A stretch of 64,000 bases of DNA from the IMG/VR virus record IMGVR_UViG_2861229971_000004; one strand, given 5' to 3'. Position 1 is the stretch's first letter. Every line of letters starts with the position of its first letter. A program made the position numbers and the translations under genes. Below the pieces are notes generated by a model that saw only the letters and a program-made list of their open reading frames with translations, ran no database searches and was not told the origin of the DNA. Source of the stretch: a virus. Its lineage: Duplodnaviria > Caudoviricetes. Below are positions 1-64,000 of the stretch, one piece after another.

Positions 1-195
1 CGTCTGTTCGGCGGCGGCGATGGAATACGTATCGATTCCTATCCGACCGCATCTCTTGCTGCGGCGGGTGGCATGGCCGTTCCGGGAGAACTCGACCACA
101 TCAAGGCCGAATTCATTCGACAGCACCCCGACGCGTTCGCAGCTTTGCAGCATCGTGAACCTAGCGTCCTACTTGAAATCGACGTAAGCGACTGA
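1..195 (+). CDS. 3' end of an unidentified gene (partial, open from window start)
   Basis: Frame 1 is open from base 1 (RLFGGGDGIRIDSYPTAS...LLEIDVSD) to TGA at 193-195, followed by an AT-rich spacer. No recognisable motif. Confidence 0.3.
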   Translation, partial: RLFGGGDGIRIDSYPTASLAAAGGMAVPGELDHIKAEFIRQHPDAFAALQHREPSVLLEIDVSD

Positions 196-284
196 TTCTG
201 TCCTGTTACATATTTTTGAAATATAGGAAGTCGTGTTTCTATGATTTAATAAATTTATTTGGTATTTTTGGAAAAAACATATTA

Positions 285-587
285 TTATTTTATTAATATT
301 GTATTTTTATGCCACATACGTGTTTCGTTGTTGTATTTAATCTCTATGGCGTAGCGGGATTTTATCATACCACCGAAACCGTTCCGCGCGCGAAAATGAC
401 CAACAATTTGATATTTGCATTCGCCCATATCCAATGTGGACGGCGGGTCAAATTCTGCGGATGATGGGTCATTCAACTGCTTCTTAACAAATTTTTCGGC
501 CATGATTTCAGCCATGCCTTCGCCGCCACCGCATTCGCTGCACGCAGTAAGTGCGATTAATGGAATGACTGCAAGAATGTGCTTCAT
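285..587 (-). CDS. Small predicted lipoprotein (100 aa)
   Basis: From the internal ATG at 587: MKHILAVIPLIALTAC has a basic N-terminus, hydrophobic core and LTAC lipobox. Then DPSSAEF...FRARNGFGG. Local sequence is much more AT-rich than the rest of the window. Confidence 0.6.
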   Translation of the reverse strand: MKHILAVIPLIALTACSECGGGEGMAEIMAEKFVKKQLNDPSSAEFDPPSTLDMGECKYQIVGHFRARNGFGGMIKSRYAIEIKYNNETRMWHKNTILIK

Positions 588-782
588 ATTGATTACCCCC
601 GCGTCGCTATAAGTTCCATAAGCCGTCATAGATTGCACAATGCCGTCGTCAAGCGCATTTAACGGTGAAGTCATCGGCAGGGAGTGATTAGCTGATAGGT
701 TAGCAGGTAACTAACCGCCCGGTCGCAAACACTTTGAAAATATGGGATTTTTCAGTTGACAGTGGCGGAGGAAGTGTACCAA

Positions 783-1020
783 ATACCGAACTCTCTCCAC
801 GCGGACTCCATGCAGCAGACCCGCAACAAACTGATGTGGCGCACCAATGCAGGGATCACGACGCGTTTCCTGATCCGCGACGCCGATACTCAATTCTAAG
901 CCAAGTTGGATGATATCTGAAATCGGATTGTGCCCGGGTCATCCAGATCTCGCACAAGGTACCGAACCCCAATTCCCTCTCCAGAATCTTCATCGGCACG
1001 GCGCGCGGGATGAAGAGGAG
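783..1020 (+). pseudogene. Decayed integrase-core (rve, DDE) transposase fragment
   Basis: Manual translation: ...HADSMQQTRNKLMW...TRFLIRDADTQF*(TAA 897-899)AKLDDI, then a frameshift near 918 to KSDCARVIQISHKVPNPNSLSRIFIGTAR. This resembles the rve pattern RFLIRDRDxKF...PN.N...ERF.GT.R. Confidence 0.5.
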
Positions 1021-1090
1021 AAGGACCAGATTTGACCCAGGCGATCAGAGACCAAATCGAGACATCGCCCAAAAGTCCGATCAGGTGAGG

Positions 1091-1115
1091 GGTCACATGT
1101 GACCAACCGTTGACA
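1091..1115 (+). promoter_or_regulatory. Perfect 14-bp palindrome next to a TTGACA hexamer, upstream of the island's + operon
   Basis: GGTCACATGTGACC at 1091-1104 and TTGACA at 1110-1115. No convincing -10 at canonical spacing. Confidence 0.4.
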
Positions 1116-1186
1116 TGCGGCCCCGTCTAGGGTCTTTCATGGACATTGCTGGTCAATGATGGCCATGCTCGCGAGGAGCGAGGAAC

Positions 1187-1408
1187 ATGAAGCTTCTCAC
1201 AGTTCAGGACGTCGCGGACGCGATGAAGGTCTCCGAGAAAACGGTCCGACGACTGATCAAGCGCGGTGATCTTGCCGCCTACAAAGTGGGCGAGCGCGGT
1301 CAACTCCGCGTCAAAGAGTGCGACCTTGAGGGGTACTTGGAGGCGCAGCGAGTGGAGGTCGGATCGACGGGAGAAGCGAATGCGGAAGGGACGGAATCAG
1401 GCGAATGA
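1187..1408 (+). CDS. Excisionase-like HTH DNA-binding protein (HTH_17 type)
   Basis: LLTVQDVADAMKVSEKTVRRLIKRGDLAAYKVG...LRV; GAGGA RBS; stop overlaps the next start (ATGA). Confidence 0.85.
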   Translation: MKLLTVQDVADAMKVSEKTVRRLIKRGDLAAYKVGERGQLRVKECDLEGYLEAQRVEVGSTGEANAEGTESGE

Positions 1409-2964
1409 ACACCACTAGACAACAGGACTTCTCGATTGTCGCCGTCGACAAGTTCATCCAGGCGACCCGCGACTCGGGGTACAAGGGAACGTCGAATGCT
1501 GTCGCAGAACTTGTCGACAACTCGCTGCAGGCGGGCGCGACCTCAATCACGGTGTCCCTCACGGTGGATGAGGAAGAGGACGGGCGCTCGATCGTCCTAA
1601 CCGTTATCGACAACGGATCTGGCATGGACGCCCAGACCTTGCGGACTGCGCTTCGGTTCGGCGGTAGCACTCGCTTCAACGATCGTGACGGCCTTGGGCG
1701 TTACGGCATGGGTCTGCCGAACAGTTCGTTGAGCCAGGCTAAGCGGGTCACGGTGCATAGTTGGAACTCGAAGCGCGGTCAGGTACTCACTTCCTATCTC
1801 GATCTCGAGATGATTGCGGCCGGGAAACTGACCGAGGTGCCGCAGCCACGTTGGGTCAAACGACCAGAGTTCGTAAATGGATATGAGTCTGGCACCGCCG
1901 TAACTTGGTCGCGCTGCGACCGGCTCGATCACAAGCGCATTTCTACGATCACACGGAAACTCTTGGGGGCTCTGGGGCGGCAGTTCCGACACTTCTTGTG
2001 GAACGGCGTGTCCATCAAGGTGAACGGCGACGCTGTACAGCCCATCGACCCGCTCTTCCTCCACCCTGCCGCGCTGTACAGTGGCGCAACTCAGTTCGCA
2101 GAGGACATGGTCTACGAGGTTGCAGCGAACCCCGACGACCCCAGCATCACCGGTATCGTGAAGGTACGCTTTTCGGAACTGCCTGTCGACGATTGGTCGA
2201 AGTTGAGTAACGAGGAGAAGAGAGCCCGCGGGATCGCTAAGGGTGCGGGCGTATCAATCGTACGTGCGGGGCGCGAGGTGGATTACGGCTGGTTCTTCCT
2301 CGGAGGAAAGCGCCGCGAGAACTACGACGACTGGTGGCGCTGCGAGATCAGGTTCGACCCAATCCTAGACGAGGCGTTTGGCATCACCCACACGAAGCAG
2401 CAAATCCGGCCACGCCTCCACCTCATCGAGGCACTGAGCGCAGATTTGGAGGTGATGGCTCGCGCACTCAATAGCCGCGCGAGAAAGGCACACCTAAATG
2501 CGAAGGTCGCGGAGCGATTCACTAGGTCTGAATACCGCGCAAGCGAGAAGGACGAGATGCTGGCGCCGCTGCCACCGAAGCCGCGGCTCCGCGACAAGAG
2601 GGTCCTCGACGCACTGGGCAAGAAACTGACGTCAACCGAGAGCGCACGCGACAATTGTGGTGGCTCGACTGAATACCGAATCGTCCCTACCGCACTAAAC
2701 GAGACCGCCTTCTTCAACTATGCGCGCGACCAAGGTCGGCTGATCCTCGTGCTAAACCCGGAACACCCATTCTATAAGCTTGTTTACAAGCCTCTGCTTG
2801 AATCGGACAGTCCAAGTGACGAGATCGTGCGATCGCAGATCGACTTACTGCTGCTCGCGGCGGCGCGTGCCGAGGCGCTGCTCGAGAACAAAGAGAGTCT
2901 CAAAGTCGCCGAGCAGTTGCGGGCCGATTGGAGTGACACGCTAGCTACTTTCCTGAACGGTTAG
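1405..2964 (+). CDS. GHKL (MORC/Hsp90/MutL-like) ATPase
   Basis: Bergerat-fold motifs AVAELVDNS, IDNGSGM, GRYGMGL, GTAV at the N-terminus; helical C-terminus. Confidence 0.85.
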   Translation: MNTTRQQDFSIVAVDKFIQATRDSGYKGTSNAVAELVDNSLQAGATSITVSLTVDEEEDGRSIVLTVIDNGSGMDAQTLRTALRFGGSTRFNDRDGLGRYGMGLPNSSLSQAKRVTVHSWNSKRGQVLTSYLDLEMIAAGKLTEVPQPRWVKRPEFVNGYESGTAVTWSRCDRLDHKRISTITRKLLGALGRQFRHFLWNGVSIKVNGDAVQPIDPLFLHPAALYSGATQFAEDMVYEVAANPDDPSITGIVKVRFSELPVDDWSKLSNEEKRARGIAKGAGVSIVRAGREVDYGWFFLGGKRRENYDDWWRCEIRFDPILDEAFGITHTKQQIRPRLHLIEALSADLEVMARALNSRARKAHLNAKVAERFTRSEYRASEKDEMLAPLPPKPRLRDKRVLDALGKKLTSTESARDNCGGSTEYRIVPTALNETAFFNYARDQGRLILVLNPEHPFYKLVYKPLLESDSPSDEIVRSQIDLLLLAAARAEALLENKESLKVAEQLRADWSDTLATFLNG

Positions 2965-2967
2965 AGG

Positions 2968-5019
2968 ATGAGCCGCCAAGCACAAAACAACTGGGTCGTG
3001 CTCTCACCACCACTCCCAGAACGCAGCCCCGCAAAGCAGGCCTTCCGCGCCCATGCGGCAAGTTTGTCAAAACTGCTGAGCGAGGAATGCGACGGCGAGA
3101 ACTTCGATGAGGCTCTCAAGCGCTTACTGCGCGTCCACACCGCAGACGAGCACGATGCCGCCTTACGCGCTGCGTTGTGCGTCTTGACCGACCTGGCTCG
3201 GCAGCGCTGGTCCATCCGGGTCAACGAGGAACGCGGCGTCGAGGTGAAGCGCCCCGCAGAAAATCAACTCGACCCTTTGCGCGAGAAGGCGCGCATCCGA
3301 GCCCAGGAACTCATCAAGCGCGATGAGCAACTTCGAGAACCCGCGGCGAGGCGGTTCATTAAGGGGATGGAGCAGAAGTCCTTCCACAATGGGAATTTAG
3401 TGTCGATTTACTCGGTCATTCGGGACGGGCGAGAACTCGCGGAGTCGCTCCGCGCCGCGCGCGCACTAAAAGGCGAAGATCGCGTTCGCGCGTTGAGGGA
3501 GGTGATCAATCCCTACCTCCAATTCGTCGACGGGGCCGAGTACTGCGAGCACACCGGGCTCCGTCTGCAAGACATCTGGCGATACTTCCGCCACACATGG
3601 ACGAACCAGTACACGGCCACACCTGGGCGCTCAATGGCCTTCCTAATCCGAGACCGCGCGCGGGAGTACCACCCAGTCATAGGGATCGGGTCTCTCGGGA
3701 GCCCAATTGTGCAAATCCGCGAGCGCGATGCCTGGATAGGCTGGCAACCAGAGGCGTTCTTAGAGTTCGCTAGCGAGTCGCCGTCCGCAGAACTCGGGAT
3801 TTGGCTCCACAAAACGGTGGAAACAGCTATTGGCGAGATCTACCTCGACGACTTTTTTGAGGAAGAACTGCTGTCTCCGCTCGACCTCCGCACTCCGACG
3901 CCGGAGGTCCTTCGGGATCTGTCCGCTTTCGGGGAGAACCAGCGGGAACTCCACCATCGACTTGCCAGTTCGAAGGATCTGAAGCGCTCAACAAAGCGCG
4001 ACGATACGGGCAGCACTGATGCGCACTGGAAGGCGCGTGCACGGACACACCTCTACCGCAGCAAACGAGCGCTCTCACTGGTGGACATGCTCCGATCGCG
4101 CATGGTTCTTCAGCAGCACCTGTCGTCGCCGCCAACTAGCGAAGAAGTGCGCGCGCTGCTCAACACGAGCGATGGGCGCAGGATAGTGAAGAACATCCTG
4201 CGGAAAGCCAAGGCCGACCGCGTCGGTATCGCGATGGCGGACATAACGGTTTGCGGCTCGGTAGCCCCATATAACCTGATCCTCGGGGGGAAACTCGTCT
4301 CGATGCTCGCAGCCAGCCCGGAGGTCGTGACCGCCTACCGCAACAAGTATCTAGCGCAAGAGAGCGAAATCGCTTCCTCGATGGCGGGACGGCCGATTAT
4401 CCGGCGATCAGAACTCGTGTTCCTAGGGACGACTTCGCTCTACGGGATCGGATCCAGCCAATACAACAGGTTGCGGATGCCGGCCGAGCGCATCGGTGGC
4501 AAGAAAGGCGAGAAACTCGCGTTTCTTGAACTTGGTAAGTCAGACGCCTATGGGACTTCGCAATTTAGTTCGGACACGGTCAGAGCCCTCGTCTCTCTGG
4601 TCCAGCAGTCAAGTAACGGCCAACGTGTCAACAGCATTTTCGGCGAGGGCGTGAGCCCAAAACTCCGGAAGATCCGAGATGGGCTCGACGCGCTCAAACT
4701 TCCGACCGACGTGCTCCTCCAGCACGGACGGCAGCGCATCGTGTATGGCGTTCCAGTCGTAAGAAACCTTCGCGAGTTCCTCCTCGGAATGGATAATGAG
4801 CCTGAGTACTGCTTCGACTTGAACGAACCAGAACGCAGCACTGGGGAGATTGGCCGCTGGTGGACAGAGCGTTGGTTGAGAAATCGCATCGAATCCGACG
4901 ACGTCTTGGCGAGGATAGAACAACATACTCTAGTCCGACCTATCCGCCACGGGGCGCGGGTCGTGCTCCCTAATATCGACGACGGTCAGGCGACCCTTTT
5001 TGAAGAGTTCACATACTAG
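2968..5019 (+). CDS. druA: Druantia DruA-like protein (DUF4338-type)
   Basis: Recognised segments IGIGSLGSPIVQIRERDAWIGW, ADITVCGSVAPYNLILGGKLV, LGTTSLYG and FGEGVSPKLR. A DruE-like helicase lies in the same island. Confidence 0.7.
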   Translation: MSRQAQNNWVVLSPPLPERSPAKQAFRAHAASLSKLLSEECDGENFDEALKRLLRVHTADEHDAALRAALCVLTDLARQRWSIRVNEERGVEVKRPAENQLDPLREKARIRAQELIKRDEQLREPAARRFIKGMEQKSFHNGNLVSIYSVIRDGRELAESLRAARALKGEDRVRALREVINPYLQFVDGAEYCEHTGLRLQDIWRYFRHTWTNQYTATPGRSMAFLIRDRAREYHPVIGIGSLGSPIVQIRERDAWIGWQPEAFLEFASESPSAELGIWLHKTVETAIGEIYLDDFFEEELLSPLDLRTPTPEVLRDLSAFGENQRELHHRLASSKDLKRSTKRDDTGSTDAHWKARARTHLYRSKRALSLVDMLRSRMVLQQHLSSPPTSEEVRALLNTSDGRRIVKNILRKAKADRVGIAMADITVCGSVAPYNLILGGKLVSMLAASPEVVTAYRNKYLAQESEIASSMAGRPIIRRSELVFLGTTSLYGIGSSQYNRLRMPAERIGGKKGEKLAFLELGKSDAYGTSQFSSDTVRALVSLVQQSSNGQRVNSIFGEGVSPKLRKIRDGLDALKLPTDVLLQHGRQRIVYGVPVVRNLREFLLGMDNEPEYCFDLNEPERSTGEIGRWWTERWLRNRIESDDVLARIEQHTLVRPIRHGARVVLPNIDDGQATLFEEFTY

Positions 5020-5310
5020 CGCTGAGCAACTATGGCCCACGAGGTCCCACAACCAAGCTTTAAGCATTACAGTGCCTTGCGTGCTGCGCCGCTATCGCGT
5101 TCCAGAAAAGCATTGTCGGCTGTTCGACCGCCTATGAAAGCCAGTTCGCCGCCGGAGAGGACGAGATGCTCTTAAAGATTGCGAACGAGGGCAACTGGCG
5201 CGCGAGCGAGCGCGTCTCCAGCCACGCTGCATCTGCGTCGTGCGACGAATGCCCGAAATTGCTCCGTGCTCACTGCGCTGTTCGGAAAAACCTATCGCGC
5301 GGCGGGCCCA

Positions 5311-8300
5311 ATGCTTGAGACGCACAACAGACTCGACGAGAGGTACCGCACGCTCCGGGATTCAAGAACGGGGCCGGTCTTCTTTCTCGAGCACGGGTTA
5401 AGTGAAGACGAGGTCACTGACGTCTTCGCGAACGTTAGCCATGTCTTAAGCACGCACCCGATTGAAAGCGGATGGTGGCGCACCAACTGCCTCCCACTGC
5501 TCGTCGCGGCCACAGAGGTCGGGTACCGCTATAGAGGGTCAGGGACTGACTTTTGGCCGGTATTTGAGGCCAAACTCGGCCTGCGTATCAGTGCGCCTGA
5601 TCGACATCACATTCGCGATCTCTTCGCCAGCGCTGCAAAGACCTACCGAGGTGCGCAGCCGCCAGCTACCCCGTGGGCCGACGCCTTCCGCTTCATCGCC
5701 TGGCCAATCACTCACGCGCTTGTGCCTCTTGAGTTCCATCGTCCGCTCGCGCTCACGCTTGCGAACCTGCGCGTGAACGTCGGCGAACTCGATGACGATG
5801 GTCTGCACCGCGCAATCCGAATTGTTGCTTCCAACTCTTCGGCGCGGTTCGCGACTTTGCTCGAGGACGCAACTCTGGTGGTAGCCGTGACGAGAAGGTT
5901 GTTGGGTGACGACAGTGCCGAACTCTGTCCCCAGACGATGGAGCGTATCGCAACTGACCTCGCCTCCGACCAAATCGCTCGGCGCGCAGTTGCGGTCGCT
6001 CGCCGGAGACAACGCACTGTCGCGCAGCGAAAGACACCTGCCGCATCATCGTGGCTGCAACTTCCATCGATCGCAGGTTCGCTCACAATCCGACGCCAAG
6101 ACAGTTCAATGACGCTCCAGGCCGCCTTTCCACAAGTGGAAGCGGACCTGCAAGGGAAACTCCGTCGAGCGCTGCGCCGTCGCCGATACGCCGCACGTCT
6201 GTGGGGCGTATCAGGGCCGGTTCCCAGTGAACAGTTGCTCTCCGGGCTCCCCTTCACGCTCAAGTTAACGTCAGTCCCGTCAGAGGTTGCGGAACTCTTT
6301 CCAGACCTCGGCCAGGTAGAAATCGACCAGGAACTTCGCGACGTACTTGCCACCTTCGAACTGAACATCGCGTGCCCCTTGCTATTCGCCGTTGACTCCG
6401 ATGAAGAAATTGGACGTCGGGTTCACGGTCCGAGTATCTCTGGCCACCGCAAGTATTGGCTCCTCTCCCCGTCAGGCGAGGGCCCTTCGGGTTTCGCAGC
6501 CCTGAGGGACGTTGGGCCGTACGACTGCTATCTGCTAGACCCCGCGGAAGAGATCGCACGGAAGGTTCTGCGCGAACTTGGATTTCATGTGCACTTCGGC
6601 ATCTCAGTTGAATTTGCAGGCAGACCTCCGCTTGAACGCGATGCGCCGGTTCCGGTCTTCGTGGTCGGCGACCAACGGACTGTGGTGCCTCGACGTGTTC
6701 CGCCAGAGGGCTTGAGTGTCCAGTTGGACGACGAACAGGTCCATCTTTCGAGCGACGACGTCGTGACCGTTAGAGTTGAGCGAGGTGACCATACGCTGCG
6801 GGTGTCGAACGGTAGTGAGGACCGCGATTACACGTTCCGCGGGACGCTAGCGCCTCGATCTGTGCCGCCCACGATCTGCTCAATAGAACCGCGTTTCGGT
6901 GACCTGACAGTCCAGGCGTTCTTGCGCGGCGCGCTCGAATTCGCCGTCGAGAGTTTTGCCCCGCTCGACGGCCTGGAACTTACAGTTGAGATCGATGCCA
7001 GCGGTCGAAGGCTCTTTGCCACCGCCCCGCTCGGCCCTCTCCCCTGCTCGGTTTCCTCGGAGCAGGAGCCCTTCGCGACGCTACTTGATGACGAGACTCG
7101 TGGGCTACTGGCGCGGTCTCCCTCGCTCAAACTGCGGCTCAGCGTGGGGAACCTATGCTCACACTATATGATGTTGGAGCAGCGCGTGCGGCCCTGTTGG
7201 TGGCAGCGAACTGACGACGGTACGATTGCCCTCACAAGCGAAGTCGGGATGCTCCCCTTCGGCTGGGTGCTGGCGACCACTCCAGCGGCTCCGCCAGCGC
7301 CGGAACTCGACGACTCGCACGAAGAGGCGCGACTGCTCGCACCGATCGGGCTTGACGTCTCGGAGCACGGCGGGGTCGCCGAGTTCACCACGCTCTGCAT
7401 CGCTCCCTCGCATGCGCGACTAGGGTTACCCGCTATCAAGAAGCCGATCCTCACCAGACGCCGTTACGCTGGAAATGGCGCGCTCGGCCTCGAGGACATG
7501 GTCGAGAGTTACCTAAGATGGTCCCTCGCCGAAAGTACTACGTTCATCGCCGAGATATGGCGCCGGCAGATCGCCGCGGTACTGGACGGATGGCTAACAG
7601 AAATCTGCTGCGGCGAGGAGTGGGTGCGTCGCGAGGCGGCGCTGGGCGATGTGGACCCGTGGGAAGAATTGGCCCGAGACTGCGACGAGACAGGCTTCGG
7701 ACGTGACTCGTATGTCGAACTCTCGCGCGAGGACGAGGTTGAGGTGACACGCATCGCCATCCGAGAGATTCGGTCTGAGTTCCCAGACCTCTGGGCGCGC
7801 GTCGGCCCGCTTTGCGCCCTGAGCCAGGAAGACTATGAGGCGCTCGATCTGGCCTGCGCCCGCGCGTATACAGAACTTGCCGATAAGTACCGAAATAAAG
7901 GTAAGGAGGACTTCGCCACAGGGATTGCAGAGGGCGACCCCGGCGCGGCGCCAGACGACTGGGACTCCGTCCTTAGACGCGTAAAGTCTACGGCAGAACT
8001 TCAGCCGCTCGCCGAAATGCTTCTCCCATCCGACACCGCTCATGGGCTCATGACGCTCGAACCGTCCATGATGACGCTAGACGAACTTACCGAGGAACTC
8101 ACCGCGTGGGCCCGAAGCGCGAGGAGAGCGCTTTCCGGGAGCGTGCCGCCAAGCGACACCCTCAAGGTAATCCTCGCGCTGTGGGCCGAGCCCGAGGCCG
8201 CCGCAAGCCTGGACTGGCGCCGCGCACTTGACGTGCTGCTCGCTGAGCGGTCCGTTGCTCGCGCTGCACGATACTTGGCCCTGCGAAGTCGACGGGCGGC

Positions 8301-8322
8301 CCGAGGAAGTAGCAGCAGATGA
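5311..8322 (+). CDS. Large hypothetical protein (~1003 aa) of the defence island
   Basis: Long ORF with island-type codon usage; likely ATG at 5311; TGA overlaps the start of the SNF2 gene. N-terminal FWPVFEAKLG...IAWPITHA segment; no motif I can name. Confidence 0.7.
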   Translation: MLETHNRLDERYRTLRDSRTGPVFFLEHGLSEDEVTDVFANVSHVLSTHPIESGWWRTNCLPLLVAATEVGYRYRGSGTDFWPVFEAKLGLRISAPDRHHIRDLFASAAKTYRGAQPPATPWADAFRFIAWPITHALVPLEFHRPLALTLANLRVNVGELDDDGLHRAIRIVASNSSARFATLLEDATLVVAVTRRLLGDDSAELCPQTMERIATDLASDQIARRAVAVARRRQRTVAQRKTPAASSWLQLPSIAGSLTIRRQDSSMTLQAAFPQVEADLQGKLRRALRRRRYAARLWGVSGPVPSEQLLSGLPFTLKLTSVPSEVAELFPDLGQVEIDQELRDVLATFELNIACPLLFAVDSDEEIGRRVHGPSISGHRKYWLLSPSGEGPSGFAALRDVGPYDCYLLDPAEEIARKVLRELGFHVHFGISVEFAGRPPLERDAPVPVFVVGDQRTVVPRRVPPEGLSVQLDDEQVHLSSDDVVTVRVERGDHTLRVSNGSEDRDYTFRGTLAPRSVPPTICSIEPRFGDLTVQAFLRGALEFAVESFAPLDGLELTVEIDASGRRLFATAPLGPLPCSVSSEQEPFATLLDDETRGLLARSPSLKLRLSVGNLCSHYMMLEQRVRPCWWQRTDDGTIALTSEVGMLPFGWVLATTPAAPPAPELDDSHEEARLLAPIGLDVSEHGGVAEFTTLCIAPSHARLGLPAIKKPILTRRRYAGNGALGLEDMVESYLRWSLAESTTFIAEIWRRQIAAVLDGWLTEICCGEEWVRREAALGDVDPWEELARDCDETGFGRDSYVELSREDEVEVTRIAIREIRSEFPDLWARVGPLCALSQEDYEALDLACARAYTELADKYRNKGKEDFATGIAEGDPGAAPDDWDSVLRRVKSTAELQPLAEMLLPSDTAHGLMTLEPSMMTLDELTEELTAWARSARRALSGSVPPSDTLKVILALWAEPEAAASLDWRRALDVLLAERSVARAARYLALRSRRAARGSSSR

Positions 8323-11300
8323 GAAACATTTACGTCGACCTGTGTCTACAAATTCAAGCCGTCCGGCGCGATTTCGAACGCATCCGGACGCCGCTTGCTC
8401 CCGCAGTCGGCATAGCTGCATCGCTCTACACACATCAGGTCGCGAACGTGCATAGGGTGCTGACGGACGTAAGGGTTAGGCATCTGCTTGCCGATGAGGT
8501 TGGGCTCGGCAAGACCGTCCAAGCTCTGATGGTGCTGAACGCGCTTCGGAGCCAGAGGGCTGACCTGCAAGTACTGATCATGGTGCCCGATCAACTTGTC
8601 ACTCAGTGGCGCGACGAGATCATGACGCGAGCTCATACCGCACCGTTCGGGGAACACGACGCAGCCGAGGGCAGGCAGTATATCCGCTTGGCTTGGGAGG
8701 AGCAGTTCGGGATGCGTGACGCCGCGGGCAACCCGAAGTTCGCGCTCTCTGACATCGACCCCGACCGCTTCGATGTCCTCGTAGTTGATGAACTCCATCG
8801 CTTGCGCGCAGATGTCCAGGACCGGATTGTTCGCGTCGCTGCCCGCTTCGAGCACGTACTGGCGCTCACGGCGACGCCCGCCTTCCAGCACGTCAAGCGA
8901 CATGCGCAGCTATTCGCGTTGCTAGAGCCGGAGCGGGCCTCGCTGGCGCGAGGAAGAATCTCCACCGGAGATCGCGGAGTTGCCGAAGGTCTGGCGGCTG
9001 GCGACGACGTCTCTAAGTGGCCCGAATGGGCTGCGGCCGCCGTGGTCAATGAGTTTATCGAGGCTGATCGCACCGCGGCGTCCGCCTCAGTGCATTCCAG
9101 CCTTTGCACTGCGGCGCTAGCTCATTGCGCGTACCGTAGGGTCATTCGAACGAGACGGGTGGATTACAGCGGCGTGCTCCCTCGCCGCTGTCACCGGCCG
9201 CTTGTCGTCGAGCCTCTCGGCGCGGAAGTTGAGCGACAGTCCTTGATGTGGCAGTACTTCGAACACCTCGGCGATCTGAGCCGGGAATTCGATTCAGTAC
9301 GTCTCGCGAAACGTGTTGTCCTCAGCCCACCGTCGCTCGAGCAGCGCGTAGACTTCCTCCGGCGAAGAGGGCACGAGCGCGCTGGCCTGCTTGAGCGCGT
9401 CAAACCGCTCGTTCACCGCAGCCAAGGTGACTCCCGCGCCGATGCCCTCATCGATCTTCTGGCGGAAATCTGGACCGAGGACCCAACTGAACGCGTACTC
9501 GTAGCAGCGCAGGACAACCTGACAGTCGATTATCTCTTTGATCTCGTCCAGGCGCGACTCTCGGTCGTTGGTCCACTCTCCCAGCGAGTCCCGCTGGTTG
9601 CAGCTCGGGTTCGCCAAGGGATGATGACGGGGGCGGTCGAGGATCTCGGTGGATTTGGCAACGAGACAAACGAGAACCTTGAGGCCTTTCAACGCGGCGA
9701 CGCGCAGGTATTGTTCGCGCCAGAGGCCGTGCAAGTCGGCCTGAATCTCCAATGCGCACGCGTTCTGGTTCTTTACAGTGTCCCGTGGCGCCCCGAGGAA
9801 GTTGAGCAGTGGATCGGCAGGCTCGACAGGATCGGCAACGTCGCCGCCTTCTCGAACGAGGGCGGTGCAAAGACGATCGACGTGTACACCATTGCTCAGC
9901 GTGGCCTCGTCGATGAGAAGGTCGTCACTGTTCTCCAGCGCTTCCATGTCTTTGAGAGAAGTGTGAACCTCGACGGAGACCACCTCGACGAGCTAGCGAG
10001 CCTCATTGAAGACGCCGCGTTACGCCCAAAACGGATCGACTGGCGAGAACTAGCGGACACTACGGAGGAGATGGCGGCCGAAGACGAGGTACAGGAACTC
10101 GCCTCTGCTCTGCGCAAGCACCTCCCTTGGACAGTCGACTTAGCCACCGCTGAGCGCCAGTGGCTGGATTCAATACCTCCCGCTCCTCCTGTCCTCAAAG
10201 CTCTTCCCGAGCACTCGGCGTTAGGCCCCCGAGCGTGGGATCGGGCGCTCGAGGGGATGCTAAGTTTGCTTGACTATGCTGCCGACTACCACATCCGCTG
10301 GAACACAGACCCGGAGACAGGTGGCCGTTTTCGGACGCTGTGGTATCAGTTCGGTGAGAAGGGGATGTACGGTCGGCGAGAGGTCCGGTCGAAGGTGGTT
10401 TTCTCGTTCGGCGCGGATCCATCGCACGAGCGCAGCCCACGACACGCGTACGCATTCATAACTCGTCGCGGTGACATCGGGACTCCCCCTCGGCGGAGCG
10501 TCACCATGGTGCTGGACGGTGACCATGTCCGACGGACTCTTCGGTTCCTCAACTTTGGCGATGCGCTCCACGATGAACTAATTGACGGCTGGTTACCGCA
10601 ACGTAATGGCCTATTGAAGCTGAGCGTCACGTTCTTCGACGATCACAGCGTTTGGCAGTACCGGGCGCCCGGTCTGTACCTTCTTAGGCTGTCCGTCATT
10701 GATCCGGCGGATGCACTCATGGCACGAGGCTTGGAGGAGAGGACACTCGGAGCCGTGGTCCAAGCCGCAACTCTCAGTGAAATTGATCGACTTCCCGATC
10801 TGTTGCGTCCTTTTAGGAAAGTTATGCGTTGCGCGATGGAAGCTGACGTTCGTTGGCTCCGCGCACAGTTCACCGCGTGCATGACCCTCGATTTACGAAG
10901 ACAGGAGCACGGAAATTGGGTCCAGGTCGAAGCCGAGGAGGCTGCGGCGCTCTTCAACCCTATGGCACATGAGCGCAATGGCGTCCCGAGGGCAAGCGAC
11001 CTGCGCAAAGACGGGGCGGACATCGCCTCCGCTGAGGCGGAACTGTCTAGTCAGCGGCAGGCTGACGCGACGGCCGCACGCTCAGCGTGGAGCCATCGCT
11101 TTTCTAACTTTGGGGAGTCGCTCACGGCTCGCTTGGTGGTCGTCGAAGAGGAAGGCCACGATGCGGTCGCAATTGCCACTGAGGAACTGCGTCGGGCTGA
11201 GGCGGCTCTTGAGTTGGCACGGGAGCGAGGCAATCGAGCACAGATCACGCGTGCGGAGAATGCTCGTAATGCCGCTGGGGACACTCTGGGCATGACCCGG

Positions 11301-11411
11301 GCGTTTTGGGACGAGCGCACTCGCTGGCTTCGGGAGTGCAAGGAGGAGGTTCGCACGGTCCTCCCTCGAGAAAAGCTGACAGCAATAATTCAAACTCGAA
11401 AAGTCTCCTAG
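8319..11411 (+). CDS. SNF2/RapA-like SF2 helicase-ATPase
   Basis: HLLADEVGLGKT (Walker A), VVDELH (Walker B), LTATP, QVGLNLQ, EQWIGRLDRIG; C-terminal coiled-coil-like region. Confidence 0.9.
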   Translation: MRNIYVDLCLQIQAVRRDFERIRTPLAPAVGIAASLYTHQVANVHRVLTDVRVRHLLADEVGLGKTVQALMVLNALRSQRADLQVLIMVPDQLVTQWRDEIMTRAHTAPFGEHDAAEGRQYIRLAWEEQFGMRDAAGNPKFALSDIDPDRFDVLVVDELHRLRADVQDRIVRVAARFEHVLALTATPAFQHVKRHAQLFALLEPERASLARGRISTGDRGVAEGLAAGDDVSKWPEWAAAAVVNEFIEADRTAASASVHSSLCTAALAHCAYRRVIRTRRVDYSGVLPRRCHRPLVVEPLGAEVERQSLMWQYFEHLGDLSREFDSVRLAKRVVLSPPSLEQRVDFLRRRGHERAGLLERVKPLVHRSQGDSRADALIDLLAEIWTEDPTERVLVAAQDNLTVDYLFDLVQARLSVVGPLSQRVPLVAARVRQGMMTGAVEDLGGFGNETNENLEAFQRGDAQVLFAPEAVQVGLNLQCARVLVLYSVPWRPEEVEQWIGRLDRIGNVAAFSNEGGAKTIDVYTIAQRGLVDEKVVTVLQRFHVFERSVNLDGDHLDELASLIEDAALRPKRIDWRELADTTEEMAAEDEVQELASALRKHLPWTVDLATAERQWLDSIPPAPPVLKALPEHSALGPRAWDRALEGMLSLLDYAADYHIRWNTDPETGGRFRTLWYQFGEKGMYGRREVRSKVVFSFGADPSHERSPRHAYAFITRRGDIGTPPRRSVTMVLDGDHVRRTLRFLNFGDALHDELIDGWLPQRNGLLKLSVTFFDDHSVWQYRAPGLYLLRLSVIDPADALMARGLEERTLGAVVQAATLSEIDRLPDLLRPFRKVMRCAMEADVRWLRAQFTACMTLDLRRQEHGNWVQVEAEEAAALFNPMAHERNGVPRASDLRKDGADIASAEAELSSQRQADATAARSAWSHRFSNFGESLTARLVVVEEEGHDAVAIATEELRRAEAALELARERGNRAQITRAENARNAAGDTLGMTRAFWDERTRWLRECKEEVRTVLPREKLTAIIQTRKVS

Positions 11412-11427
11412 CCGTGGGAGCGTTGGC

Positions 11428-12438
11428 CTAGGTTAGCAGTCGCCACAGGTCGGGGCCCTTCGGGCTCACATCCCATGCCCATGCGCCGCTAGGACTTCCA
11501 AGGATATCCATGGCCGCGCGCAACTGAACCGGCGCCGGGAACGTTAACTGGATCCTGAGCCCGTCTGCACGCACGACCTCCTCGGCGCCGACACGCCTCC
11601 CACGCGCGAGCACAGCCCATCGCCACTCATCCTCGTCGTAGAGGTCAAGCGCCCGCTGACCGTCTCCAGCCACGGCGACGATGCATGGGTGCCAGTGAGT
11701 GTCTCCGTAGCCGCGGCGATAGGCACACCACAGCCCCTCTCCCGGATCTGTCGTCCACCTACCCTCAGGCTGCGCCGAGTTGTGACGGCCGAAGAAATCT
11801 CCTGGACGCCCCCCTAGAAAACGCACCTCAGCGTCAGCACTGACCGTCAGTCCTTCCTCGGTCAGTGCCTCCTCAAGTAAGTCCCAGAATCGGCCGAGCG
11901 TGACCGCGTCGCTCCTCGCAGGCTGCCGCATTCGCCTACTTGCGTGACGAAGGTAGCCTGGAGGCACCAACCACTCCGAGAGCGATACCTCCTGCACCCC
12001 AGCAAGTTCCAAAATAGCGACTTCGTCGTCAGTGCCGACACGAAGTCTGCGAACTATGTCGTGGTTGTCGCTGTCCACCAGCGAGAGTCCATCGGGGGGC
12101 TCCGACACTCCCAGAAAAGCGGAGACACCCTCACCCACTGAGATCCACCTCGGTGTAGTCGGCGCCAAATAGAGTTCGTGCCCAACGTAAACCTCTTCGC
12201 ATTCGCCTATATCGACAAGCCGCCGTAGGACGCGTGGGATATCGCTAACGTCTTCAACGCCGCTGGCCCGGAACTCGGCGCGTGCGTGCTTGACAACATC
12301 TCGCTTGGGACTCAGCCCCCAGCGGCTCAGCGGCGCGCGCACAATATTTGCGATTGCACGTTCGCTCGGCCTCCCCTCGGCATCGAGGTAGCCAAACTGG
12401 GTGCTGAGTTGGGCACGAGACTGCGTTCGAAGTCTCAT
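11428..12438 (-). CDS. Hypothetical protein (~336 aa), last gene of the DruE operon
   Basis: ORF starts 2 nt after the stop of the NERD-helicase gene (ATG at 12438). Trp-rich C-terminal half; no named motif. Confidence 0.65.
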   Translation of the reverse strand: MRLRTQSRAQLSTQFGYLDAEGRPSERAIANIVRAPLSRWGLSPKRDVVKHARAEFRASGVEDVSDIPRVLRRLVDIGECEEVYVGHELYLAPTTPRWISVGEGVSAFLGVSEPPDGLSLVDSDNHDIVRRLRVGTDDEVAILELAGVQEVSLSEWLVPPGYLRHASRRMRQPARSDAVTLGRFWDLLEEALTEEGLTVSADAEVRFLGGRPGDFFGRHNSAQPEGRWTTDPGEGLWCAYRRGYGDTHWHPCIVAVAGDGQRALDLYDEDEWRWAVLARGRRVGAEEVVRADGLRIQLTFPAPVQLRAAMDILGSPSGAWAWDVSPKGPDLWRLLT

Positions 12439-12440
12439 GC

Positions 12441-14171
12441 CTACGCCTCGGAAACTGATTGGGCCGCTGTTATAACCTCGCGACACTGGTCCCCATGCAC
12501 GACCGCGATCAGCAGCACCTTAGCGCGTGTGCACGCGACGTAGAGGTCCTCCCTTCGGAACAGTCGGCCAAAACCGTCGAGATCATACAGCACGACCACC
12601 TCGGCCTCGAGTCCCTTGAATGAGCGGGCCGTGGTTACGAGTATACCCCCACCGTCGCGCCACTCCTCCGCTGACATAACTAGAGGTACGCCATCAATGT
12701 CCGTCAGGTCTGACAGACTACCGTTCTCCTTGGCTGCAGGTCCTATCACCGCGATCTGTCTAGGCGCCACGTCCTCCCGCTGCAACAACGACCGTAGTTC
12801 CTGAATTACCAACCCCTTTTGCTGCCTAGAGGAATTGGCGCGGAGCACTCGCAGAGCACTCCCCTGGGGTGCACGCGGGAATATGTGACACTCTAGATTG
12901 AGAACCGAGGCGCTCGCCAAGGCGATCCGCCTTGTATTTCGGCAGTTGATCGTCAACTTGAAGCGCGCTGCAAATTCGACATCAGGCCACTGCACTTCAC
13001 CGCGAAGCGACTGATTGGGATCTATGAAGGCATAAAGGGGGCCATCTGCCTCCGACAGAAGCGACTGTGTCAGCGTGTACCACCAGCCCAACGAGAAGTC
13101 TTGCGCCTCGTCCACGACAATGGCGTCGAAGTGGATCTCGCGACCCTCCATGGCGAGATCGACAATGGCCTGCTCCATGAGGTCAGGGACTTCGTCGTTC
13201 CAGAATGCCTCCGTTCGAGCGCCACCAGCCGCAGGGCGGAAATCTAAGCCCGCCTCAGTTGCAAGTTCCGCGGCGAGACCATGGAAATGCTTGACCGTCA
13301 GCAAATCGCGGAAGTCGGCCGTACTCGGATCTTCCTGCACCTGTCGCCGAATCCAGGCCGCGAGTTCCTTGTTGAAGCAGACGAACAGGGTCTTCATACC
13401 CTCGCGCGCGAAAGCTAGCGCCCGATGTATCGCGAGGAACGTCTTACCAGACCCAGCCACTCCCTCAACCAGCACCCGGTCTTGGACGTAGAGACCGGTG
13501 AACACTTGGGCCTGTGTCTCGGTAAGTTCGAGCAACTGGTTGGCCACCAGTTCAATATCCGGGCCTACGGGCCTGAAGACCCTGAACTTGGGCATCAGGC
13601 AGTCGTTCACCAGCATCGTGTATCGATCGCGAGGAAGCAATCGCGGTTCATCGGTCCAAGCCGCGAATGCAGTCTCGATTGCCTGTGCCATGAAGGGGAG
13701 ATTGCGCCGAGAGATCACGATGGCCTTGTCGGCGTGAGGTGGCGGCAAACCCTCGTAGTCTAGGTGTGGGAAGACAACCGCATAACCATGTACGAGGTCC
13801 TGCTTTCGGATCCGTTCTCCCGATCGCTCTCGTACGATTTCCAAAAGCGCGTGCATGTTGCGCTGCGCCTGCCTAAACGGGTCTTGGAACTCGTCCGGCC
13901 CGGTCTTTGTGTCGCGGAACCATCGGTAGCCATCGTAGCGGATCGTATCCCCTCCCTTGACCTCGAGGATGAGAAGACCGCGGGAAGGGTGGAGCACGAC
14001 AAAATCCGCTTCGCCTTCGGCAAGAGCCTTGCTGCGCCACGGGCGAAGCCACGGATAGGAATGTAGAACGATATAATCGTCGCCCAACTGGTCGCGTAGC
14101 GCGACATATACAGGTTCCTCGGAGGCGTGCTGGAGTTGGGAAGGATCAACGTCGGGCAGCATCCGGGCCAT
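12441..14171 (-). CDS. NERD nuclease fused to a UvrD-like SF1 helicase
   Basis: GEADFVVLHP..GLLILEVKGG (NERD/PD-(D/E)XK), GVAGSGKT, VDEAQD, SFKGLE, LYVACTRAK; start overlaps the DruE stop (TAATG). Confidence 0.85.
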   Translation of the reverse strand: MARMLPDVDPSQLQHASEEPVYVALRDQLGDDYIVLHSYPWLRPWRSKALAEGEADFVVLHPSRGLLILEVKGGDTIRYDGYRWFRDTKTGPDEFQDPFRQAQRNMHALLEIVRERSGERIRKQDLVHGYAVVFPHLDYEGLPPPHADKAIVISRRNLPFMAQAIETAFAAWTDEPRLLPRDRYTMLVNDCLMPKFRVFRPVGPDIELVANQLLELTETQAQVFTGLYVQDRVLVEGVAGSGKTFLAIHRALAFAREGMKTLFVCFNKELAAWIRRQVQEDPSTADFRDLLTVKHFHGLAAELATEAGLDFRPAAGGARTEAFWNDEVPDLMEQAIVDLAMEGREIHFDAIVVDEAQDFSLGWWYTLTQSLLSEADGPLYAFIDPNQSLRGEVQWPDVEFAARFKLTINCRNTRRIALASASVLNLECHIFPRAPQGSALRVLRANSSRQQKGLVIQELRSLLQREDVAPRQIAVIGPAAKENGSLSDLTDIDGVPLVMSAEEWRDGGGILVTTARSFKGLEAEVVVLYDLDGFGRLFRREDLYVACTRAKVLLIAVVHGDQCREVITAAQSVSEA

Positions 14172-17100
14172 TACGCCTCTCCCAACTTGTGGAGGACACC
14201 GTTTACGAACACGCCAAACGCTCTCCCTAGGACGCTCACGTCCTGGGCCCGCGGCGTCTCCGAGCGGGGCGCGACATGGGATAGATACAGGACACTCACC
14301 TTGTCCTTCCGGAGGCGCGGCAAGCCAAAGGTCCAGCGGTCGTTTGTGGCGTTGAAGGCCCCAGCCTTGCTGACAAGCAAGCGAGGCGTGTGGTCTTTGT
14401 TGCCGACTACGAAGTCATCCTGATGCGTCGGTGTGAAGACCACCCAAGCCCCCGCGGCGAACTCACTATTTCCCATTCGCTCCAGCGTGGGGCGTGCTAG
14501 CTGAACGATGAACGATCCCGATGGGGCACCGCCAACCGCCACCCTAGCGAGCGGCTCTGGCTGCTCGTCGGTAGCGAGAGAGGCCAAGTCGTAGACGGGG
14601 CAGCCGTCGTCTTCTGAGGGGAGAAACGCAGGTAGCGTGAATCCAGAGTTGCCGCCTGTTTTTGCCCCAGTGGCCTCCCGAACCGCTGCTGGGAGTGCTC
14701 TGTCCACGAGCAACTTATCCACTACGACGTGAGGCGCTCCGCTCGCGATGAGTGCTCTGCCGGTCGCTGAGCCGGCCGCGCCGGGCGTCATCGGATGCCC
14801 GAGCACCACGATCCGACCCGAGAGGTCCAACAGCCTTAGTCCCCCCTCTAGCCGCTCCACTGTATGTCCCGACTCAGTCAGGTCCACCTCTAGCGCTTGA
14901 AGGAGGCGTTCTTCGTCATCGGTCCCGAGTGTAGGCGCTTCACCATGAATGACGTGGCGAATGAATGCCGCGCCCAAGTTGCGGTCGAGATACTTGTGGT
15001 CCCACTTGTTCTTGTAGCTGCGCAGGCACTCGTAGCAGGAATGCGTGCAGTCACAGGACTCCAAGCGCGTGAGGGCCTCCTCGAAGAGCCTTTTCGGATC
15101 TGCGGCCGCAGAGCGCACAAACCCGGCGCCGCCCGGTGTGAGGTCATAAAGGTATACCTCGACTTCGTTCCCCGTCCGGCCTCCGCTTGTCATCGCCACG
15201 CGGAACTCAGCGCCGATATCAGACTCTTCTATGTCCATGATCATTGCCGCTGCGGAGGCAAGCGCCTCCGCGACGGTGGTGAGCACAATCTTGGCCACGA
15301 CCGACCCCGGCGGTAGGGCGACAGCGCCGGCCAATTGAAAGCGGAATAGAGCGATGTCCGTCTCAAACTCATTGCCTAGGACCACCACCGTGGGGGTACC
15401 GTTGCAACTCGCGCCATGCGGATGATGGTCTGGGTTTGGACGAGGGTGACCGCCCCGCTGGAAGCGGCCGGCAGCCCACCCGTTCGGCTCTGCTCGACCG
15501 CACTTCGGGCAATAGAGGAAGCCCGGCTTCATCTGATCATGGGAGCCCGTGTTCGTTAGAACGAGCCGCTGCTTGGCAGTCCAGATTTCGTAGCCTGCGC
15601 CGTTGGTTGCAATGTCCGACCTTTCGGCTGGTCCGCTGTCGGTGAAGGGCGCGCTCAGTTTCGCGCGGGTCGGCCTTGTGGGAGTGGGGCTGTCATCTAG
15701 GGGGAGCTCAGCGTCGAGGTCGACCGGATGGGCGAAGCCCGGCGGACGAAGCCAGCGCGTACCGACCCCTAGGGAACCGCCAGAACCACAGGCTGGGCAG
15801 TCTAGAACTTGGCCAACATAGTGTTCGTCGCTCCTCTGCTCGACGCGAGCGTAACCGCAGCGGTCGCACTCGAAGTAGACTTTCATGCCGAACCACGCCT
15901 GCCAGCAGTCCCGGCGGTTGAATGGCGTCCAGATGGCGAACGAGTAGTGGCGCTCACCGTTCACCCAAACCTCTCGACCTGGCGCATAGCCCGATAGCGC
16001 TTGGTTGAGACCGAGTTGCGGAGAGTACTTGAGGACTGCCTTGCGCTCGGTACTCGCGGCCGGATCAAAGACGTGAAAGGTCACCACATCAGTAGGGAAC
16101 GCGTATCGTGGGAGCACCCCACGATCAAAGAGACGATCCAGCAACTTCTCCGGATCGAGCCCTCCGTCGGGCGCGTCCTCGGTCCGATCAACGTCCGCCG
16201 AGGTGTGCGCTGCTTCAGGTGCGCCGGTATCGACCGCATCGAAGTCTACGTCGTCACCCCAGCCCATCATTAGCGTGCCACGGGCAGCTTGTGCCTCCTC
16301 CCCGCCACCTTCCGCGACGAGTTCCTCGACGGCGGGTGAGAACTGATCCTCCACCTCCGATGCCTCCAACGGGCCGGCGCCCACCTCGCGCAGTGCGGAC
16401 AGCAGCGCCAAAGGCACGTCGTCCACGAACCCTGGTGCCGCAGCAACAACGGACGCAGGGACGATCTCCTCTAACGCACCGCGGACTCGGGCCGCCTCTC
16501 GATTGAGCCATGCCTTGAGGCCGGCGTAGGAGAACTCCATCGCATCTCCGGTCCGGAAGTCCTGCAGCATTCCGAGGCTCTCGAAGACGTTGGAACTGAC
16601 GCTTTCGTCGTCGGGATCGGCGATCGCGGCCATCTGGAACATGCTCATCACGAGCGCGAAGCAGTGCCGGCGAATGATCTCAAGGTTGTCCAGGTTCAGC
16701 GTCGGGTCAGGCACTGGGCCGCTAACCATCGCTGCGGGGTGCGAGTAGAACTCCTGGTCATGGCTGTCCGCGCCGCAGTAGGTAATTACGGTCGAGAGAG
16801 CAGAGCCCCGGCGACCGGCCCGGCCGGCACGTTGCTGGTAATTTGCCCGCCCAGGCGGCACGTTGCGCAAGGCTACAGCCGTGAGGCTGCCAATGTCGAT
16901 GCCGACTTCCATCGTCGTCGTGCATGACAGAACGTCGATAGGGCCGTCGCGCCGCCCCTCCGGACCCTCAACGTCGAGATCTTGGAACCTCAGTTCATGC
17001 CATTCCGCTCGCGCCACTGCGCCGCTGTTGCTGCTGTCGTTGAGCGCAGCGGAGTGCTCGGCGGCGACGTATGGGTGGGGCGCGTAATCGGGCTCGGCCG

Positions 17101-20100
17101 CGAGCCTCTCCACATGTCGGCGGAAGTGCCCCTTTCGCGACCGGAACACGGTGTCGGTCGCAGGATCTAGCGCGCTAGTCGTGCCGGTGCAGACCCTGTG
17201 GCCCGGACGAACGCGGCAGCGATCGGCGGCGAGCGGGTTGAACGGCTGGGCTGTGGTGCACGTATCGCAGCGGCGCCACTCGATTTCCTCTGTAACCACT
17301 CGGAGCTTGGCGGCCCTCAGTATAAATCCATTGGCGGTCTCGTTGGTCCCGAAGACCTTCGAGAGGAACTTCCCCCATTCCGACGGCGCCCCTGTTCGTC
17401 CTTTGAGGTTTGCGTTGAACCACTTCGTACCGACGAAATCCTTCACGAACGATGGAAACGTCGCCTTTGTGCGCCGTATCTTCGCCCCTGTGCTAGCGTC
17501 GAGCCACTCGCTCGGCGTGGTGGGCAGATACAATGCGTGACTAAGGACCGCGTCGTTCAGCCAAAGATCAAGCAGCGCCCAACGGCGCTCTTCCTCGCTA
17601 AGGTGACCGGGCTCAGGCGGCGCCGGCAACTTCTGGAACGCTCGCAGGTCTGTTGGGTCGAGCGAGGCGCGGATTGTCGCCAAGCCAAGGGCGCTGAGCC
17701 CGGTATGTGGGTCCTTCAGCACCGGATAGAGCGCGAGCATCAGGGCCTTATTTGTGCGGTGCGTGTTCAGTTCCGCTGACCTGCTGCGGATTTCCTGCTC
17801 CGTGGTTGGCGGGGCGCTAGTCAGCAACTCCCGGAATAGAGCAAGATCCTCCTCGAAGTGCGGCGCCTGAGCGGGGCGCAGGGTGACACCGTTCATGGCG
17901 CAGCCTGTCAGGAGGGCGGCGTAGGCATGGTCGAGTGTCACCGGACCTCCGAAACGCTGCTCTAGCCGGCTCAACCCGTCTAGGAGCAGCGGCCGCACCG
18001 CGTCGCGCATCGAATACTGTTGAAGTTTCCCGGCAAGCCGTGAGGCTGCTTGTCGCCCGTCGGAGAAGATGAGTGCTTTGCGCCCCTTGAGCGGAGTGTC
18101 GACCTCTTGGCGCGGGGGCTGCTCGAGGACCTGCGAGGAAACGATCTCCTGGAACGGCTCATCGCCTTTCGTCACATGGTCCATTATGTGGTCTGAACCG
18201 TCCGCTCCGCAGCGGAGGCAGTTTTGAAACTCTCCGGGGCTCGTGTCCTTTTGCCCAAGAGGCGGGAGCCATATCTCACGAGCTGCGTCGTTCCCTGATC
18301 CTACGCGGCCAGACACCGGATCCAGGTACTCGAACCGCGCTCCTGAGCCTGCGGGAGGTTCCTCCAGTGAGAGAAATACGGGCTGGACGACCCCGTCCAC
18401 GCCGTCCACTTCACCGATATCCTCTGCCCACAGATAGTCGGGAGTGCCGGGATCGAACGAATAGGCCTTAAAGTATGCGCAGCCACACGACCGGCACGTG
18501 TAAACTTCGAACACCCGCGCTCCACACTCGCATGTCCGACGAGGCTGAGCGTAAAGCGCTCCAGTCGGCGGTAATGTGTCCCAACGCTCTCGCTGAGAGT
18601 CGGAGACATGGGAGCACTGCGGATCCGAGCATGCCCATAAGCCCGGGAGCCCTCGAAAGAATGCATGGGCGCGAGCAGCTAGGAGTGGTGCCTGCTTGCT
18701 GTCAGGCTTCGCCATGGAAGTGAGTTCAACCAAGGCGTTAGTGGCAACGCGGGCAAGATCAGCCTCAACTTCCGGAAAGAGCCGTGAGGCCAGTTCTCCG
18801 ATCTCCTGAGCCGGTCCCACGCCTGCAGAGTCACGTTCGAGGTCTTCGTCGGCTACCGCGCCGCTTGTGAGGTTCACGAGGCGACCGGTCACCGGGAACT
18901 GCTTGAGCGCGCGGTGGAGAGCCCTCCCCAACGGATCTCCGTCAGGCGACGCGCTTGCCTCGTCCAGCAGGGACTCAGACGAGACTTGATCGTCTGCCAA
19001 CTGAAGAACCGGCATGACCGCGTCAAGACGAGCCGCCAGGTCGCCTTCGTAGACCCGGCGGAGGTCCACTCCCGCTAGCGTCTCCGCAACTCGCCTGTCG
19101 CCGGGCCCGGAGGGATGAGACGCGCGCTTCGTCCCTCTAAGAACCTCAAATCCTTCTGGAGGCTTGCCCGCGAGGTCAGCGGCGAACTTCTTTGCCGCTG
19201 AAGGATCTGAAAACGACGCGCTCGTACAGATGACCTGCAACTGCTCCGGACGAAGTGCCAGTCGGTTACGTAGGCGGCGGATCAACATCGCCACCTCAGT
19301 CCCCTGTGCGCCCCTGTAAAGGTGGGCCTCGTCCAAAATGAGGATCAGCCGCTCTTCTGGATGATCCGCATAGTACTCGGCGGTCACCCTGAAGATGTCC
19401 CGTTCAATGGGACGAAGGAGCATGTACTCCAGCATCGAGTAATTGGTGACAAGGAGATCAGGAACCCCCTCCTGCGCCTCGTGCCGCAGGAATAGTTCTG
19501 GATCCTCTGGACGCTCGACAGTACGGACCCACTCGTCACCTCGCTTCCAAGCGCCCTTGCCCAGCCAGGCGCTCATGCCGTCCTCGCAATCCGGACTGGT
19601 TGGCGGCTTCGCTGGCCATTTGCCGCGGCGCCGCAACTCGCCGATCAAGCGTTTCACGTCGGCATCAGAAGCTGCGCGATCTTCGAGTTTCGTGAAGAAC
19701 TCGAGCGGCTCTTTTAAGCGCGTCCAGTGCTTTTTAGTGTCCTCCCTGCGGCTGCCTGGGTACAGGGTCCGCCCCGTATAGCGAGCGAACTTCATTGGGC
19801 GCCCACCTTTGTCAGTGAACCAGCGTGCGACGTTGTTGTCGCCGAAGAGCACACGCAAGCGGCCGAGTTGATCGTTGACCAGCGCGTTCATCGGGTAGAG
19901 GAGTAACGCCCGAACGGCGCGCGTCGAGAACGAGCTCCCGCTCATAGCCTCCTCCGCCATTCGGCCCAATATCGGGAGGAGGAAGGTCTCAGTCTTGCCC
20001 GAACCAGTTCCGGTCGTCACGACGAGGTCACGGAACGGTGGTGTAAGCGCGAGTTCGAGAGCATGCGCCTGGTGGTCGTACGGCGGATCGAAAATAACCC

Positions 20101-20335
20101 CTCGCTCGCCGAGCCATCTTAGAAGGCCCGCCACATCCGACGGAAGCGAAAGTTCCTCATAACGTCGCGAAGCTGCGTACCTCGCGGTGCTCTCTAGGTA
20201 GGGTGTCTGCGCAATGGCCCCACTCCGAGAGAGCAATTCATCTCGTAGATCGACCAAGGCGGGGTTCGAAATGTGGTAGGTGGAAGTAATGTAGGTGCGG
20301 AGCGCGTCCGAATAATGCTGGAGTTCTTCGTACAC
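14171..20335 (-). CDS. druE: DruE-like DEAD/DEAH helicase with Zn clusters and a DUF1998 (MZB) domain, 2054 aa
   Basis: TGTGSGKT, LYPMNALVNDQ, DEAH, TTTMEVGIDIG, QQRAGRAGRR, several CxxC pairs, and the CDCTHSCYECL DUF1998 signature. GTG start after a GAGGA RBS. Confidence 0.85.
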   Translation of the reverse strand: MYEELQHYSDALRTYITSTYHISNPALVDLRDELLSRSGAIAQTPYLESTARYAASRRYEELSLPSDVAGLLRWLGERGVIFDPPYDHQAHALELALTPPFRDLVVTTGTGSGKTETFLLPILGRMAEEAMSGSSFSTRAVRALLLYPMNALVNDQLGRLRVLFGDNNVARWFTDKGGRPMKFARYTGRTLYPGSRREDTKKHWTRLKEPLEFFTKLEDRAASDADVKRLIGELRRRGKWPAKPPTSPDCEDGMSAWLGKGAWKRGDEWVRTVERPEDPELFLRHEAQEGVPDLLVTNYSMLEYMLLRPIERDIFRVTAEYYADHPEERLILILDEAHLYRGAQGTEVAMLIRRLRNRLALRPEQLQVICTSASFSDPSAAKKFAADLAGKPPEGFEVLRGTKRASHPSGPGDRRVAETLAGVDLRRVYEGDLAARLDAVMPVLQLADDQVSSESLLDEASASPDGDPLGRALHRALKQFPVTGRLVNLTSGAVADEDLERDSAGVGPAQEIGELASRLFPEVEADLARVATNALVELTSMAKPDSKQAPLLAARAHAFFRGLPGLWACSDPQCSHVSDSQRERWDTLPPTGALYAQPRRTCECGARVFEVYTCRSCGCAYFKAYSFDPGTPDYLWAEDIGEVDGVDGVVQPVFLSLEEPPAGSGARFEYLDPVSGRVGSGNDAAREIWLPPLGQKDTSPGEFQNCLRCGADGSDHIMDHVTKGDEPFQEIVSSQVLEQPPRQEVDTPLKGRKALIFSDGRQAASRLAGKLQQYSMRDAVRPLLLDGLSRLEQRFGGPVTLDHAYAALLTGCAMNGVTLRPAQAPHFEEDLALFRELLTSAPPTTEQEIRSRSAELNTHRTNKALMLALYPVLKDPHTGLSALGLATIRASLDPTDLRAFQKLPAPPEPGHLSEEERRWALLDLWLNDAVLSHALYLPTTPSEWLDASTGAKIRRTKATFPSFVKDFVGTKWFNANLKGRTGAPSEWGKFLSKVFGTNETANGFILRAAKLRVVTEEIEWRRCDTCTTAQPFNPLAADRCRVRPGHRVCTGTTSALDPATDTVFRSRKGHFRRHVERLAAEPDYAPHPYVAAEHSAALNDSSNSGAVARAEWHELRFQDLDVEGPEGRRDGPIDVLSCTTTMEVGIDIGSLTAVALRNVPPGRANYQQRAGRAGRRGSALSTVITYCGADSHDQEFYSHPAAMVSGPVPDPTLNLDNLEIIRRHCFALVMSMFQMAAIADPDDESVSSNVFESLGMLQDFRTGDAMEFSYAGLKAWLNREAARVRGALEEIVPASVVAAAPGFVDDVPLALLSALREVGAGPLEASEVEDQFSPAVEELVAEGGGEEAQAARGTLMMGWGDDVDFDAVDTGAPEAAHTSADVDRTEDAPDGGLDPEKLLDRLFDRGVLPRYAFPTDVVTFHVFDPAASTERKAVLKYSPQLGLNQALSGYAPGREVWVNGERHYSFAIWTPFNRRDCWQAWFGMKVYFECDRCGYARVEQRSDEHYVGQVLDCPACGSGGSLGVGTRWLRPPGFAHPVDLDAELPLDDSPTPTRPTRAKLSAPFTDSGPAERSDIATNGAGYEIWTAKQRLVLTNTGSHDQMKPGFLYCPKCGRAEPNGWAAGRFQRGGHPRPNPDHHPHGASCNGTPTVVVLGNEFETDIALFRFQLAGAVALPPGSVVAKIVLTTVAEALASAAAMIMDIEESDIGAEFRVAMTSGGRTGNEVEVYLYDLTPGGAGFVRSAAADPKRLFEEALTRLESCDCTHSCYECLRSYKNKWDHKYLDRNLGAAFIRHVIHGEAPTLGTDDEERLLQALEVDLTESGHTVERLEGGLRLLDLSGRIVVLGHPMTPGAAGSATGRALIASGAPHVVVDKLLVDRALPAAVREATGAKTGGNSGFTLPAFLPSEDDGCPVYDLASLATDEQPEPLARVAVGGAPSGSFIVQLARPTLERMGNSEFAAGAWVVFTPTHQDDFVVGNKDHTPRLLVSKAGAFNATNDRWTFGLPRLRKDKVSVLYLSHVAPRSETPRAQDVSVLGRAFGVFVNGVLHKLGEA

Positions 20336-20337
20336 CT

Positions 20338-20544
20338 TTAATCCTCGCTGCCTCGCAAAACACTAGCGGCTTCATTGGCGCCGCCCTGACGGACCCACCG
20401 ATCGACATCTGCCAGCTTAAGCTTCCAGTGCCGGCCAACGCGGTACGCAGGAAGACCCTTCGTTTCGATCCAACGGTAGATAGTGTCCCGTGAGATACCG
20501 AGATGCTCAGCGACATCTGTCACGGAGACCCAACGATCGCTCAT
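20338..20544 (-). CDS. Excisionase-like HTH DNA-binding protein (68 aa)
   Basis: MSDRWVSVTDVAEHLGISRDTIYRWIETKGLPAYRVGRHWKLK from the ATG at 20544; stop is 2 nt before the DruE start. Confidence 0.85.
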   Translation of the reverse strand: MSDRWVSVTDVAEHLGISRDTIYRWIETKGLPAYRVGRHWKLKLADVDRWVRQGGANEAASVLRGSED

Positions 20545-20714
20545 TGCTTCCCATACGTCTGGATACGACTGTAGTGAGGCTATCACAATCGTTATACTGC
20601 GGATAGAGTCGGAATGAGTAGGCTTAGATAGCAACTGCGATCCGAGACGAACGGAGGCCGCGACACATACTAGGCTGACGCCCTGTCTGGGCAGTGCGAC
20701 TGCGCTGCTGCTCC

Positions 20715-21791
20715 TCAGCCAACTTTCATCCCCCAAAATGAGGTGTGATCGGCGGCGAAGTAGCCGTCCGCGACCCGGAAATACCCCTGGAGCTCGACGG
20801 TATCGCCCGCGGTCAGCGGCACCATGGTCTGCAGCCAGATCGCGGTGGCGAGCGAGACGTGGGTGGCGGAGATTTCGCCGAGGGAGCCGCGGATTTCCGT
20901 CGTGCCGTTCAGGACCAGCCGTCCGCGCATGCGCGCCGTGGCGCTTGCGTTGATCTTGTAAAGGAGCGTCGCACCGACGAGGTAGGTGCCATCGGCAGGC
21001 GCCACGAAATGGCTGTTCGCAGCGTCGAACGCCCCCTGATCGTTGTAGTCGGTGTTGTTCAGACCGATCTTCGTCCAGGTTCCGACGCCGACGTAGTTGT
21101 CATAGTTTGTATACGCCTTGAAGCGCGGCAGCCGGGGCTGGTCCACGATGCCGGTGGCGTTGTCGACGCTTAGCCCGTCGAAGAAGGTGCTGCCGTCGGT
21201 CGAGACGGCGAGCCGGAAGCGGTCCGACCCAAACAGCCCCACCAGCGCCTTGGTCACGAAGCCGGTCTGCAGCGTCAGCCCGAGATCGTCGCCCGCCGCC
21301 TCCTTGTTCATGGTGTAGAACAGATCGCCCGTGCCGCCCTCGGCCACGGTCTTCGCCGTCCAGAGCGCGGCGTTGAGCTTGGCAGAGAACGGGTTCGCCC
21401 CATCCGCGGTGGTGCCGAGCCCCAGCAGCGCGAGGTTCTGCAGCGTCGTGGGCGTGGTGCCGGTCCAGCCCGCGCCGTCGTAGACCAGCAGCAGTCCCTC
21501 GTCCTCGACCCACGCCCGCCAGCCGGTCCGGGGTGGCAGGCGTAGCCAGGCGCCGTCGGTCCAGAGTGCCACGTTCAGATCCCACCCCGCCCAGTCGCCC
21601 GTCGCGCCCGAGCCGACGATGTAGCGGTCGCCATCGGCGGGGCTCGCTGGGGGTGCTGCCAGATCGCGCTCGAGGACGGAGAGCTGGACGAGCCCGTCGA
21701 GGATCAGCAGCGCCTCGTTGTGGGTGACGTGCTTCTGGGCCTGCGCTGCCAGGATGTAGGGCAGCAGGAGATGGGTCGTGGCGTCGGACAT
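20715..21791 (-). CDS. DUF2793-type tail fibre/spike protein with a C1q-like C-terminus
   Basis: MSDATTHLLLPYILAAQAQKHVTHNEAL..LDGLVQLSV N-terminal signature; start at 21791. Confidence 0.85.
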   Translation of the reverse strand: MSDATTHLLLPYILAAQAQKHVTHNEALLILDGLVQLSVLERDLAAPPASPADGDRYIVGSGATGDWAGWDLNVALWTDGAWLRLPPRTGWRAWVEDEGLLLVYDGAGWTGTTPTTLQNLALLGLGTTADGANPFSAKLNAALWTAKTVAEGGTGDLFYTMNKEAAGDDLGLTLQTGFVTKALVGLFGSDRFRLAVSTDGSTFFDGLSVDNATGIVDQPRLPRFKAYTNYDNYVGVGTWTKIGLNNTDYNDQGAFDAANSHFVAPADGTYLVGATLLYKINASATARMRGRLVLNGTTEIRGSLGEISATHVSLATAIWLQTMVPLTAGDTVELQGYFRVADGYFAADHTSFWGMKVG

Positions 21792-21798
21792 GGGGTCC

Positions 21799-24700
21799 TC
21801 AGAATGTGAGCGTGACGGTTTTCGGCGCGCCCCGCCCGACGAGGGCGGAGAGCTGGAAGATACGGACGGTGAGGCTGTCGCCGGGGCCGAGCGGCGCACC
21901 CCAGTCAGCGGTCTGCTGGGCGGCGGTGTAGGCCGCGCTGGTCGTGGTCGTGCTCAGCACCCGCTTGACCGCCGCGCCGTCGAGGATCTCGACCTCGTAG
22001 GCTTCCAGTTCCTCCGCCATCGGCACTTCGAGCCCGCCCCAGCTGTCGGCAGCGAGTGCCCGGGACCGGCGTGTCCAGCGGATCGTCAGATCGCCGGGAC
22101 TGCGCGCCTGGCGCCACGGCTGCTCCACATGGGCGACCGAGAACGGCCGCAGGCCGGCGCCCGCGGGCGTGAAGGCCTGCGCCACGTAGGTCTCGTCGCT
22201 GACCGGGCGGCTGGCCGGGCCGATGCGCCAGGTCCAGGGGATGCCGAGGTCGGCCTCGGCGATCGGCAGCGATGCGAGCGCGGCGTCCAGCACGACGACT
22301 CGCGCGCCTGCAGGCGCCGGGTTACCCATCGCACCTTCGGTACCCCGCTGGCCACGCAGAAGCCGGGTCAGCCGATACCGACCCGGCGCCAGAAGCTCTG
22401 CCACGCCCGCCTGCACGATTTCCCAGGTGCCGGGCGCGCTCTCAATGGCCAGCGCGTTGGCCCCTCCGAACAGCGTCAGGTCGGTGACGCTTTCCAGCGT
22501 GCCGGTGAGCAGATCGACCACAAGCGTATTGCCAAGATCGAAGCGCGACGTGGGCCCCGCGTAGAGGTCCGAGACCAGCGCCCCGATCCGGGCGCGACTG
22601 CCGAACGTGGTCAGCAACGCGAACCCGTCCGTCGCGGGGCTGCGGAACACCGCCATCTCACCCGGCCAGGGAACCGCATGCGCGGCGACCAGTGGCCGGT
22701 GCGCGGGCTGGTCCTCGGTCAGCTGCGGCAGGTCCATCAACACCGCATCCGGCGCGCCGAACACGACGGCGCGCGTCAGCGACGCCGCGCGGGGATCGCC
22801 GGGCGGCAGGTCGTAGGTCGCGCGGTCCTGGCGGACCGCCTCGATCCCACGCGCCTCGGCGTCGGCGATGGAGACAAGCCGCAGATCGATCAACCTCCCG
22901 TCATGCGGGAGCCGGATTGCGTCGGCCGGATCCAGAGCGAGCCTCGAGGGCGGCAGACGGAACGCCGCCGTCTCGCGCCCCACCCACGCCTCCATCAGCG
23001 CGCGGCGGCAGCGCCGCTCGGCTTCCTCGGGCGGGACCGCCATCGGGAAGGACTCGGACGCGATGCGCGTCGTGTCCACGGTGATGCGTCGCGCCTCGAC
23101 GAGGGCCGCGTCGTAATCCTCGTCCGCCCGCGCGACCTGCCACTTCAGCGCCTGCGGCAGTTCGGTCTCCTGGCCGCGCGTCAGCTCCAGCACGTCGCCT
23201 TCGCGGGCGGCGACCAGATCGTCGGGCGCGAGGGTGGCGACAGACGCCCGGCCGCGCATGACGAAGCGGATCACGCCCTCGGTCTCGACCGCGTCGAAGC
23301 CGAAATGCCGCGAAAGCGTGGTGATCGAGGCGCGCGGGCTTTCGAGCGCGGTGATGGCGTAGCCCTCGACCGCGCCCCAGAGGCCCGTGACGTCGATCCG
23401 GCTCTCAGAGAGCCCGGCGCGGAGGCAGAGGTGCCGCACCAGTGCCGCCAGCGACACCGCGCCGAGCCGCCCCGTCAGCCAGTGCCCGAGCCGCCAGTTC
23501 GCGCCGTCCGTCCAGACATCGGTCAGTGCGGGAAAGAACGGATAGGGCCGCGCGTCCCAGGTCCAGGCGGCGCATTCCGGCACATGCACCATCCGGCCGC
23601 CGTAGACCGAGGACACCGGGTTGTTCGCGGCCTCGCCCCACCAGAGATACGTCGCCTCCAGATACGCGCGCTGGATGGCGTCATCCCGCCAGCCCCGCGA
23701 GAAATGCGGCGTGAAGCTCTCGGACGACTTCGGATCGAAGAAGACATTGGGCTGGTTGGTGCCCCGGTCGATGGCGGGACAACCGAGCTCGGTGAACCAG
23801 ATCGGCTTGGACTGCGGCACCCACCCGGTCGGCGTCCCGCTCTCCACCCCACCCGGACGGTCGTAGTGCGGATTCGACCACCAGGCCCGCAGATCCTTGT
23901 AGCGGAACACCCAGGGCTTGCTGGCCGAGTCGTCGGTGATCGGGGTCCGGACCTGCGCGCTTCGGTCGGCCGCGCTGGCATAGAACCAGTCGAAGCCTTC
24001 GCCGCCCGCGATGTTCGCCTGCAGGTAGGCGCGGTCGTAGATCGCGGGCCAGCCCTCGGCCGCGTCGGCATGCTCGAAGCCGTCGCGCCAGTCGGACAGC
24101 GGCATGTAGTTGTCGATCCCGACGAAATCGATCTCCGGATCGGCCCAGAGCGGGTCGAGGTGGAAGAACACGTCGCCGGTGCCATCGCCGGGCTGGTGCC
24201 CGAAATACTCCGACCAGTCCGCCGCGTACCCGATCTTGGTCCCGGAGCCGAGGATCGAGCGCACATCCGCGAGCAGATCGCGATAGGCCTGCACCGCCGG
24301 ATAGGTGGACGCACCCGAGCGGATGGTGGTCAGCCCAGGCATCTCGGTGCCGATCAGGAACGCATCGGCCCCGCCTGCCGCCGCGCAGAGATGGGCGTAG
24401 TGCAGCACCATGCGCCGGAGGCCCCAGTCGCCGGGCGTGCCGGTCCACGAAACTGACTGACCCGAAACGCTGAAGCTCGCGGGCGTGGCCGCGCCGAACA
24501 GCGCAGCGACCTGGCTTGCGGCCGTGGCGGTCTTGTCCACGGTCCCGGCGAAACCAGCGGCAGGCGAACAGGTGATCCGCCCGCGCCAGGGGAACGCGGG
24601 CTGACCTGCCTCGGCAGCGTTGTCGGAATACGGGTTCGGCAGCGTGTTGCCGGGCGGCACGTCCATCAGGATGAACGGATAGAAGGTGACCCGCAGCCCG

Positions 24701-25764
24701 CGCGCCTTCATCTCCTGGATCGCCTGCACCACGGCGAAGTCGGACGGCGTGCCGCCATAGACGGGGCGGTCCTGATCGTCGCGGCTGACGAGGAAGGCAT
24801 TGGCGCGGCTCACGCCGTTGACCGACCAACTGGCGGGCGTGGTCGATTTGGCCGACACCTCGACGCCCGGCCGCACCTTGCAGGATCCCGCGCGCAGATC
24901 GTCGCCGAACCACGCCACCACGAGGCTGACGCTCTCGACCGCCGGGGCCATCGCCTGCAGCCGGTTCAGCGCCTCCACCATGTCGGTGGAGTCGGCCAGC
25001 GCGTTCAGGTTCTCCGGCACCGTCGCGCCGCCATCGGTCTTCCGGATGGCCTGCGTGGCATAGGTGAACTCGCCCGAGGCCGGGATCATGGTGACGGCGC
25101 GGGTCAGGCCCTCGGCGGTGTCGGGATCCGCGAGCGGGCGGAACACCTCGAAGGAGAGCTGCGGCAGGCGGTTGCCGTAGGTCGACAGCGCCAGTTCCTC
25201 GAAGACCACATAGGCCGTGCCGCGATAGGCAGGCGTGCTGGCGGTGCCCATCTTCGCCGCGATGAACGGGTCCGCCGTCTGCGCCTCGCCGCCGGGATAC
25301 CAGCGCCATATGACGCCGGAGAGGTCCATCGGCTTGCCGTCGGCCCAGATGCGCCCGATCCCGGTGATCGGCCCCTCGCACAATGCGACCGCGAAGCTGG
25401 CATAGTAGAGATACTCGGTCGTCTTGACCTTGCCGCCGCCGCCGCCCTTGCCGCCGCCCTGCGTGGTGGTCTTGGTCTCCTCGCGAAAGTCCGTCGCCCA
25501 GATGATGTTGCCGCCCATCCGCATGCGCCCATAGAGCCGCGGGATCACCGCGCCCTCAGTGGCCGAGGTGATGCGCAGCGTGTCGAGCCGCGCACCCTCG
25601 ATGCGCTGGTTGGGCGCCAGCGACGAGATGATCCAGCTGTCGACCACGGAGCCGATGCTGGAGCCGATGAAGCCGCCGATGGTCGCGGCGCTGACGCCAA
25701 GGATCGCGCCGCCGATGCTGCCGCCAATGGCGGCGCCAGCGGCACCAAGAACGAGCGTTGCCAT
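21799..25764 (-). CDS. GTA-type multidomain baseplate/host-specificity protein (megatron; TIM-barrel and phage tail domains)
   Basis: MATLVLGAAGAAIGG..., SATEGAVIPRLYGRMR, PAYRGTAYVVFE, YAADWSEY, GIDNYMPLSDWRDG, SKPIWFTELGCPAIDRG. Confidence 0.9.
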   Translation of the reverse strand: MATLVLGAAGAAIGGSIGGAILGVSAATIGGFIGSSIGSVVDSWIISSLAPNQRIEGARLDTLRITSATEGAVIPRLYGRMRMGGNIIWATDFREETKTTTQGGGKGGGGGKVKTTEYLYYASFAVALCEGPITGIGRIWADGKPMDLSGVIWRWYPGGEAQTADPFIAAKMGTASTPAYRGTAYVVFEELALSTYGNRLPQLSFEVFRPLADPDTAEGLTRAVTMIPASGEFTYATQAIRKTDGGATVPENLNALADSTDMVEALNRLQAMAPAVESVSLVVAWFGDDLRAGSCKVRPGVEVSAKSTTPASWSVNGVSRANAFLVSRDDQDRPVYGGTPSDFAVVQAIQEMKARGLRVTFYPFILMDVPPGNTLPNPYSDNAAEAGQPAFPWRGRITCSPAAGFAGTVDKTATAASQVAALFGAATPASFSVSGQSVSWTGTPGDWGLRRMVLHYAHLCAAAGGADAFLIGTEMPGLTTIRSGASTYPAVQAYRDLLADVRSILGSGTKIGYAADWSEYFGHQPGDGTGDVFFHLDPLWADPEIDFVGIDNYMPLSDWRDGFEHADAAEGWPAIYDRAYLQANIAGGEGFDWFYASAADRSAQVRTPITDDSASKPWVFRYKDLRAWWSNPHYDRPGGVESGTPTGWVPQSKPIWFTELGCPAIDRGTNQPNVFFDPKSSESFTPHFSRGWRDDAIQRAYLEATYLWWGEAANNPVSSVYGGRMVHVPECAAWTWDARPYPFFPALTDVWTDGANWRLGHWLTGRLGAVSLAALVRHLCLRAGLSESRIDVTGLWGAVEGYAITALESPRASITTLSRHFGFDAVETEGVIRFVMRGRASVATLAPDDLVAAREGDVLELTRGQETELPQALKWQVARADEDYDAALVEARRITVDTTRIASESFPMAVPPEEAERRCRRALMEAWVGRETAAFRLPPSRLALDPADAIRLPHDGRLIDLRLVSIADAEARGIEAVRQDRATYDLPPGDPRAASLTRAVVFGAPDAVLMDLPQLTEDQPAHRPLVAAHAVPWPGEMAVFRSPATDGFALLTTFGSRARIGALVSDLYAGPTSRFDLGNTLVVDLLTGTLESVTDLTLFGGANALAIESAPGTWEIVQAGVAELLAPGRYRLTRLLRGQRGTEGAMGNPAPAGARVVVLDAALASLPIAEADLGIPWTWRIGPASRPVSDETYVAQAFTPAGAGLRPFSVAHVEQPWRQARSPGDLTIRWTRRSRALAADSWGGLEVPMAEELEAYEVEILDGAAVKRVLSTTTTSAAYTAAQQTADWGAPLGPGDSLTVRIFQLSALVGRGAPKTVTLTF

Positions 25765-25773
25765 GTCGGGGTC

Positions 25774-26268
25774 TCAGCGTTGCGGGAACAGGAAGGCGAA
25801 GGCGATGCGCCGCCGCCAGGATGGGGTGAGTGGTTCCTCGATCACGCCGAGCCGCTCGTAGGCGTGGAGGAAGGAGTCGGGGCTCGTTAGGATCCCGACA
25901 TGCTTGGCGATGGCGCGGGGCTTCATGCGGAAGAGGACCAGCGCGCCGGGACCGGCCTCTGCCGGTTCCACCTCGATCATCATGCGCCGCGCGCCTTCGG
26001 CCAGCACCTCGCGCGGGCCCGTCTCGCCCCAGTCCCGGCTATAGCACGGGATCGGGAACGGCTCGGGGCCCACCACCTCGCGCCAGACGCCCCGGGCCAG
26101 CCCGAGGCAGTCGCAGCCAACGCCGCGCAGGCTGGCCTGGTCGTGATAAGGCGTGCCCAGCCAGGCCCGCGCGATGGCGATGACGCGCTGGGGATCGGCG
26201 GTGGCTCTCGTGCATCGCGATGCGATGCACTGCCGCCCGTCGTTTCCGGTGGAAGCGACGTTGGTCAC
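25774..26268 (-). CDS. Phage NlpC/P60 cell-wall peptidase (GTA g14-like)
   Basis: ARAWLGTPYHDQAS..GVGCDCLGL (catalytic Cys), KHVGI, FLHAYE. Carries an extra ~20-codon N-terminal segment. Confidence 0.9.
   Translation of the reverse strand: MTNVASTGNDGRQCIASRCTRATADPQRVIAIARAWLGTPYHDQASLRGVGCDCLGLARGVWREVVGPEPFPIPCYSRDWGETGPREVLAEGARRMMIEVEPAEAGPGALVLFRMKPRAIAKHVGILTSPDSFLHAYERLGVIEEPLTPSWRRRIAFAFLFPQR
26210..26230. repeat. Perfect 9-bp inverted repeat inside the 5' end of the NlpC/P60 gene
   Basis: GTGCATCGC-GAT-GCGATGCAC. Confidence 0.7.
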
Positions 26269-27149
26269 AGCACCGATCCCTCGTGCCCGCCGTCCTTGGT
26301 GGCATAGCGCAGAACTGCGTCCTGGCCGGGGATGTGCCGGAAGCCGCGGAAGTTGCCTGCGTTCGCGAACTTCGCGCCGCAGGTCTCCATCCGCTTGTCG
26401 CAGCCCGCACGGATGGTGAAGGCGTCGCCTTCGCCAATGGGCCGCACCGGTGCCTCGAGCAGGGTCAGGATCGCGATGCCATCGGTGATGTCATGACCCA
26501 GCACCTCGGTGCGCCGCCCCGCGTTCGCGCCGCTCGTCCATTCGAGCGTGCCGAAGGTGAACCAGCCCGCCTCGAACCCGCCGAGCCCCGAGGCGGTGAA
26601 GGCCCGGTCGCGCAGCAGATCGATCACGGCGCCCGTGCCCTTGTAGGCGGGATCCTCGAGTTCGACGCCGCAGCGCGCATCGCCGAGCGCAGCATCGCAG
26701 GTCGCCTGAAAGGTTCGCCCGACCGTCTGGCCGAGCACATGGGCGAGCGAGCGCACCTCGGCCACGAAGGCCAGCCGCCCGCGCCGGATCTGGCCGATGG
26801 CGCCGCGCCGCATCAGCACGCGCTGGCCCGTGTCCGCCCAGTTCACGCGCCAGACTTCGACCTCGGCGTTGTCCCAGCGGCCGTCGAGGATGTCGGTCTC
26901 GGTGATCCGGTCCGAGGTCAGAACGCCTTCCGCGTCCTGCGCGTCGACCGACAGGTCCGAGCCCGAGCGGACCTCGGAGGCGGTCAGCCCGCTCTCCGGC
27001 TCGAAGTCGGTGCCGTCGAAACTGAGCGTCCGGTCGTGGTCGGTGAAGCCGAAGGCGACGCAATCGGCGCGGGTGATCCGCCAGCACCACGCGAGCGTCG
27101 TCGTGCCCTCGTCGAGATGGGCCTGCAGGGCGGGCAAGAGGGATTTCAT
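26265..27149 (-). CDS. DUF2163 / BR0599-family tail hub protein
   Basis: TTLAWCWRITRAD...GFTDHDRTL, CDAALGDARC, GCDKRMETC..KFAN..NFRGF.HIPG. Confidence 0.9.
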   Translation of the reverse strand: MKSLLPALQAHLDEGTTTLAWCWRITRADCVAFGFTDHDRTLSFDGTDFEPESGLTASEVRSGSDLSVDAQDAEGVLTSDRITETDILDGRWDNAEVEVWRVNWADTGQRVLMRRGAIGQIRRGRLAFVAEVRSLAHVLGQTVGRTFQATCDAALGDARCGVELEDPAYKGTGAVIDLLRDRAFTASGLGGFEAGWFTFGTLEWTSGANAGRRTEVLGHDITDGIAILTLLEAPVRPIGEGDAFTIRAGCDKRMETCGAKFANAGNFRGFRHIPGQDAVLRYATKDGGHEGSVL

Positions 27150-27388
27150 CGGCAGGTTCCCGTCATGCGGTCGTCGAGATCGGCGATCCAGTTCGCCCAG
27201 TCCGGCGGAACCTTCGCAACGGTCTCGGCATCTGGCCGGGAGAGCCGCGCCTCCGCATAGGAGGCACAGCCCGCATCACCAGCGCCCGTCGTTACGGCGC
27301 AGCCGGTCAGCGGGATCGCCAGCGCCGCGGCCATCACGAACCGCGTCGCGACCGCGCTCAACACGGTTGTTCTTGTCTTCCATGGCAT
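27146..27388 (-). CDS. Small lipoprotein, candidate outer-membrane spanin (Rz1-like)
   Basis: Lipobox LTGC after a hydrophobic stretch; overlaps the 3' half of the adjacent single-TM gene in another frame; last gene of the lysis cassette. Confidence 0.55.
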   Translation of the reverse strand: MPWKTRTTVLSAVATRFVMAAALAIPLTGCAVTTGAGDAGCASYAEARLSRPDAETVAKVPPDWANWIADLDDRMTGTCR

Positions 27389-27506
27389 CGCGTTCCGCCT
27401 CCCGTTTGCCCGTTCGTTCTCCTTCCGCGCGTCCCCAGACCCGGCCGAGGACGACGCCCCCGACCGCGCCCAGAGCCGCGACCAGCCAGATCAGGAGATC
27501 AGCCAT
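27276..27506 (-). CDS. Single-TM protein, candidate inner-membrane spanin (Rz-like)
   Basis: MADLLIWLVAALGAVGGVVLG N-terminal TM, then a charged helical tail; downstream of the endolysin and holin. Confidence 0.55.
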   Translation of the reverse strand: MADLLIWLVAALGAVGGVVLGRVWGRAEGERTGKREAERDAMEDKNNRVERGRDAVRDGRGAGDPADRLRRNDGRW

Positions 27507-27600
27507 CGTCCCGATACCCGCATGCGGCGGCGACGCAGAGGGCGACGACGAAGACGCCGAGAAAGCCGCCCACGAACACACCTGCGAAGAACTCAAGCAT
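27499..27600 (-). CDS. 33-aa hydrophobic membrane peptide (below the ORF-track cutoff)
   Basis: MLEFFAGVFVGGFLGVFVVALCVAAACGYRDDG; start and stop overlap the neighbouring genes, exactly filling the gap. Confidence 0.55.
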   Translation of the reverse strand: MLEFFAGVFVGGFLGVFVVALCVAAACGYRDDG

Positions 27601-27823
27601 CGCCGCGGAACCCGCGCTCGATCCGGTCGCGCAGACCGATCAGGCCAAGACCGAGGAACATGAGGCCTGCGGGCGAGGCATCGCCGGAGCCGGCCAGCAG
27701 TGCGACGAGACGGGAGAGTTCCCCGAGCGGCCCGGTGGAAGGCAATGCGAGGGAGGCGATGCCGGTGAGCATGGCGAGAAGTCCCGCCCACCAGGTGAGC
27801 GAGTTGGGTCGGACGTAGCGCAT
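27593..27823 (-). CDS. Small two-TM membrane protein, candidate holin
   Basis: SLTWWAGLLAMLTGIASLAL...GLMFLGLGLIGLRDRIERG; immediately downstream of the endolysin. Confidence 0.6.
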   Translation of the reverse strand: MRYVRPNSLTWWAGLLAMLTGIASLALPSTGPLGELSRLVALLAGSGDASPAGLMFLGLGLIGLRDRIERGFRGDA

Positions 27824-27826
27824 GAG

Positions 27827-28483
27827 TCAGGCCCTCCGGATCAGGGTGGAGAAGAAGGCGGCCAGCCGGGCGAGCCAGCCGGTCGGCGCGGTGGGTGAAG
27901 GAGCGAGGACCGGAGGCGTCGGCGACGGCCCGCGAGCCAAGGCCAGAGCCTCATCCTCGGTCAGGCGTCGGATCGGCCGCGAGAAATCCACGCGGCCTGC
28001 ACGATCCACGGACCAGACCGGGATGGTTCCGCCGGGATAGCGGCCATGGCGGAACAGGTCGCGCTCGGCCTCCCGGCGGGGGATGATCGAGGCCGGTCGC
28101 CGCCAGTTCAGAAACGCGTTGGCGGCTGCAACGCGATTTCCGGCATTGAGATGTCGGGTCAGCGCGGCCTTGGCGATGCCGCCGGTGTTGTAGTGGAAGC
28201 TGACCAGCGCATCGAACTCGTGCGGCGCCAGCGGCACCTTCACGGCGCGCAGGACGGCGGCCTCGTAGCGCGCAAGATCGGCGCGGAAGACCCGGAACGC
28301 CTCGCGGATCCCGGCGTCTAGATCAGCGGGCATGCCGCGCGGCATGCTGGCCGGATCGGGCGGCCCGGCCGCGGCCGTGTGGCCGATGCCAAAGGTCCAG
28401 ACCTGTTTCACATCGAGATAGGGTCCGGGCACGAGTCCTTCGTGCCGGACGAGGGCCAGCAGGCCCCGGTCGGTCATGTGCAT
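27827..28483 (-). CDS. Endolysin, lysozyme (GH24-like)
   Basis: LVRHEG..PGPYLD....WTFGIGHT (E-x8-D-x5-T triad), EFDALVSFHYNTGG, RREAERDLF. Confidence 0.9.
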   Translation of the reverse strand: MHMTDRGLLALVRHEGLVPGPYLDVKQVWTFGIGHTAAAGPPDPASMPRGMPADLDAGIREAFRVFRADLARYEAAVLRAVKVPLAPHEFDALVSFHYNTGGIAKAALTRHLNAGNRVAAANAFLNWRRPASIIPRREAERDLFRHGRYPGGTIPVWSVDRAGRVDFSRPIRRLTEDEALALARGPSPTPPVLAPSPTAPTGWLARLAAFFSTLIRRA

Positions 28484-28487
28484 GGGA

Positions 28488-28619
28488 TTACCGGAGAAGC
28501 GAGAGGATCAGGATCAGTGCCGCGACGACGAGACCGATACGCAGGCGGTGAGCGAAGGCCTGCCGAGGGTGGGCGGGGTCGCAGCGGAGAGAGCGCGCGA
28601 GGCGGAGAAGGTCATTCAT
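28488..28619 (-). CDS. 43-aa peptide with a C-terminal TM (below the ORF-track cutoff)
   Basis: MNDLLRLARSLRCDPAHPRQAFAHRLRIGLVVAALILILSLLR; fills the gap between two genes with an overlapping start. Confidence 0.5.
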   Translation of the reverse strand: MNDLLRLARSLRCDPAHPRQAFAHRLRIGLVVAALILILSLLR

Positions 28620-28962
28620 CGCCGCCGCCTTCGTTGGCACGGCGCAGGCGCGCGAGCAGCATCTCGATGAAGGCCGGTCCGAAGACCCCTACGAGATAGG
28701 CGGCAGACCCCGCCGCCCCGCCCGCCGGGATCGCTTCGGGCGGAAGGCCGAGCCAGGCGGTGATCACGGCCATGGAAAGGCTGCCCATCCCGGCCGCGAT
28801 CAGACCGCCGAGCAGGATGTGCCGGAGCGCATCGCGCAGCCGCATCTTCGTGGTCAGCGCGTTCGTCGCGCCGCCAAGCGCCCCCCAGGCGGCCAGGATC
28901 ACGGCGGTCGAGGCCGCGAGCTCGCGCAGCACGGCCGCAATGAAGCTGCCGGTGTCGTTCAT
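28612..28962 (-). CDS. Multi-TM membrane protein, candidate holin/antiholin
   Basis: Three hydrophobic segments; first gene of the lysis cassette; ATGA overlap with DUF2460. Confidence 0.65.
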   Translation of the reverse strand: MNDTGSFIAAVLRELAASTAVILAAWGALGGATNALTTKMRLRDALRHILLGGLIAAGMGSLSMAVITAWLGLPPEAIPAGGAAGSAAYLVGVFGPAFIEMLLARLRRANEGGGDE

Positions 28963-29585
28963 CGCCGGATCTCCAGAAGCGGAATGGAGGTGATCGAGCC
29001 GAGCCGCTCGAGGTCGAGCGTCACGTCGAGCACGTCGGTGTCGAAGCGGACCGGCACGTCGAACTCGAAGCCCGCGGTGATCGCGGCGCCAGCGCCCGGC
29101 GCGGCGCCGAAGGTGAAGACGCCGGTCGTGGTGTCGACCGACCAGCCGGAGGGCTGCTCCACCCCGGCTAGCGCGATGCGCACGCTGCCCGTCACCGGCT
29201 TGGCGATGGCGCGCGACCAGGATTGCGCGCCGGAGGCGTAGCGCTTCACCAGCTGGAAGGCGGTCGTCGTGCCGTCGCCGGTGCCGATGGCCTGATCGGT
29301 TGGCGCTGGCGTGCCCGAAGGCAGGCAGGACTTGTGGTCGCCCCAGTCCTTGAACCGGAAGCCATGCAGCCGACCGTTCCGCGCCTCGAAGAACGCGACC
29401 ACCGCCGCCAGATCGTCGGCGCGCCGGATGCCGTAGGCCACATCATAGCGGCGGCGCGAGTTGGCCCAGCTGGCGTTCCTCTCCTCGTCGCCCGAGGCGA
29501 GTTCGACGATCTGGGTGCGCCGCTCCGGTCCGCCACGCGCGCCGCGGCTGATGTTGTCGGGAAACCGGACCTCGTGGAACGCCAT
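28959..29585 (-). CDS. DUF2460 (TIGR02217-type) distal tail protein
   Basis: MAFHEVRFP..ISRGARGGPERRTQIVELASG.EERN, FRFKDWGD, FEFDVPVRFDTD. Confidence 0.9.
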   Translation of the reverse strand: MAFHEVRFPDNISRGARGGPERRTQIVELASGDEERNASWANSRRRYDVAYGIRRADDLAAVVAFFEARNGRLHGFRFKDWGDHKSCLPSGTPAPTDQAIGTGDGTTTAFQLVKRYASGAQSWSRAIAKPVTGSVRIALAGVEQPSGWSVDTTTGVFTFGAAPGAGAAITAGFEFDVPVRFDTDVLDVTLDLERLGSITSIPLLEIRR

Positions 29586-32002
29586 CACATGCCCCTCCGC
29601 CCGAGCGAGACCGCACGGGCGATGTCGGCCGCAACCTGCGTCCGCGATTGACGGAAGCTCTCGGCATCGCGGGTCATGATGGTGACGTTGACCCCGCCGC
29701 CCGCGCCGTAGCTCTGCGCCTCTCGCCGCGACAGCACCCGCTCGCCGCGCTGCAGGATCGCGGGCACCTCGTCGTGGCGAAGCCCGGCCATGCCGCCACC
29801 ATGCATCCGAGGCGCTGCGGCGAATGCCATGGCAGGCACCATCCGCGAGGGTCCGGCCGATCCGACCATCCCGCCCGCATGCAGGACGTTGGCAAAGATA
29901 TCGCCCGCCCCAGAAAACACGCCCGAGAGCGCATTGGCGATCGGCCCGAGGATGAACCGCCGCGCCGCCAGCTGGGCGAGATCGGCGAGCAGCGAGGTGA
30001 CGAGATCGCGGAAGTTCAGCTTGCCGGTCTTCACGAACTGGCCCACCGCGTTCTCGGCCGACTGGAAGGCGCCGACGAGGCTCTGGCCGATGTCGCCACC
30101 GATCTCGCGCGCCTTGCTGGCGTAGTCCGACAGCGCCGCCGTGACCGCCTGCCAGCCGGTAACGGCAGTCTCAATCTCGGGCTCCGCCGCAGCCGCAGCA
30201 GCCCCGGCCGCCGCGCCTGCACCCGTCGCGGCCCGTTCCGCATCGCCGAGTGCCGTCTCGAGTTGCTCGGCCGCGCTGGTGGCCTCGGTCAGCGCGTCCG
30301 CGCTCGCCTCGTCAGTTCCACGCACCGCGTCGCGCAGCGCCTGCCAGCTTTCGAGGGGCGCACGTGCCCCTTCCGCCAGATCGCGCGCGGCCCCGCGATA
30401 GAGGTTGGCGGACTCGAGCGCGCGGTTTGCCGCCTCGGTCAGGCCGAGATCGGGCGCGGTGAGCGGGTTGTCCTCGAAGGCCCGGTCGAACGCCGCCTGC
30501 GCCGCCGTGGTGGCAGCGCTGGCCGCGCCCTCGAAGCGGTTCTCGATCTCGCCGAGGTCGAGGTCGGGCACCAGCGAGATGCGCCGCTCGGACCCGAGCG
30601 CTTCGAGCCCCTGGTTGATGCCGCCGATGAAGCCGTTGATGCGCGAGACCACGCCGTTCAGCATCGCCTCGACGCCGTCGACCAGGCTGTTGGCCGCCTG
30701 GAACGCCAGATCGCCGATGGCGGCGGGCAGCAGACCCCAGATCGCCTTGATCGCCTCGTAGGCGCCTTCGAAGGTGTTCGCCGCCGTGTTGCCGAAAGCC
30801 ACGACGCTCTCGATGGCGCTCTGCATCCCGGAGGCGGCGTCGGCCTTCAGGTCGAGGAACATCGCCGTGGTGGCCGCACCCGCCGCAGCGGCGCCCATCC
30901 TGATCCGCTCCCAGATCTCGACTACTAGGTCCTTCAGGAGCGCCATGGCCTCGCCAAAGCCACCCGCACCGGACACGAGGCGAGTGAACTGGTAGACGAG
31001 CTCGCCCGCGCCGACGATGAGCGCGCCGATGCCGGTCCGGATCAGCGCCCCGCGCAGGACGACCAGCGCCGTGGCGAGGCCACGAACCGAGAGCGCGGCA
31101 GCGGCCATGCCAGCCACCCACCGTCCCGCGAGGAAGGCTGCGAAGGTGGCGGCGTAGGTCGTCAGGCGGCCGATGTTCTCGAAGAGGCCGCGGATCGCGA
31201 TGCCGAGCGGACCGGTCCGGCTGGCGACCGCCGCCATGGCATCCGCGACCGCTTCCAGCGCAGGCGCCGCAGCCACGGCCAGCTGGTTCGACAGCCCGCG
31301 CCAGATCAGCCCGAGCCGGGAGATCGCATCGTTCGTGCGCTCGATCTGGTCGGCGTCCTGCTCCGACACGACGACGCCGAAGGCGAGGACATCCTCCGTC
31401 GCCTGGCGCAGCGTCGCCGTGTCGATCCGCGACATGGCGATGGAGCCTTCCTCGCCGAAGAGCTGGCCCGCAACGGCGGCGCGTTCGGCGGCGGGCACGA
31501 AGCTCTCGATGGCGGCGTTGATGGCCCCCACACGCTGGTCCAGCGGCAGCGCCATCAGGTCGGTGGCGGAAAGGCCCAGCCGGTCGAGCGCGTCAGCAGC
31601 CGGGCCGGTCCCGGCGGCCGCCTGGCTGAGACGGCGCGTCAGATCCTTCGTCGCCTGCTCGATGCCGGACATGGAGACGCCCGCGAGCTCGCCCGCGCGC
31701 TCCAGCGTCTGGATCGATGCGACGGTGGTGCCGAGCGACTGCGCCAGCTTCGCCTGCGCATCGACCGTCTGGAGGCCGGAGCGGATCATCGCCACGCCCG
31801 CGGCGGCTGCGGCGGCCACGGCGGCGGCGGCCGCGACCCGGACCCGGCGCGAGAAGGCCGCGAGCCGGGCGTTCGCCGCCTCCATCTCCCGGCTCAGCCG
31901 TCCGAAGCCGCGCGACCCGGCCTCGCCCACGCCTTCGAGTTCGGCGCGCACCTGCCGTCCGCCCACGGCCGCGAGGCGGACGCTGACCCTCTTCTCAGCC
32001 AT
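29585..32002 (-). CDS. Tail tape measure protein (805 aa)
   Basis: MAEKRVSVRLAA..., long Ala-rich helical body, C-terminal HAGG...PRMHGGG...DEVPAILQRGERVL; follows the chaperone genes. Confidence 0.9.
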   Translation of the reverse strand: MAEKRVSVRLAAVGGRQVRAELEGVGEAGSRGFGRLSREMEAANARLAAFSRRVRVAAAAAVAAAAAAGVAMIRSGLQTVDAQAKLAQSLGTTVASIQTLERAGELAGVSMSGIEQATKDLTRRLSQAAAGTGPAADALDRLGLSATDLMALPLDQRVGAINAAIESFVPAAERAAVAGQLFGEEGSIAMSRIDTATLRQATEDVLAFGVVVSEQDADQIERTNDAISRLGLIWRGLSNQLAVAAAPALEAVADAMAAVASRTGPLGIAIRGLFENIGRLTTYAATFAAFLAGRWVAGMAAAALSVRGLATALVVLRGALIRTGIGALIVGAGELVYQFTRLVSGAGGFGEAMALLKDLVVEIWERIRMGAAAAGAATTAMFLDLKADAASGMQSAIESVVAFGNTAANTFEGAYEAIKAIWGLLPAAIGDLAFQAANSLVDGVEAMLNGVVSRINGFIGGINQGLEALGSERRISLVPDLDLGEIENRFEGAASAATTAAQAAFDRAFEDNPLTAPDLGLTEAANRALESANLYRGAARDLAEGARAPLESWQALRDAVRGTDEASADALTEATSAAEQLETALGDAERAATGAGAAAGAAAAAAEPEIETAVTGWQAVTAALSDYASKAREIGGDIGQSLVGAFQSAENAVGQFVKTGKLNFRDLVTSLLADLAQLAARRFILGPIANALSGVFSGAGDIFANVLHAGGMVGSAGPSRMVPAMAFAAAPRMHGGGMAGLRHDEVPAILQRGERVLSRREAQSYGAGGGVNVTIMTRDAESFRQSRTQVAADIARAVSLGRRGM

Positions 32003-32323
32003 GGGAATGATCCATCTGTTCGTTGAGTTTGGCGACCATCACCGCTTCGATGACGGGCAGCAGTTCGGCCATGGCGAGCGGCGGCACGCCGAGGGCGTCC
32101 CCGAGCGCCAGCGCCGCCGACATGTCCCAGCCGATCACCGCGCCAGGCAGGACGCGCAGCTGGCCACCCAGACGGCCGACGAGGTCCCAGACCTGCCAAC
32201 CCTCCGGAGTTTCCGGGCGGTTCAGCCGCGCCGGGCAGTCCGGGCAGGCTTGCGCGCAGGCTTCGCAGTAGCGCTCGCCCCCGCCGAAGGACCATTCGGC
32301 GAGAGCGCGGAGGCGTTTTTTTC
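31995..32323 (-). CDS. -1 frame extension of the tail assembly chaperone (GT-type product)
   Basis: After the slippery site the -1 frame reads KRLRALAEWSFGGGERYCEACAQACPDCP...WQVWDLV...GWDMSAALALG...EQMDHSHG, stopping at 31995, overlapping the tape measure start. Confidence 0.7.
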
Positions 32324-32659
32324 CTGTTCCAGCAGCAGGCCCTTCGAGACGTAGGTCAGCTGGAAGGCCTCGAAGATCGGCCAGACGTCGAGCAGAGCAT
32401 CGATGGCTTCCGGGCTGGGATCGATCGGGTTGCCGTCGGCATCGCCGATGCCCGCCCAGCCGAGCACAGCCCGTCGCGCCAGCGCCTTGGCGAAGGCAAC
32501 CGCGCGCTCCTCGTCGGAAGCCTCCTCGGGCACCGCCTCGACGGCGGGGTCGCTGCGTGTCGCCACCATCAGCGCTGTGGTCAGCGGTCGCAATTGCACC
32601 CGCACGCCCGGGGCGAGGTCATGCCAGCGCGGCGCGTTGGTCAGGTCTAGCGTCAGCAT
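32222..32659 (-). CDS. Tail assembly chaperone (G-like)
   Basis: MLTLDLTNAPRWHDLAPGVRVQLRPL...; lies between tail tube and tape measure; contains a slippery heptamer. Confidence 0.8.
   Translation of the reverse strand: MLTLDLTNAPRWHDLAPGVRVQLRPLTTALMVATRSDPAVEAVPEEASDEERAVAFAKALARRAVLGWAGIGDADGNPIDPSPEAIDALLDVWPIFEAFQLTYVSKGLLLEQEKNASALSPNGPSAGASATAKPARKPARTARRG
32315..32321 (-). other. Programmed -1 frameshift slippery heptamer A-AAA-AAC
   Basis: Coding strand GAA AAA AAC, in frame with the ATG at 32659; X-XXY-YYZ form. Confidence 0.75.
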
Positions 32660-33600
32660 CAATACGTCTCCACATCGTTCACGAGGGTTGCGGTGCACAT
32701 CCGGCCGACGACGCTGTCGCGCGCGGCCTGCCAGTCGAAGGTGGCCTGCACGCCCTGCGGCCCGGAAATCTCGATGCGCGGACGCGGCAGGTAGACGGCG
32801 TGCACGGTGAAGGTGAAGCTCTCGCCGGACGGCAGGACGTAGGCGAATTCCATCTCGCAGGCCTCGCCGTTGATGGCCTGCGTCACCAGCGTCTGGTCGG
32901 CGAAGCGCACCTCTATCCGGCCGGTCAGCGCGGCGATGGACGGGTCCGCGCCGTCGATGCGACCATCGTTCCGGATGGTCTCGATCCGGTCGAGGTTGTT
33001 GGCGTACGTGATCTCGGCCGAGACCACATTCCCCAAGGCGGTCCCATTGCGGGTAATCGCCCCGTTGAAATGCCCGAAGCGCTTAAGCTCCAGCGCAGCG
33101 GGTGTTCCGGCGCTGGTGGTCGTGCCCACCGTCTCGCCCTGCGCCACCAGCCGGGCCGTCGCGGTCAGGAGGCCGGAGCGCTGCATCTGCCAGGTGATCT
33201 GGTCGAGCACGCATCCGGAATACATCGCGTACCGCGGCACCTCGGGCATGCCGGTCTCGATCGACATGCTGGGCAGTGTCCAGGACCCCGACTGGAACTC
33301 GTGGCTGTACGGGGCCTCGACGCCCGTAGTCGTGGGCGCGCCGAAGGCCGCCTTGAGCCAGAAGCCCAAGGCCTCCGCGTCGAGCGGCACGACGACGTCG
33401 CCATCGGCCGTCACCGCGTCCTTGATCGGCGCCAGCGGATCGCGGCCGTAGCCGAGCAGTTCCGAGTTCAGCAGCGGCTGCTCCGCGCCGAGCGAGGTGC
33501 TGGCGAAGGGCATGCGGGTGAAGCCGCTGGCGGGCGGCGTTCCATAGGTGGTCTCGAACGCAAGCGCCATCAGCGCCCGCGCCCCCTGGGCTCGTGCCAT
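32659..33600 (-). CDS. Tail tube (major tail) protein
   Basis: MARAQGARALMALAFETTYGT.P..GF..MPF..., NNLDRIETIR.DG; position in the tail module. Confidence 0.85.
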   Translation of the reverse strand: MARAQGARALMALAFETTYGTPPASGFTRMPFASTSLGAEQPLLNSELLGYGRDPLAPIKDAVTADGDVVVPLDAEALGFWLKAAFGAPTTTGVEAPYSHEFQSGSWTLPSMSIETGMPEVPRYAMYSGCVLDQITWQMQRSGLLTATARLVAQGETVGTTTSAGTPAALELKRFGHFNGAITRNGTALGNVVSAEITYANNLDRIETIRNDGRIDGADPSIAALTGRIEVRFADQTLVTQAINGEACEMEFAYVLPSGESFTFTVHAVYLPRPRIEISGPQGVQATFDWQAARDSVVGRMCTATLVNDVETY

Positions 33601-33624
33601 GTTCGTCTCCTATGATCGGTTGGG

Positions 33625-34041
33625 TCAGGCCAGCTGGTCGGCCGTGGAATAATGCAGCACCACCGGGATGACGGCAGCCTTCAGGCTGGCCGCGCCCTCG
33701 ACCGGCAGATCGACCGGGCGCGGCGCTTCCGCCTCGACCCAGTCGCAGAGGCCGCCGAGTGTGCGGTCGATCGAGAGCGCAGCCCCGATGCTGGCGATCA
33801 GCGTGTCGAAGTCAGCGTCACGGTCGGTGCCCTGCACGACCGCCTCGATCTCGGCGCGGTGCTGGTAGTGGTAGGCCAGCGGCGACAGCGTGACCTCGGG
33901 CTCCCCCGGCTCGCCATCGCGCAGGATCAGCAGGCCCTCGGCCGGGACGCGCTCGGGCAGCACCTCACCGCGCAGGGCGGTAGCGGGCAGCGCCGAGAGC
34001 CGCGCGTGCAGCGCGGCGAGGATGGTTTCGCGAGAGGTCAT
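33625..34041 (-). CDS. Tail completion/terminator-like protein (138 aa)
   Basis: MTSRETILAALHARL...LRDGEPGEPEVTLSPL.YHYQHRAE; ATG at 34041 overlaps the merR stop; sits just before the tail tube gene. Confidence 0.7.
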   Translation of the reverse strand: MTSRETILAALHARLSALPATALRGEVLPERVPAEGLLILRDGEPGEPEVTLSPLAYHYQHRAEIEAVVQGTDRDADFDTLIASIGAALSIDRTLGGLCDWVEAEAPRPVDLPVEGAASLKAAVIPVVLHYSTADQLA

Positions 34042-34463
34042 GGATTGGCGGACCTGGAAATTGCGTCGAGCACCGGACAGTCCGGAACCTCGGCGCCCGA
34101 ACACTTGGATGCGGTCTCGGTGAGGACGATTTCGATGCGCCTGAGATCCGCGATCCTCGCGCGGACATCGGCAAGGTGGCGCTCGGTCCGCTCCTTGACC
34201 TCTGCGCAAGTTGGCGCGGCACCGTCTTCGAGCCCCATGAATCCGCGGATGTCCTCCATTGAGAACCCGAGTTCGCGCGCGCGCAGGATGAAGCGCAGGC
34301 GCCTGGCGTGCACAGAGGAGTAGATGCGGTAGCCTGCGCCCGTCCTGGGCGGGTCGGGCAGCAGGCCAGTCTTCTCGTAATAGCGGATCGTCTCGATGTT
34401 GCAGCCGGTCGTCCGGGCCAGGTCTCCGCGTGTGAGGCCGCTCTCGCTCTCGTGATCGGTCAT
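34038..34463 (-). CDS. merR: Hg(II)-responsive MerR regulator
   Basis: CNIETIRYYEK.GLLP.P.R...GYR.Y HTH; three Cys in PTCAEV, KCS and PDCPVL; divergent from merA with an operator between them. Confidence 0.9.
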   Translation of the reverse strand: MTDHESESGLTRGDLARTTGCNIETIRYYEKTGLLPDPPRTGAGYRIYSSVHARRLRFILRARELGFSMEDIRGFMGLEDGAAPTCAEVKERTERHLADVRARIADLRRIEIVLTETASKCSGAEVPDCPVLDAISRSANP

Positions 34464-34477
34464 CGGTCAGTTTCCCC

Positions 34478-34508
34478 TTGAGCCTGTAGTCGCTACAGAC
34501 CCTACACC
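34478..34508 (+). promoter_or_regulatory. MerR-type promoter/operator
   Basis: -35 TTGAGC (34478-83), a 19-bp spacer holding the dyad CTGTAG-tcg-CTACAG, and -10 TACACC (34503-08). Confidence 0.8.
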
Positions 34509-34539
34509 CCTCATCAATAGCAGACGAGAGGTACGCGAC

Positions 34540-34670
34540 AGGGAGCTTGCAGACGACCGAACGGGCAGCCCGACCGCGGATCGCCCGGCCCGAAAGGGAT
34601 GGCTCGCAGCGGGTGGCTGTTGGGCGCCTTTTACAGGTCCATGCCGTCTGACGGCGGCAGCGGCGACTGA
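34540..34670 (+). pseudogene. merT: Remnant of a merT-like transporter gene
   Basis: RBS GAGAGG, then AGG where ATG is expected, then ELADDRTGSPTADRPARKGWLAAGG; a 1-nt loss shifts (V/L)LGAF out of frame; the rest of the gene is missing. Confidence 0.5.
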
Positions 34671-34694
34671 ACACTCGAACGGACGGATGACCCA

Positions 34695-36116
34695 ATGAAA
34701 GACGACTGCGCCCCGAAAGACGATTTCGACCTTGCCGTGATCGGTGCCGGCTCGGCCGGGTTCTCGGCCGCGATCACCGCCGCCGAAGGAGGCAAGCGGA
34801 TTGCCCTGATCGGTCATGGCACCATCGGCGGGACCTGCGTGAACGTGGGCTGCGTGCCGTCCAAGACGATGATCCGCGCCGCCGAGGCTGTGCACGGCGC
34901 GCAGTCGGCGCATCGGTTCCCGGGCCTCAAGGGCGAGGCGCAGGTCGCCGACTGGGCGGCGCTGGTCGCGGCCAAGGACGATCTCGTCTCGACGCTGCGC
35001 CAGAAGAAATATGTCGACCTGCTGCCGGGCTACGATGGCGTGACTTATCTCGACGAGGGTCCGGCACGTCTGGTCGAAGGCGGCGTCGAAATCGGCGGGC
35101 GCAAGATCACAGCCCCCAAGGTCATCGTCGCCACCGGCGGGCGGCCCGCCGTTCCCGACATCCCCGGTACCCCGGACGTCCCTACGCTCGACAGCACGTC
35201 GCTCCTGGAGCTGGAGCGGCTGCCCGAGAGCCTGATCTTCCTCGGCGGCGGCTACATAGGCGTGGAACTCGCGCAAATGATGGCGCGGATGGGCACCTGC
35301 GTCACCATCGTCTGCCGCTCGCGCCTTTTGCCGCGCATCGAGCCGGAGGTGTCCGAAGCGCTCGCCAAGGTCTTGCGTGCCGAAGGTCTCACGATCCTCG
35401 ACGGCGTGACCTATGACGCCGCGCGGCGCGACGGCGACCGCGCCGTTCTGACGGTAACGGTTGACGGCACCGTACGCGATCTGACCGCGGACCACCTTGT
35501 CCTGACCACCGGACGCGCGCCCAACACCGAAGGACTGGGTCTGGCCGAAATGGGCATCGAGACCGATCGACGCGGCGCGATCAAGGTTGGCGACGACATG
35601 GCCACGACACGCCCCGGCATCTATGCGGCGGGCGATGTGACGGACCGGGACCAGTTCGTCTACATGGCCGCGTATGGCGCCAAGCTCGCGGCCCGCAACG
35701 CGGTTTTAGGTGGGTCCGAGCGCTACGACAACGCCGCGATGCCGTGGGTGGTATTCACCGACCCACAGGTCGCCGGCGTCGGGCTGACCGAACAACAGGC
35801 GCGCACGGCGGGCCATGACGTCAAGACCAGCCTGCTGGCCCTCGAGAACGTGCCCCGCGCGCTCGCCGCTCGCGACACGCGAGGGCTCATCAAGCTGGTC
35901 GCGGACGCCAGGACCGACCGCCTTCTGGGCGGCGTGATCATGGCGCCGGAGGGCGCCGACAGCGTGCAGACCCTTGCCATGGCACTGAAGGCCAGCATGA
36001 CCACCAAGGCGCTCGGCGAGACGATCTTCCCCTATCTCACCACGGTCGAGGGCCTGAAACTCGCTGCGCAGACCTTCGACAAGGATGTCGCGAAGCTGTC
36101 GTGCTGCGCCGGGTGA
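34695..36116 (+). CDS. merA: Mercuric reductase without an N-terminal NmerA domain
   Basis: GAGSAG FAD motif, GGTCVNVGCVPSK redox pair, C-terminal LSCCAG. Confidence 0.95.
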   Translation: MKDDCAPKDDFDLAVIGAGSAGFSAAITAAEGGKRIALIGHGTIGGTCVNVGCVPSKTMIRAAEAVHGAQSAHRFPGLKGEAQVADWAALVAAKDDLVSTLRQKKYVDLLPGYDGVTYLDEGPARLVEGGVEIGGRKITAPKVIVATGGRPAVPDIPGTPDVPTLDSTSLLELERLPESLIFLGGGYIGVELAQMMARMGTCVTIVCRSRLLPRIEPEVSEALAKVLRAEGLTILDGVTYDAARRDGDRAVLTVTVDGTVRDLTADHLVLTTGRAPNTEGLGLAEMGIETDRRGAIKVGDDMATTRPGIYAAGDVTDRDQFVYMAAYGAKLAARNAVLGGSERYDNAAMPWVVFTDPQVAGVGLTEQQARTAGHDVKTSLLALENVPRALAARDTRGLIKLVADARTDRLLGGVIMAPEGADSVQTLAMALKASMTTKALGETIFPYLTTVEGLKLAAQTFDKDVAKLSCCAG

Positions 36117-36165
36117 TCGATCCGGCGGATTCGCACCGGCTGCGGCGTTTGGCGATCCAACGTAA

Positions 36166-36801
36166 TCACAGCCGCACCTCCACCCAGTTCGCCACGATCA
36201 GCCCCGGCACGGTCTCATGTGCACGCTCCGCGTCCCGCGCCAGATCCAGCCGCTTCGGCAGCTTGACCTGGGGCACCAGCAGGAAGATAGGCGCCGTAAC
36301 CTTTCGCCGCCCTGTCTTCGAGCGCGACGCCACAGCCTGGCCCTTCGTGTTCAGCCGGCCTTCCGCCACCAGCAGGCTCGGACCCGTGCGCCGATAGACG
36401 AAGCGCAGGCGCAACCCGCGCCGTCGTTCCCATTCGCCGGGGGTGATACTTCCGCCGCGGAGGGACTTGCCTGCCGCAGGCAGCGGGATCGCCAGCCAGA
36501 AGCCATTCTTCGAGCGGATCAGCGGCCCTGTGTCATGGGCGCCGACGATCACCGGGGCCTTGGACCAGACCAGCGCCGCCGCATCCAGGCTTTCGCCCGA
36601 CCTCGGGAAGTTGGCGAGCCGGATCGAGTTGGCCAGCCGTGTGCCGAGCCCCGCGCCGGTGATCTGCAGCCGCCATGCGGACTTCAGCCCGGTTCCGGCC
36701 TCGCGCATGGCGGCGGTCACCGCGCGTTCGCCCGCCGCGACCTCGGCGGCCATCATCGCGACGATGTCGGGATCAATGTCGAGCTTCAGCTTCATGGCCA
36801 T
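36166..36801 (-). CDS. Conserved phage neck/tail-region protein (DUF6441-like)
   Basis: MKLKLDIDPDIVAMM...GAGLGTRLANSIR...WLAIP; coupled to the head-tail adaptor gene. Confidence 0.75.
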   Translation of the reverse strand: MAMKLKLDIDPDIVAMMAAEVAAGERAVTAAMREAGTGLKSAWRLQITGAGLGTRLANSIRLANFPRSGESLDAAALVWSKAPVIVGAHDTGPLIRSKNGFWLAIPLPAAGKSLRGGSITPGEWERRRGLRLRFVYRRTGPSLLVAEGRLNTKGQAVASRSKTGRRKVTAPIFLLVPQVKLPKRLDLARDAERAHETVPGLIVANWVEVRL

Positions 36802-37112
36802 CACGCGGGCCTCAGATCGACGGTCCAGACGAGCCGCTCGCGGTCGCGGACGGGCTCGCCCTGGATGAGGAAGGCGTCCCCGTCGATCTCGATACGGTCG
36901 CCGGGGCGCGGGTTCGCCACCTCGGCGACGCGCAGGTCGATGCGGGTGGTCTCGGACCAGAGCCGTGCGTCGCCGAAGTCGGTGACCGCGTCCGCGCGCC
37001 GGGCCACGACACGCACCAGTACGGGCGCGCCACCGTCGGCGATGTAGACCGCGTCCCGGCCGATATTCGGATCGGCGAAGAGCGCGCCAACGGCGGCGGC
37101 GAAGGCGCTCAT
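36801..37112 (-). CDS. Head-tail joining/closure protein
   Basis: 103 aa with a beta-rich pattern (PRPGDRIEIDG..FLIQGEP.RD.ERLVW); position after DUF2190. Confidence 0.75.
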   Translation of the reverse strand: MSAFAAAVGALFADPNIGRDAVYIADGGAPVLVRVVARRADAVTDFGDARLWSETTRIDLRVAEVANPRPGDRIEIDGDAFLIQGEPVRDRERLVWTVDLRPA

Positions 37113-37447
37113 CAGAACGTCGCGTTCAACCGCACCCGGCCGACGGTGTCACCCGCGCCGCTCGCCACCGCCTCGAACGCCACGCCGATGAGGATGTTGT
37201 CGGTTGCGACCGTGGTGCAGCGCTTGTTGGTGTCGTCCCAGTAGACCTTGGCGCCGACGGTCCAGGCCTGGCTGCCAACCTTGGTGATGTCGAAGACGCC
37301 GACGAGCGCGGTCTCGACGGGCTCGGCGAGGGCGGCGTCTCCGGCGGCGATGCCGAAGATGGAGCCGACGAGCAGCCCATCGCCGGAGGCGACGGCATAG
37401 GGCGCGGTCAGGGTGATGGTGTTGCCGGGCTGGACGTAGTTTTTCAT
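37112..37447 (-). CDS. DUF2190 family capsid-associated (decoration-like) protein
   Basis: MKNYVQPGNTITLTAP..VASG.G.LVG.IFG.A; follows the major capsid gene. Confidence 0.85.
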   Translation of the reverse strand: MKNYVQPGNTITLTAPYAVASGDGLLVGSIFGIAAGDAALAEPVETALVGVFDITKVGSQAWTVGAKVYWDDTNKRCTTVATDNILIGVAFEAVASGAGDTVGRVRLNATF

Positions 37448-37463
37448 GGGGAGGGTCCTCGTG

Positions 37464-37495
37464 GAAAGACGAAGGGCGGCCCGATTGGACCGCCC
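37464..37495 (-). terminator. Rho-independent terminator after the capsid gene
   Basis: - strand GGGCGGTCC-AATC-GGGCCGCCC followed by TTCGTCTTTC. Confidence 0.6.
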
Positions 37496-37524
37496 GCGTG
37501 TCAGGGTTCAGCATGGGGTGCGGG

Positions 37525-39582
37525 TTACGCGCCCGGGTTCTTGTAGAGGCCGCGCCAGTCGATGGCCTTGGCGCCGAAGTCGAGACGGCACTTGATCTCG
37601 ACGCCGTCGACGTCGAAACCGTTGCGGGTCTCGATGTAGGCACCCTGCTGGCCCTCGAGATAGGCGTACTCGATGGTGTCGATCTGGTTCGGGCTGGCCG
37701 CCAGGTACCACGCAGTCTCGCTGGCGGCGTCGAGCCGGGGCTCGCTGATCGGCGCGAGGGTGCGGATCGACTGCGGCACCACGTTCCCGCTGGACGCGGG
37801 CACGAGATTCTGGGCGACCAGCTGCTCGGCCTTCAGTTCCAGCGAGGCGGGCACGATCAGGAAGGCGGGGCGGACGTTCAGCACCGTCTTCTTGTCGAGG
37901 CCGGTCTGCTTGGCCATCGCTGCGCGCGCCGCGCCCACCGCATCGACCGCCAGCGCCGCGCCGGTGCCCGCGAGGTTCTTGTGGGTGGTGTGGAACAGCG
38001 CGTTGCCGTCGGCCATCGCCGGGTTGGCGGTGATGATGCCCCAGACCACATCCGACTCGAGCTGCGCGATGGAGTTGCCGTACATCGCCGGGATCCGCGT
38101 GAACGCGTCGAGATCGTCGTTGATCAGCGTCTGACGGGTGATCGCCACCACCCGGCCATAGGTCTTGACCTTGTAGCTCTCCTTGCTCTCGCCCAGCGTG
38201 CCGCGCTTGAACTCGCCGCTTTCGCCGACCTCGAGCAGCTGCGGCGCTTCGCCGAGCTGGACCCGGTGCATCGCCTTGAAGTCGGTGGCGAGCACCTGGC
38301 GGCAGAACAGCATGAAGGTGCGGGGATAGGCCTCGTAGGCCTGCCGCAGGGTCTTGTTGGTCACCGCCGACAGGATCTCGGGGAAGTCCGAGGTCGAATG
38401 CAGGGCCCGCGTCGCCACCTCGTCGCGCGAGAGGCCGCGCGTGTTCACCCCGGCATTGCCGAGGCTTTCGCGGGCCAGTTCCAGCAGCGTCATGCCGCGA
38501 TACTGCCGGGCGGCGTCCTCCAGCTGGAACAGCGTCGGGCTGTAGCGGTGCAGCAGCGCGTTCGCCACCGCGTCGCGGCGGGTGATGCGCTCGTCCCGGC
38601 CGCCGAGCGGGACGGAGACATGGCCGAAGGTCCGGGTCTCGTCCGACTTCGCGGCGACCTGGTCGAGGATCAGGCGGCGGGATTCGTCGACGCTGACGCC
38701 GCGCTTGACCAGATCATCGGCAAAGCCGCGCTCGAGGTTCAGGCGGCCCGCGAGATCGTAGATGGTGGAGACGCGGTCGCGCTCGGCCTCGCGGGCGCGG
38801 GTGGCAACCGCTTCGGTGTCGGGCGCAGGCGTTGCCTGCGTCTTCGGCTGGTCGCGCGTCTCACTGGCGGCGACCTTCGGGTCGGGCGCAGCCGGTTTCG
38901 GCTCGGTCATGGTGGTGTCCTCGGTTTCGACCGGCGCGGTCGGCTGGGTGGTGGCGGGGGTTGCGGCGTCGCTCGCCGGGGTCTGGGTCTTGTCGGTCAT
39001 CGGGATCGGTCCTTTCGTGCTTGAAGGGGCGTCCCGGCGGTGGAGGACGCAGTCGTGAAGGGGATGCTGGGCGCGGAAGCCCGCGGCGGGGTCGGCGCCG
39101 ACCGCGACGGCGGACACCTCGAACGGCGTCCAATCCACCGCGCGCCAGAGTTCGCGGGCGGCCTCGGGTTTCGAGACCTCGAAGCGGTGGACCTGGTAGC
39201 CGATGGAGACCGCGCGGATGTGCCCGTCCTGGATGTCGCGCCAGATCGGCTCGACATCGGCACGCTCGCTGATCCGCACCAGCGCGATGCCGCGGCCGTT
39301 CTCGATCCGGGCCGAGCCCGGCACGACGGAGCCGATCACCGCGTCGAGCGTGTCGAGCTCGTGCACCTTGAGGAACGGCGCGCCCGCGTTCAGCCGGTCG
39401 AGCCGGACATGGGCGGGATCGAGGCTCAGCTCCTCGTCGTAGGGCTCCCCGAAGAATGTCGCGCGCCGGACGCGCGCCCCCGCCGACCAGACCACCTCGA
39501 CGGTGCGGCTGTCGGCATCGGCCGTGTTCGGCGCAAGCTCCGCCGACCGGCGCATGGCCGGCAGTTCGATCATCGTGTCCAT
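37525..39582 (-). CDS. Prohead protease-major capsid fusion protein
   Basis: N-terminal protease (PFLKVH, VSIGY, EVSAV), a Thr/Pro-rich linker, and a C-terminal capsid domain (HSTSDFP.IL, TYGR...ITRQ.LINDDL, CRLDFGAKAIDWRG). Confidence 0.9.
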   Translation of the reverse strand: MDTMIELPAMRRSAELAPNTADADSRTVEVVWSAGARVRRATFFGEPYDEELSLDPAHVRLDRLNAGAPFLKVHELDTLDAVIGSVVPGSARIENGRGIALVRISERADVEPIWRDIQDGHIRAVSIGYQVHRFEVSKPEAARELWRAVDWTPFEVSAVAVGADPAAGFRAQHPLHDCVLHRRDAPSSTKGPIPMTDKTQTPASDAATPATTQPTAPVETEDTTMTEPKPAAPDPKVAASETRDQPKTQATPAPDTEAVATRAREAERDRVSTIYDLAGRLNLERGFADDLVKRGVSVDESRRLILDQVAAKSDETRTFGHVSVPLGGRDERITRRDAVANALLHRYSPTLFQLEDAARQYRGMTLLELARESLGNAGVNTRGLSRDEVATRALHSTSDFPEILSAVTNKTLRQAYEAYPRTFMLFCRQVLATDFKAMHRVQLGEAPQLLEVGESGEFKRGTLGESKESYKVKTYGRVVAITRQTLINDDLDAFTRIPAMYGNSIAQLESDVVWGIITANPAMADGNALFHTTHKNLAGTGAALAVDAVGAARAAMAKQTGLDKKTVLNVRPAFLIVPASLELKAEQLVAQNLVPASSGNVVPQSIRTLAPISEPRLDAASETAWYLAASPNQIDTIEYAYLEGQQGAYIETRNGFDVDGVEIKCRLDFGAKAIDWRGLYKNPGA

Positions 39583-39587
39583 GAAGG

Positions 39588-41147
39588 TCAGTCCTGTTGG
39601 TCGGCCTGCGCCGGGTCATTGTCCGCGTTGGCGGCCGGGTCGTCGGTGTCCGTTTCGTCGGCGGCCGGGTCGTCGTTCGTCGGATCGCTGCTCTGCGCGC
39701 TGCCGGTCTTGGTCACCCGCCGCGGATCGCTGTCGAGCACCAGCCCCAGCGCGTCCAGCTTGGCGTTGGTCGCGGCGATTTCCGCCAGGACCGCGTCCGG
39801 ATTGCGGCCCTGCCGGGCGATCACCTCGGCCAACGTCATGGTGCCGGAGCGGATCGACAGCAGGTTCGCCATCGCGTCCTTTTGCGGATCCACCGCCTCG
39901 AACTTGGGCGGCGACCATTCCACCGGCACGGTCGGCGACGGGATCTGCCCCGCCGCCCATGCGGCTTCGGTGAACCAGCGCCAGACCGGCGCGCAGAACA
40001 TCGGGATGAAGAGCTGCCATTGGACGGCGTCGATCTGGCGGCGGAACTCGACCAGCCCCGCCCGGATCGAGGAGTAGTTCACCTGGGACAGGTCCCCGGT
40101 CAGCAGCTCGTAGGGCACCCGGAAGCCGGCCGAGATCGTGTGCAGGCTGGCCCGCTTGTACTCGCCATAGCCGCCGGTGGCCGAGGGCTGGTTGAAGCGG
40201 ATGTCCTTGCCGCCGCGCGCATAGGCGATCAGCCCCGGCTCGAACTGCTCGACCCGGTTGCCGTCGGCATCGACCACGGAGGGCGCGATGCCCTGCTGCG
40301 CCTCGTCGTCGCCGAAGACGATGGCGGTGACGCAGGCCTCGGTCTTCTTGCGGACCAGTTCGGCTACTTCATAGTCGTCGAGATCGCGCAAGGACCGGAT
40401 CACCGGCGCGCCCCAAGGGACGCCGCGCGCCTGCGTGCGCTGCTTCTCGTAGACATGGGCGATCTCGGTCGCGGGGACCGGGCGGCTCTGCAGACCGTTC
40501 TGCAAGGCCCCATAGGCGTCGCCGGGATGTTCGGCATGGAGCCAGTAAGCCCGGCGCTTCCCGACCGGGTCGAACTCGATCCCCTGCACGAGGCGGCCTG
40601 CGCCGAGGGCTCCGGACTTGGTGGCGTCGAGGAAGTCCGCTTCCAGCACCTGCAACTGCAGCGGCACCGGCAGGGCATCGCTCGACCGCCGCAGCCTGCG
40701 CCGCACCAGCACCTCGCCCGCCTCGACCATCTCGCGGCAGATCAGCGTCTGCAGACCGTAGAAGTCGAGCTGGCCGTCGGCGTCGCACTCCGCCGTCCAG
40801 CGCTCGAAGAGAGCATCGACCTTCCGGTCGAGCTTGTCGTCGCCGCTGGCGGCGCGCGGCATGATGCCCGCGCCGATGATGTTGTTCACCAGCACCGCCA
40901 CGGCCTTGGCCGCATGCGGGTTGTTGCGCACCAGATCGCGCATCCGGTCGCGCAGCAGCGCCCCGGCCACGCCAATCTCGGTATCGGCCGAGGATCCCGG
41001 CGCGCGCCAGCCCTCCGTCCGCCGCCCGCGTGCAGCGCCGTCATAGCCCCGCGTCAGGGTCTCGAAGGCCTGACGCGCCAGCACGCGACGCGCGGCCATG
41101 CGCGGCGCCACCGATGCGATGGCGTGATCGAACCAGGTCGCCGACAT
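39588..41147 (-). CDS. Lambda-family portal protein
   Basis: LRDRMRDLVRNNPHA, QARGVPW, GDLSQVNYSSIRAGL, VDPQKD. Confidence 0.92.
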   Translation of the reverse strand: MSATWFDHAIASVAPRMAARRVLARQAFETLTRGYDGAARGRRTEGWRAPGSSADTEIGVAGALLRDRMRDLVRNNPHAAKAVAVLVNNIIGAGIMPRAASGDDKLDRKVDALFERWTAECDADGQLDFYGLQTLICREMVEAGEVLVRRRLRRSSDALPVPLQLQVLEADFLDATKSGALGAGRLVQGIEFDPVGKRRAYWLHAEHPGDAYGALQNGLQSRPVPATEIAHVYEKQRTQARGVPWGAPVIRSLRDLDDYEVAELVRKKTEACVTAIVFGDDEAQQGIAPSVVDADGNRVEQFEPGLIAYARGGKDIRFNQPSATGGYGEYKRASLHTISAGFRVPYELLTGDLSQVNYSSIRAGLVEFRRQIDAVQWQLFIPMFCAPVWRWFTEAAWAAGQIPSPTVPVEWSPPKFEAVDPQKDAMANLLSIRSGTMTLAEVIARQGRNPDAVLAEIAATNAKLDALGLVLDSDPRRVTKTGSAQSSDPTNDDPAADETDTDDPAANADNDPAQADQQD

Positions 41148-41356
41148 CAGCGATCCCCGCGCGAGAAGCCTGCGAGCCCGGCCACGGGCAGCGGCCGTGT
41201 GGTGCCCGCGATGGCGCGCTCGATGGTGCGGATGCGCGCCAGAAGATCCTCGGCCGAGCCGTAGTCCACCGACTTGCCGTCATAGCTGACCCGGGTCGTG
41301 CCGCTGGCATAGGCCCGGCGCAGCGCCGAGAGCTCGGTTTCCGTCCAGTCGGTCAT
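41147..41356 (-). CDS. gpW-like head-tail joining protein
   Basis: MTDWTETELSALRRAYASGTTRVSYDGKSVDY; lies between terminase and portal as in lambda. Confidence 0.8.
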   Translation of the reverse strand: MTDWTETELSALRRAYASGTTRVSYDGKSVDYGSAEDLLARIRTIERAIAGTTRPLPVAGLAGFSRGDR

Positions 41357-41358
41357 CT

Positions 41359-43365
41359 TCAGAACCATCCTCCGCGCCGCCCGAGCCAGTCGGAGCGGCG
41401 CTTGCCCTGCGGGGCCTGTCCCGGCCGGTTGATCTGTCCGGCGGGATCGGTGTCGGTGGGGGCGGCCCCGAGCTGATCCTCGAGGTCGCGCCATTTCTCG
41501 TCGGGCCAGCGGTCCGCGCCCGCGATCCAGGCGGCGGCGCGGGCATAGACCCGGCAATCCAGCGCCTCGTTGCGTTCGCGGAGCTTCTGCCATTCCAGCC
41601 GGGCGAAGCCGCGCTTGGTGCGCACCGTCACCAGCTGCTCGGCCACGAACTGCTTCAGCCATTCGTTCTCGACCCAATGCGGAAGGTGCACCGAGCCGGG
41701 CGGGAACGCCGCGCCTTCGGCCATCTCCTCCTCGGTTGGCCGCGCCAGCCGCAGGAAGCGGTAGGTCTCGGCCTTGAAGGTCGACACCGCCACGGTCCAG
41801 AGCCGCGCCCCGCGCCGCAGGCGTTTCCCGCCCTCGGTCGCGTCGACGAAGGTCGGCCCAGACACCGGGCTCGAGCGGTTGAACCCTTCGACGCCCTTGA
41901 CCGGCGAGACCTGCGCGAAGCCTTGCGCCCGCGACCAGGAATAGACCGCCGGGGCCTCGTAGCCGGTATCGATGGCGAGCCGCGCGATCCGCAGTTGCGC
42001 GCCGCGTTCATGCGGCCAGGACCGGTCGAGCAGCGCGGTCAGCTCCGACCATGCGTCATGCCGATCCGGCCCGCCCTCGATCACGACGTGATCGACGAGC
42101 CAGCTTTCCAGACCACGCCCCCATGCCCAGACATCGACCTCGATCCGGTCCTTCTGCACGTCGGCCCCGGCGGTCAGGAACAGCCCGCCCGCAGGCACCG
42201 TTCCGGATGTCCACCTCTCGCGTCGGTCGTAGAGCCGCTGCCAGTCGGGGGCTTCCCCGGTTTCGACCCATGTCTCGCCGAGGATCGTGTTGCGGAACGC
42301 CTTGATCGCCTCGTCCGACCCTTGGGCCGCGTCCCAAGCCCGCACGATCCGCTCCCAGCTCAGCCAGCCGATCGGCGAATAGAGCGCCGAGAGGTGATAC
42401 CCGACCGTGGTCGGATCGGCGGCCGTGGCGGTCGCCCGCCATTCGCCGCCCTCCAGCATCGCCGTCTTGTGGTGTTCCGCGATTGCCGCGTCGCAGCCCT
42501 CGCAGTGATACTCCGCCGTCTCCGGGCGGCCCTTCTGCCAGCGCAGCCTGTCGAACTTCAGCCACTGCATCGCGCCGCAATGCGGGCACGGCACGAAGAA
42601 CCGGCGCTGGTCGGATGCCTCGTACTCGCGCTCGATCCGGCTCAGACCCCGGATCGTCGGCGTCGAGACCAGCAGCACCTTGCGCCGATGCGCGAAGGTC
42701 AGCGACCGCGCCTCGGCAAGTGTCACCGGATCGCCTTCCTCGTCGGCCGAGGCCGGATAGGCGTCGACCTCGTCGAGGAAGATGTACCGCGCCGGGGTGG
42801 ACCGCAGCCCGACCGCCGAGTTCGCCCCGGTCATGATCAGGATGCCGCCCGCGAACTCCTTCGACAGCATCGTGTTGCCCGCGTCGCGCGAGCGCGCCGG
42901 TTTGACCCGCTCCCGCAGCTCCGGGCTCTCGTCGATCAGCGGATCGATCCGCTGCCGAGAGTTGCGTTTCGCCAGCTCCACCGTCGGCTGGACCGCCAGC
43001 ATCGGCCCGGGCGCCTGATGGATGGCGAACCCGATCCAGTTGTTCCCGGCTTCGGTCGCGCCGACCTGCGCGGCCTTCATGAACACGACCCGCTGCGTGG
43101 GGTCGCCGGGCGACAGCCGGTCCATGATCTCGCGCATGTAGGGCGTGCGCACCGTGCGGTATCGCCCGGGCTCGGCCGAGGCGCGGCCCGAGAGCATCCG
43201 GTGCCGGTCCGCCCATTCCGAAACGGTCAGGTCTGGGTCGGGCCGCAGCCCTGCGCCCCAGGCGCGCAGGATCTCGCCCGCACCGTCGAAGTCCGTCAGG
43301 CCATCGCCGCTCTCACCGGAAGTCGGGCCGGACCTCGGCGAGCTCAATGAGGTGGGCGCGTACAT
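41359..43365 (-). CDS. Terminase large subunit (lambda gpA family); start codon uncertain
   Basis: VFMKAAQVGATE, YIFLDEVDAY, VSTPT, PCPHCG/CEGC, AGADVQKDR, RNEALDCRVYA. Confidence 0.92.
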   Translation of the reverse strand: MYAPTSLSSPRSGPTSGESGDGLTDFDGAGEILRAWGAGLRPDPDLTVSEWADRHRMLSGRASAEPGRYRTVRTPYMREIMDRLSPGDPTQRVVFMKAAQVGATEAGNNWIGFAIHQAPGPMLAVQPTVELAKRNSRQRIDPLIDESPELRERVKPARSRDAGNTMLSKEFAGGILIMTGANSAVGLRSTPARYIFLDEVDAYPASADEEGDPVTLAEARSLTFAHRRKVLLVSTPTIRGLSRIEREYEASDQRRFFVPCPHCGAMQWLKFDRLRWQKGRPETAEYHCEGCDAAIAEHHKTAMLEGGEWRATATAADPTTVGYHLSALYSPIGWLSWERIVRAWDAAQGSDEAIKAFRNTILGETWVETGEAPDWQRLYDRRERWTSGTVPAGGLFLTAGADVQKDRIEVDVWAWGRGLESWLVDHVVIEGGPDRHDAWSELTALLDRSWPHERGAQLRIARLAIDTGYEAPAVYSWSRAQGFAQVSPVKGVEGFNRSSPVSGPTFVDATEGGKRLRRGARLWTVAVSTFKAETYRFLRLARPTEEEMAEGAAFPPGSVHLPHWVENEWLKQFVAEQLVTVRTKRGFARLEWQKLRERNEALDCRVYARAAAWIAGADRWPDEKWRDLEDQLGAAPTDTDPAGQINRPGQAPQGKRRSDWLGRRGGWF

Positions 43366-43909
43366 GTTTCTCCAGGACCTTCTGCATCGCGGCGGACTCC
43401 ACGGCGATCTGCTGGCCCGTCGCGTCGCTGCTCGAGGCCGAGAGCTCTGCCGCCATCAGCGCGGCGGCGCGCGCGGGCCAGTTCACCCATGCGTCCCGTT
43501 CCTCCCGCGCCAGCCGGAACACCAGCGCCAGCGCGCGGGCCCGCTCGATCAACTCCCCCTTCAGCTTCTGGAGCCGGATGCGCCGCTCCTGCGCCTTCAG
43601 CACCTCGTTCGCGGTCTTCGCCTGCAGGAAGGTCGCCCCGCCGCCGACGGCGGGGACTGCCAGCCCCTGTTCGCGCAGCGTGTCGCCGACGGCGGCCACC
43701 GCCGCTTCGGGAACGGGCTTCAGCTTCGGCGCGGGCGGCTTGCGGGTCTTTGATGGGTCCGTCGTCTCGGCACGCCGGGCGTCGCTGGCGGCCGCGTTGA
43801 TGCTGCCATCGGGATAGAGAACCAGCCGCTCGGCGGTCTTCGCCTTCTGGATCGCGCCACGCGACAACCCGACATGCGCGGCGTACTGGCGCTCGCTCAT
43901 GCCCTGCAT
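43313..43909 (-). CDS. Terminase small subunit-like protein with an N-terminal HTH
   Basis: MSERQYAAHVGLSRGAIQKAK HTH and a coiled-coil LQKLKGELI; directly upstream of terL. Confidence 0.75.
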   Translation of the reverse strand: MQGMSERQYAAHVGLSRGAIQKAKTAERLVLYPDGSINAAASDARRAETTDPSKTRKPPAPKLKPVPEAAVAAVGDTLREQGLAVPAVGGGATFLQAKTANEVLKAQERRIRLQKLKGELIERARALALVFRLAREERDAWVNWPARAAALMAAELSASSSDATGQQIAVESAAMQKVLEKHVRAHLIELAEVRPDFR

Positions 43910-43940
43910 CGACGGCTCCGATTATCATTCCGAATCATGT

Positions 43941-43959
43941 GCTTATCGAGTTGATAAGC
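43941..43959. promoter_or_regulatory. Inverted repeat in the divergent intergenic region
   Basis: GCTTATC-GAGTT-GATAAGC overlapping a TTGATA hexamer, between terS (-) and the 74-aa ORF (+). Confidence 0.45.
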
Positions 43960-44020
43960 GTCGCGACCGGAGCGAACGTCACTCCAACGAAGCGATGCAA
44001 CTCACAAAGGAGCCACCCCG

Positions 44021-44245
44021 ATGACCCGCCGCGCGACCGACAACACGAAAGCCCTCGACGCCTTCATCGCCGCGAAGACCGAGATCGACGCGATGCTGGA
44101 GCGGCTCGCCGCCCTCAGCGCGGAGCATTTCGAGACCCACCCCGACGAGATCAACTGGGGCCATGTCGGCACCCTCAACCACTACCGCGCCAAGCTGCGC
44201 GAGATCACCGACAGCGCCTTCAAGGAAGGCGAATACGCCGAATGA
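44021..44245 (+). CDS. Conserved small phage protein (74 aa), opposite strand to the late operon
   Basis: AAGGAG RBS; ALDAFIAAKTEIDAMLERL...PDEINWGHVGTL. Confidence 0.7.
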   Translation: MTRRATDNTKALDAFIAAKTEIDAMLERLAALSAEHFETHPDEINWGHVGTLNHYRAKLREITDSAFKEGEYAE

Positions 44246-44335
44246 GACGACCCGGTCCCGGTCCCGCCCGCCGACTGGCGGGCTCGACCTCGTAGAAGGG
44301 CCCGCATTCCGCGCGCCCCGATACGGGAGACGACG

Positions 44336-44908
44336 ATGACCAAGCTTTCCGACACCCAAGCCCTGATCCTGAGCGCCGCCGCCCAGCGGCACGAGCACAT
44401 CGCCCTGCCGCTGCCCGAGAGCCTGCGCGGCGGAGCTGCCGCCAAGGTGGTCGGCGCGATGCTCGCGAAGGGGTTCCTGCAGGAGGCCGACGCGGACATG
44501 CGCAAGGGCGAGCTCGTCTGGCGCGAGACCGGCGACGGCCACGGCGTCACACTGATCGCCACCGAGGCAGGCCTCGCCGCCATCGGGATCGAGCCCGAGG
44601 ACGCGAACCTCGCGCCTGCGGGCGCGACGGACGCGCCGACCAAGGAGCCCGCGCCTGATACCCCCACCGGGGCCGAGACCGCGCGCAAGATGCGCACGCC
44701 GCGCGAGGGCACCAAGCAGGCCACGCTGATCGCCATACTGCGCGCGCCGGACGGCGCGACCATCGACGAGATCATGGCCGCGACGGGCTGGCAGTCGCAC
44801 ACGGTGCGCGGCGCGATGGCCGGGGCGCTGAAGAAGAAACTCGGGCTCGAGGTGACCTCGGAGAAGGTCGAGAACCGGGGGCGCGTGTACAAACTCCCCG
44901 CAGCCTGA
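44336..44908 (+). CDS. DUF3489 domain protein (C-terminal winged HTH)
   Basis: TKQATLIAILRAPDGATIDEIMAATGWQSHTVRGAMAGALKKKLGL. Confidence 0.85.
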   Translation: MTKLSDTQALILSAAAQRHEHIALPLPESLRGGAAAKVVGAMLAKGFLQEADADMRKGELVWRETGDGHGVTLIATEAGLAAIGIEPEDANLAPAGATDAPTKEPAPDTPTGAETARKMRTPREGTKQATLIAILRAPDGATIDEIMAATGWQSHTVRGAMAGALKKKLGLEVTSEKVENRGRVYKLPAA

Positions 44909-44928
44909 CGCACCAGACCCGACAAGTT

Positions 44929-44961
44929 GATGGCCGCCGTCCCTCCGGGGCGGCGGTCGAT
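44929..44961. terminator. GC-rich hairpin between convergent genes
   Basis: GGCCGCCGTCCC-TCC-GGGGCGGCGGTC. Confidence 0.5.
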
Positions 44962-45185
44962 CATTTGGCGGTCCGCATCCGGATCGCCTCGAACACCCGC
45001 CGCAAGGCGAAGGAACGCGCTATCGACACGATGGTGAAGATGGCGCCCATCTTCAGGTTCTGCGCCAGCGTCGTGTGCAGGCCGAAGATCGGGAAGATCA
45101 GGATCTGCGTCATGACCGCGACGCCGTAGCCGACGATCACGTTGGCGACGGACTCGACCAGCGACATGAGGCGTGATTGCTTCAT
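44961..45185 (-). CDS. Small two-TM phage protein
   Basis: MKQSRLMSLVES.ANVIVGY...; its ATG overlaps the stop of the hidden beta ORF (ATGA). Confidence 0.75.
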   Translation of the reverse strand: MKQSRLMSLVESVANVIVGYGVAVMTQILIFPIFGLHTTLAQNLKMGAIFTIVSIARSFALRRVFEAIRMRTAK

Positions 45186-46372
45186 GTCGCCGCCTCATCC
45201 ATCGGCCAGCAATTCAGCCGCGAGAGTTCGCAGCGCATGCGCCGCAACCAGGGGGACCACGCCATTGCCACAGAGGCGAAGCCGGTCCACCCGGTGGGCC
45301 AGCCCATCAGTGCCTCGACGAACAGCGGGTTCAAGGTCCGGCGCGGCTCGGAGGTATCGCTCCCAGCCATCGGCATCACCAGGACCTGGCGGCCAAGCAG
45401 GCCGTTGACCGGCGTGTTCGCCAGCGTCGTCGCCCCGTCCTTGTGATCGCGGGCCGTCGGCGTCATCCACATCCCCGCCGCATGGGTCAGGTCCGCCGTC
45501 CGGCGATTGCCCGCGCTCGGCTTGCAGCCGTCGTTCGCCATCGGCGTCGGCCAATCCCGCGCCATGCGGTCCAGACCTTTCTCGTCCCTCCGCTCGCCAC
45601 CCCGGCTGCGGAAACTGTCGATCTGCGGCGTCGGCCAGAGCGCGGCCGTGGTCGCCAGGTTCATGCCGTGCTGGCCTGCTTCCTGCGATGGCGTCGGCTT
45701 CGTCTGCCGGTTCTCGTTGGCGCTGGCCCTCGGCGTCGGCCAGAGGCGCAGCAGTTCCGTCCGGTTCCCGCCACTCGATCGGGTGCCAGAGCAGGCGCGC
45801 GGGGTCGGCCAGCTCGTCCCCCTCGCGGATGGCGAGGATGAACAGCCGCTCGCGTTTGTGGGGCGCGCCGACTTCCGCCGCCGTGAAGAGGCCTGCCGCA
45901 AGCTTGTAGCCCATGCCGACCAGTCCTGCGGCGACTTCGGGGAAGCCGAGGCGGAGATGATGGGCGACATTCTCGAGGAAGACGAAGGGCGGTTTGATTT
46001 CGCCGATGATGCGGGCGACATGGGGCCAGAGGTGGCGCGGGTCATCCGCACCCCGGCGCTTGCCCGCGACGGAGAACGGCTGGCACGGATAGCCCGCAGT
46101 AACGATGTCCACCGCGCCGCGCCATGGGCGGCCGTCGAAGGTTCCAACGTCGTCCCAGACAGGCGCGTGATCCAGGGACGCGTCTTCCATCCGCGCCACG
46201 AGAGTGGCTGCGGCGTAGGTTTCCCGTTCGACATGGCCCACAGCACGATATCCGGGGCACGCGAGGTGCAGCCCGAGGTCGAGACCGCCCGCGCCGGAGC
46301 AGAGGGAGAGGCCGAAGAGGCATGCGTCTCCGGCCCCGGAAGCGCGTCCGGAGGAAGGTAAAGCCAGGTCAT
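45182..46372 (-). CDS. Nested beta polypeptide of the C5 methyltransferase (396 aa; TRD-like WPTP repeats plus motif IX)
   Basis: ATG 4 nt downstream of the alpha ATG; five W(P/M)TP repeats; LNPLFVEALMGWPTGWT; stop coupled to the next gene. Confidence 0.75.
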   Translation of the reverse strand: MTWLYLPPDALPGPETHASSASPSAPARAVSTSGCTSRAPDIVLWAMSNGKPTPQPLSWRGWKTRPWITRLSGTTLEPSTAAHGAARWTSLLRAIRASRSPSRASAGVRMTRATSGPMSPASSAKSNRPSSSSRMSPIISASASPKSPQDWSAWATSLRQASSRRRKSARPTNASGCSSSPSARGTSWPTPRACSGTRSSGGNRTELLRLWPTPRASANENRQTKPTPSQEAGQHGMNLATTAALWPTPQIDSFRSRGGERRDEKGLDRMARDWPTPMANDGCKPSAGNRRTADLTHAAGMWMTPTARDHKDGATTLANTPVNGLLGRQVLVMPMAGSDTSEPRRTLNPLFVEALMGWPTGWTGFASVAMAWSPWLRRMRCELSRLNCWPMDEAAT

Positions 46373-46376
46373 GCAT
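45195..46376 (-). CDS. DNA (cytosine-5)-methyltransferase, alpha polypeptide lacking motif IX
   Basis: Motif I LCSGAGG, IV AGYPCQPFS, VI ENV, VIII RERLF and X RLRLCGNGVVP. Confidence 0.9.
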   Translation of the reverse strand: MHDLALPSSGRASGAGDACLFGLSLCSGAGGLDLGLHLACPGYRAVGHVERETYAAATLVARMEDASLDHAPVWDDVGTFDGRPWRGAVDIVTAGYPCQPFSVAGKRRGADDPRHLWPHVARIIGEIKPPFVFLENVAHHLRLGFPEVAAGLVGMGYKLAAGLFTAAEVGAPHKRERLFILAIREGDELADPARLLWHPIEWREPDGTAAPLADAEGQRQREPADEADAIAGSRPARHEPGDHGRALADAADRQFPQPGWRAEGRERSGPHGAGLADADGERRLQAERGQSPDGGPDPCGGDVDDADGPRSQGRGDDAGEHAGQRPAWPPGPGDADGWERYLRAAPDLEPAVRRGTDGLAHRVDRLRLCGNGVVPLVAAHALRTLAAELLADG

Positions 46377-46377
46377 G

Positions 46378-47763
46378 TCACGCGGCGGTCTTGCGCTTTC
46401 GCGCGGGTTCGGGGGCGGCGTCCAGGTCCGGCGTATCGGCCGGGGCTTCGGCGTCGTCGCCCAGCCGCTCGGTTCTCACCTGCGCGAAGGTCCTGCCGTC
46501 GCCGTCGAGGATCGCGTCGCGGCCGGTCTCGGCCTGCCAGCGCTCCACGGCGACATCGACATAGGCCGGGCTGATCTCCATCGCAAAGACGCGGCGTCCG
46601 TTGGCCTCGCCTGCCATGATCTGAGAGCCGGACCCCGAGAAGGGTTCGTAGCAGAGGCCGCCGCGGGCGACGTGCTGGCGCATCGGGATGCCGAAGGCGT
46701 CGAGCGGTTTCGGCGTCGGATGGTCGGGGCGCTCGTCCTTGGCGAAGGACGGCATCTCCCAGGTCGACGGCAGTGTCTGCTCGGCCACCTTCGGCGGACG
46801 GTTCGGACGGCGCCAGCCCATGAAGCAGGGTTCGTGCTTCCAGAGGTAGTGGGACCGGGTCAGGACGCCTCGGTCCTTCACCCAGATGATCTGCTGATGG
46901 ACGAAGGCCCCGGCTTTTTCCCAGCAGGCCTCCAGCATCGCCTGGCGGCGCGAGGCATGCCAGCAATACCAAGCAGCATTTTCGGCGATGGCTTCCGTCA
47001 CGGCTGCAGCGATGAAGCCATCGTAAAGCTCGGCCCCCTGCGAACTGTCGTCCCAGGTCGTGCCATAGGACGCGGACCAGTCCTTGTTGCGGGTCGGATG
47101 GTTCGAGCCGTCGTAGTCCACGAGATACGGCGGGTCGGTCGCGAACAGCACCGCCCGCTCGCCATTCATCAGGCGGCGCACATCGGCAGCGCTGGTGCTG
47201 TCGCCGCAAAGGAGGCGATGGTCTCCGAGGATCCACAGATCGCCCGTGCGCGACGCCGGGTTGCGGGGTGGTTCGGGGATGGTCACCGTCGGCACGGAGC
47301 CTCCGGCGCCACCTTCTTCACCGTCCGCCTCCGGCACGAAGGCCAGCAGCTTGTCCAACTCGCCATCGGAAAAGCCGACCAGCGACAGGTCGAAGTCTTC
47401 CGCCATCAGGTCGTTCAGTTCCGCCGACAGCAGCGCCTCGTCCCAGGTGCCGAGTTCCGTCAGCTTGTTGTCCGCGATCCGGTAGGCCCGCCGCTGCGCC
47501 TCGGTCAGATGGCCCAGCACGATCACCGGCGCTTCGGTCAGTCCCAGCTGGGTTGCGGCCAGCACGCGCCCGTGGCCCGCGATCAACTCCCCGTCCTCGG
47601 CGACGAGGCAGGGCACGGTCCAGCCGAACTCGGCCATGCTGGCGGCGATCTTCGCCACCTGGTCCGCCCCATGCGCCTTCGCGTTCTTCGCGTAGGGCTG
47701 GAGGCGCGACAGCGGCCACGTCTCGATCGCGTCCGGGGCGAAGCTCAGCGTCATGGTGGGCAA
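46378..47763 (-). CDS. ParB-like domain fused to an N6-A/N4-C DNA methyltransferase (beta class)
   Basis: N-terminal PYAKNAKAH...IAGHGR...YRIADNK (ParB); DPPY precedes HPTPKP and EPFSGSGS. Confidence 0.9.
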   Translation of the reverse strand: MPTMTLSFAPDAIETWPLSRLQPYAKNAKAHGADQVAKIAASMAEFGWTVPCLVAEDGELIAGHGRVLAATQLGLTEAPVIVLGHLTEAQRRAYRIADNKLTELGTWDEALLSAELNDLMAEDFDLSLVGFSDGELDKLLAFVPEADGEEGGAGGSVPTVTIPEPPRNPASRTGDLWILGDHRLLCGDSTSAADVRRLMNGERAVLFATDPPYLVDYDGSNHPTRNKDWSASYGTTWDDSSQGAELYDGFIAAAVTEAIAENAAWYCWHASRRQAMLEACWEKAGAFVHQQIIWVKDRGVLTRSHYLWKHEPCFMGWRRPNRPPKVAEQTLPSTWEMPSFAKDERPDHPTPKPLDAFGIPMRQHVARGGLCYEPFSGSGSQIMAGEANGRRVFAMEISPAYVDVAVERWQAETGRDAILDGDGRTFAQVRTERLGDDAEAPADTPDLDAAPEPARKRKTAA

Positions 47764-47787
47764 GGTTCCTCGGTCGGGTGGATGCCG

Positions 47788-48060
47788 GTGGCTTCCGGAC
47801 TCCGGATGCCGGGCCGGACTCCAAACGGAGTCCAGCGGCTACAAGCGGTGTCCGGTCGTAAGGCCAGCGTTCATTGGTGTTTGCGCGGGGCGTAAGTGGC
47901 TCCGGCTTCCGGGTGGCTTCCCAAAAATCCGGCCCTGTCGCTGGCGATGTCCCGCGCTTCGCCCGCCAGCATAGGAATGTCGCCAGGAAGGAACCGGAAA
48001 CTGCCGTGAGGTGGACCCGGGCCGGACCCTCGCTGGATGCCGGGGTCCAGGTGGCCCCCG
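47788..48060. other. Candidate cos/packaging site
   Basis: Non-coding gap upstream of the methylase-terminase operon. Central dyad GCTGGCG-N17-CGCCAGC (47940-47970), flanked by repeated GTGGCTTCC, GGACTCC/GGAGTCC and GGACCC elements. Confidence 0.4.
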
Positions 48061-48170
48061 TCAACGCAAAGGGGAGAGCGAGCTTTCCAGCGCACTCTCC
48101 CCATCTTGCCTTCCGAATAGCATGGATCTGTTGCAGATGTCGAAGGAAAAAGTGTTGCAACACATTGGAG

Positions 48171-48551
48171 TCACTGCGCATTCAGGCGCGCGGCGATCTT
48201 GGTCAGCGCCAGTTGCCAGCGACGCCACGCTGTCGTGCGGTCGCAACCGAGCTCGCCGCTGATCTGCTTCCACGGCACCCGGGCCGCGCGCGACCAGACC
48301 AGTTTGCGCTCCGCCTCCTCGATCCAGAGCACCCAGTCGAAGGTCTGCTCGAGCCGGGTGATCGCGGCGGCCGAGGGCCAGACCCGCATCGGCTGCGGCT
48401 CCATCGCCGCGATCTCGCGGCTCGTCCGCACGATGTCGGGCCAGGTGTTGAAGTAGCCCTGCGCCTTGACCGGCGGCAGCTTGCGCAGGGTGCGGAACGC
48501 CTCCTCGAAATGATCGGCGACGCAGTCGGCGGTCCATTCGCGATCAGCCAT
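48171..48551 (-). CDS. DUF6362-like protein with a C-terminal HTH, candidate late-gene regulator
   Basis: MADREWT...RVPWKQISGELGCDRTTAWRRWQ; last gene before the late operon. Confidence 0.7.
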   Translation of the reverse strand: MADREWTADCVADHFEEAFRTLRKLPPVKAQGYFNTWPDIVRTSREIAAMEPQPMRVWPSAAAITRLEQTFDWVLWIEEAERKLVWSRAARVPWKQISGELGCDRTTAWRRWQLALTKIAARLNAQ

Positions 48552-48744
48552 GGCGCGCCTCCCTGTCGGAAGGGCGCGGGCCGTAGAGCTTTTCGCCGAG
48601 TTGGCGGACCAGTTCACGCTCGGGCCAGGTGAGGCGGTCGTCATCGGCGGAGACCGCGAGGACGCCCTGTTCGTGCCAGCCCTCGCGCTTGACCTGCTCG
48701 GGATCGCGGCGTCGGCCGCCGTAGCCATGGGGGTGCCATCTCAT
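48544..48744 (-). CDS. Conserved small phage protein (66 aa)
   Basis: MRWHPHGYGG.RRDPEQVKREGW.EQGVLAV; start and stop coupled to both neighbours. Confidence 0.65.
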   Translation of the reverse strand: MRWHPHGYGGRRRDPEQVKREGWHEQGVLAVSADDDRLTWPERELVRQLGEKLYGPRPSDREARHG

Positions 48745-49280
48745 GCGACACCCCCGTTCGTCTCGATCGCCCAGAGCAGGATCGCGATAGCGTCGGCCTC
48801 GTTGTCGTCGGCCGGGCTGAAACCGCGGGCGCGGACGGCGGCGACCATGGCGGCCTTGTCGGCGTTGCCCTTGCCTGCGGCATGACGCTTGATCGTGCCG
48901 ACCGGGACGCCCTCGTAGGGCACGCCACGCAGTTCCGCCCATGCGGTCAGCGTGGCCATGAGCCCGCCGTAGATGTGGCTCGCGTCGGTGCCTGCGTGGC
49001 GGCGTACCTCCTCGAACCAGATCGCAGCAACAGGACCGGACAGCCGGTCGATCTCGGTCAGCCAGTTCGTGAAACGCAGGTAGCGCATGCCGCCCCCGTC
49101 GAAGCGGCCGGGGCGCAGCGAGACGGTGCCGCTGGTGATCAGGCCGTCATGTCCGCGGATTGCCCAGCCGGTCGAGGTGCCGAGGTCGAGCGCGAGGATG
49201 CAGCGGTTGCGGGGCGTGTCGAGCGGCAGCGATTCAAATCTTGCGCCGTCGCAATTCGGGATCAGAGTCGGCTGAGCCAT
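48741..49280 (-). CDS. RuvC-like Holliday junction resolvase
   Basis: ILALDLGTSTGWA, WFEEV, GKGNADK, DNEADA; start at 49280 after an AAGGAG RBS. Confidence 0.8.
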   Translation of the reverse strand: MAQPTLIPNCDGARFESLPLDTPRNRCILALDLGTSTGWAIRGHDGLITSGTVSLRPGRFDGGGMRYLRFTNWLTEIDRLSGPVAAIWFEEVRRHAGTDASHIYGGLMATLTAWAELRGVPYEGVPVGTIKRHAAGKGNADKAAMVAAVRARGFSPADDNEADAIAILLWAIETNGGVA

Positions 49281-49411
49281 GATGGGTCTCCTTTGCCGGT
49301 GGCCTGTGGTGGTGGAAGACGACGGCGGTCTGGTGCTTGGCGGTACGGGGCCGCCGTCGTCGGATCGGGAAGCACAAGGGAGCGTCACGGCGGCGCGCGC
49401 GGCTGGCCCGG

Positions 49412-49645
49412 ACGTATGGGAGGAGTGGCCAACCCTGTGGGGTGGCCCTCCCATACGTAGTATGGGGGTTTGACACCTAACTGTTCCGGGGAGGACAAGT
49501 AGCTGAAATCATTACGGAATAAGACTTCATGAAGTCTTCGGGCATGAGTTAGGGACCTGACTCTTATTTGCCCGTAACCCCTTGATTTCGTTGAGTGCAC
49601 AGTTGGCGCTGTCATATGAGTCAGGCCTCACTCATATGAGTTAGG
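49412..49645. other. Candidate replication origin (palindromes and iteron-like repeats)
   Basis: 12-bp IR ACGTATGGGAGG/CCTCCCATACGT, CCCATAC-GTA-GTATGGG, an 18-bp palindrome AAGACTTCATGAAGTCTT, and three ATGAGTYAGG copies; directly after the primase-helicase gene. Confidence 0.5.
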
Positions 49646-51942
49646 TCGTCCTCCAGCCCCTCCGGGTAGACCCAGACGGCGGGGTTTTCGACCTGCAGGC
49701 AGAGCCCGGATTGGGGGCATTTGAAGTGGCTGGGCAGGACCGGACGGGCGGTTGTGGTGACCTCGCCGATGTCCGGATCGACCTCCTCGACAGGCGCGCC
49801 GAACTGCATGCCCTCGACGCAGAGATAGCCGAACCGCGACCGGGTGACGGGGAAGCCGAACCCCGAGGGGTCGCGCAGGAACTTCACGAAGCCCTTGGTC
49901 GCCAGCACGCTGAGGCGTTCACGGATCGTGTGCTTGCTGCCCAGACCGCCCCGGTTCTCGAAGGTCTCGGCGAACTGCATCGCGGTGTAGAGGCGCTCGC
50001 TCGCCGCCTCATCCAGCAGCATGCCGAGGATGACATCGTGTTTGCGTAGCCGCTCGGCATCGAGCCTGGCCCCGACCTCCTTGCGCACCAGTCGCTCGTT
50101 CAGCGGGTTCAGTTCGACCCATTCGCCCTTCACCTTGTCGATCAGCTTGCCCGGCAGCGCGGGGCCGTTGCGCAGCTCGATCTCCAGCCTGCGGACGGTG
50201 CTGTCCTCGTCGGGCCGGTGCATGAGCAGCCCCGAGGTGTAGAAACCGCGCAGCGCGCTTGCGCCGGAGAGCGCGAGGAAGGGATCGTCCTTGACCTGAT
50301 GCTTGGTGGCCTTGCGGGTGTGGTGGGCGAGGATGACGCCCGCGTCCGGATTGACCGCCTCGCGCAAAAGCTCCACCCGATCTTTCAGGAAGAACATCAT
50401 GGCGGTGTTGTCGTTCTCGCCGCCGCCCTCAGGGCCGCCATCGAAGAGGTTGCGGATCGGGTCGATGACGATGATGTCGGGTGGCGCCTCGGGGAATGCG
50501 GCCCGGATCGCCTCGGCCACGCGGGCGACGCCTTCCGCGTCGAGCAGTAGCTTCAGCTTCGGCGTGGCGATGAAGGTGTCGCGCGCGGCGGCGATCACGG
50601 CGGCGGGCAGCGCGATCTGCTGCATGCGCTCGCGCAGATAGTGATACTGGATCTCGGCCTGCAGATAGAACACGCGCAGCGGCCGGGGCGGCGTGAAGCC
50701 GAGGAACGGCACGCCAGCGGCCATGTGCACGAGCCATGAGATCAGGAAGTCGCTCTTGCCGACCTTGGGCGCGCCGCCCAGCACCAGGAGACCGCCCGGC
50801 GTCAGCACGCGCGGCCCGATGACGTCCTCGGGCATCGGGCTCGTGTCGTCGAGGAGCGCGCCAAGGCTGAAGGTCGGCAGCGGGCTGGTCGGGGCATCGA
50901 CGTGGGCTGCGCGCAGGAGCGGCGGACCGTTGCGCTTCACATGCAGCGCCCAGAGCCGTTCGGACTCCGCCATGAGCCGATCGAGCGGCCACGATGGGCG
51001 CAGCATGGCGGCGTTGTAGCCGCAGATCGCCTCCCAGCCCGCGAAGGGGTCGAGGCGGCCCTCGTGCACCAGGCGCACGTAATGGCCGATGGCGGCGCTG
51101 GCCCCCTGGAAGCGGGACCAGTCGTCCACCGCGCCTTCGCGCACCGGCGTGGTGAGCACCGCGTCGATGCCGGGCTTCGCGGTCGGCGCGGCAACGTCGC
51201 TGGCGAAGCCCACACCGGGCAGCGGCGGCATCTCGGCGACCTTCTCGGCGAAGTCCGCAAGGTCGACTTCGACGTCGCGCTGTTCGCGGATCTGCACGAG
51301 GCGCTGGTGGCCGTGCTTGTGATAGACTGTGCCGGGCACCCGGATCGGCTGGTGTGCCGAGCGGAAATGCGTGTCGCCGCCGACCTTCACGGCAATCTCG
51401 CCGCGCAGGCGACAGAGGGTGGAGAGATCACCGCCCTCGGCGGGTTCGGTCAGTTTCCACCAGACATGGAGCTTCGCGGCGCCCTCTGGCGTGCGCCCGC
51501 CGCTTTCGATGATCAGCGTCGGCGTTCCGATGTGGCGGGTGACATGATCCAGCTTGGCTGGTATATCGCCTGCGTCGAGATCGACGACGATGGCCCGCAT
51601 CTGCAGCACATCGGCGGCGCGGGCCTGACCCTGTTCGGCGACCGTGCCGGGGATGACATAAACGGCGGCGCCTTCGCGGTTCGCCCATCCAGCGAAAGTT
51701 GCGAGTTTCTCGGGCGCGGTGTCGTCGGCCGGGATCCAGATGTTGTGCGGCTTGCCGTCTCGGCCCTGACCCTTGTCGACGAAACCCCGGAGCGGGATCA
51801 GCCCCTCGCACCAGCTGAACACGGTGTCGAGGAAGACGGCGATCTGCTGGGGATCAGGGTCGCAGCCGAACGGGTTCTCGGACGGTGGCCCGTCATTGAA
51901 GTCCATCCACGGGTTGAAATGCAGGATGCCGTCGTCGCTCAT
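49621..51942 (-). CDS. Primase-helicase (RepB-primase-like N-terminus, AAA_25/RepA helicase C-terminus)
   Basis: IVVDLD, LHVWW, QPIRVPGT.YHK; GAPKVGKS, IIVIDP, ILAHHTRK; real start at 51942. Confidence 0.85.
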   Translation of the reverse strand: MSDDGILHFNPWMDFNDGPPSENPFGCDPDPQQIAVFLDTVFSWCEGLIPLRGFVDKGQGRDGKPHNIWIPADDTAPEKLATFAGWANREGAAVYVIPGTVAEQGQARAADVLQMRAIVVDLDAGDIPAKLDHVTRHIGTPTLIIESGGRTPEGAAKLHVWWKLTEPAEGGDLSTLCRLRGEIAVKVGGDTHFRSAHQPIRVPGTVYHKHGHQRLVQIREQRDVEVDLADFAEKVAEMPPLPGVGFASDVAAPTAKPGIDAVLTTPVREGAVDDWSRFQGASAAIGHYVRLVHEGRLDPFAGWEAICGYNAAMLRPSWPLDRLMAESERLWALHVKRNGPPLLRAAHVDAPTSPLPTFSLGALLDDTSPMPEDVIGPRVLTPGGLLVLGGAPKVGKSDFLISWLVHMAAGVPFLGFTPPRPLRVFYLQAEIQYHYLRERMQQIALPAAVIAAARDTFIATPKLKLLLDAEGVARVAEAIRAAFPEAPPDIIVIDPIRNLFDGGPEGGGENDNTAMMFFLKDRVELLREAVNPDAGVILAHHTRKATKHQVKDDPFLALSGASALRGFYTSGLLMHRPDEDSTVRRLEIELRNGPALPGKLIDKVKGEWVELNPLNERLVRKEVGARLDAERLRKHDVILGMLLDEAASERLYTAMQFAETFENRGGLGSKHTIRERLSVLATKGFVKFLRDPSGFGFPVTRSRFGYLCVEGMQFGAPVEEVDPDIGEVTTTARPVLPSHFKCPQSGLCLQVENPAVWVYPEGLEDDLTHMSEA

Positions 51943-52709
51943 GCCGGCAGCCTCCAGCAGCGCTCGGCCCACGGGCAGAAGCGGCACTCGAAGAAGTCGG
52001 GCGTGGTGGCGATGCGCGGCAGCAACTCGCCCGCATCGGTCGCCTGCAGGATCCGCACGCCCCGGTCGGACATGCGCTGCGCGAGGTCGGCGTCGAATGG
52101 CACCAGTTCGTGGTGCATCTCGGCCGTGTCCTTGTTGATCGCGGTGAACACAGCAGGCGCGGCGCTGATGCCTGGCACGCTGGTTTCCATGTAGGCCTGA
52201 TAGAGCGCGATCTGGGCGGCGTAGACCGGCTTCGACTTGGTCACGCCGTCCTTGACGCAGGCGCGCCAGTTCTTCGCGTTCATCGTCTTGCATTCCCAGA
52301 GGGCCGGAACGGCAAGACCGAAGCCCTCGGGCCCGGCGGCGATGATGCCATCAACATGGCCCCGGATGCGCCCGCCCGCGACCGAGAAGCCGAACTGGCC
52401 GCCATCGGGCCGGTTGCCCTTGCGGGTGTAGAGGTCGAAGCCCGCGCCGCGCAGCCAGGCGACGGCCAGATCCTCGAGCGTGTGGCCGATGGCGAAGATG
52501 CGCAGCGATTGGCCCGAGAAGTCCTGGCCCTCGTCCTTCGGCGTCGCGGTGAACTCGAACTGCAGCGCCCGCTCGCAGGCATGGCCGAGGCGCGAGCCGC
52601 CGAGATAGTCGCGGGGCGGCCGCGTCGCCTGATCGGCGGTGAGCGCCCGATCGACGGCGGCGTTGACTCGCTCGGCGAAGCTGGGCCGGTGATTGTAATC
52701 GAGGGTCAA
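51939..52709 (-). CDS. PD-(D/E)XK exonuclease (RecB/Cas4-like, 4-Cys)
   Basis: GHACER, GHVDG, WECK, QIALY, CRFCPWAERC; TTG start. Confidence 0.8.
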   Translation of the reverse strand: MTLDYNHRPSFAERVNAAVDRALTADQATRPPRDYLGGSRLGHACERALQFEFTATPKDEGQDFSGQSLRIFAIGHTLEDLAVAWLRGAGFDLYTRKGNRPDGGQFGFSVAGGRIRGHVDGIIAAGPEGFGLAVPALWECKTMNAKNWRACVKDGVTKSKPVYAAQIALYQAYMETSVPGISAAPAVFTAINKDTAEMHHELVPFDADLAQRMSDRGVRILQATDAGELLPRIATTPDFFECRFCPWAERCWRLPA

Positions 52710-53116
52710 AACGGCACCTCCGGCGTCTGCGCCCGGGCGATGTCGGACATGGCCTCGCGGAAGCCCTCGACGGCTTCCTCGATCAGCGCGCGCACCTGCG
52801 CCTCGGTGAGTTCGGCAAGCGGGGTGGCCCAGCCGATCTCGTCCATCAGCAGAGCCACGCGCTTCATGGTGGCGGTGATCGCGGCGCGCTCTTCCTCGGT
52901 CAGGTCAACCATGGCGAAACGCTCCCGCGCCAAGCGCGTCCAGAAGGACTGGCAGGGCATCGAGCAGAACCAGACCGAAGGCCGAGGCTGCTTCGACCGG
53001 TGCGGATCGAACCAGCCAAAACCACGGGTGGGTTGCCGGCAGACAGCACAGAGCGTTCCACGCGGATGCCAGAGCCGCCGCCGGTCCTCGGCGGTGATGG
53101 GGGTGATGGAAGCCAT
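52706..53116 (-). CDS. DUF6511-like protein with an N-terminal Cys cluster
   Basis: CAVC...FCSMPCQ; LAELTEAQVRALIEEAV; ends EVPF. Confidence 0.7.
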   Translation of the reverse strand: MASITPITAEDRRRLWHPRGTLCAVCRQPTRGFGWFDPHRSKQPRPSVWFCSMPCQSFWTRLARERFAMVDLTEEERAAITATMKRVALLMDEIGWATPLAELTEAQVRALIEEAVEGFREAMSDIARAQTPEVPF

Positions 53117-53119
53117 GGG

Positions 53120-54808
53120 TCATGCCGCCCTCCGTTCGGGAGAGGCCGCCGTGCCGATCAGCTGGCGGATGGCGCGCTTGTTGAAGCCGAAGGTCATCAG
53201 CGCCGAGGCGCGGTAGCGCGTCAGGCCGAAGTCATTGCGGCATTCGGGCGGCAGGTACTGCAACTGCTTTTCCGTGGGCGGCTGGCGCAGCCAGGAGCGC
53301 GTCTTGAAGGCGCTCTCGTCGGTCTCGTGGGTGTTCAGCCAGTCGTCTGCCTGCGCGAGGCAGACGGTCCGTTCGCCCACGCCCAGCAGATGCGGGCGTT
53401 CGCCCTTCGCGCCGCCGATGGCGTACCAGACCCCGTCCAGCCAGAAGATGCCGCCCCAGGCCGCAAAGCCCGTGGCCATCAGCGCGTCGTCCGTGCCGTA
53501 GAGGTCGACCCAGGCGAAGCTGGACCGCTTCAGCAGGTCGATCTCGGTCATCATGAAGCCCGAGAGCGGCATGGCGCCGCCACCTTCACCGGCCTCTTCG
53601 TCCTCCCGCGGGAACGCCTCGCCGCAGAGCGGGCATTCGGTGGCGGCCAGCGGGATCTCCGCCTCGCAGGCCGGACAGGTCTTGGTGGGCGCCTCGCCGG
53701 TCTCGGTCTTGCCGTCGAGATCGACATCCTGTTCCAGCGTGCCGTGGATCAGGCTCGAGGTGCCGAAATCCAGCACGACGCAGTCGGTCTTCACGATGCC
53801 GGGGTGTTCCTCGGGGTCGACGGTGCGCAGCCCGCGCCCGACCATCTGGATCATGGTGGACTTGTAGGAGCTGGGGCGCAGCAGCACGACGCAGGAGGTG
53901 GGCGGGTGGTCCCAGCCCTCGGTCAGCACCGCCACGTTGACGACGACGCGGATGTCCCCCGCCGCGTAGTCGGCGAGGATCGCCTTGCGGGTCTCGGCCG
54001 CCAGGTCGCCGTGGATCAGCGCGGCGGAAACGCCCGCGGCCCGGAACGCCTCGGTGACGTGTTCGGCATGCGCGACGGTGGAGCAGAACACCACGGTCTG
54101 CCGATCGCCCGCCTTTTCCTTCCAGTGGCGGATCACCTCGTCGGTGACGGGGGCGCGATCCATGATGCCCGCCACCTCCGCCATGTCGAAATCCGACATG
54201 GTCTTGCGGACCGAGCGCAACTCGTCCTGCACGCCCACGTCGATGACGAAGGTGCGCGGCGGCACGAGGTGGCCCGAGGCGATCAGCTCGCCCAGCCGAA
54301 CCTGGTCGGCGACATTGTCGAAGACGTCGCGCAGGCCCTTCCTGTCGCCCCGGTTCGGCGTTGCCGTGACCCCGAAGATGCGGGCGTCGGGATTGGCCTC
54401 CCGCACGCGGTCGATGATGCGGCGGTAGCTGTCGGCGACGGCATGGTGCGCCTCGTCGACGACCAGCAGGTCGAGGCGCGGCATGTCGGCCAGGTTCGAG
54501 GCCCGCGCCAGCGTCGGCACCATGGCGAAGGCGACCTGACCGCCCCACGACTTCTCCGTGGCGTCGATGACCGAGGTGGCGACGCCCGGCACCACGCGCT
54601 GGAACTTGGCGCGGTTCTGCGCCGTCAACTCGTCGCGATGAGCCAGCACGCAGGCCTTGGCGCCGTCGCCGATCATCTCGCCGGTGACCGCCGAAAGCAT
54701 GATGGTCTTGCCCGCGCCCGTGGGCGCCACGCCCAGCGTGTTGCCGCGGGAAGCGAGCGCAGCCACGCTGCGCTCGACGAAGGTCTTCTGGCGGGGGCGC
54801 AGGCGCAT
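53120..54808 (-). CDS. DEAD/DEAH-box SF2 helicase with a Zn ribbon
   Basis: APTGAGKT, DEAHH, TATP, QMVGRGLR, CPAC...CPLC. Confidence 0.9.
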   Translation of the reverse strand: MRLRPRQKTFVERSVAALASRGNTLGVAPTGAGKTIMLSAVTGEMIGDGAKACVLAHRDELTAQNRAKFQRVVPGVATSVIDATEKSWGGQVAFAMVPTLARASNLADMPRLDLLVVDEAHHAVADSYRRIIDRVREANPDARIFGVTATPNRGDRKGLRDVFDNVADQVRLGELIASGHLVPPRTFVIDVGVQDELRSVRKTMSDFDMAEVAGIMDRAPVTDEVIRHWKEKAGDRQTVVFCSTVAHAEHVTEAFRAAGVSAALIHGDLAAETRKAILADYAAGDIRVVVNVAVLTEGWDHPPTSCVVLLRPSSYKSTMIQMVGRGLRTVDPEEHPGIVKTDCVVLDFGTSSLIHGTLEQDVDLDGKTETGEAPTKTCPACEAEIPLAATECPLCGEAFPREDEEAGEGGGAMPLSGFMMTEIDLLKRSSFAWVDLYGTDDALMATGFAAWGGIFWLDGVWYAIGGAKGERPHLLGVGERTVCLAQADDWLNTHETDESAFKTRSWLRQPPTEKQLQYLPPECRNDFGLTRYRASALMTFGFNKRAIRQLIGTAASPERRAA

Positions 54809-54821
54809 GGCCGGTCTCCCC

Positions 54822-55445
54822 TTACTGCGCCCAGCTCGGCCGACCGGCGGCGCCGGGGGCGGACGCGGGCTGGCTGGGCTGGGTGGCGGTGGCAGGCTGC
54901 TGCGCGGCGTGGCCCTGCGCCGGGGCGGCGGTGAACTGCGGCGCGACCGTGCCCATCAGCGCGGCGTAGTCGCGATGGTCGGGCGTGACGGCGGCGCGGA
55001 TTTCGTTCTTGTCCTCGCCGTTGGTGTCGGTGCCGATGTCGATGCGGGCGACGAACTCGACCCCGTCGAGATCGCCGAAGCCGTTGATGCGGCGGCGGGC
55101 CTGCGCCTCGGGGGAGTTGTCCTTGTCGGACACGCCGCGCGCCGAGTTCAGGATGCCGCGGATCAGGCCGCGCCCCATGTTCGCCCAGTCCGGGCCCTTC
55201 GGGCTGTAGAGGCCGATCAGCGACCAGACCTTGCGCCGGGCATAGGGGCCCTCGACGACAGTGTATTCGGCGTCAAGATAGACGGCGCCGGTGGCGGCGC
55301 GGCGCGCCCAGCCGCCGGTCCAGCCCTGCGAGGGGTCATCGAAGCCGCCGGGGCGGAGCGTCAGGCGCACCTTGGCGAGCGTGCCCTTGGGGATGACGTT
55401 GGTGTTGGATTGCGCGGAGTTGAAGTCGTTCCAGGGTCCGGACAT
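54822..55445 (-). CDS. Putative ssDNA-binding protein
   Basis: OB-fold-like VIPKGTLAKVRL...YLDAEYTV..G.YARRKVW and a Q/P/A-rich tail; follows the Sak4-like ATPase. Confidence 0.6.
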   Translation of the reverse strand: MSGPWNDFNSAQSNTNVIPKGTLAKVRLTLRPGGFDDPSQGWTGGWARRAATGAVYLDAEYTVVEGPYARRKVWSLIGLYSPKGPDWANMGRGLIRGILNSARGVSDKDNSPEAQARRRINGFGDLDGVEFVARIDIGTDTNGEDKNEIRAAVTPDHRDYAALMGTVAPQFTAAPAQGHAAQQPATATQPSQPASAPGAAGRPSWAQ

Positions 55446-55496
55446 TGCGCGGCTCCTTTCAGTTGGAGGATGGGACGCGCAGCGGCGTCAGAGGGG

Positions 55497-55526
55497 AAAA
55501 GCCACCCCGGCGACCGGATCGGGACA
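55497..55526 (-). promoter_or_regulatory. Bipartite motif copy A (TGTCCCG-N14-GTGGCTTTT)
   Basis: Intergenic, upstream of the ssb-like gene; same half-sites and spacing as copies B and C. Confidence 0.6.
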
Positions 55527-55546
55527 CCGGGCGTGGCGAGAGGCGC

Positions 55547-56422
55547 TCAGCCATTGACGGGCTCCTGCGCGGGGGCGGGATCGGCGGGCGTCACTGGCGG
55601 CCAGGTCAGGCGTTCGGAGGCAGGCGCCGCGGGGCGCTGGATCTTCTCCATCATCCGGCCGAGATGCGGGGCCTCGACCCTGTCGAGGCGGCCCGAGCGG
55701 TCCTTGGCCGGATAGCCCCAGGGGTTCAGCGTCTGGCAGACGAAGGCGCGCTGCGGCTGGCCGCCCGGGTCAGGGATGTCGGCCATGGTGATGACCTGAT
55801 CCACGATGCCCGGCAGCTCGAGCCCGGTCTTCGATCCGTCGATCTGCGGCTGGAAGACCTTGCGATTGAAGTCGTCGAGCCGCTCGTCGAGGATGCCCAC
55901 GAACCAGACATGCTTGCCGCGCGTGTGCTGCAGATGGGTCAGCCAGCCGATCATCTCGCGGCCATGCAGCCCGTAGGCGCCACGGATGTCGGGCTTGCCG
56001 GTCTTCTCGGAGAACGCCTCGGGCTGACCGCGGCACCACTGGAAGCAGAGCCGCCCGGCCACGGTGATCGAGTCGATGAAGACGGTCTCGTACTTTCCGA
56101 TCACCGCCGGATCGCCGTAGCGCCCGCAGACTTCGTCGAAATGCGCTTGGCTGTAGGGCTGGTCCTCGCGCAGCGCCGGGTTCGGCCCGCCGATGAACAC
56201 CGCAAAATCCCGGCATTCTTTCCAGGTGCGGGGCCGGAGCGTGTCGATCTCCAGCCCCTCGACCGCCAGATCCCCGGCCTCGAGGTCGAGGAAGAGCGTG
56301 GTCGAGGCGTTCAGTGTCCAGAGCAGCGAGGTCTTGCCGATGCCGGACCGGCCGAAGATGACGCCCTTGATGCCCTTGCGCTGCGCGAGCCGTTCGTCGG
56401 CGCCGATGATGGGAAGGGCCAT
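55547..56422 (-). CDS. AAA_24/Sak4-like ATPase (recombination)
   Basis: GRSGIGKT, FIDSIT, YPAKDRSG; start at 56422. Confidence 0.8.
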   Translation of the reverse strand: MALPIIGADERLAQRKGIKGVIFGRSGIGKTSLLWTLNASTTLFLDLEAGDLAVEGLEIDTLRPRTWKECRDFAVFIGGPNPALREDQPYSQAHFDEVCGRYGDPAVIGKYETVFIDSITVAGRLCFQWCRGQPEAFSEKTGKPDIRGAYGLHGREMIGWLTHLQHTRGKHVWFVGILDERLDDFNRKVFQPQIDGSKTGLELPGIVDQVITMADIPDPGGQPQRAFVCQTLNPWGYPAKDRSGRLDRVEAPHLGRMMEKIQRPAAPASERLTWPPVTPADPAPAQEPVNG

Positions 56423-56718
56423 CACTGGCCCTCCTTCTTCATCACCGCCGTGGCGGCGCGATCGGCGCCGATGCACCCCGCCTCGCGGGCGAGCTTGTAG
56501 AGCCGCTTCAGCGCATCGGCGCGGCGGTAGGCAGCCGTGCTCTCGCGCTCAGCCTCCACGATCGCGAAGGCGATCTCGTCGACGGTGGCCTCGACGACCG
56601 GCAGCGGCTCGTGCGGCTCGTCACCGGCGCGCTGCGGCAGGGAAATAGTTTCGGGGAGGTCTTCAAGGGCGTAGCTCGCCTTGCGAAGACGGGTGATGTC
56701 GTCCGGCTGGTCCGGCAT
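56422..56718 (-). CDS. Hypothetical phage protein (98 aa)
   Basis: MPDQPDDITRLRK... after a GGAG RBS; stop overlaps the next start. Confidence 0.65.
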   Translation of the reverse strand: MPDQPDDITRLRKASYALEDLPETISLPQRAGDEPHEPLPVVEATVDEIAFAIVEAERESTAAYRRADALKRLYKLAREAGCIGADRAATAVMKKEGQ

Positions 56719-56756
56719 AGCTGTTCTCCGTGGGATGATGTGATCGAGGAGGTGCA

Positions 56757-56951
56757 TCACGCGGCCTCGCGGACGTCGGGCGCGGGCTCGGCGACGTAGA
56801 TCGCCAGCAGCGGCGTCCCGTCGGCATGGGCGCCGGCGTCCTCGATCTGGTAGTTGCGGTTGGGCTCGCAGACCTCGGTCAGCTCCCAGCGGCGATAGAG
56901 CCCCGGAAGACGCCTGAAATCCTCGAGCGACAGATCGGCAGTGCGGTTCAT
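56757..56951 (-). CDS. Hypothetical phage protein (64 aa)
   Basis: MNRTADLSLEDFRRLPGLYRRWELTEVCEPN; downstream of motif copy B. Confidence 0.6.
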   Translation of the reverse strand: MNRTADLSLEDFRRLPGLYRRWELTEVCEPNRNYQIEDAGAHADGTPLLAIYVAEPAPDVREAA

Positions 56952-57000
56952 GCGTGTCTGCTTTCGGTTGGAGGGAAGGCGCTCGGGGCGCTCGAATGGA

Positions 57001-57030
57001 AAAAGCCATCGGCGGGGCCGGATCGGGACA
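57001..57030 (-). promoter_or_regulatory. Bipartite motif copy B (TGTCCCG-N14-ATGGCTTTT)
   Basis: Intergenic, immediately after the sigma-like gene and upstream of the 64-aa ORF. Confidence 0.6.
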
Positions 57031-57035
57031 TCGGC

Positions 57036-57758
57036 TCAGGGGATTTCCTCGAGGGCGTCGTGCAGCCGGCGCATGGCGCGCTGGTACCGCTTGCGGGCGG
57101 CGGCCTCGGTCAGGCCCAGTTCGGCTCCCGCCTCGGCCTGAGAGAAGCCCTCGATCGCCACGCGGATCACCAGGAGGGCGTCATCGCCGAGCAGATTCCG
57201 CACGGCGCTGTTCAGTCGTGCGTACCCGGCCGCGCCGATCCCGCTGTCACCGTTGTCCGCCACCTCGTCGGGATCGGCGCCGCTGGCGAGATGTTCGCGT
57301 GTCTGGTCGCGCTGGCGGGCGCGGATCATGTCGCGCTCGACATTCCGCAGCACCGTGGCCGCGATCCAGTTGACACGCCCGAGGTCGAGCCTGCGGACCG
57401 CCTCGGTCGTGCGCGCCAGAACGTCGGATGCAACCTCGTCGGCAGTGCCGATCCTGCGCCAGATCGACCGGCGGCGGATGGCGTCGAGGCCGGGCCAGAG
57501 TGCCAGCAACAGCAGCGTCAGGGCGCAGTCGGACGCGGGCCCGTCGCCCTGCGCCGCTCTGACGAGCGCGGCGAAGATCAGGTTTTTCCGGGCGGGATCG
57601 CCGGTCGTGCGGTGCAACCCGTCCAGCAGGGCCGCAGGATCGCGGAAGGGTGTGAGGGCAGCCTGCGCACGCCGGACGGCGTCGAAACTGCGCTGGAAGT
57701 GAAGGTTGGAGGACGAATGCATAAGGTGATCACGGATCTGGTGCCACGCGAAGGACAT
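57036..57758 (-). CDS. Sigma-70/ECF-like factor (region 2- and region 4-like)
   Basis: C-terminal IEGFSQAEAGAELGLTEAAARKRYQRAMRRL HTH; central WIAATVLRNVERD. Confidence 0.7.
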   Translation of the reverse strand: MSFAWHQIRDHLMHSSSNLHFQRSFDAVRRAQAALTPFRDPAALLDGLHRTTGDPARKNLIFAALVRAAQGDGPASDCALTLLLLALWPGLDAIRRRSIWRRIGTADEVASDVLARTTEAVRRLDLGRVNWIAATVLRNVERDMIRARQRDQTREHLASGADPDEVADNGDSGIGAAGYARLNSAVRNLLGDDALLVIRVAIEGFSQAEAGAELGLTEAAARKRYQRAMRRLHDALEEIP

Positions 57759-57857
57759 CGGACGCCTGCCTTGCGGCCAGGCGTCCGGCGCCTTCTCGTG
57801 GCCAGGTCAGGACGTCGCGCGTCTCTGCGATTTCAGGGGGTTGGGTGAATGCGCGCG

Positions 57858-58103
57858 TCAGCGCGCGGGTGCGGTCGCGCTGTTCAGCGTGCCGCAGCCC
57901 CGGCAGGTCGCCTGAACCGGGAAGCCCACGAGATACTCGTGCCCCCGCGCGAAGCGCAGGTGCATGCGGCCGTCCCGGCAGACGCCGAGCAGCTTGTCAC
58001 AGCGCGTGCAGCGCCATTCCGAGTTGGAGGTGGTGGGCTTGGTCGTCGCGGCGCCGGACCAGTTCGTCGGGGCTGCCTGGCGCGAGGGGAAGGGAGTCGG
58101 CAT
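57858..58103 (-). CDS. Small zinc-ribbon protein (Mu Com-like pattern)
   Basis: WRCTRCDKLLG...ATCRGCGTLN; GAGGAG RBS before the ATG at 58103. Confidence 0.6.
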   Translation of the reverse strand: MPTPFPSRQAAPTNWSGAATTKPTTSNSEWRCTRCDKLLGVCRDGRMHLRFARGHEYLVGFPVQATCRGCGTLNSATAPAR

Positions 58104-58196
58104 GGAAGTGCTCCTCTGATCGATGGAGCACTCCCATTGGCCTGAGGAATCGGAGCCCGTCAGACCCCCCAATCGGAGCCGGATCGGAGCCAGCTG

Positions 58197-60404
58197 TCAG
58201 ATTGCGATCTCCCACGGCCCCTTGGCGCCAAGACTTCTCAGAAAGTTGGCCTTCAGCTTGTCCCACAGCGGCTGCTTGAAGATGTTCGACAGGGACTGGT
58301 CTTCAGCGATTCCCTTGACAAGATCCTTGGTCGACATCGGCGTCGGGCCGTTGTTGTGGGCATCGACCAGCCGCTGGATGATCTGGATGCGGTTTTCGCC
58401 CTTGATGTCGATGGTGCCTTTCCCTGGCACGAAGAGGGTCGCGATATCATCGCCACTACGGGTGAGTCCGACCGTCATGCCTCCACGGGCCAATATCCGA
58501 TGTCGCCGGAACACGGACCGGAGCTTGTCTGCGACCAACGCGATTTCGGCTTGCTTGGTGTCGATCTGATCAACAAGCGGCGTCAGAACATTGGCCGCCA
58601 GGCACGGTCCAGGAGCGGTGCCGGCCTGCAGAACCAGTCCAATACCGAGGTTGTGGCGCGCCCGAAGTTCCGTATCGACGGCAGACCGGACCCTCTCCCG
58701 GTCGAGACCACGCGCAAGGTAGATCGGAACATCGCCGCCATCGATACTGAGCGTTCCAAGGTAGAGGAGATGATCGGTCAGCTTCTCGATGGCGGGCGCA
58801 TCGAGCGCCTTTTCGAGACTTTCCTTCAGGTGTTGCGCGACCCAGCCGTCACGCACCCGATAGATCCTGTAGCGATCCGGGTTGCCCGCAGACGTCGCCT
58901 GTCCCTCAGTGACCTTGAGGTCGGCCACCTTACGGTCTTCTTCCTCTGCATCTCCCTTCTCGATACGAACGACTACTTCGGCTGCCACCGGGCCGACCTC
59001 GTCTTCATCGTCGATCAGGTCGTCGCCTTCCCAGCCGGCCGGCACGAGGAAGCCCAGATCGTTCAGGAGGCCAGGATCGACACCGCGAGATTGGAGCCAT
59101 GCGCCGGTGACCCTGTCAGCTCCGATATCCCATATGGCCAGCAAGGCGGGCATGACAGCCATGCTCTCCTCATCGCCCGGTGCACGGCCATCACGGAGGA
59201 TGTTCCAGTGTCTGAGCAAGCGATGCCCCAGAACGCGCTCGAAAGGGTCGTCGATGCTGAGAAGGCTGCTCGTGTTGCGGTCGGTGAGCGTGAAGTTGAG
59301 GGTTTGCGCCTCATCTCGTCCCGCGCGGAAATACCGGACCGCAATCTCAACGAAGCGGATTGCGAGCGCCCGCTCGAAGATCCTCGGAAGGCCCGGATGA
59401 CTGTCGATGATCTCTGAGATGTCCTGGTCGATCGTGGTGGAAAGCGAGAGGCGGTTGGCGAGATTGCCGATGCTGATGTCAGCGCGGATCACCTGCGCGC
59501 GGTCGATCACCACGTCGTCAAGTTCCGGCGGTTCAAGATCGAGCCCCTGCAGGAACTGCGAAATGTCGTAGGCCTGAAAGTCGACGGGCTGGTTGGAGTA
59601 AGTCTGCTCGAGGGCAGTCTCGATGAAGCGTTCGGCAACTGTGTGCCTGAGCTTTCGGTTGCCTGCGCGGACATGGACCCGCCCAGTCGATGGCGTGTAG
59701 ACGATCATCGCCTCTCCAGGCGGGCGGAAATAGATGCTCGACCGATTGCCATCGTCATCGATCTCCCGAACGCTCGTGGGGGGATCGGGATGGAACAGCA
59801 GGTACATCTCCGCCGCCGGTTCATCGCCGTCCTCGGGGATGTCGAACTTGTCGATGCTGTAGCCGTCGCCGCGATCGAGACGCTTGTTGAGGTCGACCAG
59901 AAGCTCGTCGAGCAATGCACTGCCGGCGTCGGGGCCCCCATCGACCGAAGGCTCGGCCATGAAGGTCTGGTAGTGCTTGTCGTAGCGCCGGTAGAGACGC
60001 AGGTGCAGGCTGTTCTCCGCCGCTTCAAACAAGCCGTGTTCGTTGGCGTAAGCCCACAGGCTTCGCGCGAGCTTGTCCCGCCGGTTCAGAAGTTCCTTGG
60101 CGCGCTCGGGTTCGAGCGTGGTCTTGGCGAGACCTTCGAGGACATACTCGCCACGGTCGCTTGCGATTGTGACGATCCGGGCAGCTTCAGCTTCGAGAGG
60201 CCCCAGCCGGTCCTTCTTTTCCTGGGACAGCATATTTCTGGCAACCGACGGACCGTCCGGATTCTCGGGGTCGAACCTGTAGGGCCCAAGCCAGCTCAGC
60301 CTCTCGAAAGCCTTGCTCTTGAGGAATCCGGACAGCAGTTCCGGCTCTGCATCGTCGAATAGCCGAGAAAGATTGGGGCAAGTTCTGGCCGGGGCGCGTA
60401 CCAT
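58197..60404 (-). CDS. Large hypothetical protein (735 aa) with a possible C-terminal winged helix
   Basis: Long ORF, less GC-rich than the structural genes; no catalytic motif recognised. Confidence 0.75.
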   Translation of the reverse strand: MVRAPARTCPNLSRLFDDAEPELLSGFLKSKAFERLSWLGPYRFDPENPDGPSVARNMLSQEKKDRLGPLEAEAARIVTIASDRGEYVLEGLAKTTLEPERAKELLNRRDKLARSLWAYANEHGLFEAAENSLHLRLYRRYDKHYQTFMAEPSVDGGPDAGSALLDELLVDLNKRLDRGDGYSIDKFDIPEDGDEPAAEMYLLFHPDPPTSVREIDDDGNRSSIYFRPPGEAMIVYTPSTGRVHVRAGNRKLRHTVAERFIETALEQTYSNQPVDFQAYDISQFLQGLDLEPPELDDVVIDRAQVIRADISIGNLANRLSLSTTIDQDISEIIDSHPGLPRIFERALAIRFVEIAVRYFRAGRDEAQTLNFTLTDRNTSSLLSIDDPFERVLGHRLLRHWNILRDGRAPGDEESMAVMPALLAIWDIGADRVTGAWLQSRGVDPGLLNDLGFLVPAGWEGDDLIDDEDEVGPVAAEVVVRIEKGDAEEEDRKVADLKVTEGQATSAGNPDRYRIYRVRDGWVAQHLKESLEKALDAPAIEKLTDHLLYLGTLSIDGGDVPIYLARGLDRERVRSAVDTELRARHNLGIGLVLQAGTAPGPCLAANVLTPLVDQIDTKQAEIALVADKLRSVFRRHRILARGGMTVGLTRSGDDIATLFVPGKGTIDIKGENRIQIIQRLVDAHNNGPTPMSTKDLVKGIAEDQSLSNIFKQPLWDKLKANFLRSLGAKGPWEIAI

Positions 60405-60431
60405 ATAAATCTCCGAAAATACTGAGCTGAA

Positions 60432-60608
60432 CTATAGATCGCGACCGTAGTGCCTAGCTCGGGGCTCGACACCGCGACGTCGCCTCAGGGGGCCGATTTG
60501 ACTAACACCACCCTCCCGGGCCGAGAGAATCGTTAGGGCAAGATTCACGCGCGCGTCCTCGATCAGCGCCGAAATACGGGGACCGATCGGGCTTGCTTTG
60601 CACGGCAT
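60432..60608 (-). CDS. Possible 58-aa ORF
   Basis: GAGGTGA RBS, then MPCKASPIGPRISALIEDARVNLAL...; below the ORF-track cutoff. Confidence 0.3.
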   Translation of the reverse strand: MPCKASPIGPRISALIEDARVNLALTILSAREGGVSQIGPLRRRRGVEPRARHYGRDL

Positions 60609-60732
60609 GAACTCACCTCATCGAACAACTGCTCTCGCTTGATTCAACTCCCGATGATCATGGACAAATCCGTGATCGGCAAGCCCTGACGTTCCCTTCC
60701 TGTTCGCATTCACTCATCTCGTTCAGCTGAGA

Positions 60733-60762
60733 TGTCCCGTCGGGGGAGGCTGGGTGGCTTTT
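60733..60762 (+). promoter_or_regulatory. Bipartite motif copy C (TGTCCCG-N14-GTGGCTTTT)
   Basis: Upstream of the recombinase operon, on the + strand. Confidence 0.6.
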
Positions 60763-60799
60763 GATCGGTAACGACACCACCGAACACGGCTGCCGAGAC

Positions 60800-61003
60800 A
60801 TGAAACGCCCGAACCCGCTCCCTCCCGACCAGATGACCGCCTCCGAGCGCCGCGCCGAACTCTGCGGCCTGCTGGCGCTCGGGCTGGTTCGGCTGCTCGG
60901 ACAGGATGGACGCGAAGTATCTGACAATACTGGAGAACGTTGCCTACACTATCCCGACGACCAATGCCGTCATGCAACTCCAACTCACCGGAGAAACGCA
61001 TGA
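60800..61003 (+). CDS. Small conserved protein preceding DUF2924 (67 aa)
   Basis: MKRPNPLPPDQMTASERRAELCGLLALGLVRL; ATGA overlap with DUF2924. Confidence 0.6.
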   Translation: MKRPNPLPPDQMTASERRAELCGLLALGLVRLLGQDGREVSDNTGERCLHYPDDQCRHATPTHRRNA

Positions 61004-61455
61004 CGAAGCCCGATCCCATCCCCGCGCGCCTGGCCGCGCTGAAGTCCATGTCCGTCACCCAGTTGAAGGCGGAGTGGCAGACGATCTTTACCACGGCGGC
61101 GCCAAACAATAGTCGGGCGTTCCTCGAGAGCCGGTTGGCCTACCGCATCCAGGAACTGACTTATGGCGGTCCTGATCGCGAAACCCGGCGCATGCTGGAC
61201 CTGCTAGCCGACGAGGTCGGCGGCACTCTGACACGCAAGAGCCAGATCGCCGATCCTCGCAATCCCGTGGTCGGCACGAGGCTGATCCGAGAATGGAACG
61301 GGGTAGAGCACACGATCACGGTCTTGCGGGACGGATTCGAGTGGCAAGGGCGACCGTACAAATCCTTGTCCGCGATTGCGCGGGCGATCACCGGGACGCG
61401 CTGGAATGGCTACCGCTTCTTCGGGTTGCGCGAACGAAAGCGGGGGAATGATTGA
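61000..61455 (+). CDS. DUF2924 domain protein
   Basis: LAYRIQELTYGG, GTRLIREWNG, YKSLSAIARAITGTRWNGYRFFGL. Confidence 0.9.
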   Translation: MTKPDPIPARLAALKSMSVTQLKAEWQTIFTTAAPNNSRAFLESRLAYRIQELTYGGPDRETRRMLDLLADEVGGTLTRKSQIADPRNPVVGTRLIREWNGVEHTITVLRDGFEWQGRPYKSLSAIARAITGTRWNGYRFFGLRERKRGND

Positions 61456-62780
61456 TGGATCAGCGTCCAAATCCCGTCCGCCGCCAGCGCTGCGCTATCT
61501 ACACGCGCAAGTCGTCCGAGGAAGGGCTGGAGCAGGAGTTCAACAGCCTGCACGCCCAACGAGAGGCCTGCGAGGCCTACATCGCCAGCCAACGCTCCGA
61601 GGGCTGGGTGCTGGTCCGCGATCAGTATGACGACGGCGGCATCTCGGGCGGGACGCTGGAACGGCCCGGCCTCAAGCAGCTTCTGGCCGACATTGAGGAC
61701 GGCCTGATCGATGTGGTGGTCGTCTACAAGATCGACCGCCTGTCGAGGTCGCTGATGGACTTCTCGAAGCTGGTCGAGGTCTTCGACCGCAACGGCGTGA
61801 CTTTCGTGTCGGTCACGCAGTCCTTCAACACCACCACGTCCATGGGGCGCCTGACGCTGAATATCCTGCTCAGCTTCGCGCAGTTCGAGCGCGAGGTCAC
61901 GGCCGAGCGCATCCGGGACAAGGTCCGCGCCTCCCGCATGAAGGGCATGTGGATGGGCGGCTATGTCCCGCTCGGGTACGATGTGAAGGACCGCAAGCTC
62001 GTGGTGAATGAAGACGAGGCTGCCACCGTGCGGGGCATCTTCGAGAGGTTCGTCGAGGTCGGATCAGCGACCGTGCTGGCCCGCGAACTGCGCCGCAAAG
62101 GGCTCCGCAACAAGCAGGGCACCTTGGTCGACAAGGGATATCTCTACAGAGTGCTGGTGAACCGCGTCTATCGCGGCGAGGCGGTCCACAAGGGCAAGGC
62201 CTATCCCGGCGAGCATCAGGCCATCATCGACGAGCAGCTGTGGGATCAGGTCCATGCCATCTTGCGGCAGAATCCGCGAAAGCGCGCCAACAACACCCGC
62301 GCGCAGGCGCCAGCGCTGCTCAAGGGGCTGATCTTCACGGCCACGGGCGCCGCCATGACCCCGAGCAGCACGAAGAAGGGCGCGCGGCGATACCGGTACT
62401 ACGTCTCGATGGACGTCATCAAAAACCGCGAACCCAGCGATGAAGGCATCCCGCGCCGTCTTCCTGCCGACCTCGTGGAAGCGGCCGTGGTGACCGAGTT
62501 GCGGCGGGTGATGCGCGCGCCCTCGATCACGGCGCAGGTCATCGCCCACTTGGCGCGCGAGGGTCACGTCTTCGCCGAGGCCGACGTGATCTCCGCGCTG
62601 CAAACGTTCGATGACGTCTGGGGCCAGCTGTTCCCTGCAGAGCAGACCCGGATCGTGCAGTTGCTGGTGCGCCGGGTCACCGTGACGTCCGAGGGACTGG
62701 TGATCGATGTCCGGACCGACGGCGTCTCCGGCGTCATGCGCGACATGATGGCGCCACGAAAGAAGGTGGCGGCGGAATGA
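61452..62780 (+). CDS. Large serine recombinase (integrase)
   Basis: CAIYTRKSS (catalytic Ser), SGGTLERPGL, VYKIDRLSR, FAQFERE, recombinase domain. Confidence 0.95.
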   Translation: MMDQRPNPVRRQRCAIYTRKSSEEGLEQEFNSLHAQREACEAYIASQRSEGWVLVRDQYDDGGISGGTLERPGLKQLLADIEDGLIDVVVVYKIDRLSRSLMDFSKLVEVFDRNGVTFVSVTQSFNTTTSMGRLTLNILLSFAQFEREVTAERIRDKVRASRMKGMWMGGYVPLGYDVKDRKLVVNEDEAATVRGIFERFVEVGSATVLARELRRKGLRNKQGTLVDKGYLYRVLVNRVYRGEAVHKGKAYPGEHQAIIDEQLWDQVHAILRQNPRKRANNTRAQAPALLKGLIFTATGAAMTPSSTKKGARRYRYYVSMDVIKNREPSDEGIPRRLPADLVEAAVVTELRRVMRAPSITAQVIAHLAREGHVFAEADVISALQTFDDVWGQLFPAEQTRIVQLLVRRVTVTSEGLVIDVRTDGVSGVMRDMMAPRKKVAAE

Positions 62781-63160
62781 TGAAACCCGACGACTCCATC
62801 CAGATCTTCGTGCCGCTCAAGGTTCGCAAGCAGAACGGGCGGCCAAAGATCATGCCGCCCGCCACCTATCTGCCCAGCGAAGACCGGACGCAGGATCCGC
62901 ATATCCTGCGCGCCATCGGCCGGGCGTGGGGCTGGCGGCGGCGCATGGAGGCTGGTGAATTCAACACGGTCACCGATCTGGCGAAAGCCGTAGGGCTTGC
63001 CGAACGCCATGTCAGCCGACAGCTGCGGCTCGCCTATCTCGCGCCAGGTGTCCTCAAGCGACTGGTCTACAAGCGCGAGGTGCCTGCCGTGACCCTGTTG
63101 AAACTGACCGATGTCGCGGCCCTGCCATGGCACGAACAGCCGGGGCAGGTGTTCGACTGA
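62777..63160 (+). CDS. Recombinase-associated HTH protein (127 aa)
   Basis: TVTDLAKAVGLAERHVSRQLRLAYLAP; coupled to the recombinase stop. Confidence 0.75.
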   Translation: MMKPDDSIQIFVPLKVRKQNGRPKIMPPATYLPSEDRTQDPHILRAIGRAWGWRRRMEAGEFNTVTDLAKAVGLAERHVSRQLRLAYLAPGVLKRLVYKREVPAVTLLKLTDVAALPWHEQPGQVFD

Positions 63161-63163
63161 GCC

Positions 63164-64000
63164 TCAGTGAAAGCTCGCCTGAAACGTCGTCGCGGTCAGC
63201 GAGACATGCGCGTCCAGCGGCGGGTGCAGTTCGAATGCCTTCGGCTCGCGTGAGAAATTCCACAGCCGGAACAGGCGCCATTCCGACCGGCGCTCCTCGG
63301 CCACGGCCAACTCGTTGCGGGTGATGTGGAAGGGCGTGCGCTCCCATCCGTTCGTCGTCTTGACCTCGATCAGCCGCGGGAACCCGTCCGGAGCGAAACT
63401 CGCAATGTCGTAGCCCGCGCCGTCGCCATCCTCCTCCGACACCCAGCGCACCTTGCGCGCCAGATCGTCACGTCCTGCCGTCCGCAATGCCGCGCGCTCA
63501 TGCGCCAACACACGCTCCTCGCCCGCGCGCCCGAGGGCCCGGTTGCGCTCGTCCCGGCCCGCCACGTCGAACTTGCGGGCGATGTGCAGCATCTGGTCCA
63601 GGTCCTGCGGCGGCGGCTGGTTCGACAGCGTCGGCGGCGGTCCGATCCAGATCTGCGCTGCCTCGCGCAGGCCAGCGGCGGTTCGCAGCCTCGGTTGGCG
63701 CCCGAGCCAGGCCGGGTTCAGCGCCAGCCACCGCGCCACGGCGTCCACCAAGGTCATCTGGAAGTTGAACGCGGGCTTGTAACCGGGGATCCAGTCCTCG
63801 CCGAGGCCCTTCAGCACCGCACTGATGTTCTGGTGCTTGAACTCGACAGACCCCTCGGACCGGTCGTTCAGCAGCGGCAGCAACGCGCGACGGTGTTCGG
63901 CCTTGCTGTAGCGGCGCGCGGAGATGTCGTCGGCCAGCATCGCGAAGTAATCCGCGACGATCAGGTCATTCTCTTCATCCGTCCAGGGCCCGTTCGACAT
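63164..64000 (-). CDS. DUF3883 (NO VEIN C-terminal, PD-(D/E)XK-like) protein
   Basis: GRAGEERV, DGAGYDIASF, LIEVKTT, F.ITRNE; the ATG is the last codon of the window. Confidence 0.85.
   Translation of the reverse strand: MSNGPWTDEENDLIVADYFAMLADDISARRYSKAEHRRALLPLLNDRSEGSVEFKHQNISAVLKGLGEDWIPGYKPAFNFQMTLVDAVARWLALNPAWLGRQPRLRTAAGLREAAQIWIGPPPTLSNQPPPQDLDQMLHIARKFDVAGRDERNRALGRAGEERVLAHERAALRTAGRDDLARKVRWVSEEDGDGAGYDIASFAPDGFPRLIEVKTTNGWERTPFHITRNELAVAEERRSEWRLFRLWNFSREPKAFELHPPLDAHVSLTATTFQASFH

Follow-up and report, generated by a model that had tools for sequence, protein, structure and literature searches.

The block of about 19 kb at positions 1187-20544 of the window (the whole 64,000-nucleotide stretch of IMG/VR record IMGVR_UViG_2861229971_000004 that was analysed) is an enlarged variant of the Druantia type I system, widespread and apparently undescribed. 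Among its proteins, DruA, DruE and a DruD-like one belong to type I. The seven core genes are inherited as one cassette, in which an SNF2 ATPase and a NERD-UvrD protein are fixed partners and a GHKL ATPase a near-fixed partner, all new relative to canonical type I. Judging from its gene content, the cassette very probably serves in defence against mobile DNA.

General features of the locus

All nine ORFs are open at their predicted positions, and the domain searches confirm the genes, strands and layout of the original prediction. The left arm lies on the + strand (1187-1408, 1405-2964, 2968-5019, 5311-8322 and 8319-11411) and the right arm on the - strand (11428-12438, 12441-14171, 14171-20335 and 20338-20544), with the stop codons of the convergent arms 16 bp apart. 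The catalytic motifs of the four NTPases that had been recognized (GHKL, SNF2, NERD-UvrD and DruE) are conserved across loci. The G+C content is 59-63% in the cassette region versus about 70% in the adjoining prophage and 62.5% for the whole chromosome. The cassette lies at the prophage end, adjoined by prophage tail genes and flanked by the 3' end of a tRNA-Ser and a 15-bp copy of that end; this setting is best explained if the cassette is cargo at the tail end of the prophage.

The left arm begins with a 73-aa excisionase/MAD1-like HTH protein (1187..1408, + strand; HTH_17 E 1e-13, mad1 E 1e-7), a probable autoregulator, and upstream of the arm is a perfect 14-bp palindrome (1091..1104, no strand), a possible operator. 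The right arm is led by a 68-aa HTH protein of the same type (20338..20544, - strand; HTH_17 E 2e-17), which is 33% identical to the left one and reaches 65 of 80 bits with the MADS1 model. Both HTH genes are present in some loci only, the left one having homologues in L001, L017 and L027.

Type I components and the missing methyltransferase

The largest protein is a 2054-aa DruE of the type I group (14171..20335, - strand), a YprA-family SF2 helicase with DEAD, Helicase_C and MZB/DUF1998 domains. It matches the DruE1 model PDLC00013 at 1453 bits (E 0), compared with 568 bits for DruE2 and 553 for DruE3, and its catalytic motifs are conserved across loci. Its relatives in the PDB are 9tu7 and 9wae. 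The tree was built quickly and has long branches; in it, all 13 cassette DruEs group together (SH-aLRT 99) inside type I, as sister to those of druA-X-druD-druE systems, and the type III sequence falls outside. A C-terminal extension of about 200 aa has no Pfam match; on visual inspection it looks like an inactive S24-type barrel.

The 683-aa DruA (DUF4338; 2968..5019, + strand) is of the long form and matches the long DruA1 model PDLC00001 with an E value of 3e-206 (Pfam DruA, E 1e-29); like the DruE1 match, this one spans the full length. It is paired with a 519-aa GHKL (MORC/MutL-type) ATPase encoded just before it (1405..2964, + strand; HATPase_c_3 E 7e-24), whose match to MzaB is N-terminal only and far below the cut-off. 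DUF4338 has been described as a GNAT domain (PMC10853773). With the GNAT fold reported in that one paper, DruA is a likely candidate for the modifier that marks self DNA; a profile and sequence search of the PDB with DruA found no GNAT or Mom relative.

As had been predicted, tblastn with four methyltransferase sequences as queries found no methyltransferase in the cassette or in 51 related loci. Two methyltransferases belong to the prophage itself; they lie 25 kb away and were not accepted as parts of the system, since related loci have none in the fetched flanks. This absence had been taken as distinctive, which it is not: Druantia type I normally defends, and leaves an adenine mark, without a methylase (Ojima 2024, 10.1101/2024.04.14.589459). 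The cassette, too, probably has a way of marking self DNA that needs no methyltransferase.

The gap of about 290 nt noticed after druA is real but contains the decayed 3' remnant (5163..5309, + strand; tblastn E ~1e-4, among eight gap sequences) of an optional Cys-rich gene of 330-350 aa that is intact in 8 loci. The product is probably HhH-glycosylase-like; its feature-level neighbours are DUF2400/AGOG/HhH-GPD at 0.92-0.93, which is a lead only, and searches of PDB, Pfam and NCBIfam gave nothing significant.

The remaining core proteins

Two proteins originally listed as unknowns can be placed. The 336-aa protein (11428..12438, - strand) is a remote DruD homologue with an N-terminal winged helix (structure matches of Z 9-11 over residues 25-95). 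It does not itself match the DruD1 models, but 21 of 76 members of its family do (best E 5e-6), and the family aligns with DruD (hhalign 68%, E 5e-5; hmmsearch E 5e-4). The 1003-aa protein (5311..8322, + strand) fills the druB/druC position, and profile alignment identifies it as a homologue of X in the druA-X-druD-druE operon (hhalign to the 955-aa protein of Nitrosococcus: 99.95%, E 1e-37, 749 columns). The 955-aa protein matches more than 1700 clusters.

No member of the 1003-aa family matches the DruB1 or DruC1 models, which control DruB and DruC proteins match strongly, and a DruB search in 401 genomes gave no usable matches. An origin by fusion of DruB and DruC was considered and set aside, profile comparisons giving insignificant E values of 0.05-0.9, at which a very remote kinship is possible. 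The structure model of the 1003-aa protein (pLDDT 92.8) has a helical N-domain, an Ig-like core and a helical C-domain, the domain order of DruH, in which R22, K28, E64 and E220 are essential (10.64898/2026.05.13.724313). The family conserves R19, E27/H28, E69 and R212/D216 in at least 90 of 96 sequences, a correspondence drawn from spacing rather than alignment. Sequence-profile comparisons with DruH were not significant, and fold searches returned generic Ig-like matches only, from a structure library (to April 2026) without DruH. Among Atlas neighbours (TM scores < 0.4), YjiT_N occurs for 10-20% of members. The 1003-aa protein is predicted, from its model, to have a DruH-like architecture.

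The other two additions are motor proteins. The 1030-aa SNF2/RapA-like ATPase (8319..11411, + strand) is of the BrxHII/DpdE/DrmD/ArmA type, with SNF2 and Helicase_C domains and conserved motifs; its best score is to DpdE (153 of 500), and it reaches 104 bits versus a cut-off of 610 for DrmD. The 576-aa fusion of a NERD (PD-(D/E)xK) nuclease (E 6e-12) with a UvrD-like SF1 helicase, identified by its motifs (12441..14171, - strand), conserves its catalytic residues in 41 loci and is likely the effector. At the family level there are partial matches of the SNF2 protein to BrxHII/RapA and of the helicase to GajB.

Distribution and inheritance of the cassette

Treating the two arms as one system, as originally proposed, is borne out by their wide co-occurrence. 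About 20 complete loci, among them those of Corallococcus and Roseococcus, have both arms in an unchanged head-to-head arrangement, down to 27-47% identity; Leisingera and Paracoccus keep all seven core genes, but rearranged. Of 48 informative loci, many of which are redundant samples, 46 have the SNF2 gene next to, and convergent with, the DruD-like gene. For the core proteins, pairwise distances in the left arm correlate with those in the right arm (rho 0.92-0.95), DruA following the other genes less closely (rho 0.85-0.87). Such values are evidence that the genes are inherited jointly, not that they cooperate. The distribution is patchy, with a match in only one of 60 congeners.

The looser tracking of DruA, and the replacement or movement of GHKL-DruA in L030, L042-44 and L047, mean that marking may be dispensable. 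A five-gene core (DruE, NERD-UvrD, DruD-like, SNF2 and DruH-like proteins) might then act like type III, on DNA structure alone, with GHKL-DruA as a separate accessory module that frequently accompanies it. In keeping with this, L030 has a HerA-domain protein where GHKL-DruA would be, L047 has no DruA within the fetched DNA, DruA is inverted in L042-44, the pair lies upstream of druE in L050 and L051, and in Haloplanus a long DruA is found next to an SspF/DndF-like protein. We nevertheless regard this reading as doubtful: DruA defines type I and is still linked to the core in the majority of complete loci, rearranged ones included, and in L029, which keeps GHKL-DruA, neither an SNF2 nor a 1003-aa gene adjoins the DruD-like gene, so that loss is not one-sided.

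Proposed mechanism

We see about an even chance that the cassette is an expanded type I subtype, carried as cargo at the prophage's tail end, whose action is a direct attack on phage or plasmid DNA entering the cell. The division of labour proposed for its proteins falls just short of even. GNAT-fold DruA, helped by the GHKL ATPase, would mark host DNA in a methyltransferase's stead. The DruH-like and winged-helix DruD-like proteins would bind invader DNA that is unmarked, forked or single-stranded, and this binding would load DruE, a 3'-5' helicase, to unwind it. Type I DruE has a C-terminal nuclease with a predicted loss of activity (PMC12458937), so cutting would fall to the NERD nuclease on its UvrD motor. 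The RapA-like SNF2 ATPase would remove or remodel DNA-bound proteins, and the two HTH proteins would regulate the two operons.

A tentative extension, for which the chances are well under even, is a restriction-modification-like system in which DruA (GNAT) and GHKL place a non-methyl mark on bases, with the glycosylase-like protein as a helper in some lineages, and the 1003/955-aa proteins are distant DruH. If true, types I and III would be brought under one scheme, and the adenine mark of type I, so far unexplained, would be traced to its source.

Alternatively, the motors might detect infection and set free a toxic effector, which could be DruA, by acetylating a protein or tRNA, or NERD, by cleaving host DNA. 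GNAT domains do act on many substrates, and NERD has been proposed as a suicide back-up in BREX (PMC12839542). Such abortive infection appears improbable, however, given that cells survive the action of ARMADA and type III Druantia and that type I leaves a DNA mark which phage can exploit to escape (10.1101/2024.04.14.589459). More improbable still is a module for DNA repair, element maintenance or anti-plasmid action only. YprA/MrfA relatives act in repair, and the UvrD helicase, MutL-type ATPase and glycosylase-like gene would also fit, but DruE belongs to the branch active in defence, its partners are of the DruA and DruD types, and the cassette is sporadic and mobile-element cargo.

Direct attack on invading DNA remains our preferred reading. 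Mechanistic work has so far dealt mainly with type III; for the potent type I, the accessory genes and methylase-free mark are unexplained. As a natural variant that is both conserved and widespread, the cassette offers a nuclease that can be identified and a candidate for the modifier, and some loci are natural versions that have lost genes (L029, L030 and L047).

Comparison with known systems

The original prediction that the gene set matches no known system stands as far as we could find: literature searches (mostly of non-subscription papers) and Bell 2025 with its supplements yielded no description of it. The cassette is, however, less alien than claimed, being built on type I parts. PADLOC matched DruA1 and DruE1; its models miss the 1003/955-aa family and divergent DruD, and such loci are therefore under-called. 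It gave no matches for DruM, DruF, DruG or DruL of Druantia II/IV, which agrees with the lack of a methyltransferase. If Druantia I/II are read as type IV CoCoNuTs, an inactivated McrB-like GTPase would belong to them; neither tblastn with E. coli McrB/McrC nor a search of the modelled 336-aa and 1003-aa proteins for such a fold gave a match, and a degenerate form would escape both.

The proposed link to DISARM proved weak. Class I DISARM likewise has an SNF2 helicase alongside a DUF1998 helicase, but the cassette has no DrmA/DrmB split helicase, DrmC (PLD nuclease) or methylase; its helicase is unsplit and of the Druantia branch, and its SNF2 protein is below the DrmD cut-off. ARMADA type II (PMC12458937) is closer, combining a RapA/BrxHII-like SNF2 protein with YprA-family and UvrD/GajB-like helicases in one cassette. 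ARMADA type II has a PglX-like methyltransferase, which was not found here, an active Vsr on its helicase and a RelE-like domain on ArmD, whereas our cassette has DruA, NERD, GHKL, DruD-like and DruH-like proteins and its helicase is DruE1. Druantia type III (DruE-DruH) also pairs DruE with a protein of some 1000 aa whose ends are helical and whose core is Ig-like; the cassette differs in its DruE (553 bits for DruE3 versus 1453 for DruE1), in having no significant DruH match and in its five further core genes.

The druA-X-druD-druE operon (Nitrosococcus watsonii pNWAT01, and contig C6 of this genome), for which we found no paper naming the variant, has the sister DruE group, DruA, DruD and an X homologous to the 1003-aa protein. 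It differs in its short DruA and single operon, and it is without the three extra NTPases. As to canonical type I, the refutation named with the original prediction, that the unknowns would turn out to be Druantia parts completing a known model, holds in part: DruD has a counterpart among them, and one 1003-aa protein stands in the place of DruB and DruC. DruB and DruC themselves were not found, and the known model is incomplete. The cassette DruA is also longer (683 versus about 410 aa), as is DruE by about 200 aa; GHKL, SNF2 and NERD-UvrD are added, and there are two convergent operons rather than one. With type I the cassette shares full-length DruA1 and DruE1 matches, a DruD-like gene, the lack of a methyltransferase and a DruE placed in the type I group.

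Gene content and genomic setting

All nine predicted reading frames are present in the cassette (1187-20544), which consists of two tightly coupled, convergent operons with 16 bp between their stop codons. PADLOC, Pfam and NCBIfam uphold the original domain calls: two small HTH proteins that are excisionase/MAD1-like, a GHKL ATPase, a long DruA that matches PDLC00001 across its full length (E 3e-206), a SNF2/RapA-like ATPase, a NERD-UvrD fusion, and a DruE that scores 1453 bits against the type I model versus ~560 bits for types II-IV. Neither the 1003-aa nor the 336-aa protein is matched directly in any of the three databases. A C-terminal extension of DruE (window 14171-14710), specific to the cassette DruE group, resembles by eye an inactive S24/LexA-type barrel and has no match in Pfam. 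In PADLOC, the NERD-UvrD protein is matched best by the RT-associated NERD-helicase model (E 2e-61); at the related locus L005, a reverse transcriptase gene (1-540) lies ~1.5 kb upstream of druE.

The G+C content of the cassette is 59-63%, versus ~70% in the neighboring prophage (20715-62780). The prophage has genes for tail, tape measure, head, portal and terminase proteins; it also encodes two DNA methyltransferases (45195-47763) and, further along, a serine-type integrase at 61452-62780. On the opposite strand of its structural region, a 473-aa ORF (34695-36116) looks by eye like a mercuric reductase-type flavoprotein. The cassette adjoins the last tail gene of the prophage. A tRNA-Ser gene follows immediately after the window, and 15 bp of its 3' end recur 6.1 kb ahead of the window. 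Cassette and prophage lie between the two, which makes the cassette cargo of a ~70-kb composite island. The ORF beside the 15-bp copy is read as a putative tyrosine integrase. Among 60 further genomes from the genus, a single one has any match to the 336-aa family.

Recurrence and co-inheritance

Homologs of the 336-aa protein fall into 161 clusters, and the DNA fetched for these gave 51 loci. Flanking sequence is sufficient in 48 of them, and in 46 of those 48 an SNF2 gene is convergent on the 336-aa gene. The seven core genes (all but the two HTH genes) occur together in ~20 loci, roughly 16 of them independent, so the set recurs and its arms co-occur, as the proposed neighborhood check asked. 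Carriers include Corallococcus, Roseococcus and Arsenicitalea, and distant versions show 40-48% identity in DruE and 22-27% in the 1003-aa protein. Plasmids of Leisingera and Paracoccus keep all seven genes with GHKL-druA relocated in front of druE. The catalytic motifs of NERD and all four NTPases are kept across related loci, the HTH genes were seen in only some, and a methyltransferase was found in none of the loci. Gene content and conservation are directly observed. Pairwise distances correlate at 0.92-0.95 between core genes of the two arms (0.85-0.87 for DruA), which shows joint inheritance and is no proof of cooperation.

Some loci (L004 92-1918, L016, L018, L050 8754-10679 and L047) carry a second, paralogous GHKL ATPase (~600-640 aa), upstream of druE or beside the first depending on locus. 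At L029, a naturally deleted or rearranged version, GHKL-druA meets the DruD-like gene convergently, and neither SNF2 nor the 1003-aa gene stands between them.

The ~290-nt gap noted after druA is present but holds a gene remnant. Eight loci have a Cys-rich gene of 330-350 aa between druA and the 1003-aa gene; at window ~5163-5309 a decayed fragment of its 3' end survives, and L003, L017 and L027 retain other pieces. The gene is optional, and it seems to have been lost more than once. Its language-model neighbors belong to the HhH glycosylase superfamily (0.92-0.93), only a lead to its product.

The two proteins without database matches

Of the two genes originally called unknown, the 336-aa one encodes a remote DruD: DruD1 models match 21 of 76 family members (best E 5e-6), the family aligns with four canonical DruD proteins (probability 68%, E 5e-5), and the predicted structure has an N-terminal winged helix. 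The 1003-aa protein matches neither DruB nor DruC in profile tests. For its family, which has 637 representatives at E 1e-10, the alignment with a Nitrosococcus 955-aa protein, X, spans 749 columns (E 1e-37). X is encoded between druA and druD of a four-gene druA-X-druD-druE operon, a widespread variant without DruB and DruC. The genome carrying the cassette has such an operon on contig C6 (4513-15269; 407, 954, 372 and 1854 aa, the third DruD-like), with a 654-aa gene and then a recombinase-like one downstream.

In the confident 1003-aa model (pLDDT 92.8), Ig-like domains form the middle, between a helical N-domain and a helical C-domain; the same layout is reported for DruH of Druantia type III (10.64898/2026.05.13.724313). 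Among its Atlas structural neighbors, the DruH/YjiT N-terminal family appears in 10-20% of members, with low TM scores, and the spacing of the almost invariant R19, E27/H28, E69 and R212/D216 resembles that of defense-essential DruH residues. Because sequence profiles give no significant link to DruH, we judge a DruH-like identity about as probable as its opposite. A Nostoc plasmid (L073, 2137-12258) encodes 967-aa, 307-aa and DruE-like proteins in a locus that lacks druA, and the first of the three gives a weak score (E 0.04) against the 1003/955-aa N-domain profile.

Proposed function

Canonical Druantia type I has no methylase, yet host DNA is marked at adenines (10.1101/2024.04.14.589459). 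DUF4338, the DruA domain, has been reported to belong to the GNAT acetyltransferases (PMC10853773), and the C-terminal nuclease of type I DruE is predicted to be inactive (PMC12458937). In type III, DruH engages forked DNA and loads DruE (10.64898/2026.05.13.724313), although another group did not see nuclease activity of DruE. From the type I mark, the GNAT report for DruA, the predicted inactivity of the DruE nuclease and DruH loading, we infer every functional step. DruA together with the GHKL ATPase would mark self DNA. Invader DNA would be recognized by the DruH-like and DruD-like proteins, which would also load DruE; NERD-UvrD would cut, and SNF2 would clear the track.

The main rival to this seven-gene division of labor holds that five genes make up the core and that GHKL-DruA is accessory to them. 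It is backed by L030, where GHKL-druA is replaced by a gene (17138-20854) whose 1238-aa product carries a HerA/DUF87 domain at its C terminus, by L047, and by a Haloplanus plasmid that pairs a long DruA with an SspF/DndF-like protein. That plasmid (L071), in which the pair is divergent from druE and two genes, one DruD-like, is an archaeal type I variant.

Relationship to known systems

In a quick maximum likelihood tree of DruE, midpoint-rooted and with long branches, 13 cassette sequences form one group (support 99) whose sister is the four-gene operons (99); canonical DruABCDE comes next (96), and a type III sequence falls outside. This placement makes the cassette a derived branch of Druantia I and contradicts the suggestion that it bridges Druantia and DISARM. 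It is built on type I parts, but DruB and DruC are undetected and it is not a strict type I member. As originally proposed, this real and conserved set matches no system described in the literature that could be searched, which makes it, within that scope, a previously undescribed variant of Druantia type I. Bell et al. noted unstudied diversity within types I and II (PMC12458937), so the cassette may sit unnamed in their data. In architecture the cassette comes closest to ARMADA type II, which comprises SNF2, a methylase, a YprA helicase and a UvrD-like helicase (PMC12458937), with DruA occupying the place of the ARMADA methylase.

What the first reader, a model, noticed from the sequence alone, without database searches (positions are those of the whole stretch)
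45182..46376. One stretch of DNA, two proteins: a C5 methyltransferase split into fully overlapping alpha and beta frames
Seen: TGA-C-ATG-C-ATG-A at 46380-46369 gives two starts 4 nt apart. The alpha frame (393 aa) has motifs I, IV, VI, VIII and X but no IX. The beta frame (396 aa) is open over the same 1.19 kb and supplies a motif IX-like LNPLFVEALMGWP; its stop, not alpha's, is coupled (ATGA) to the next gene. Established: M.EcoHK31I is a heterodimer whose beta chain, carrying motif IX, is encoded in an alternative frame inside the alpha gene. Inference: a near-100% dual-coding locus of that type, with a much larger beta chain, that standard annotation would miss.
Basis: partly seen in the sequence, partly recalled or inferred. 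Interest (0 to 1): 0.9.

Follow-up and report, generated by a model that had tools for sequence, protein, structure and literature searches.

The report
Cytosine methylase gene read in two frames
One 1.19-kb prophage gene is kept open by selection in two overlapping reading frames, which most likely give the catalytic half and the DNA-recognition half of a single DNA cytosine methyltransferase. This layout has been proven for only one E. coli enzyme, but here it is conserved in hundreds of related loci and is usually annotated as one protein.

Summary
On the minus strand, TGA-C-ATG-C-ATG-A (46380-46369) starts alpha (393 aa, 45195-46376) and beta (396 aa, 45182-46372, +1 frame).

- **Alpha:** C5-methyltransferase motifs I-VIII, then an unconstrained linker predicted to be disordered (about residues 198-335), then a conserved C-terminal block with motif X.
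- **Beta:** a weakly constrained leader, then WPTP repeats (the likely target-recognition region), then a motif IX-like RTLNPLFVEALMGWPTGW.
- **Conservation:** 76 of 79 complete close homologues keep both frames intact. All 15 diverged loci examined keep both frames open over the shared region, one of them at 48% GC. E. coli phage N15 and other phages have the same layout.
- **Stop avoidance:** about 20 beta-stop and 18 alpha-stop variants are expected among changes that are silent in the other frame. No real stop is seen.
- **Silent-site diversity:** normal where one frame is a passenger, and 3- to 5-fold lower where both frames carry conserved motifs.
- **Frameshifting:** no conserved slippery site was found.

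Best reading (about 0.75): an M.EcoHK31I-type alpha/beta methyltransferase with complete overlap and twin starts. Translation and activity are untested, and the motif IX homology is not statistically supported. This scan has already noted the same layout on other DNA. I found no paper describing the family.

The parts
46369..46380 (-). Twin start: the upstream gene's stop TGA, then C, ATG (alpha), C, ATG (beta), A.
   Evidence: Read directly from the sequence. ATGnATGA is conserved in all 79 complete close homologues. Other subfamilies have RTGTGG (beta RTG and alpha GTG 2 nt apart) behind one Shine-Dalgarno-like site.
45195..46376 (-). Alpha ORF, 393 aa: catalytic large domain, then a linker predicted to be disordered, then a motif X block.
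   Evidence: PF00145 E = 3e-33 over residues 23-189. HHalign 99.85% to canonical C5 methyltransferases. In the AF2 model residues 20-197 are folded, 198-335 have pLDDT below 50, and the helix 373-392 has pLDDT 71-81. Foldseek matches M.HaeIII and M.HhaI at about E = 1e-10.
45182..46372 (-). Beta ORF, 396 aa, in the +1 frame relative to alpha.
   Evidence: Full-length beta-frame homologues were found. A search with beta finds 7139 cluster representatives at E <= 1e-3.
45792..46376 (-). Region N (alpha codons 1-195). Alpha is the primary coding frame (motifs I-VIII). Beta is kept open, and its amino-acid sequence is constrained in patches.
   Evidence: Frame plot. Variant classes. Beta-stop variants: 19.7 expected, 0 real stops seen. 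Diversity at alpha 4-fold sites is 0.165, against 0.29 at third codon positions of the flanking gene.
46152..46241 (-). Alpha codons 46-75 / beta SNGKPTPQPLSWRGWKTRPWI..LSGT. This segment is constrained in both frames.
   Evidence: Diversity at alpha third positions is 0.03-0.07. Diversity at alpha 4-fold sites, pooled with codons 136-165, is 0.053 against 0.223 elsewhere in region N, MWU p = 1e-8. Beta W62 and W67 are nearly invariant across subfamilies.
45882..45971 (-). Alpha codons 136-165 (motif VI onwards) / beta SPIIS..DWSAWATALRQASSR. This segment is constrained in both frames.
   Evidence: Diversity at alpha third positions is 0.06-0.09. Beta S136, S147 and W154 are nearly invariant and R165 is invariant.
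45338..45820 (-). Region M: beta WPTP-repeat region (the likely target-recognition domain). Here the alpha frame is an unconstrained linker that is nevertheless kept open.
   Evidence: GC3 periodicity switches to the beta frame. Changes silent in beta and non-silent in alpha occur at rates 0.83 (transitions) and 0.66 (transversions). Alpha-stop variants: 18.2 expected, 0 real stops seen. Diversity at beta 4-fold sites is 0.28.
45284..45343 (-). Beta motif IX-like segment RRTLNPLFVEALMGWPTGWT.
   Evidence: N348, P349, F351, M356-P359 and W362 are invariant in A1. The only hhalign hit to canonical C5 methyltransferases lands on their motif IX, but with probability 0.3% and E = 0.21.
45198..45401 (-). 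Alpha conserved C-terminal block (residues 326-393: P.FPP.P..W..L..P.L.PA..DG.A.R.DRLR.GNGVVP..AA.A.R.L), including motif X. It overlaps beta's motif IX and beta's tail.
   Evidence: Invariant columns in A2. Diversity is near zero at all three codon positions over codons 346-375. About 61% of the 4-fold sites are invariant in each frame.
45182..45185 (-). ATGA junction: beta's stop overlaps the start of the downstream DUF7220 gene.
   Evidence: The junction is conserved in at least 66 of 80 homologues, with a downstream ORF of about 70-78 aa.
46378..47763 (-). Upstream ParB-N6/N4 DNA methylase gene. Its stop abuts the twin start.
   Evidence: PF01555 E = 8e-9 and a weak ParB_N match. Used as the single-frame control for silent-site diversity: 0.27-0.34 at third codon positions.
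44961..45185 (-). Downstream DUF7220 small protein gene.
   Evidence: PF23858 E = 4e-34.

Best explanation
The locus encodes a two-chain DNA (cytosine-5) methyltransferase from a single stretch of prophage DNA.

**Initiation (inferred).** Ribosomes, probably re-initiating after the stop of the upstream methylase gene, start at either of two ATGs 4 nt apart.

**Alpha frame.** Alpha carries the catalytic large domain (motifs I-VIII). It then runs through about 135 residues of frame-imposed sequence predicted to be disordered. It ends in a conserved block with motif X, which completes the large domain.

**Beta frame (+1).** Beta starts with a leader that runs across alpha's catalytic region. The leader is mostly weakly constrained but has three conserved patches, including the N-terminus M(T/S)WLY.P. 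It then carries the WPTP-repeat region (the likely target-recognition domain) and a motif IX-like segment. Together these correspond to the small domain.

**Assembly (inferred).** The two chains are expected to combine into one enzyme, as shown biochemically for M.EcoHK31I.

**Shown here:** the anatomy, the conservation, selection against stops in both frames, and region-specific amino-acid constraint. **Inferred:** that both chains are translated, that they associate, and that both are needed for methylation.
For: **Anatomy and composition**
- Alpha residues 23-189 match PF00145. They align to canonical C5 methyltransferases at 99.85% probability and to M.HaeIII and M.HhaI by fold.
- In the AF2 model alpha 198-335 is disordered and a confident C-terminal helix follows.
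- GC3 periodicity switches from alpha to beta and back.

**Conservation of the layout**
- In all 15 diverged loci from 14 further genomes of the same family (plus the second copy in this genome), motifs I-VIII and X lie in one frame and WPTP plus motif IX in the +1 frame. Both frames are open over the shared region and the third frame is closed. One locus has 48% GC.
- In a synonymous-codon shuffle, the chance that the beta frame stays stop-free over alpha's catalytic region is at most 0.012 per locus in four loci.
- The layout recurs in phages phiKX1, N15 (gp58), PIN1 and vB_Eco_K-01.
- 571 related loci were found in species-representative genomes. Of the 79 complete close homologues, 76 keep both frames intact and all keep ATGnATGA.

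**Selection**
- Matched by mutation type, 19.7 beta-stop variants silent in alpha and 18.2 alpha-stop variants silent in beta are expected. Two of each occur on the consensus background, and in every carrier a second change removes the stop.
- Silent-site diversity is 0.29 in the flanking single-frame gene and 0.28 at beta sites in the middle region. It is 0.165 at alpha sites in the N region (0.053 in two segments, p = 1e-8) and 0.06-0.09 in the last 45 codons.

**Starts and stops**
- The beta start (RTGTGGCTCTAC) is invariant in the 10 diverged loci that have it, and most of them show a Shine-Dalgarno-like site 6-12 nt upstream.
- Beta's stop is coupled to the next gene.

**Precedent**
- M.EcoHK31I has an alpha chain with motifs I-VIII, the TRD and X, and a beta chain with motif IX in an alternative frame inside the alpha gene. 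Both chains are required (PMC2836561, PMC3404938).
Against: - There is no direct evidence of translation of either frame: no proteomics and no ribosome profiling.
- Beta alone gives a useless AF2 model (pLDDT 35).
- Beta has no Pfam match and no relative with a solved structure by sequence.
- The alignment of beta's motif to canonical motif IX has no statistical support (probability 0.3%).
- Most of beta's first 140 residues vary freely at the amino-acid level. Their translation might matter only as a way of reaching the functional part.
- For the window alone, the openness of beta over the N region is not significant once alpha's amino-acid sequence is fixed (P = 0.26).
- The 80 close homologues are related, so variant counts are not fully independent events.
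Confidence: 0.75

Rival explanations
1. A single canonical methyltransferase chain is made by two programmed ribosomal frameshifts. A +1 shift after motif VIII moves the ribosome into the beta frame, and a -1 shift after motif IX returns it to the alpha frame. The rest of each open frame is not translated.
For: Joined in that order, the three conserved parts give the canonical order I-VIII, TRD, IX, X. Motif IX (beta) is followed directly by motif X (alpha) on the DNA. Chimeric alpha-to-beta ORFs exist in metagenomes.
Against: No slippery sequence is conserved at either junction across subfamilies. The G5 run in the window varies even among close homologues. The model predicts no selection on alpha's middle or on beta's leader. 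In fact, stops are strongly avoided in both: about 18-20 expected, 0 real. It does not explain the conserved beta start with its own Shine-Dalgarno-like site. None of 257 collected proteins has motifs IV, IX and X in one chain, and the chimeras switch frame at different points.
Confidence: 0.07
2. Both proteins are made, but they are not two halves of one enzyme. Either alpha is a self-sufficient methyltransferase, or it uses an unrecognised TRD. Beta is then a separate overprinted protein with another role, for example a DNA-binding regulator or a specificity or anti-restriction factor.
For: Beta has no statistically supported homology to any C5-methyltransferase part. Beta has conserved patches in its leader that have no counterpart in canonical enzymes.
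Against: Alpha's only sequence between motifs VIII and X is unconstrained and predicted to be disordered. It therefore has no candidate TRD and no motif IX. Beta's conserved core sits exactly where the TRD and motif IX lie in canonical genes. Beta co-occurs with alpha in every locus examined. The M.EcoHK31I precedent shows that a motif IX chain can be supplied in trans (PMC2836561).
Confidence: 0.12
3. The second open frame is a by-product of high GC content, or the locus is a decaying or mis-sequenced gene with two compensating frameshifts.
For: The window has about 69% GC and many long off-frame ORFs. With alpha's amino-acid sequence fixed, P(beta open over the N region) = 0.26 for this copy.
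Against: None of 708 long coding-like ORFs in this genome has a stop-free +1 frame. The layout holds in a 48% GC locus and in E. coli and Klebsiella phages. 76 of 79 close homologues are intact in both frames. Stop avoidance and suppression of silent-site diversity are significant.
Confidence: 0.03

Closest known systems
M.EcoHK31I (E. coli HK31, YGGCCR; Lee, Kam and Shaw 1995, as described in PMC2836561 and PMC3404938)
   Same: It is a C5 methyltransferase made of two chains. Alpha has motifs I-VIII and X but no motif IX. The chain with motif IX is encoded in a different reading frame inside the alpha gene.
   Different: In M.EcoHK31I the predicted TRD is on alpha, and beta is a short chain nested in part of the gene. 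Here the region under selection between motifs VIII and X (the WPTP repeats) is in beta. Alpha's counterpart is an unconstrained linker. Beta is as long as alpha (396 against 393 aa). The two starts are 4 nt apart. I could not compare the sequences because the M.EcoHK31I sequence and the 1995 paper were not available. Biochemistry exists only for M.EcoHK31I.
M.AquI (CYCGRG; Karreman and de Waard 1990, as described in PMC3404938)
   Same: It is a natural two-chain C5 methyltransferase split within the variable region.
   Different: In M.AquI the second chain carries the distal variable region together with motifs IX and X. Here motif X returns to the alpha frame, and the two genes overlap completely.
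Canonical single-chain C5 methyltransferases (M.HhaI, M.HaeIII; PF00145)
   Same: Alpha's N-terminal 170 residues match in sequence and in fold. The order of motifs along the DNA is canonical.
   Different: The small domain is out of frame with the large domain. No single frame carries all ten motifs.
Artificially split C5 methyltransferases (M.HhaI, M.SssI fragment complementation; PMC3404938, PMC2836561)
   Same: They show that separately made large-domain and small-domain fragments can assemble into an active enzyme.
   Different: They are engineered fragments expressed from separate genes, not a natural dual-coded gene.

Membership tests
C5 DNA methyltransferase (PF00145) | AdoMet-binding and catalytic motifs I-VIII, including the catalytic Cys of the PCQ motif | tested here: met
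   Alpha residues 23-189 match at E = 3e-33. GYPCQPFS is present. HHalign gives 99.85% over 161 columns. Foldseek finds M.HaeIII and M.HhaI at about E = 1e-10.
C5 DNA methyltransferase (PF00145) | Motif X (GN.V..) in the same chain as motifs I-VIII | tested here: met
   G370, N371, G372 and V373 are invariant in A2. The phrog_363 alignment runs through residue 385. A confident C-terminal helix is predicted.
C5 DNA methyltransferase (PF00145) | TRD and motif IX in the same chain, between motifs VIII and X | tested here: not met
   Alpha 198-335 is unconstrained at the amino-acid level, predicted to be disordered and unmatched by Pfam. None of 257 relatives has motifs IV, IX and X in one chain.
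M.EcoHK31I-type nested alpha/beta C5 methyltransferase | A second chain encoded in an alternative frame inside the alpha gene | tested here: met
   Beta lies in the +1 frame over the whole gene. It is conserved and protected from stops.
M.EcoHK31I-type nested alpha/beta C5 methyltransferase | The second chain supplies motif IX | tested here: inconclusive
   RTLNPLFVEALMGWPTGW fits the motif IX pattern and position. The only hhalign hit to canonical enzymes lands on motif IX, but with probability 0.3% and E = 0.21. No beta sequence matches PF00145.
M.EcoHK31I-type nested alpha/beta C5 methyltransferase | The TRD is on alpha | tested here: not met
   The segment under purifying selection between motifs VIII and X is in the beta frame.
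M.EcoHK31I-type nested alpha/beta C5 methyltransferase | Both chains are required for methylation | not testable with these tools
   This needs expression of alpha alone, beta alone and both together, with a methylation readout.
M.AquI-type split C5 methyltransferase | The second chain carries both motif IX and motif X | tested here: not met
   Motif X is in the alpha frame in every locus.
Programmed ribosomal frameshift gene | A conserved slippery site at the frame junction, and no constraint on the parts that are skipped | tested here: not met
   No conserved slippery sequence was found. Stops are selectively avoided in the parts that would be skipped.

The most novel reading that the evidence does not exclude
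This would be an obligate dual-coded enzyme. A 1.19-kb gene is read end to end in two same-strand frames from twin start codons. Each frame encodes one structural domain of one C5 methyltransferase and carries the other domain's DNA as a tolerated disordered passenger. This would be the standard design of a very large, mostly mis-annotated phage and prophage methyltransferase family, represented here by 571 loci in species-representative genomes and 7139 protein-cluster representatives. It would be among the longest fully overlapping same-strand gene pairs known in bacteria or their viruses.
Probability: 0.7. Interest if true: 0.85.

Novelty: new variant of a known kind. Interest (0 to 1): 0.8.

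Why it matters
- **Scale of dual coding:** if both chains are made and both are needed, this is a natural, widespread case of near-100% dual coding with measurable selection on both frames. Long same-strand overlapping genes in prokaryotes and phages are still few and disputed.
- **Annotation:** many phage and prophage 'DNA cytosine methyltransferase' records would describe only half of the enzyme. Some records annotate alpha, some annotate beta, and some annotate neither.
- **Expression control:** it offers a model for setting subunit ratios through twin start codons.
- **Design principle:** it gives a natural blueprint for split methyltransferases, with the catalytic domain on one chain and specificity on the other.
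- **Testability:** it can be tested directly with ordinary genetics in laboratory phages such as N15.

Tried and rejected
- **AF2 of beta** with a 21-sequence alignment gave pLDDT 35, with nothing usable, so no fold search was run on it.
- **Beta against Pfam**, for all 21 members at E up to 10: no PF00145 match.
- **Beta profile against PDB sequences:** only a short chance match to MS2 coat protein.
- **HHalign of beta against nine canonical C5 methyltransferases:** the hit is in the right place (motif IX) but is not significant.
- **ESM Atlas:** the nearest clusters are viral PF00145 proteins at score 0.90. The tool itself warns that this level can arise from a wrong frame over a real gene, so I gave it no weight.
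- **tblastn of the window's beta against phage records:** only two hits. The phiKX1 beta protein was needed as a bridge to reach 241 records.
- **Lee et al. 1995 (PMC306636)** is not held. The lengths and sequence of M.EcoHK31I could not be checked.
- **Four literature searches** found no description of this family, and the texts of the reviews PMC5009743 and PMC8227390 do not mention it.
- **Rejected explanations:** GC-driven chance ORF, pseudogene or sequencing error, and double programmed frameshift. The reasons are given under the rival explanations.
- **The weak match of alpha's C-terminus to phrog_1008** (E = 0.008) was not pursued.
Full report
**1. What is in the window**

On the minus strand the sequence TGA-C-ATG-C-ATG-A occupies 46380-46369. 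The TGA ends a 461-aa ParB-N6/N4 DNA methylase gene (46378..47763; PF01555).

- The first ATG opens alpha (45195..46376, 393 aa, P0001).
- The second ATG, 4 nt downstream and therefore in the +1 frame, opens beta (to TGA 45184-45182, 396 aa, P0002).
- Beta's stop overlaps the ATG of a 74-aa DUF7220 gene (ATGA at 45185-45182). Alpha's stop lies 10 nt earlier.

The locus sits in a prophage, between replication genes and the packaging and head genes. These are the terminase large subunit (41359-43365), the portal (39588-41147) and the capsid (37525-39582).

**2. Which frame codes where**

*Homology and structure*
- Pfam PF00145 matches alpha only over residues 23-189, which carry motifs I-VIII (E = 3e-33).
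- A profile of alpha homologues aligns to nine canonical single-chain C5 methyltransferases at 99.85% probability over the same stretch.
- The AF2 model of alpha matches M.HaeIII and M.HhaI over about 175-185 columns.
- In that model residues 198-335 have pLDDT below 50 and no secondary structure. A helix at 373-392, after motif X, has pLDDT 71-81.

*Composition*
- GC by codon position shows alpha as the coding frame for codons 1 to about 195 and beta for about 195-345. The last 45 codons give a mixed signal.

*Beta's middle and end*
- Beta's middle holds repeats of the WPTP type (WPTPRA.., WPTPQ.., WPTPMANDG.., WMTPTARDHKDG), followed by RRTLNPLFVEALMGWPTGWT.
- Beta matches two PHROG families (phrog_1008 at E = 1e-18 and phrog_27243 at E = 2.5e-13) but no Pfam family.

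*Alpha's end*
- The alignment of alpha homologues shows that alpha's conserved C-terminal part is longer than motif X. It is a roughly 65-residue block, P.FPP.P..W..L..P.L.PA..DG.A.R.DRLR.GNGVVP..AA.A.R.L.
- This block overlaps beta's motif IX-like segment and beta's conserved tail (..TEWS.WL.RMR.ELSRL).

**3. The layout is conserved, not an accident of this copy**

*Within this genome*
- There is a second copy (beta 90% identical).
- There is also a third, divergent locus with the same two-frame layout.

*Across 200 genomes of the same family*
- 14 further genomes carry homologues.
- In all 15 distinct loci examined (the window's, the second copy in this genome and 13 from those genomes), motifs I-VIII and X lie in one frame, and the WPTP region and motif IX lie in the +1 frame.
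- In all 15, both frames are open over the shared region and the third frame is closed. In the most distant locus (L015) the beta frame opens only about 40 codons into alpha.
- One of these loci has only 48% GC.

*The start region*
- In 10 of these diverged loci beta starts at an invariant RTGTGGCTCTAC. Most of them show a Shine-Dalgarno-like site 6-12 nt upstream.
- Alpha's only available start in these loci is the GTG 2 nt further on. The twin start therefore exists in another form.

*In phages*
- The layout also occurs in Komagataeibacter phage phiKX1, E. coli phage N15 (gp58), Klebsiella phage PIN1 and E. coli phage vB_Eco_K-01.
- The phiKX1 beta protein finds 241 phage records.
- Annotation is inconsistent. 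N15 and K-01 annotate alpha, PIN1 annotates beta as 'DNA methyltransferase', and phiKX1 annotates only a fragment of beta.

*Family size*
- A scan of one genome per species found 571 related loci.
- A search of 1.84 billion cluster representatives with beta gave 7139 hits at E <= 1e-3, many of them full-length.

**4. Is the double openness selected?**

*Background in this genome*
- Across 708 coding-like ORFs, the +1 frame carries on average 8.6 stops per 300 codons and is never stop-free.

*This copy alone*
- With alpha's protein sequence held fixed and genome codon usage, beta stays open over the N region with P = 0.26.
- Alpha stays open over the middle with P = 0.03.
- The window alone is therefore weak evidence.

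*Diverged loci*
- A conservative synonymous-codon shuffle gives P <= 0.012 per locus for the N region in four loci, and 0.002-0.3 for the middle across all loci.

*The 80 closest homologues (88-94% nucleotide identity, spread across Alphaproteobacteria)*
- 79 are complete.
- 76 have both frames intact and all have ATGnATGA.
- One has a stop in alpha (L036) and two have indels in beta (L091, L109).

*Variant classes among 69 distinct sequences (899 distinct variants)*
- In the N region, changes silent in alpha and non-silent in beta are common. The rates are 0.71 for transitions and 0.45 for transversions.
- In the N region, changes silent in alpha that would create a beta stop are missing. 19.7 are expected when matched by mutation type. 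Two are seen on the consensus background, and in every carrier a second change removes the stop. Poisson P(<=2) = 6e-7.
- In the middle region the mirror image holds. Changes silent in beta and non-silent in alpha run at 0.83 and 0.66. Alpha-stop changes: 18.2 expected and 0 real, P(<=2) = 2e-6.
- Each frame is therefore protected from stops over exactly the part where its amino-acid sequence is free to vary. This is what full-length translation of both frames predicts. A frameshift model does not predict it.

**5. Silent-site diversity**

| Sites | Diversity |
|---|---|
| Third codon positions, upstream single-frame methylase gene (control, same loci) | 0.27-0.34 |
| Beta 4-fold sites, middle region | 0.28 |
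| Alpha 4-fold sites, N region | 0.165 |
| Alpha 4-fold sites, alpha codons 46-75 and 136-165 | 0.053 |
| Alpha 4-fold sites, rest of the N region | 0.223 |
| Alpha and beta 4-fold sites, codons 346-390 | 0.09 and 0.06 |

- The middle region behaves like the control, so alpha exerts no amino-acid constraint there.
- The two low segments in the N region differ from the rest at MWU p = 1e-8. They coincide with beta residues that are nearly invariant across subfamilies (SWRGWKTRPWI, DWSAWATALR).
- In codons 346-390, about 61% of the 4-fold sites are invariant in each frame.
- In the first 15 codons the most variable position is beta's wobble, not alpha's. Beta's N-terminus, M(T/S)WLY.P, is therefore the constrained reading there.
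- The dual coding is graded. It is strict at the start, in two N-region patches and over the last 45-65 codons. Elsewhere the only requirement is to keep the frame open.

**6. Mechanism proposed**

- Alpha corresponds to the large catalytic domain (motifs I-VIII plus the motif X block), bridged by a frame-imposed linker predicted to be disordered.
- Beta corresponds to a leader followed by the small domain (WPTP-repeat TRD plus motif IX).
- The two chains are expected to assemble as in M.EcoHK31I. There, alpha (I-VIII, TRD, X) and a beta encoded in another frame of the same gene (IX) are both required (PMC2836561, PMC3404938).
- Fragment-complementation work on M.HhaI and M.SssI shows that such halves can assemble (same papers).
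- Twin starts next to the upstream stop, or behind one Shine-Dalgarno-like site, would fix the ratio of the two chains.
- The conserved ATGA at beta's end would pass ribosomes on to the DUF7220 gene.
- These steps are inferred. Nothing here shows translation, association or activity.

**7. Rival explanations**

- **Double programmed frameshift, giving one canonical chain.** The motif order fits. However, no slippery site is conserved. The parts that would be skipped are protected from stops. Beta has its own conserved start. No relative carries motifs IV, IX and X in one chain.
- **Beta as an unrelated overprinted protein.** This is not excluded, because beta's link to motif IX is not statistically supported. 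The only hhalign hit does land on motif IX, but with probability 0.3%. Against this reading, alpha has no constrained sequence where a TRD and motif IX should be.
- **Chance, decay or sequencing error.** These are contradicted by sections 3-5.

**8. Known or new**

- The principle is known from one enzyme, M.EcoHK31I (1995).
- This locus differs in three ways. The overlap is complete (396 aa over 393 aa). The likely TRD lies on beta. The starts are twinned.
- I found no paper describing this family in four full-text searches, and the texts of two reviews do not mention it. That is not proof that none exists.
- This scan has already noted the same layout on other DNA (e1-4448007, e1-4156848, e1-3437494, e1-5346652, e1-3428492, e1-5358823, e1-4475052, e1-3600326).

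**9. Verdict**

- I class it as a new variant of a known kind.
- Interest is 0.8. A specialist would be surprised that a very large phage methyltransferase family is written in two complete frames, and the claim can be tested directly.

Noticed in passing
G000:C1:1847943-1849127 (L002) and G000:C1 about 121.3-122.6 kb, minus strand: The same genome holds two more two-frame C5 methyltransferase loci. One is a close copy (beta 90% identical). The other is divergent, with LPTP repeats, alpha open for 430 aa and beta open for 363 aa.
   Followed up: partly
L030 (Komagataeibacter phage phiKX1) 2023-3679: The alpha frame (548 aa) is not annotated at all. An HNH-like ORF in the third frame (3161..3679) ends with a second copy of the beta tail (..WDDCAVTAMPSSRKSR). 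This suggests a mobile HNH insertion inside the methyltransferase gene.
   Followed up: no
L031 (phage N15 gp58), L032 (Klebsiella phage PIN1), L033 (E. coli phage vB_Eco_K-01): Annotation of the family is inconsistent. N15 and K-01 annotate the alpha frame. PIN1 annotates the beta frame as 'DNA methyltransferase'. In these phages of about 50% GC, beta starts 90-290 nt after alpha rather than 2-4 nt after it.
   Followed up: partly
Proteins P0004, P0005, P0006, P0028, P0078: These metagenome ORFs are alpha-to-beta chimeras that switch frame at different points, probably through indels or assembly errors. P0078 stands for 10 member sequences and may be a real fused variant.
   Followed up: no
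L036, L091, L109: These are the only three broken copies among the 79 complete close homologues. L036 has a stop at alpha codon 328. L091 and L109 have indels that truncate beta at codons 328 and 236.
   Followed up: partly
Gene positions 107, 275, 645 and 786, counted from alpha's ATG at window 46376: At these four sites a change that would create a stop in the other frame occurs only together with a neighbouring second change that removes the stop (TGC, TGG or TGT at two sites, TCG at the other two).
   Followed up: yes
window 37525-47763 and 49621-56476: The locus lies in a prophage. Terminase gpA, a lambda-type portal and the capsid lie downstream. An AAA_25 protein of 890 aa, a ResIII helicase and an AAA_24 protein lie upstream. 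A DUF3489 gene (44336-44908) is on the opposite strand.
   Followed up: partly
window 45507-46361 (+) and 46375-47895 (+): Long antisense ORFs (284 and 506 aa) lie opposite the methyltransferase genes. They look like ordinary high-GC antisense open frames and were not examined further.
   Followed up: no
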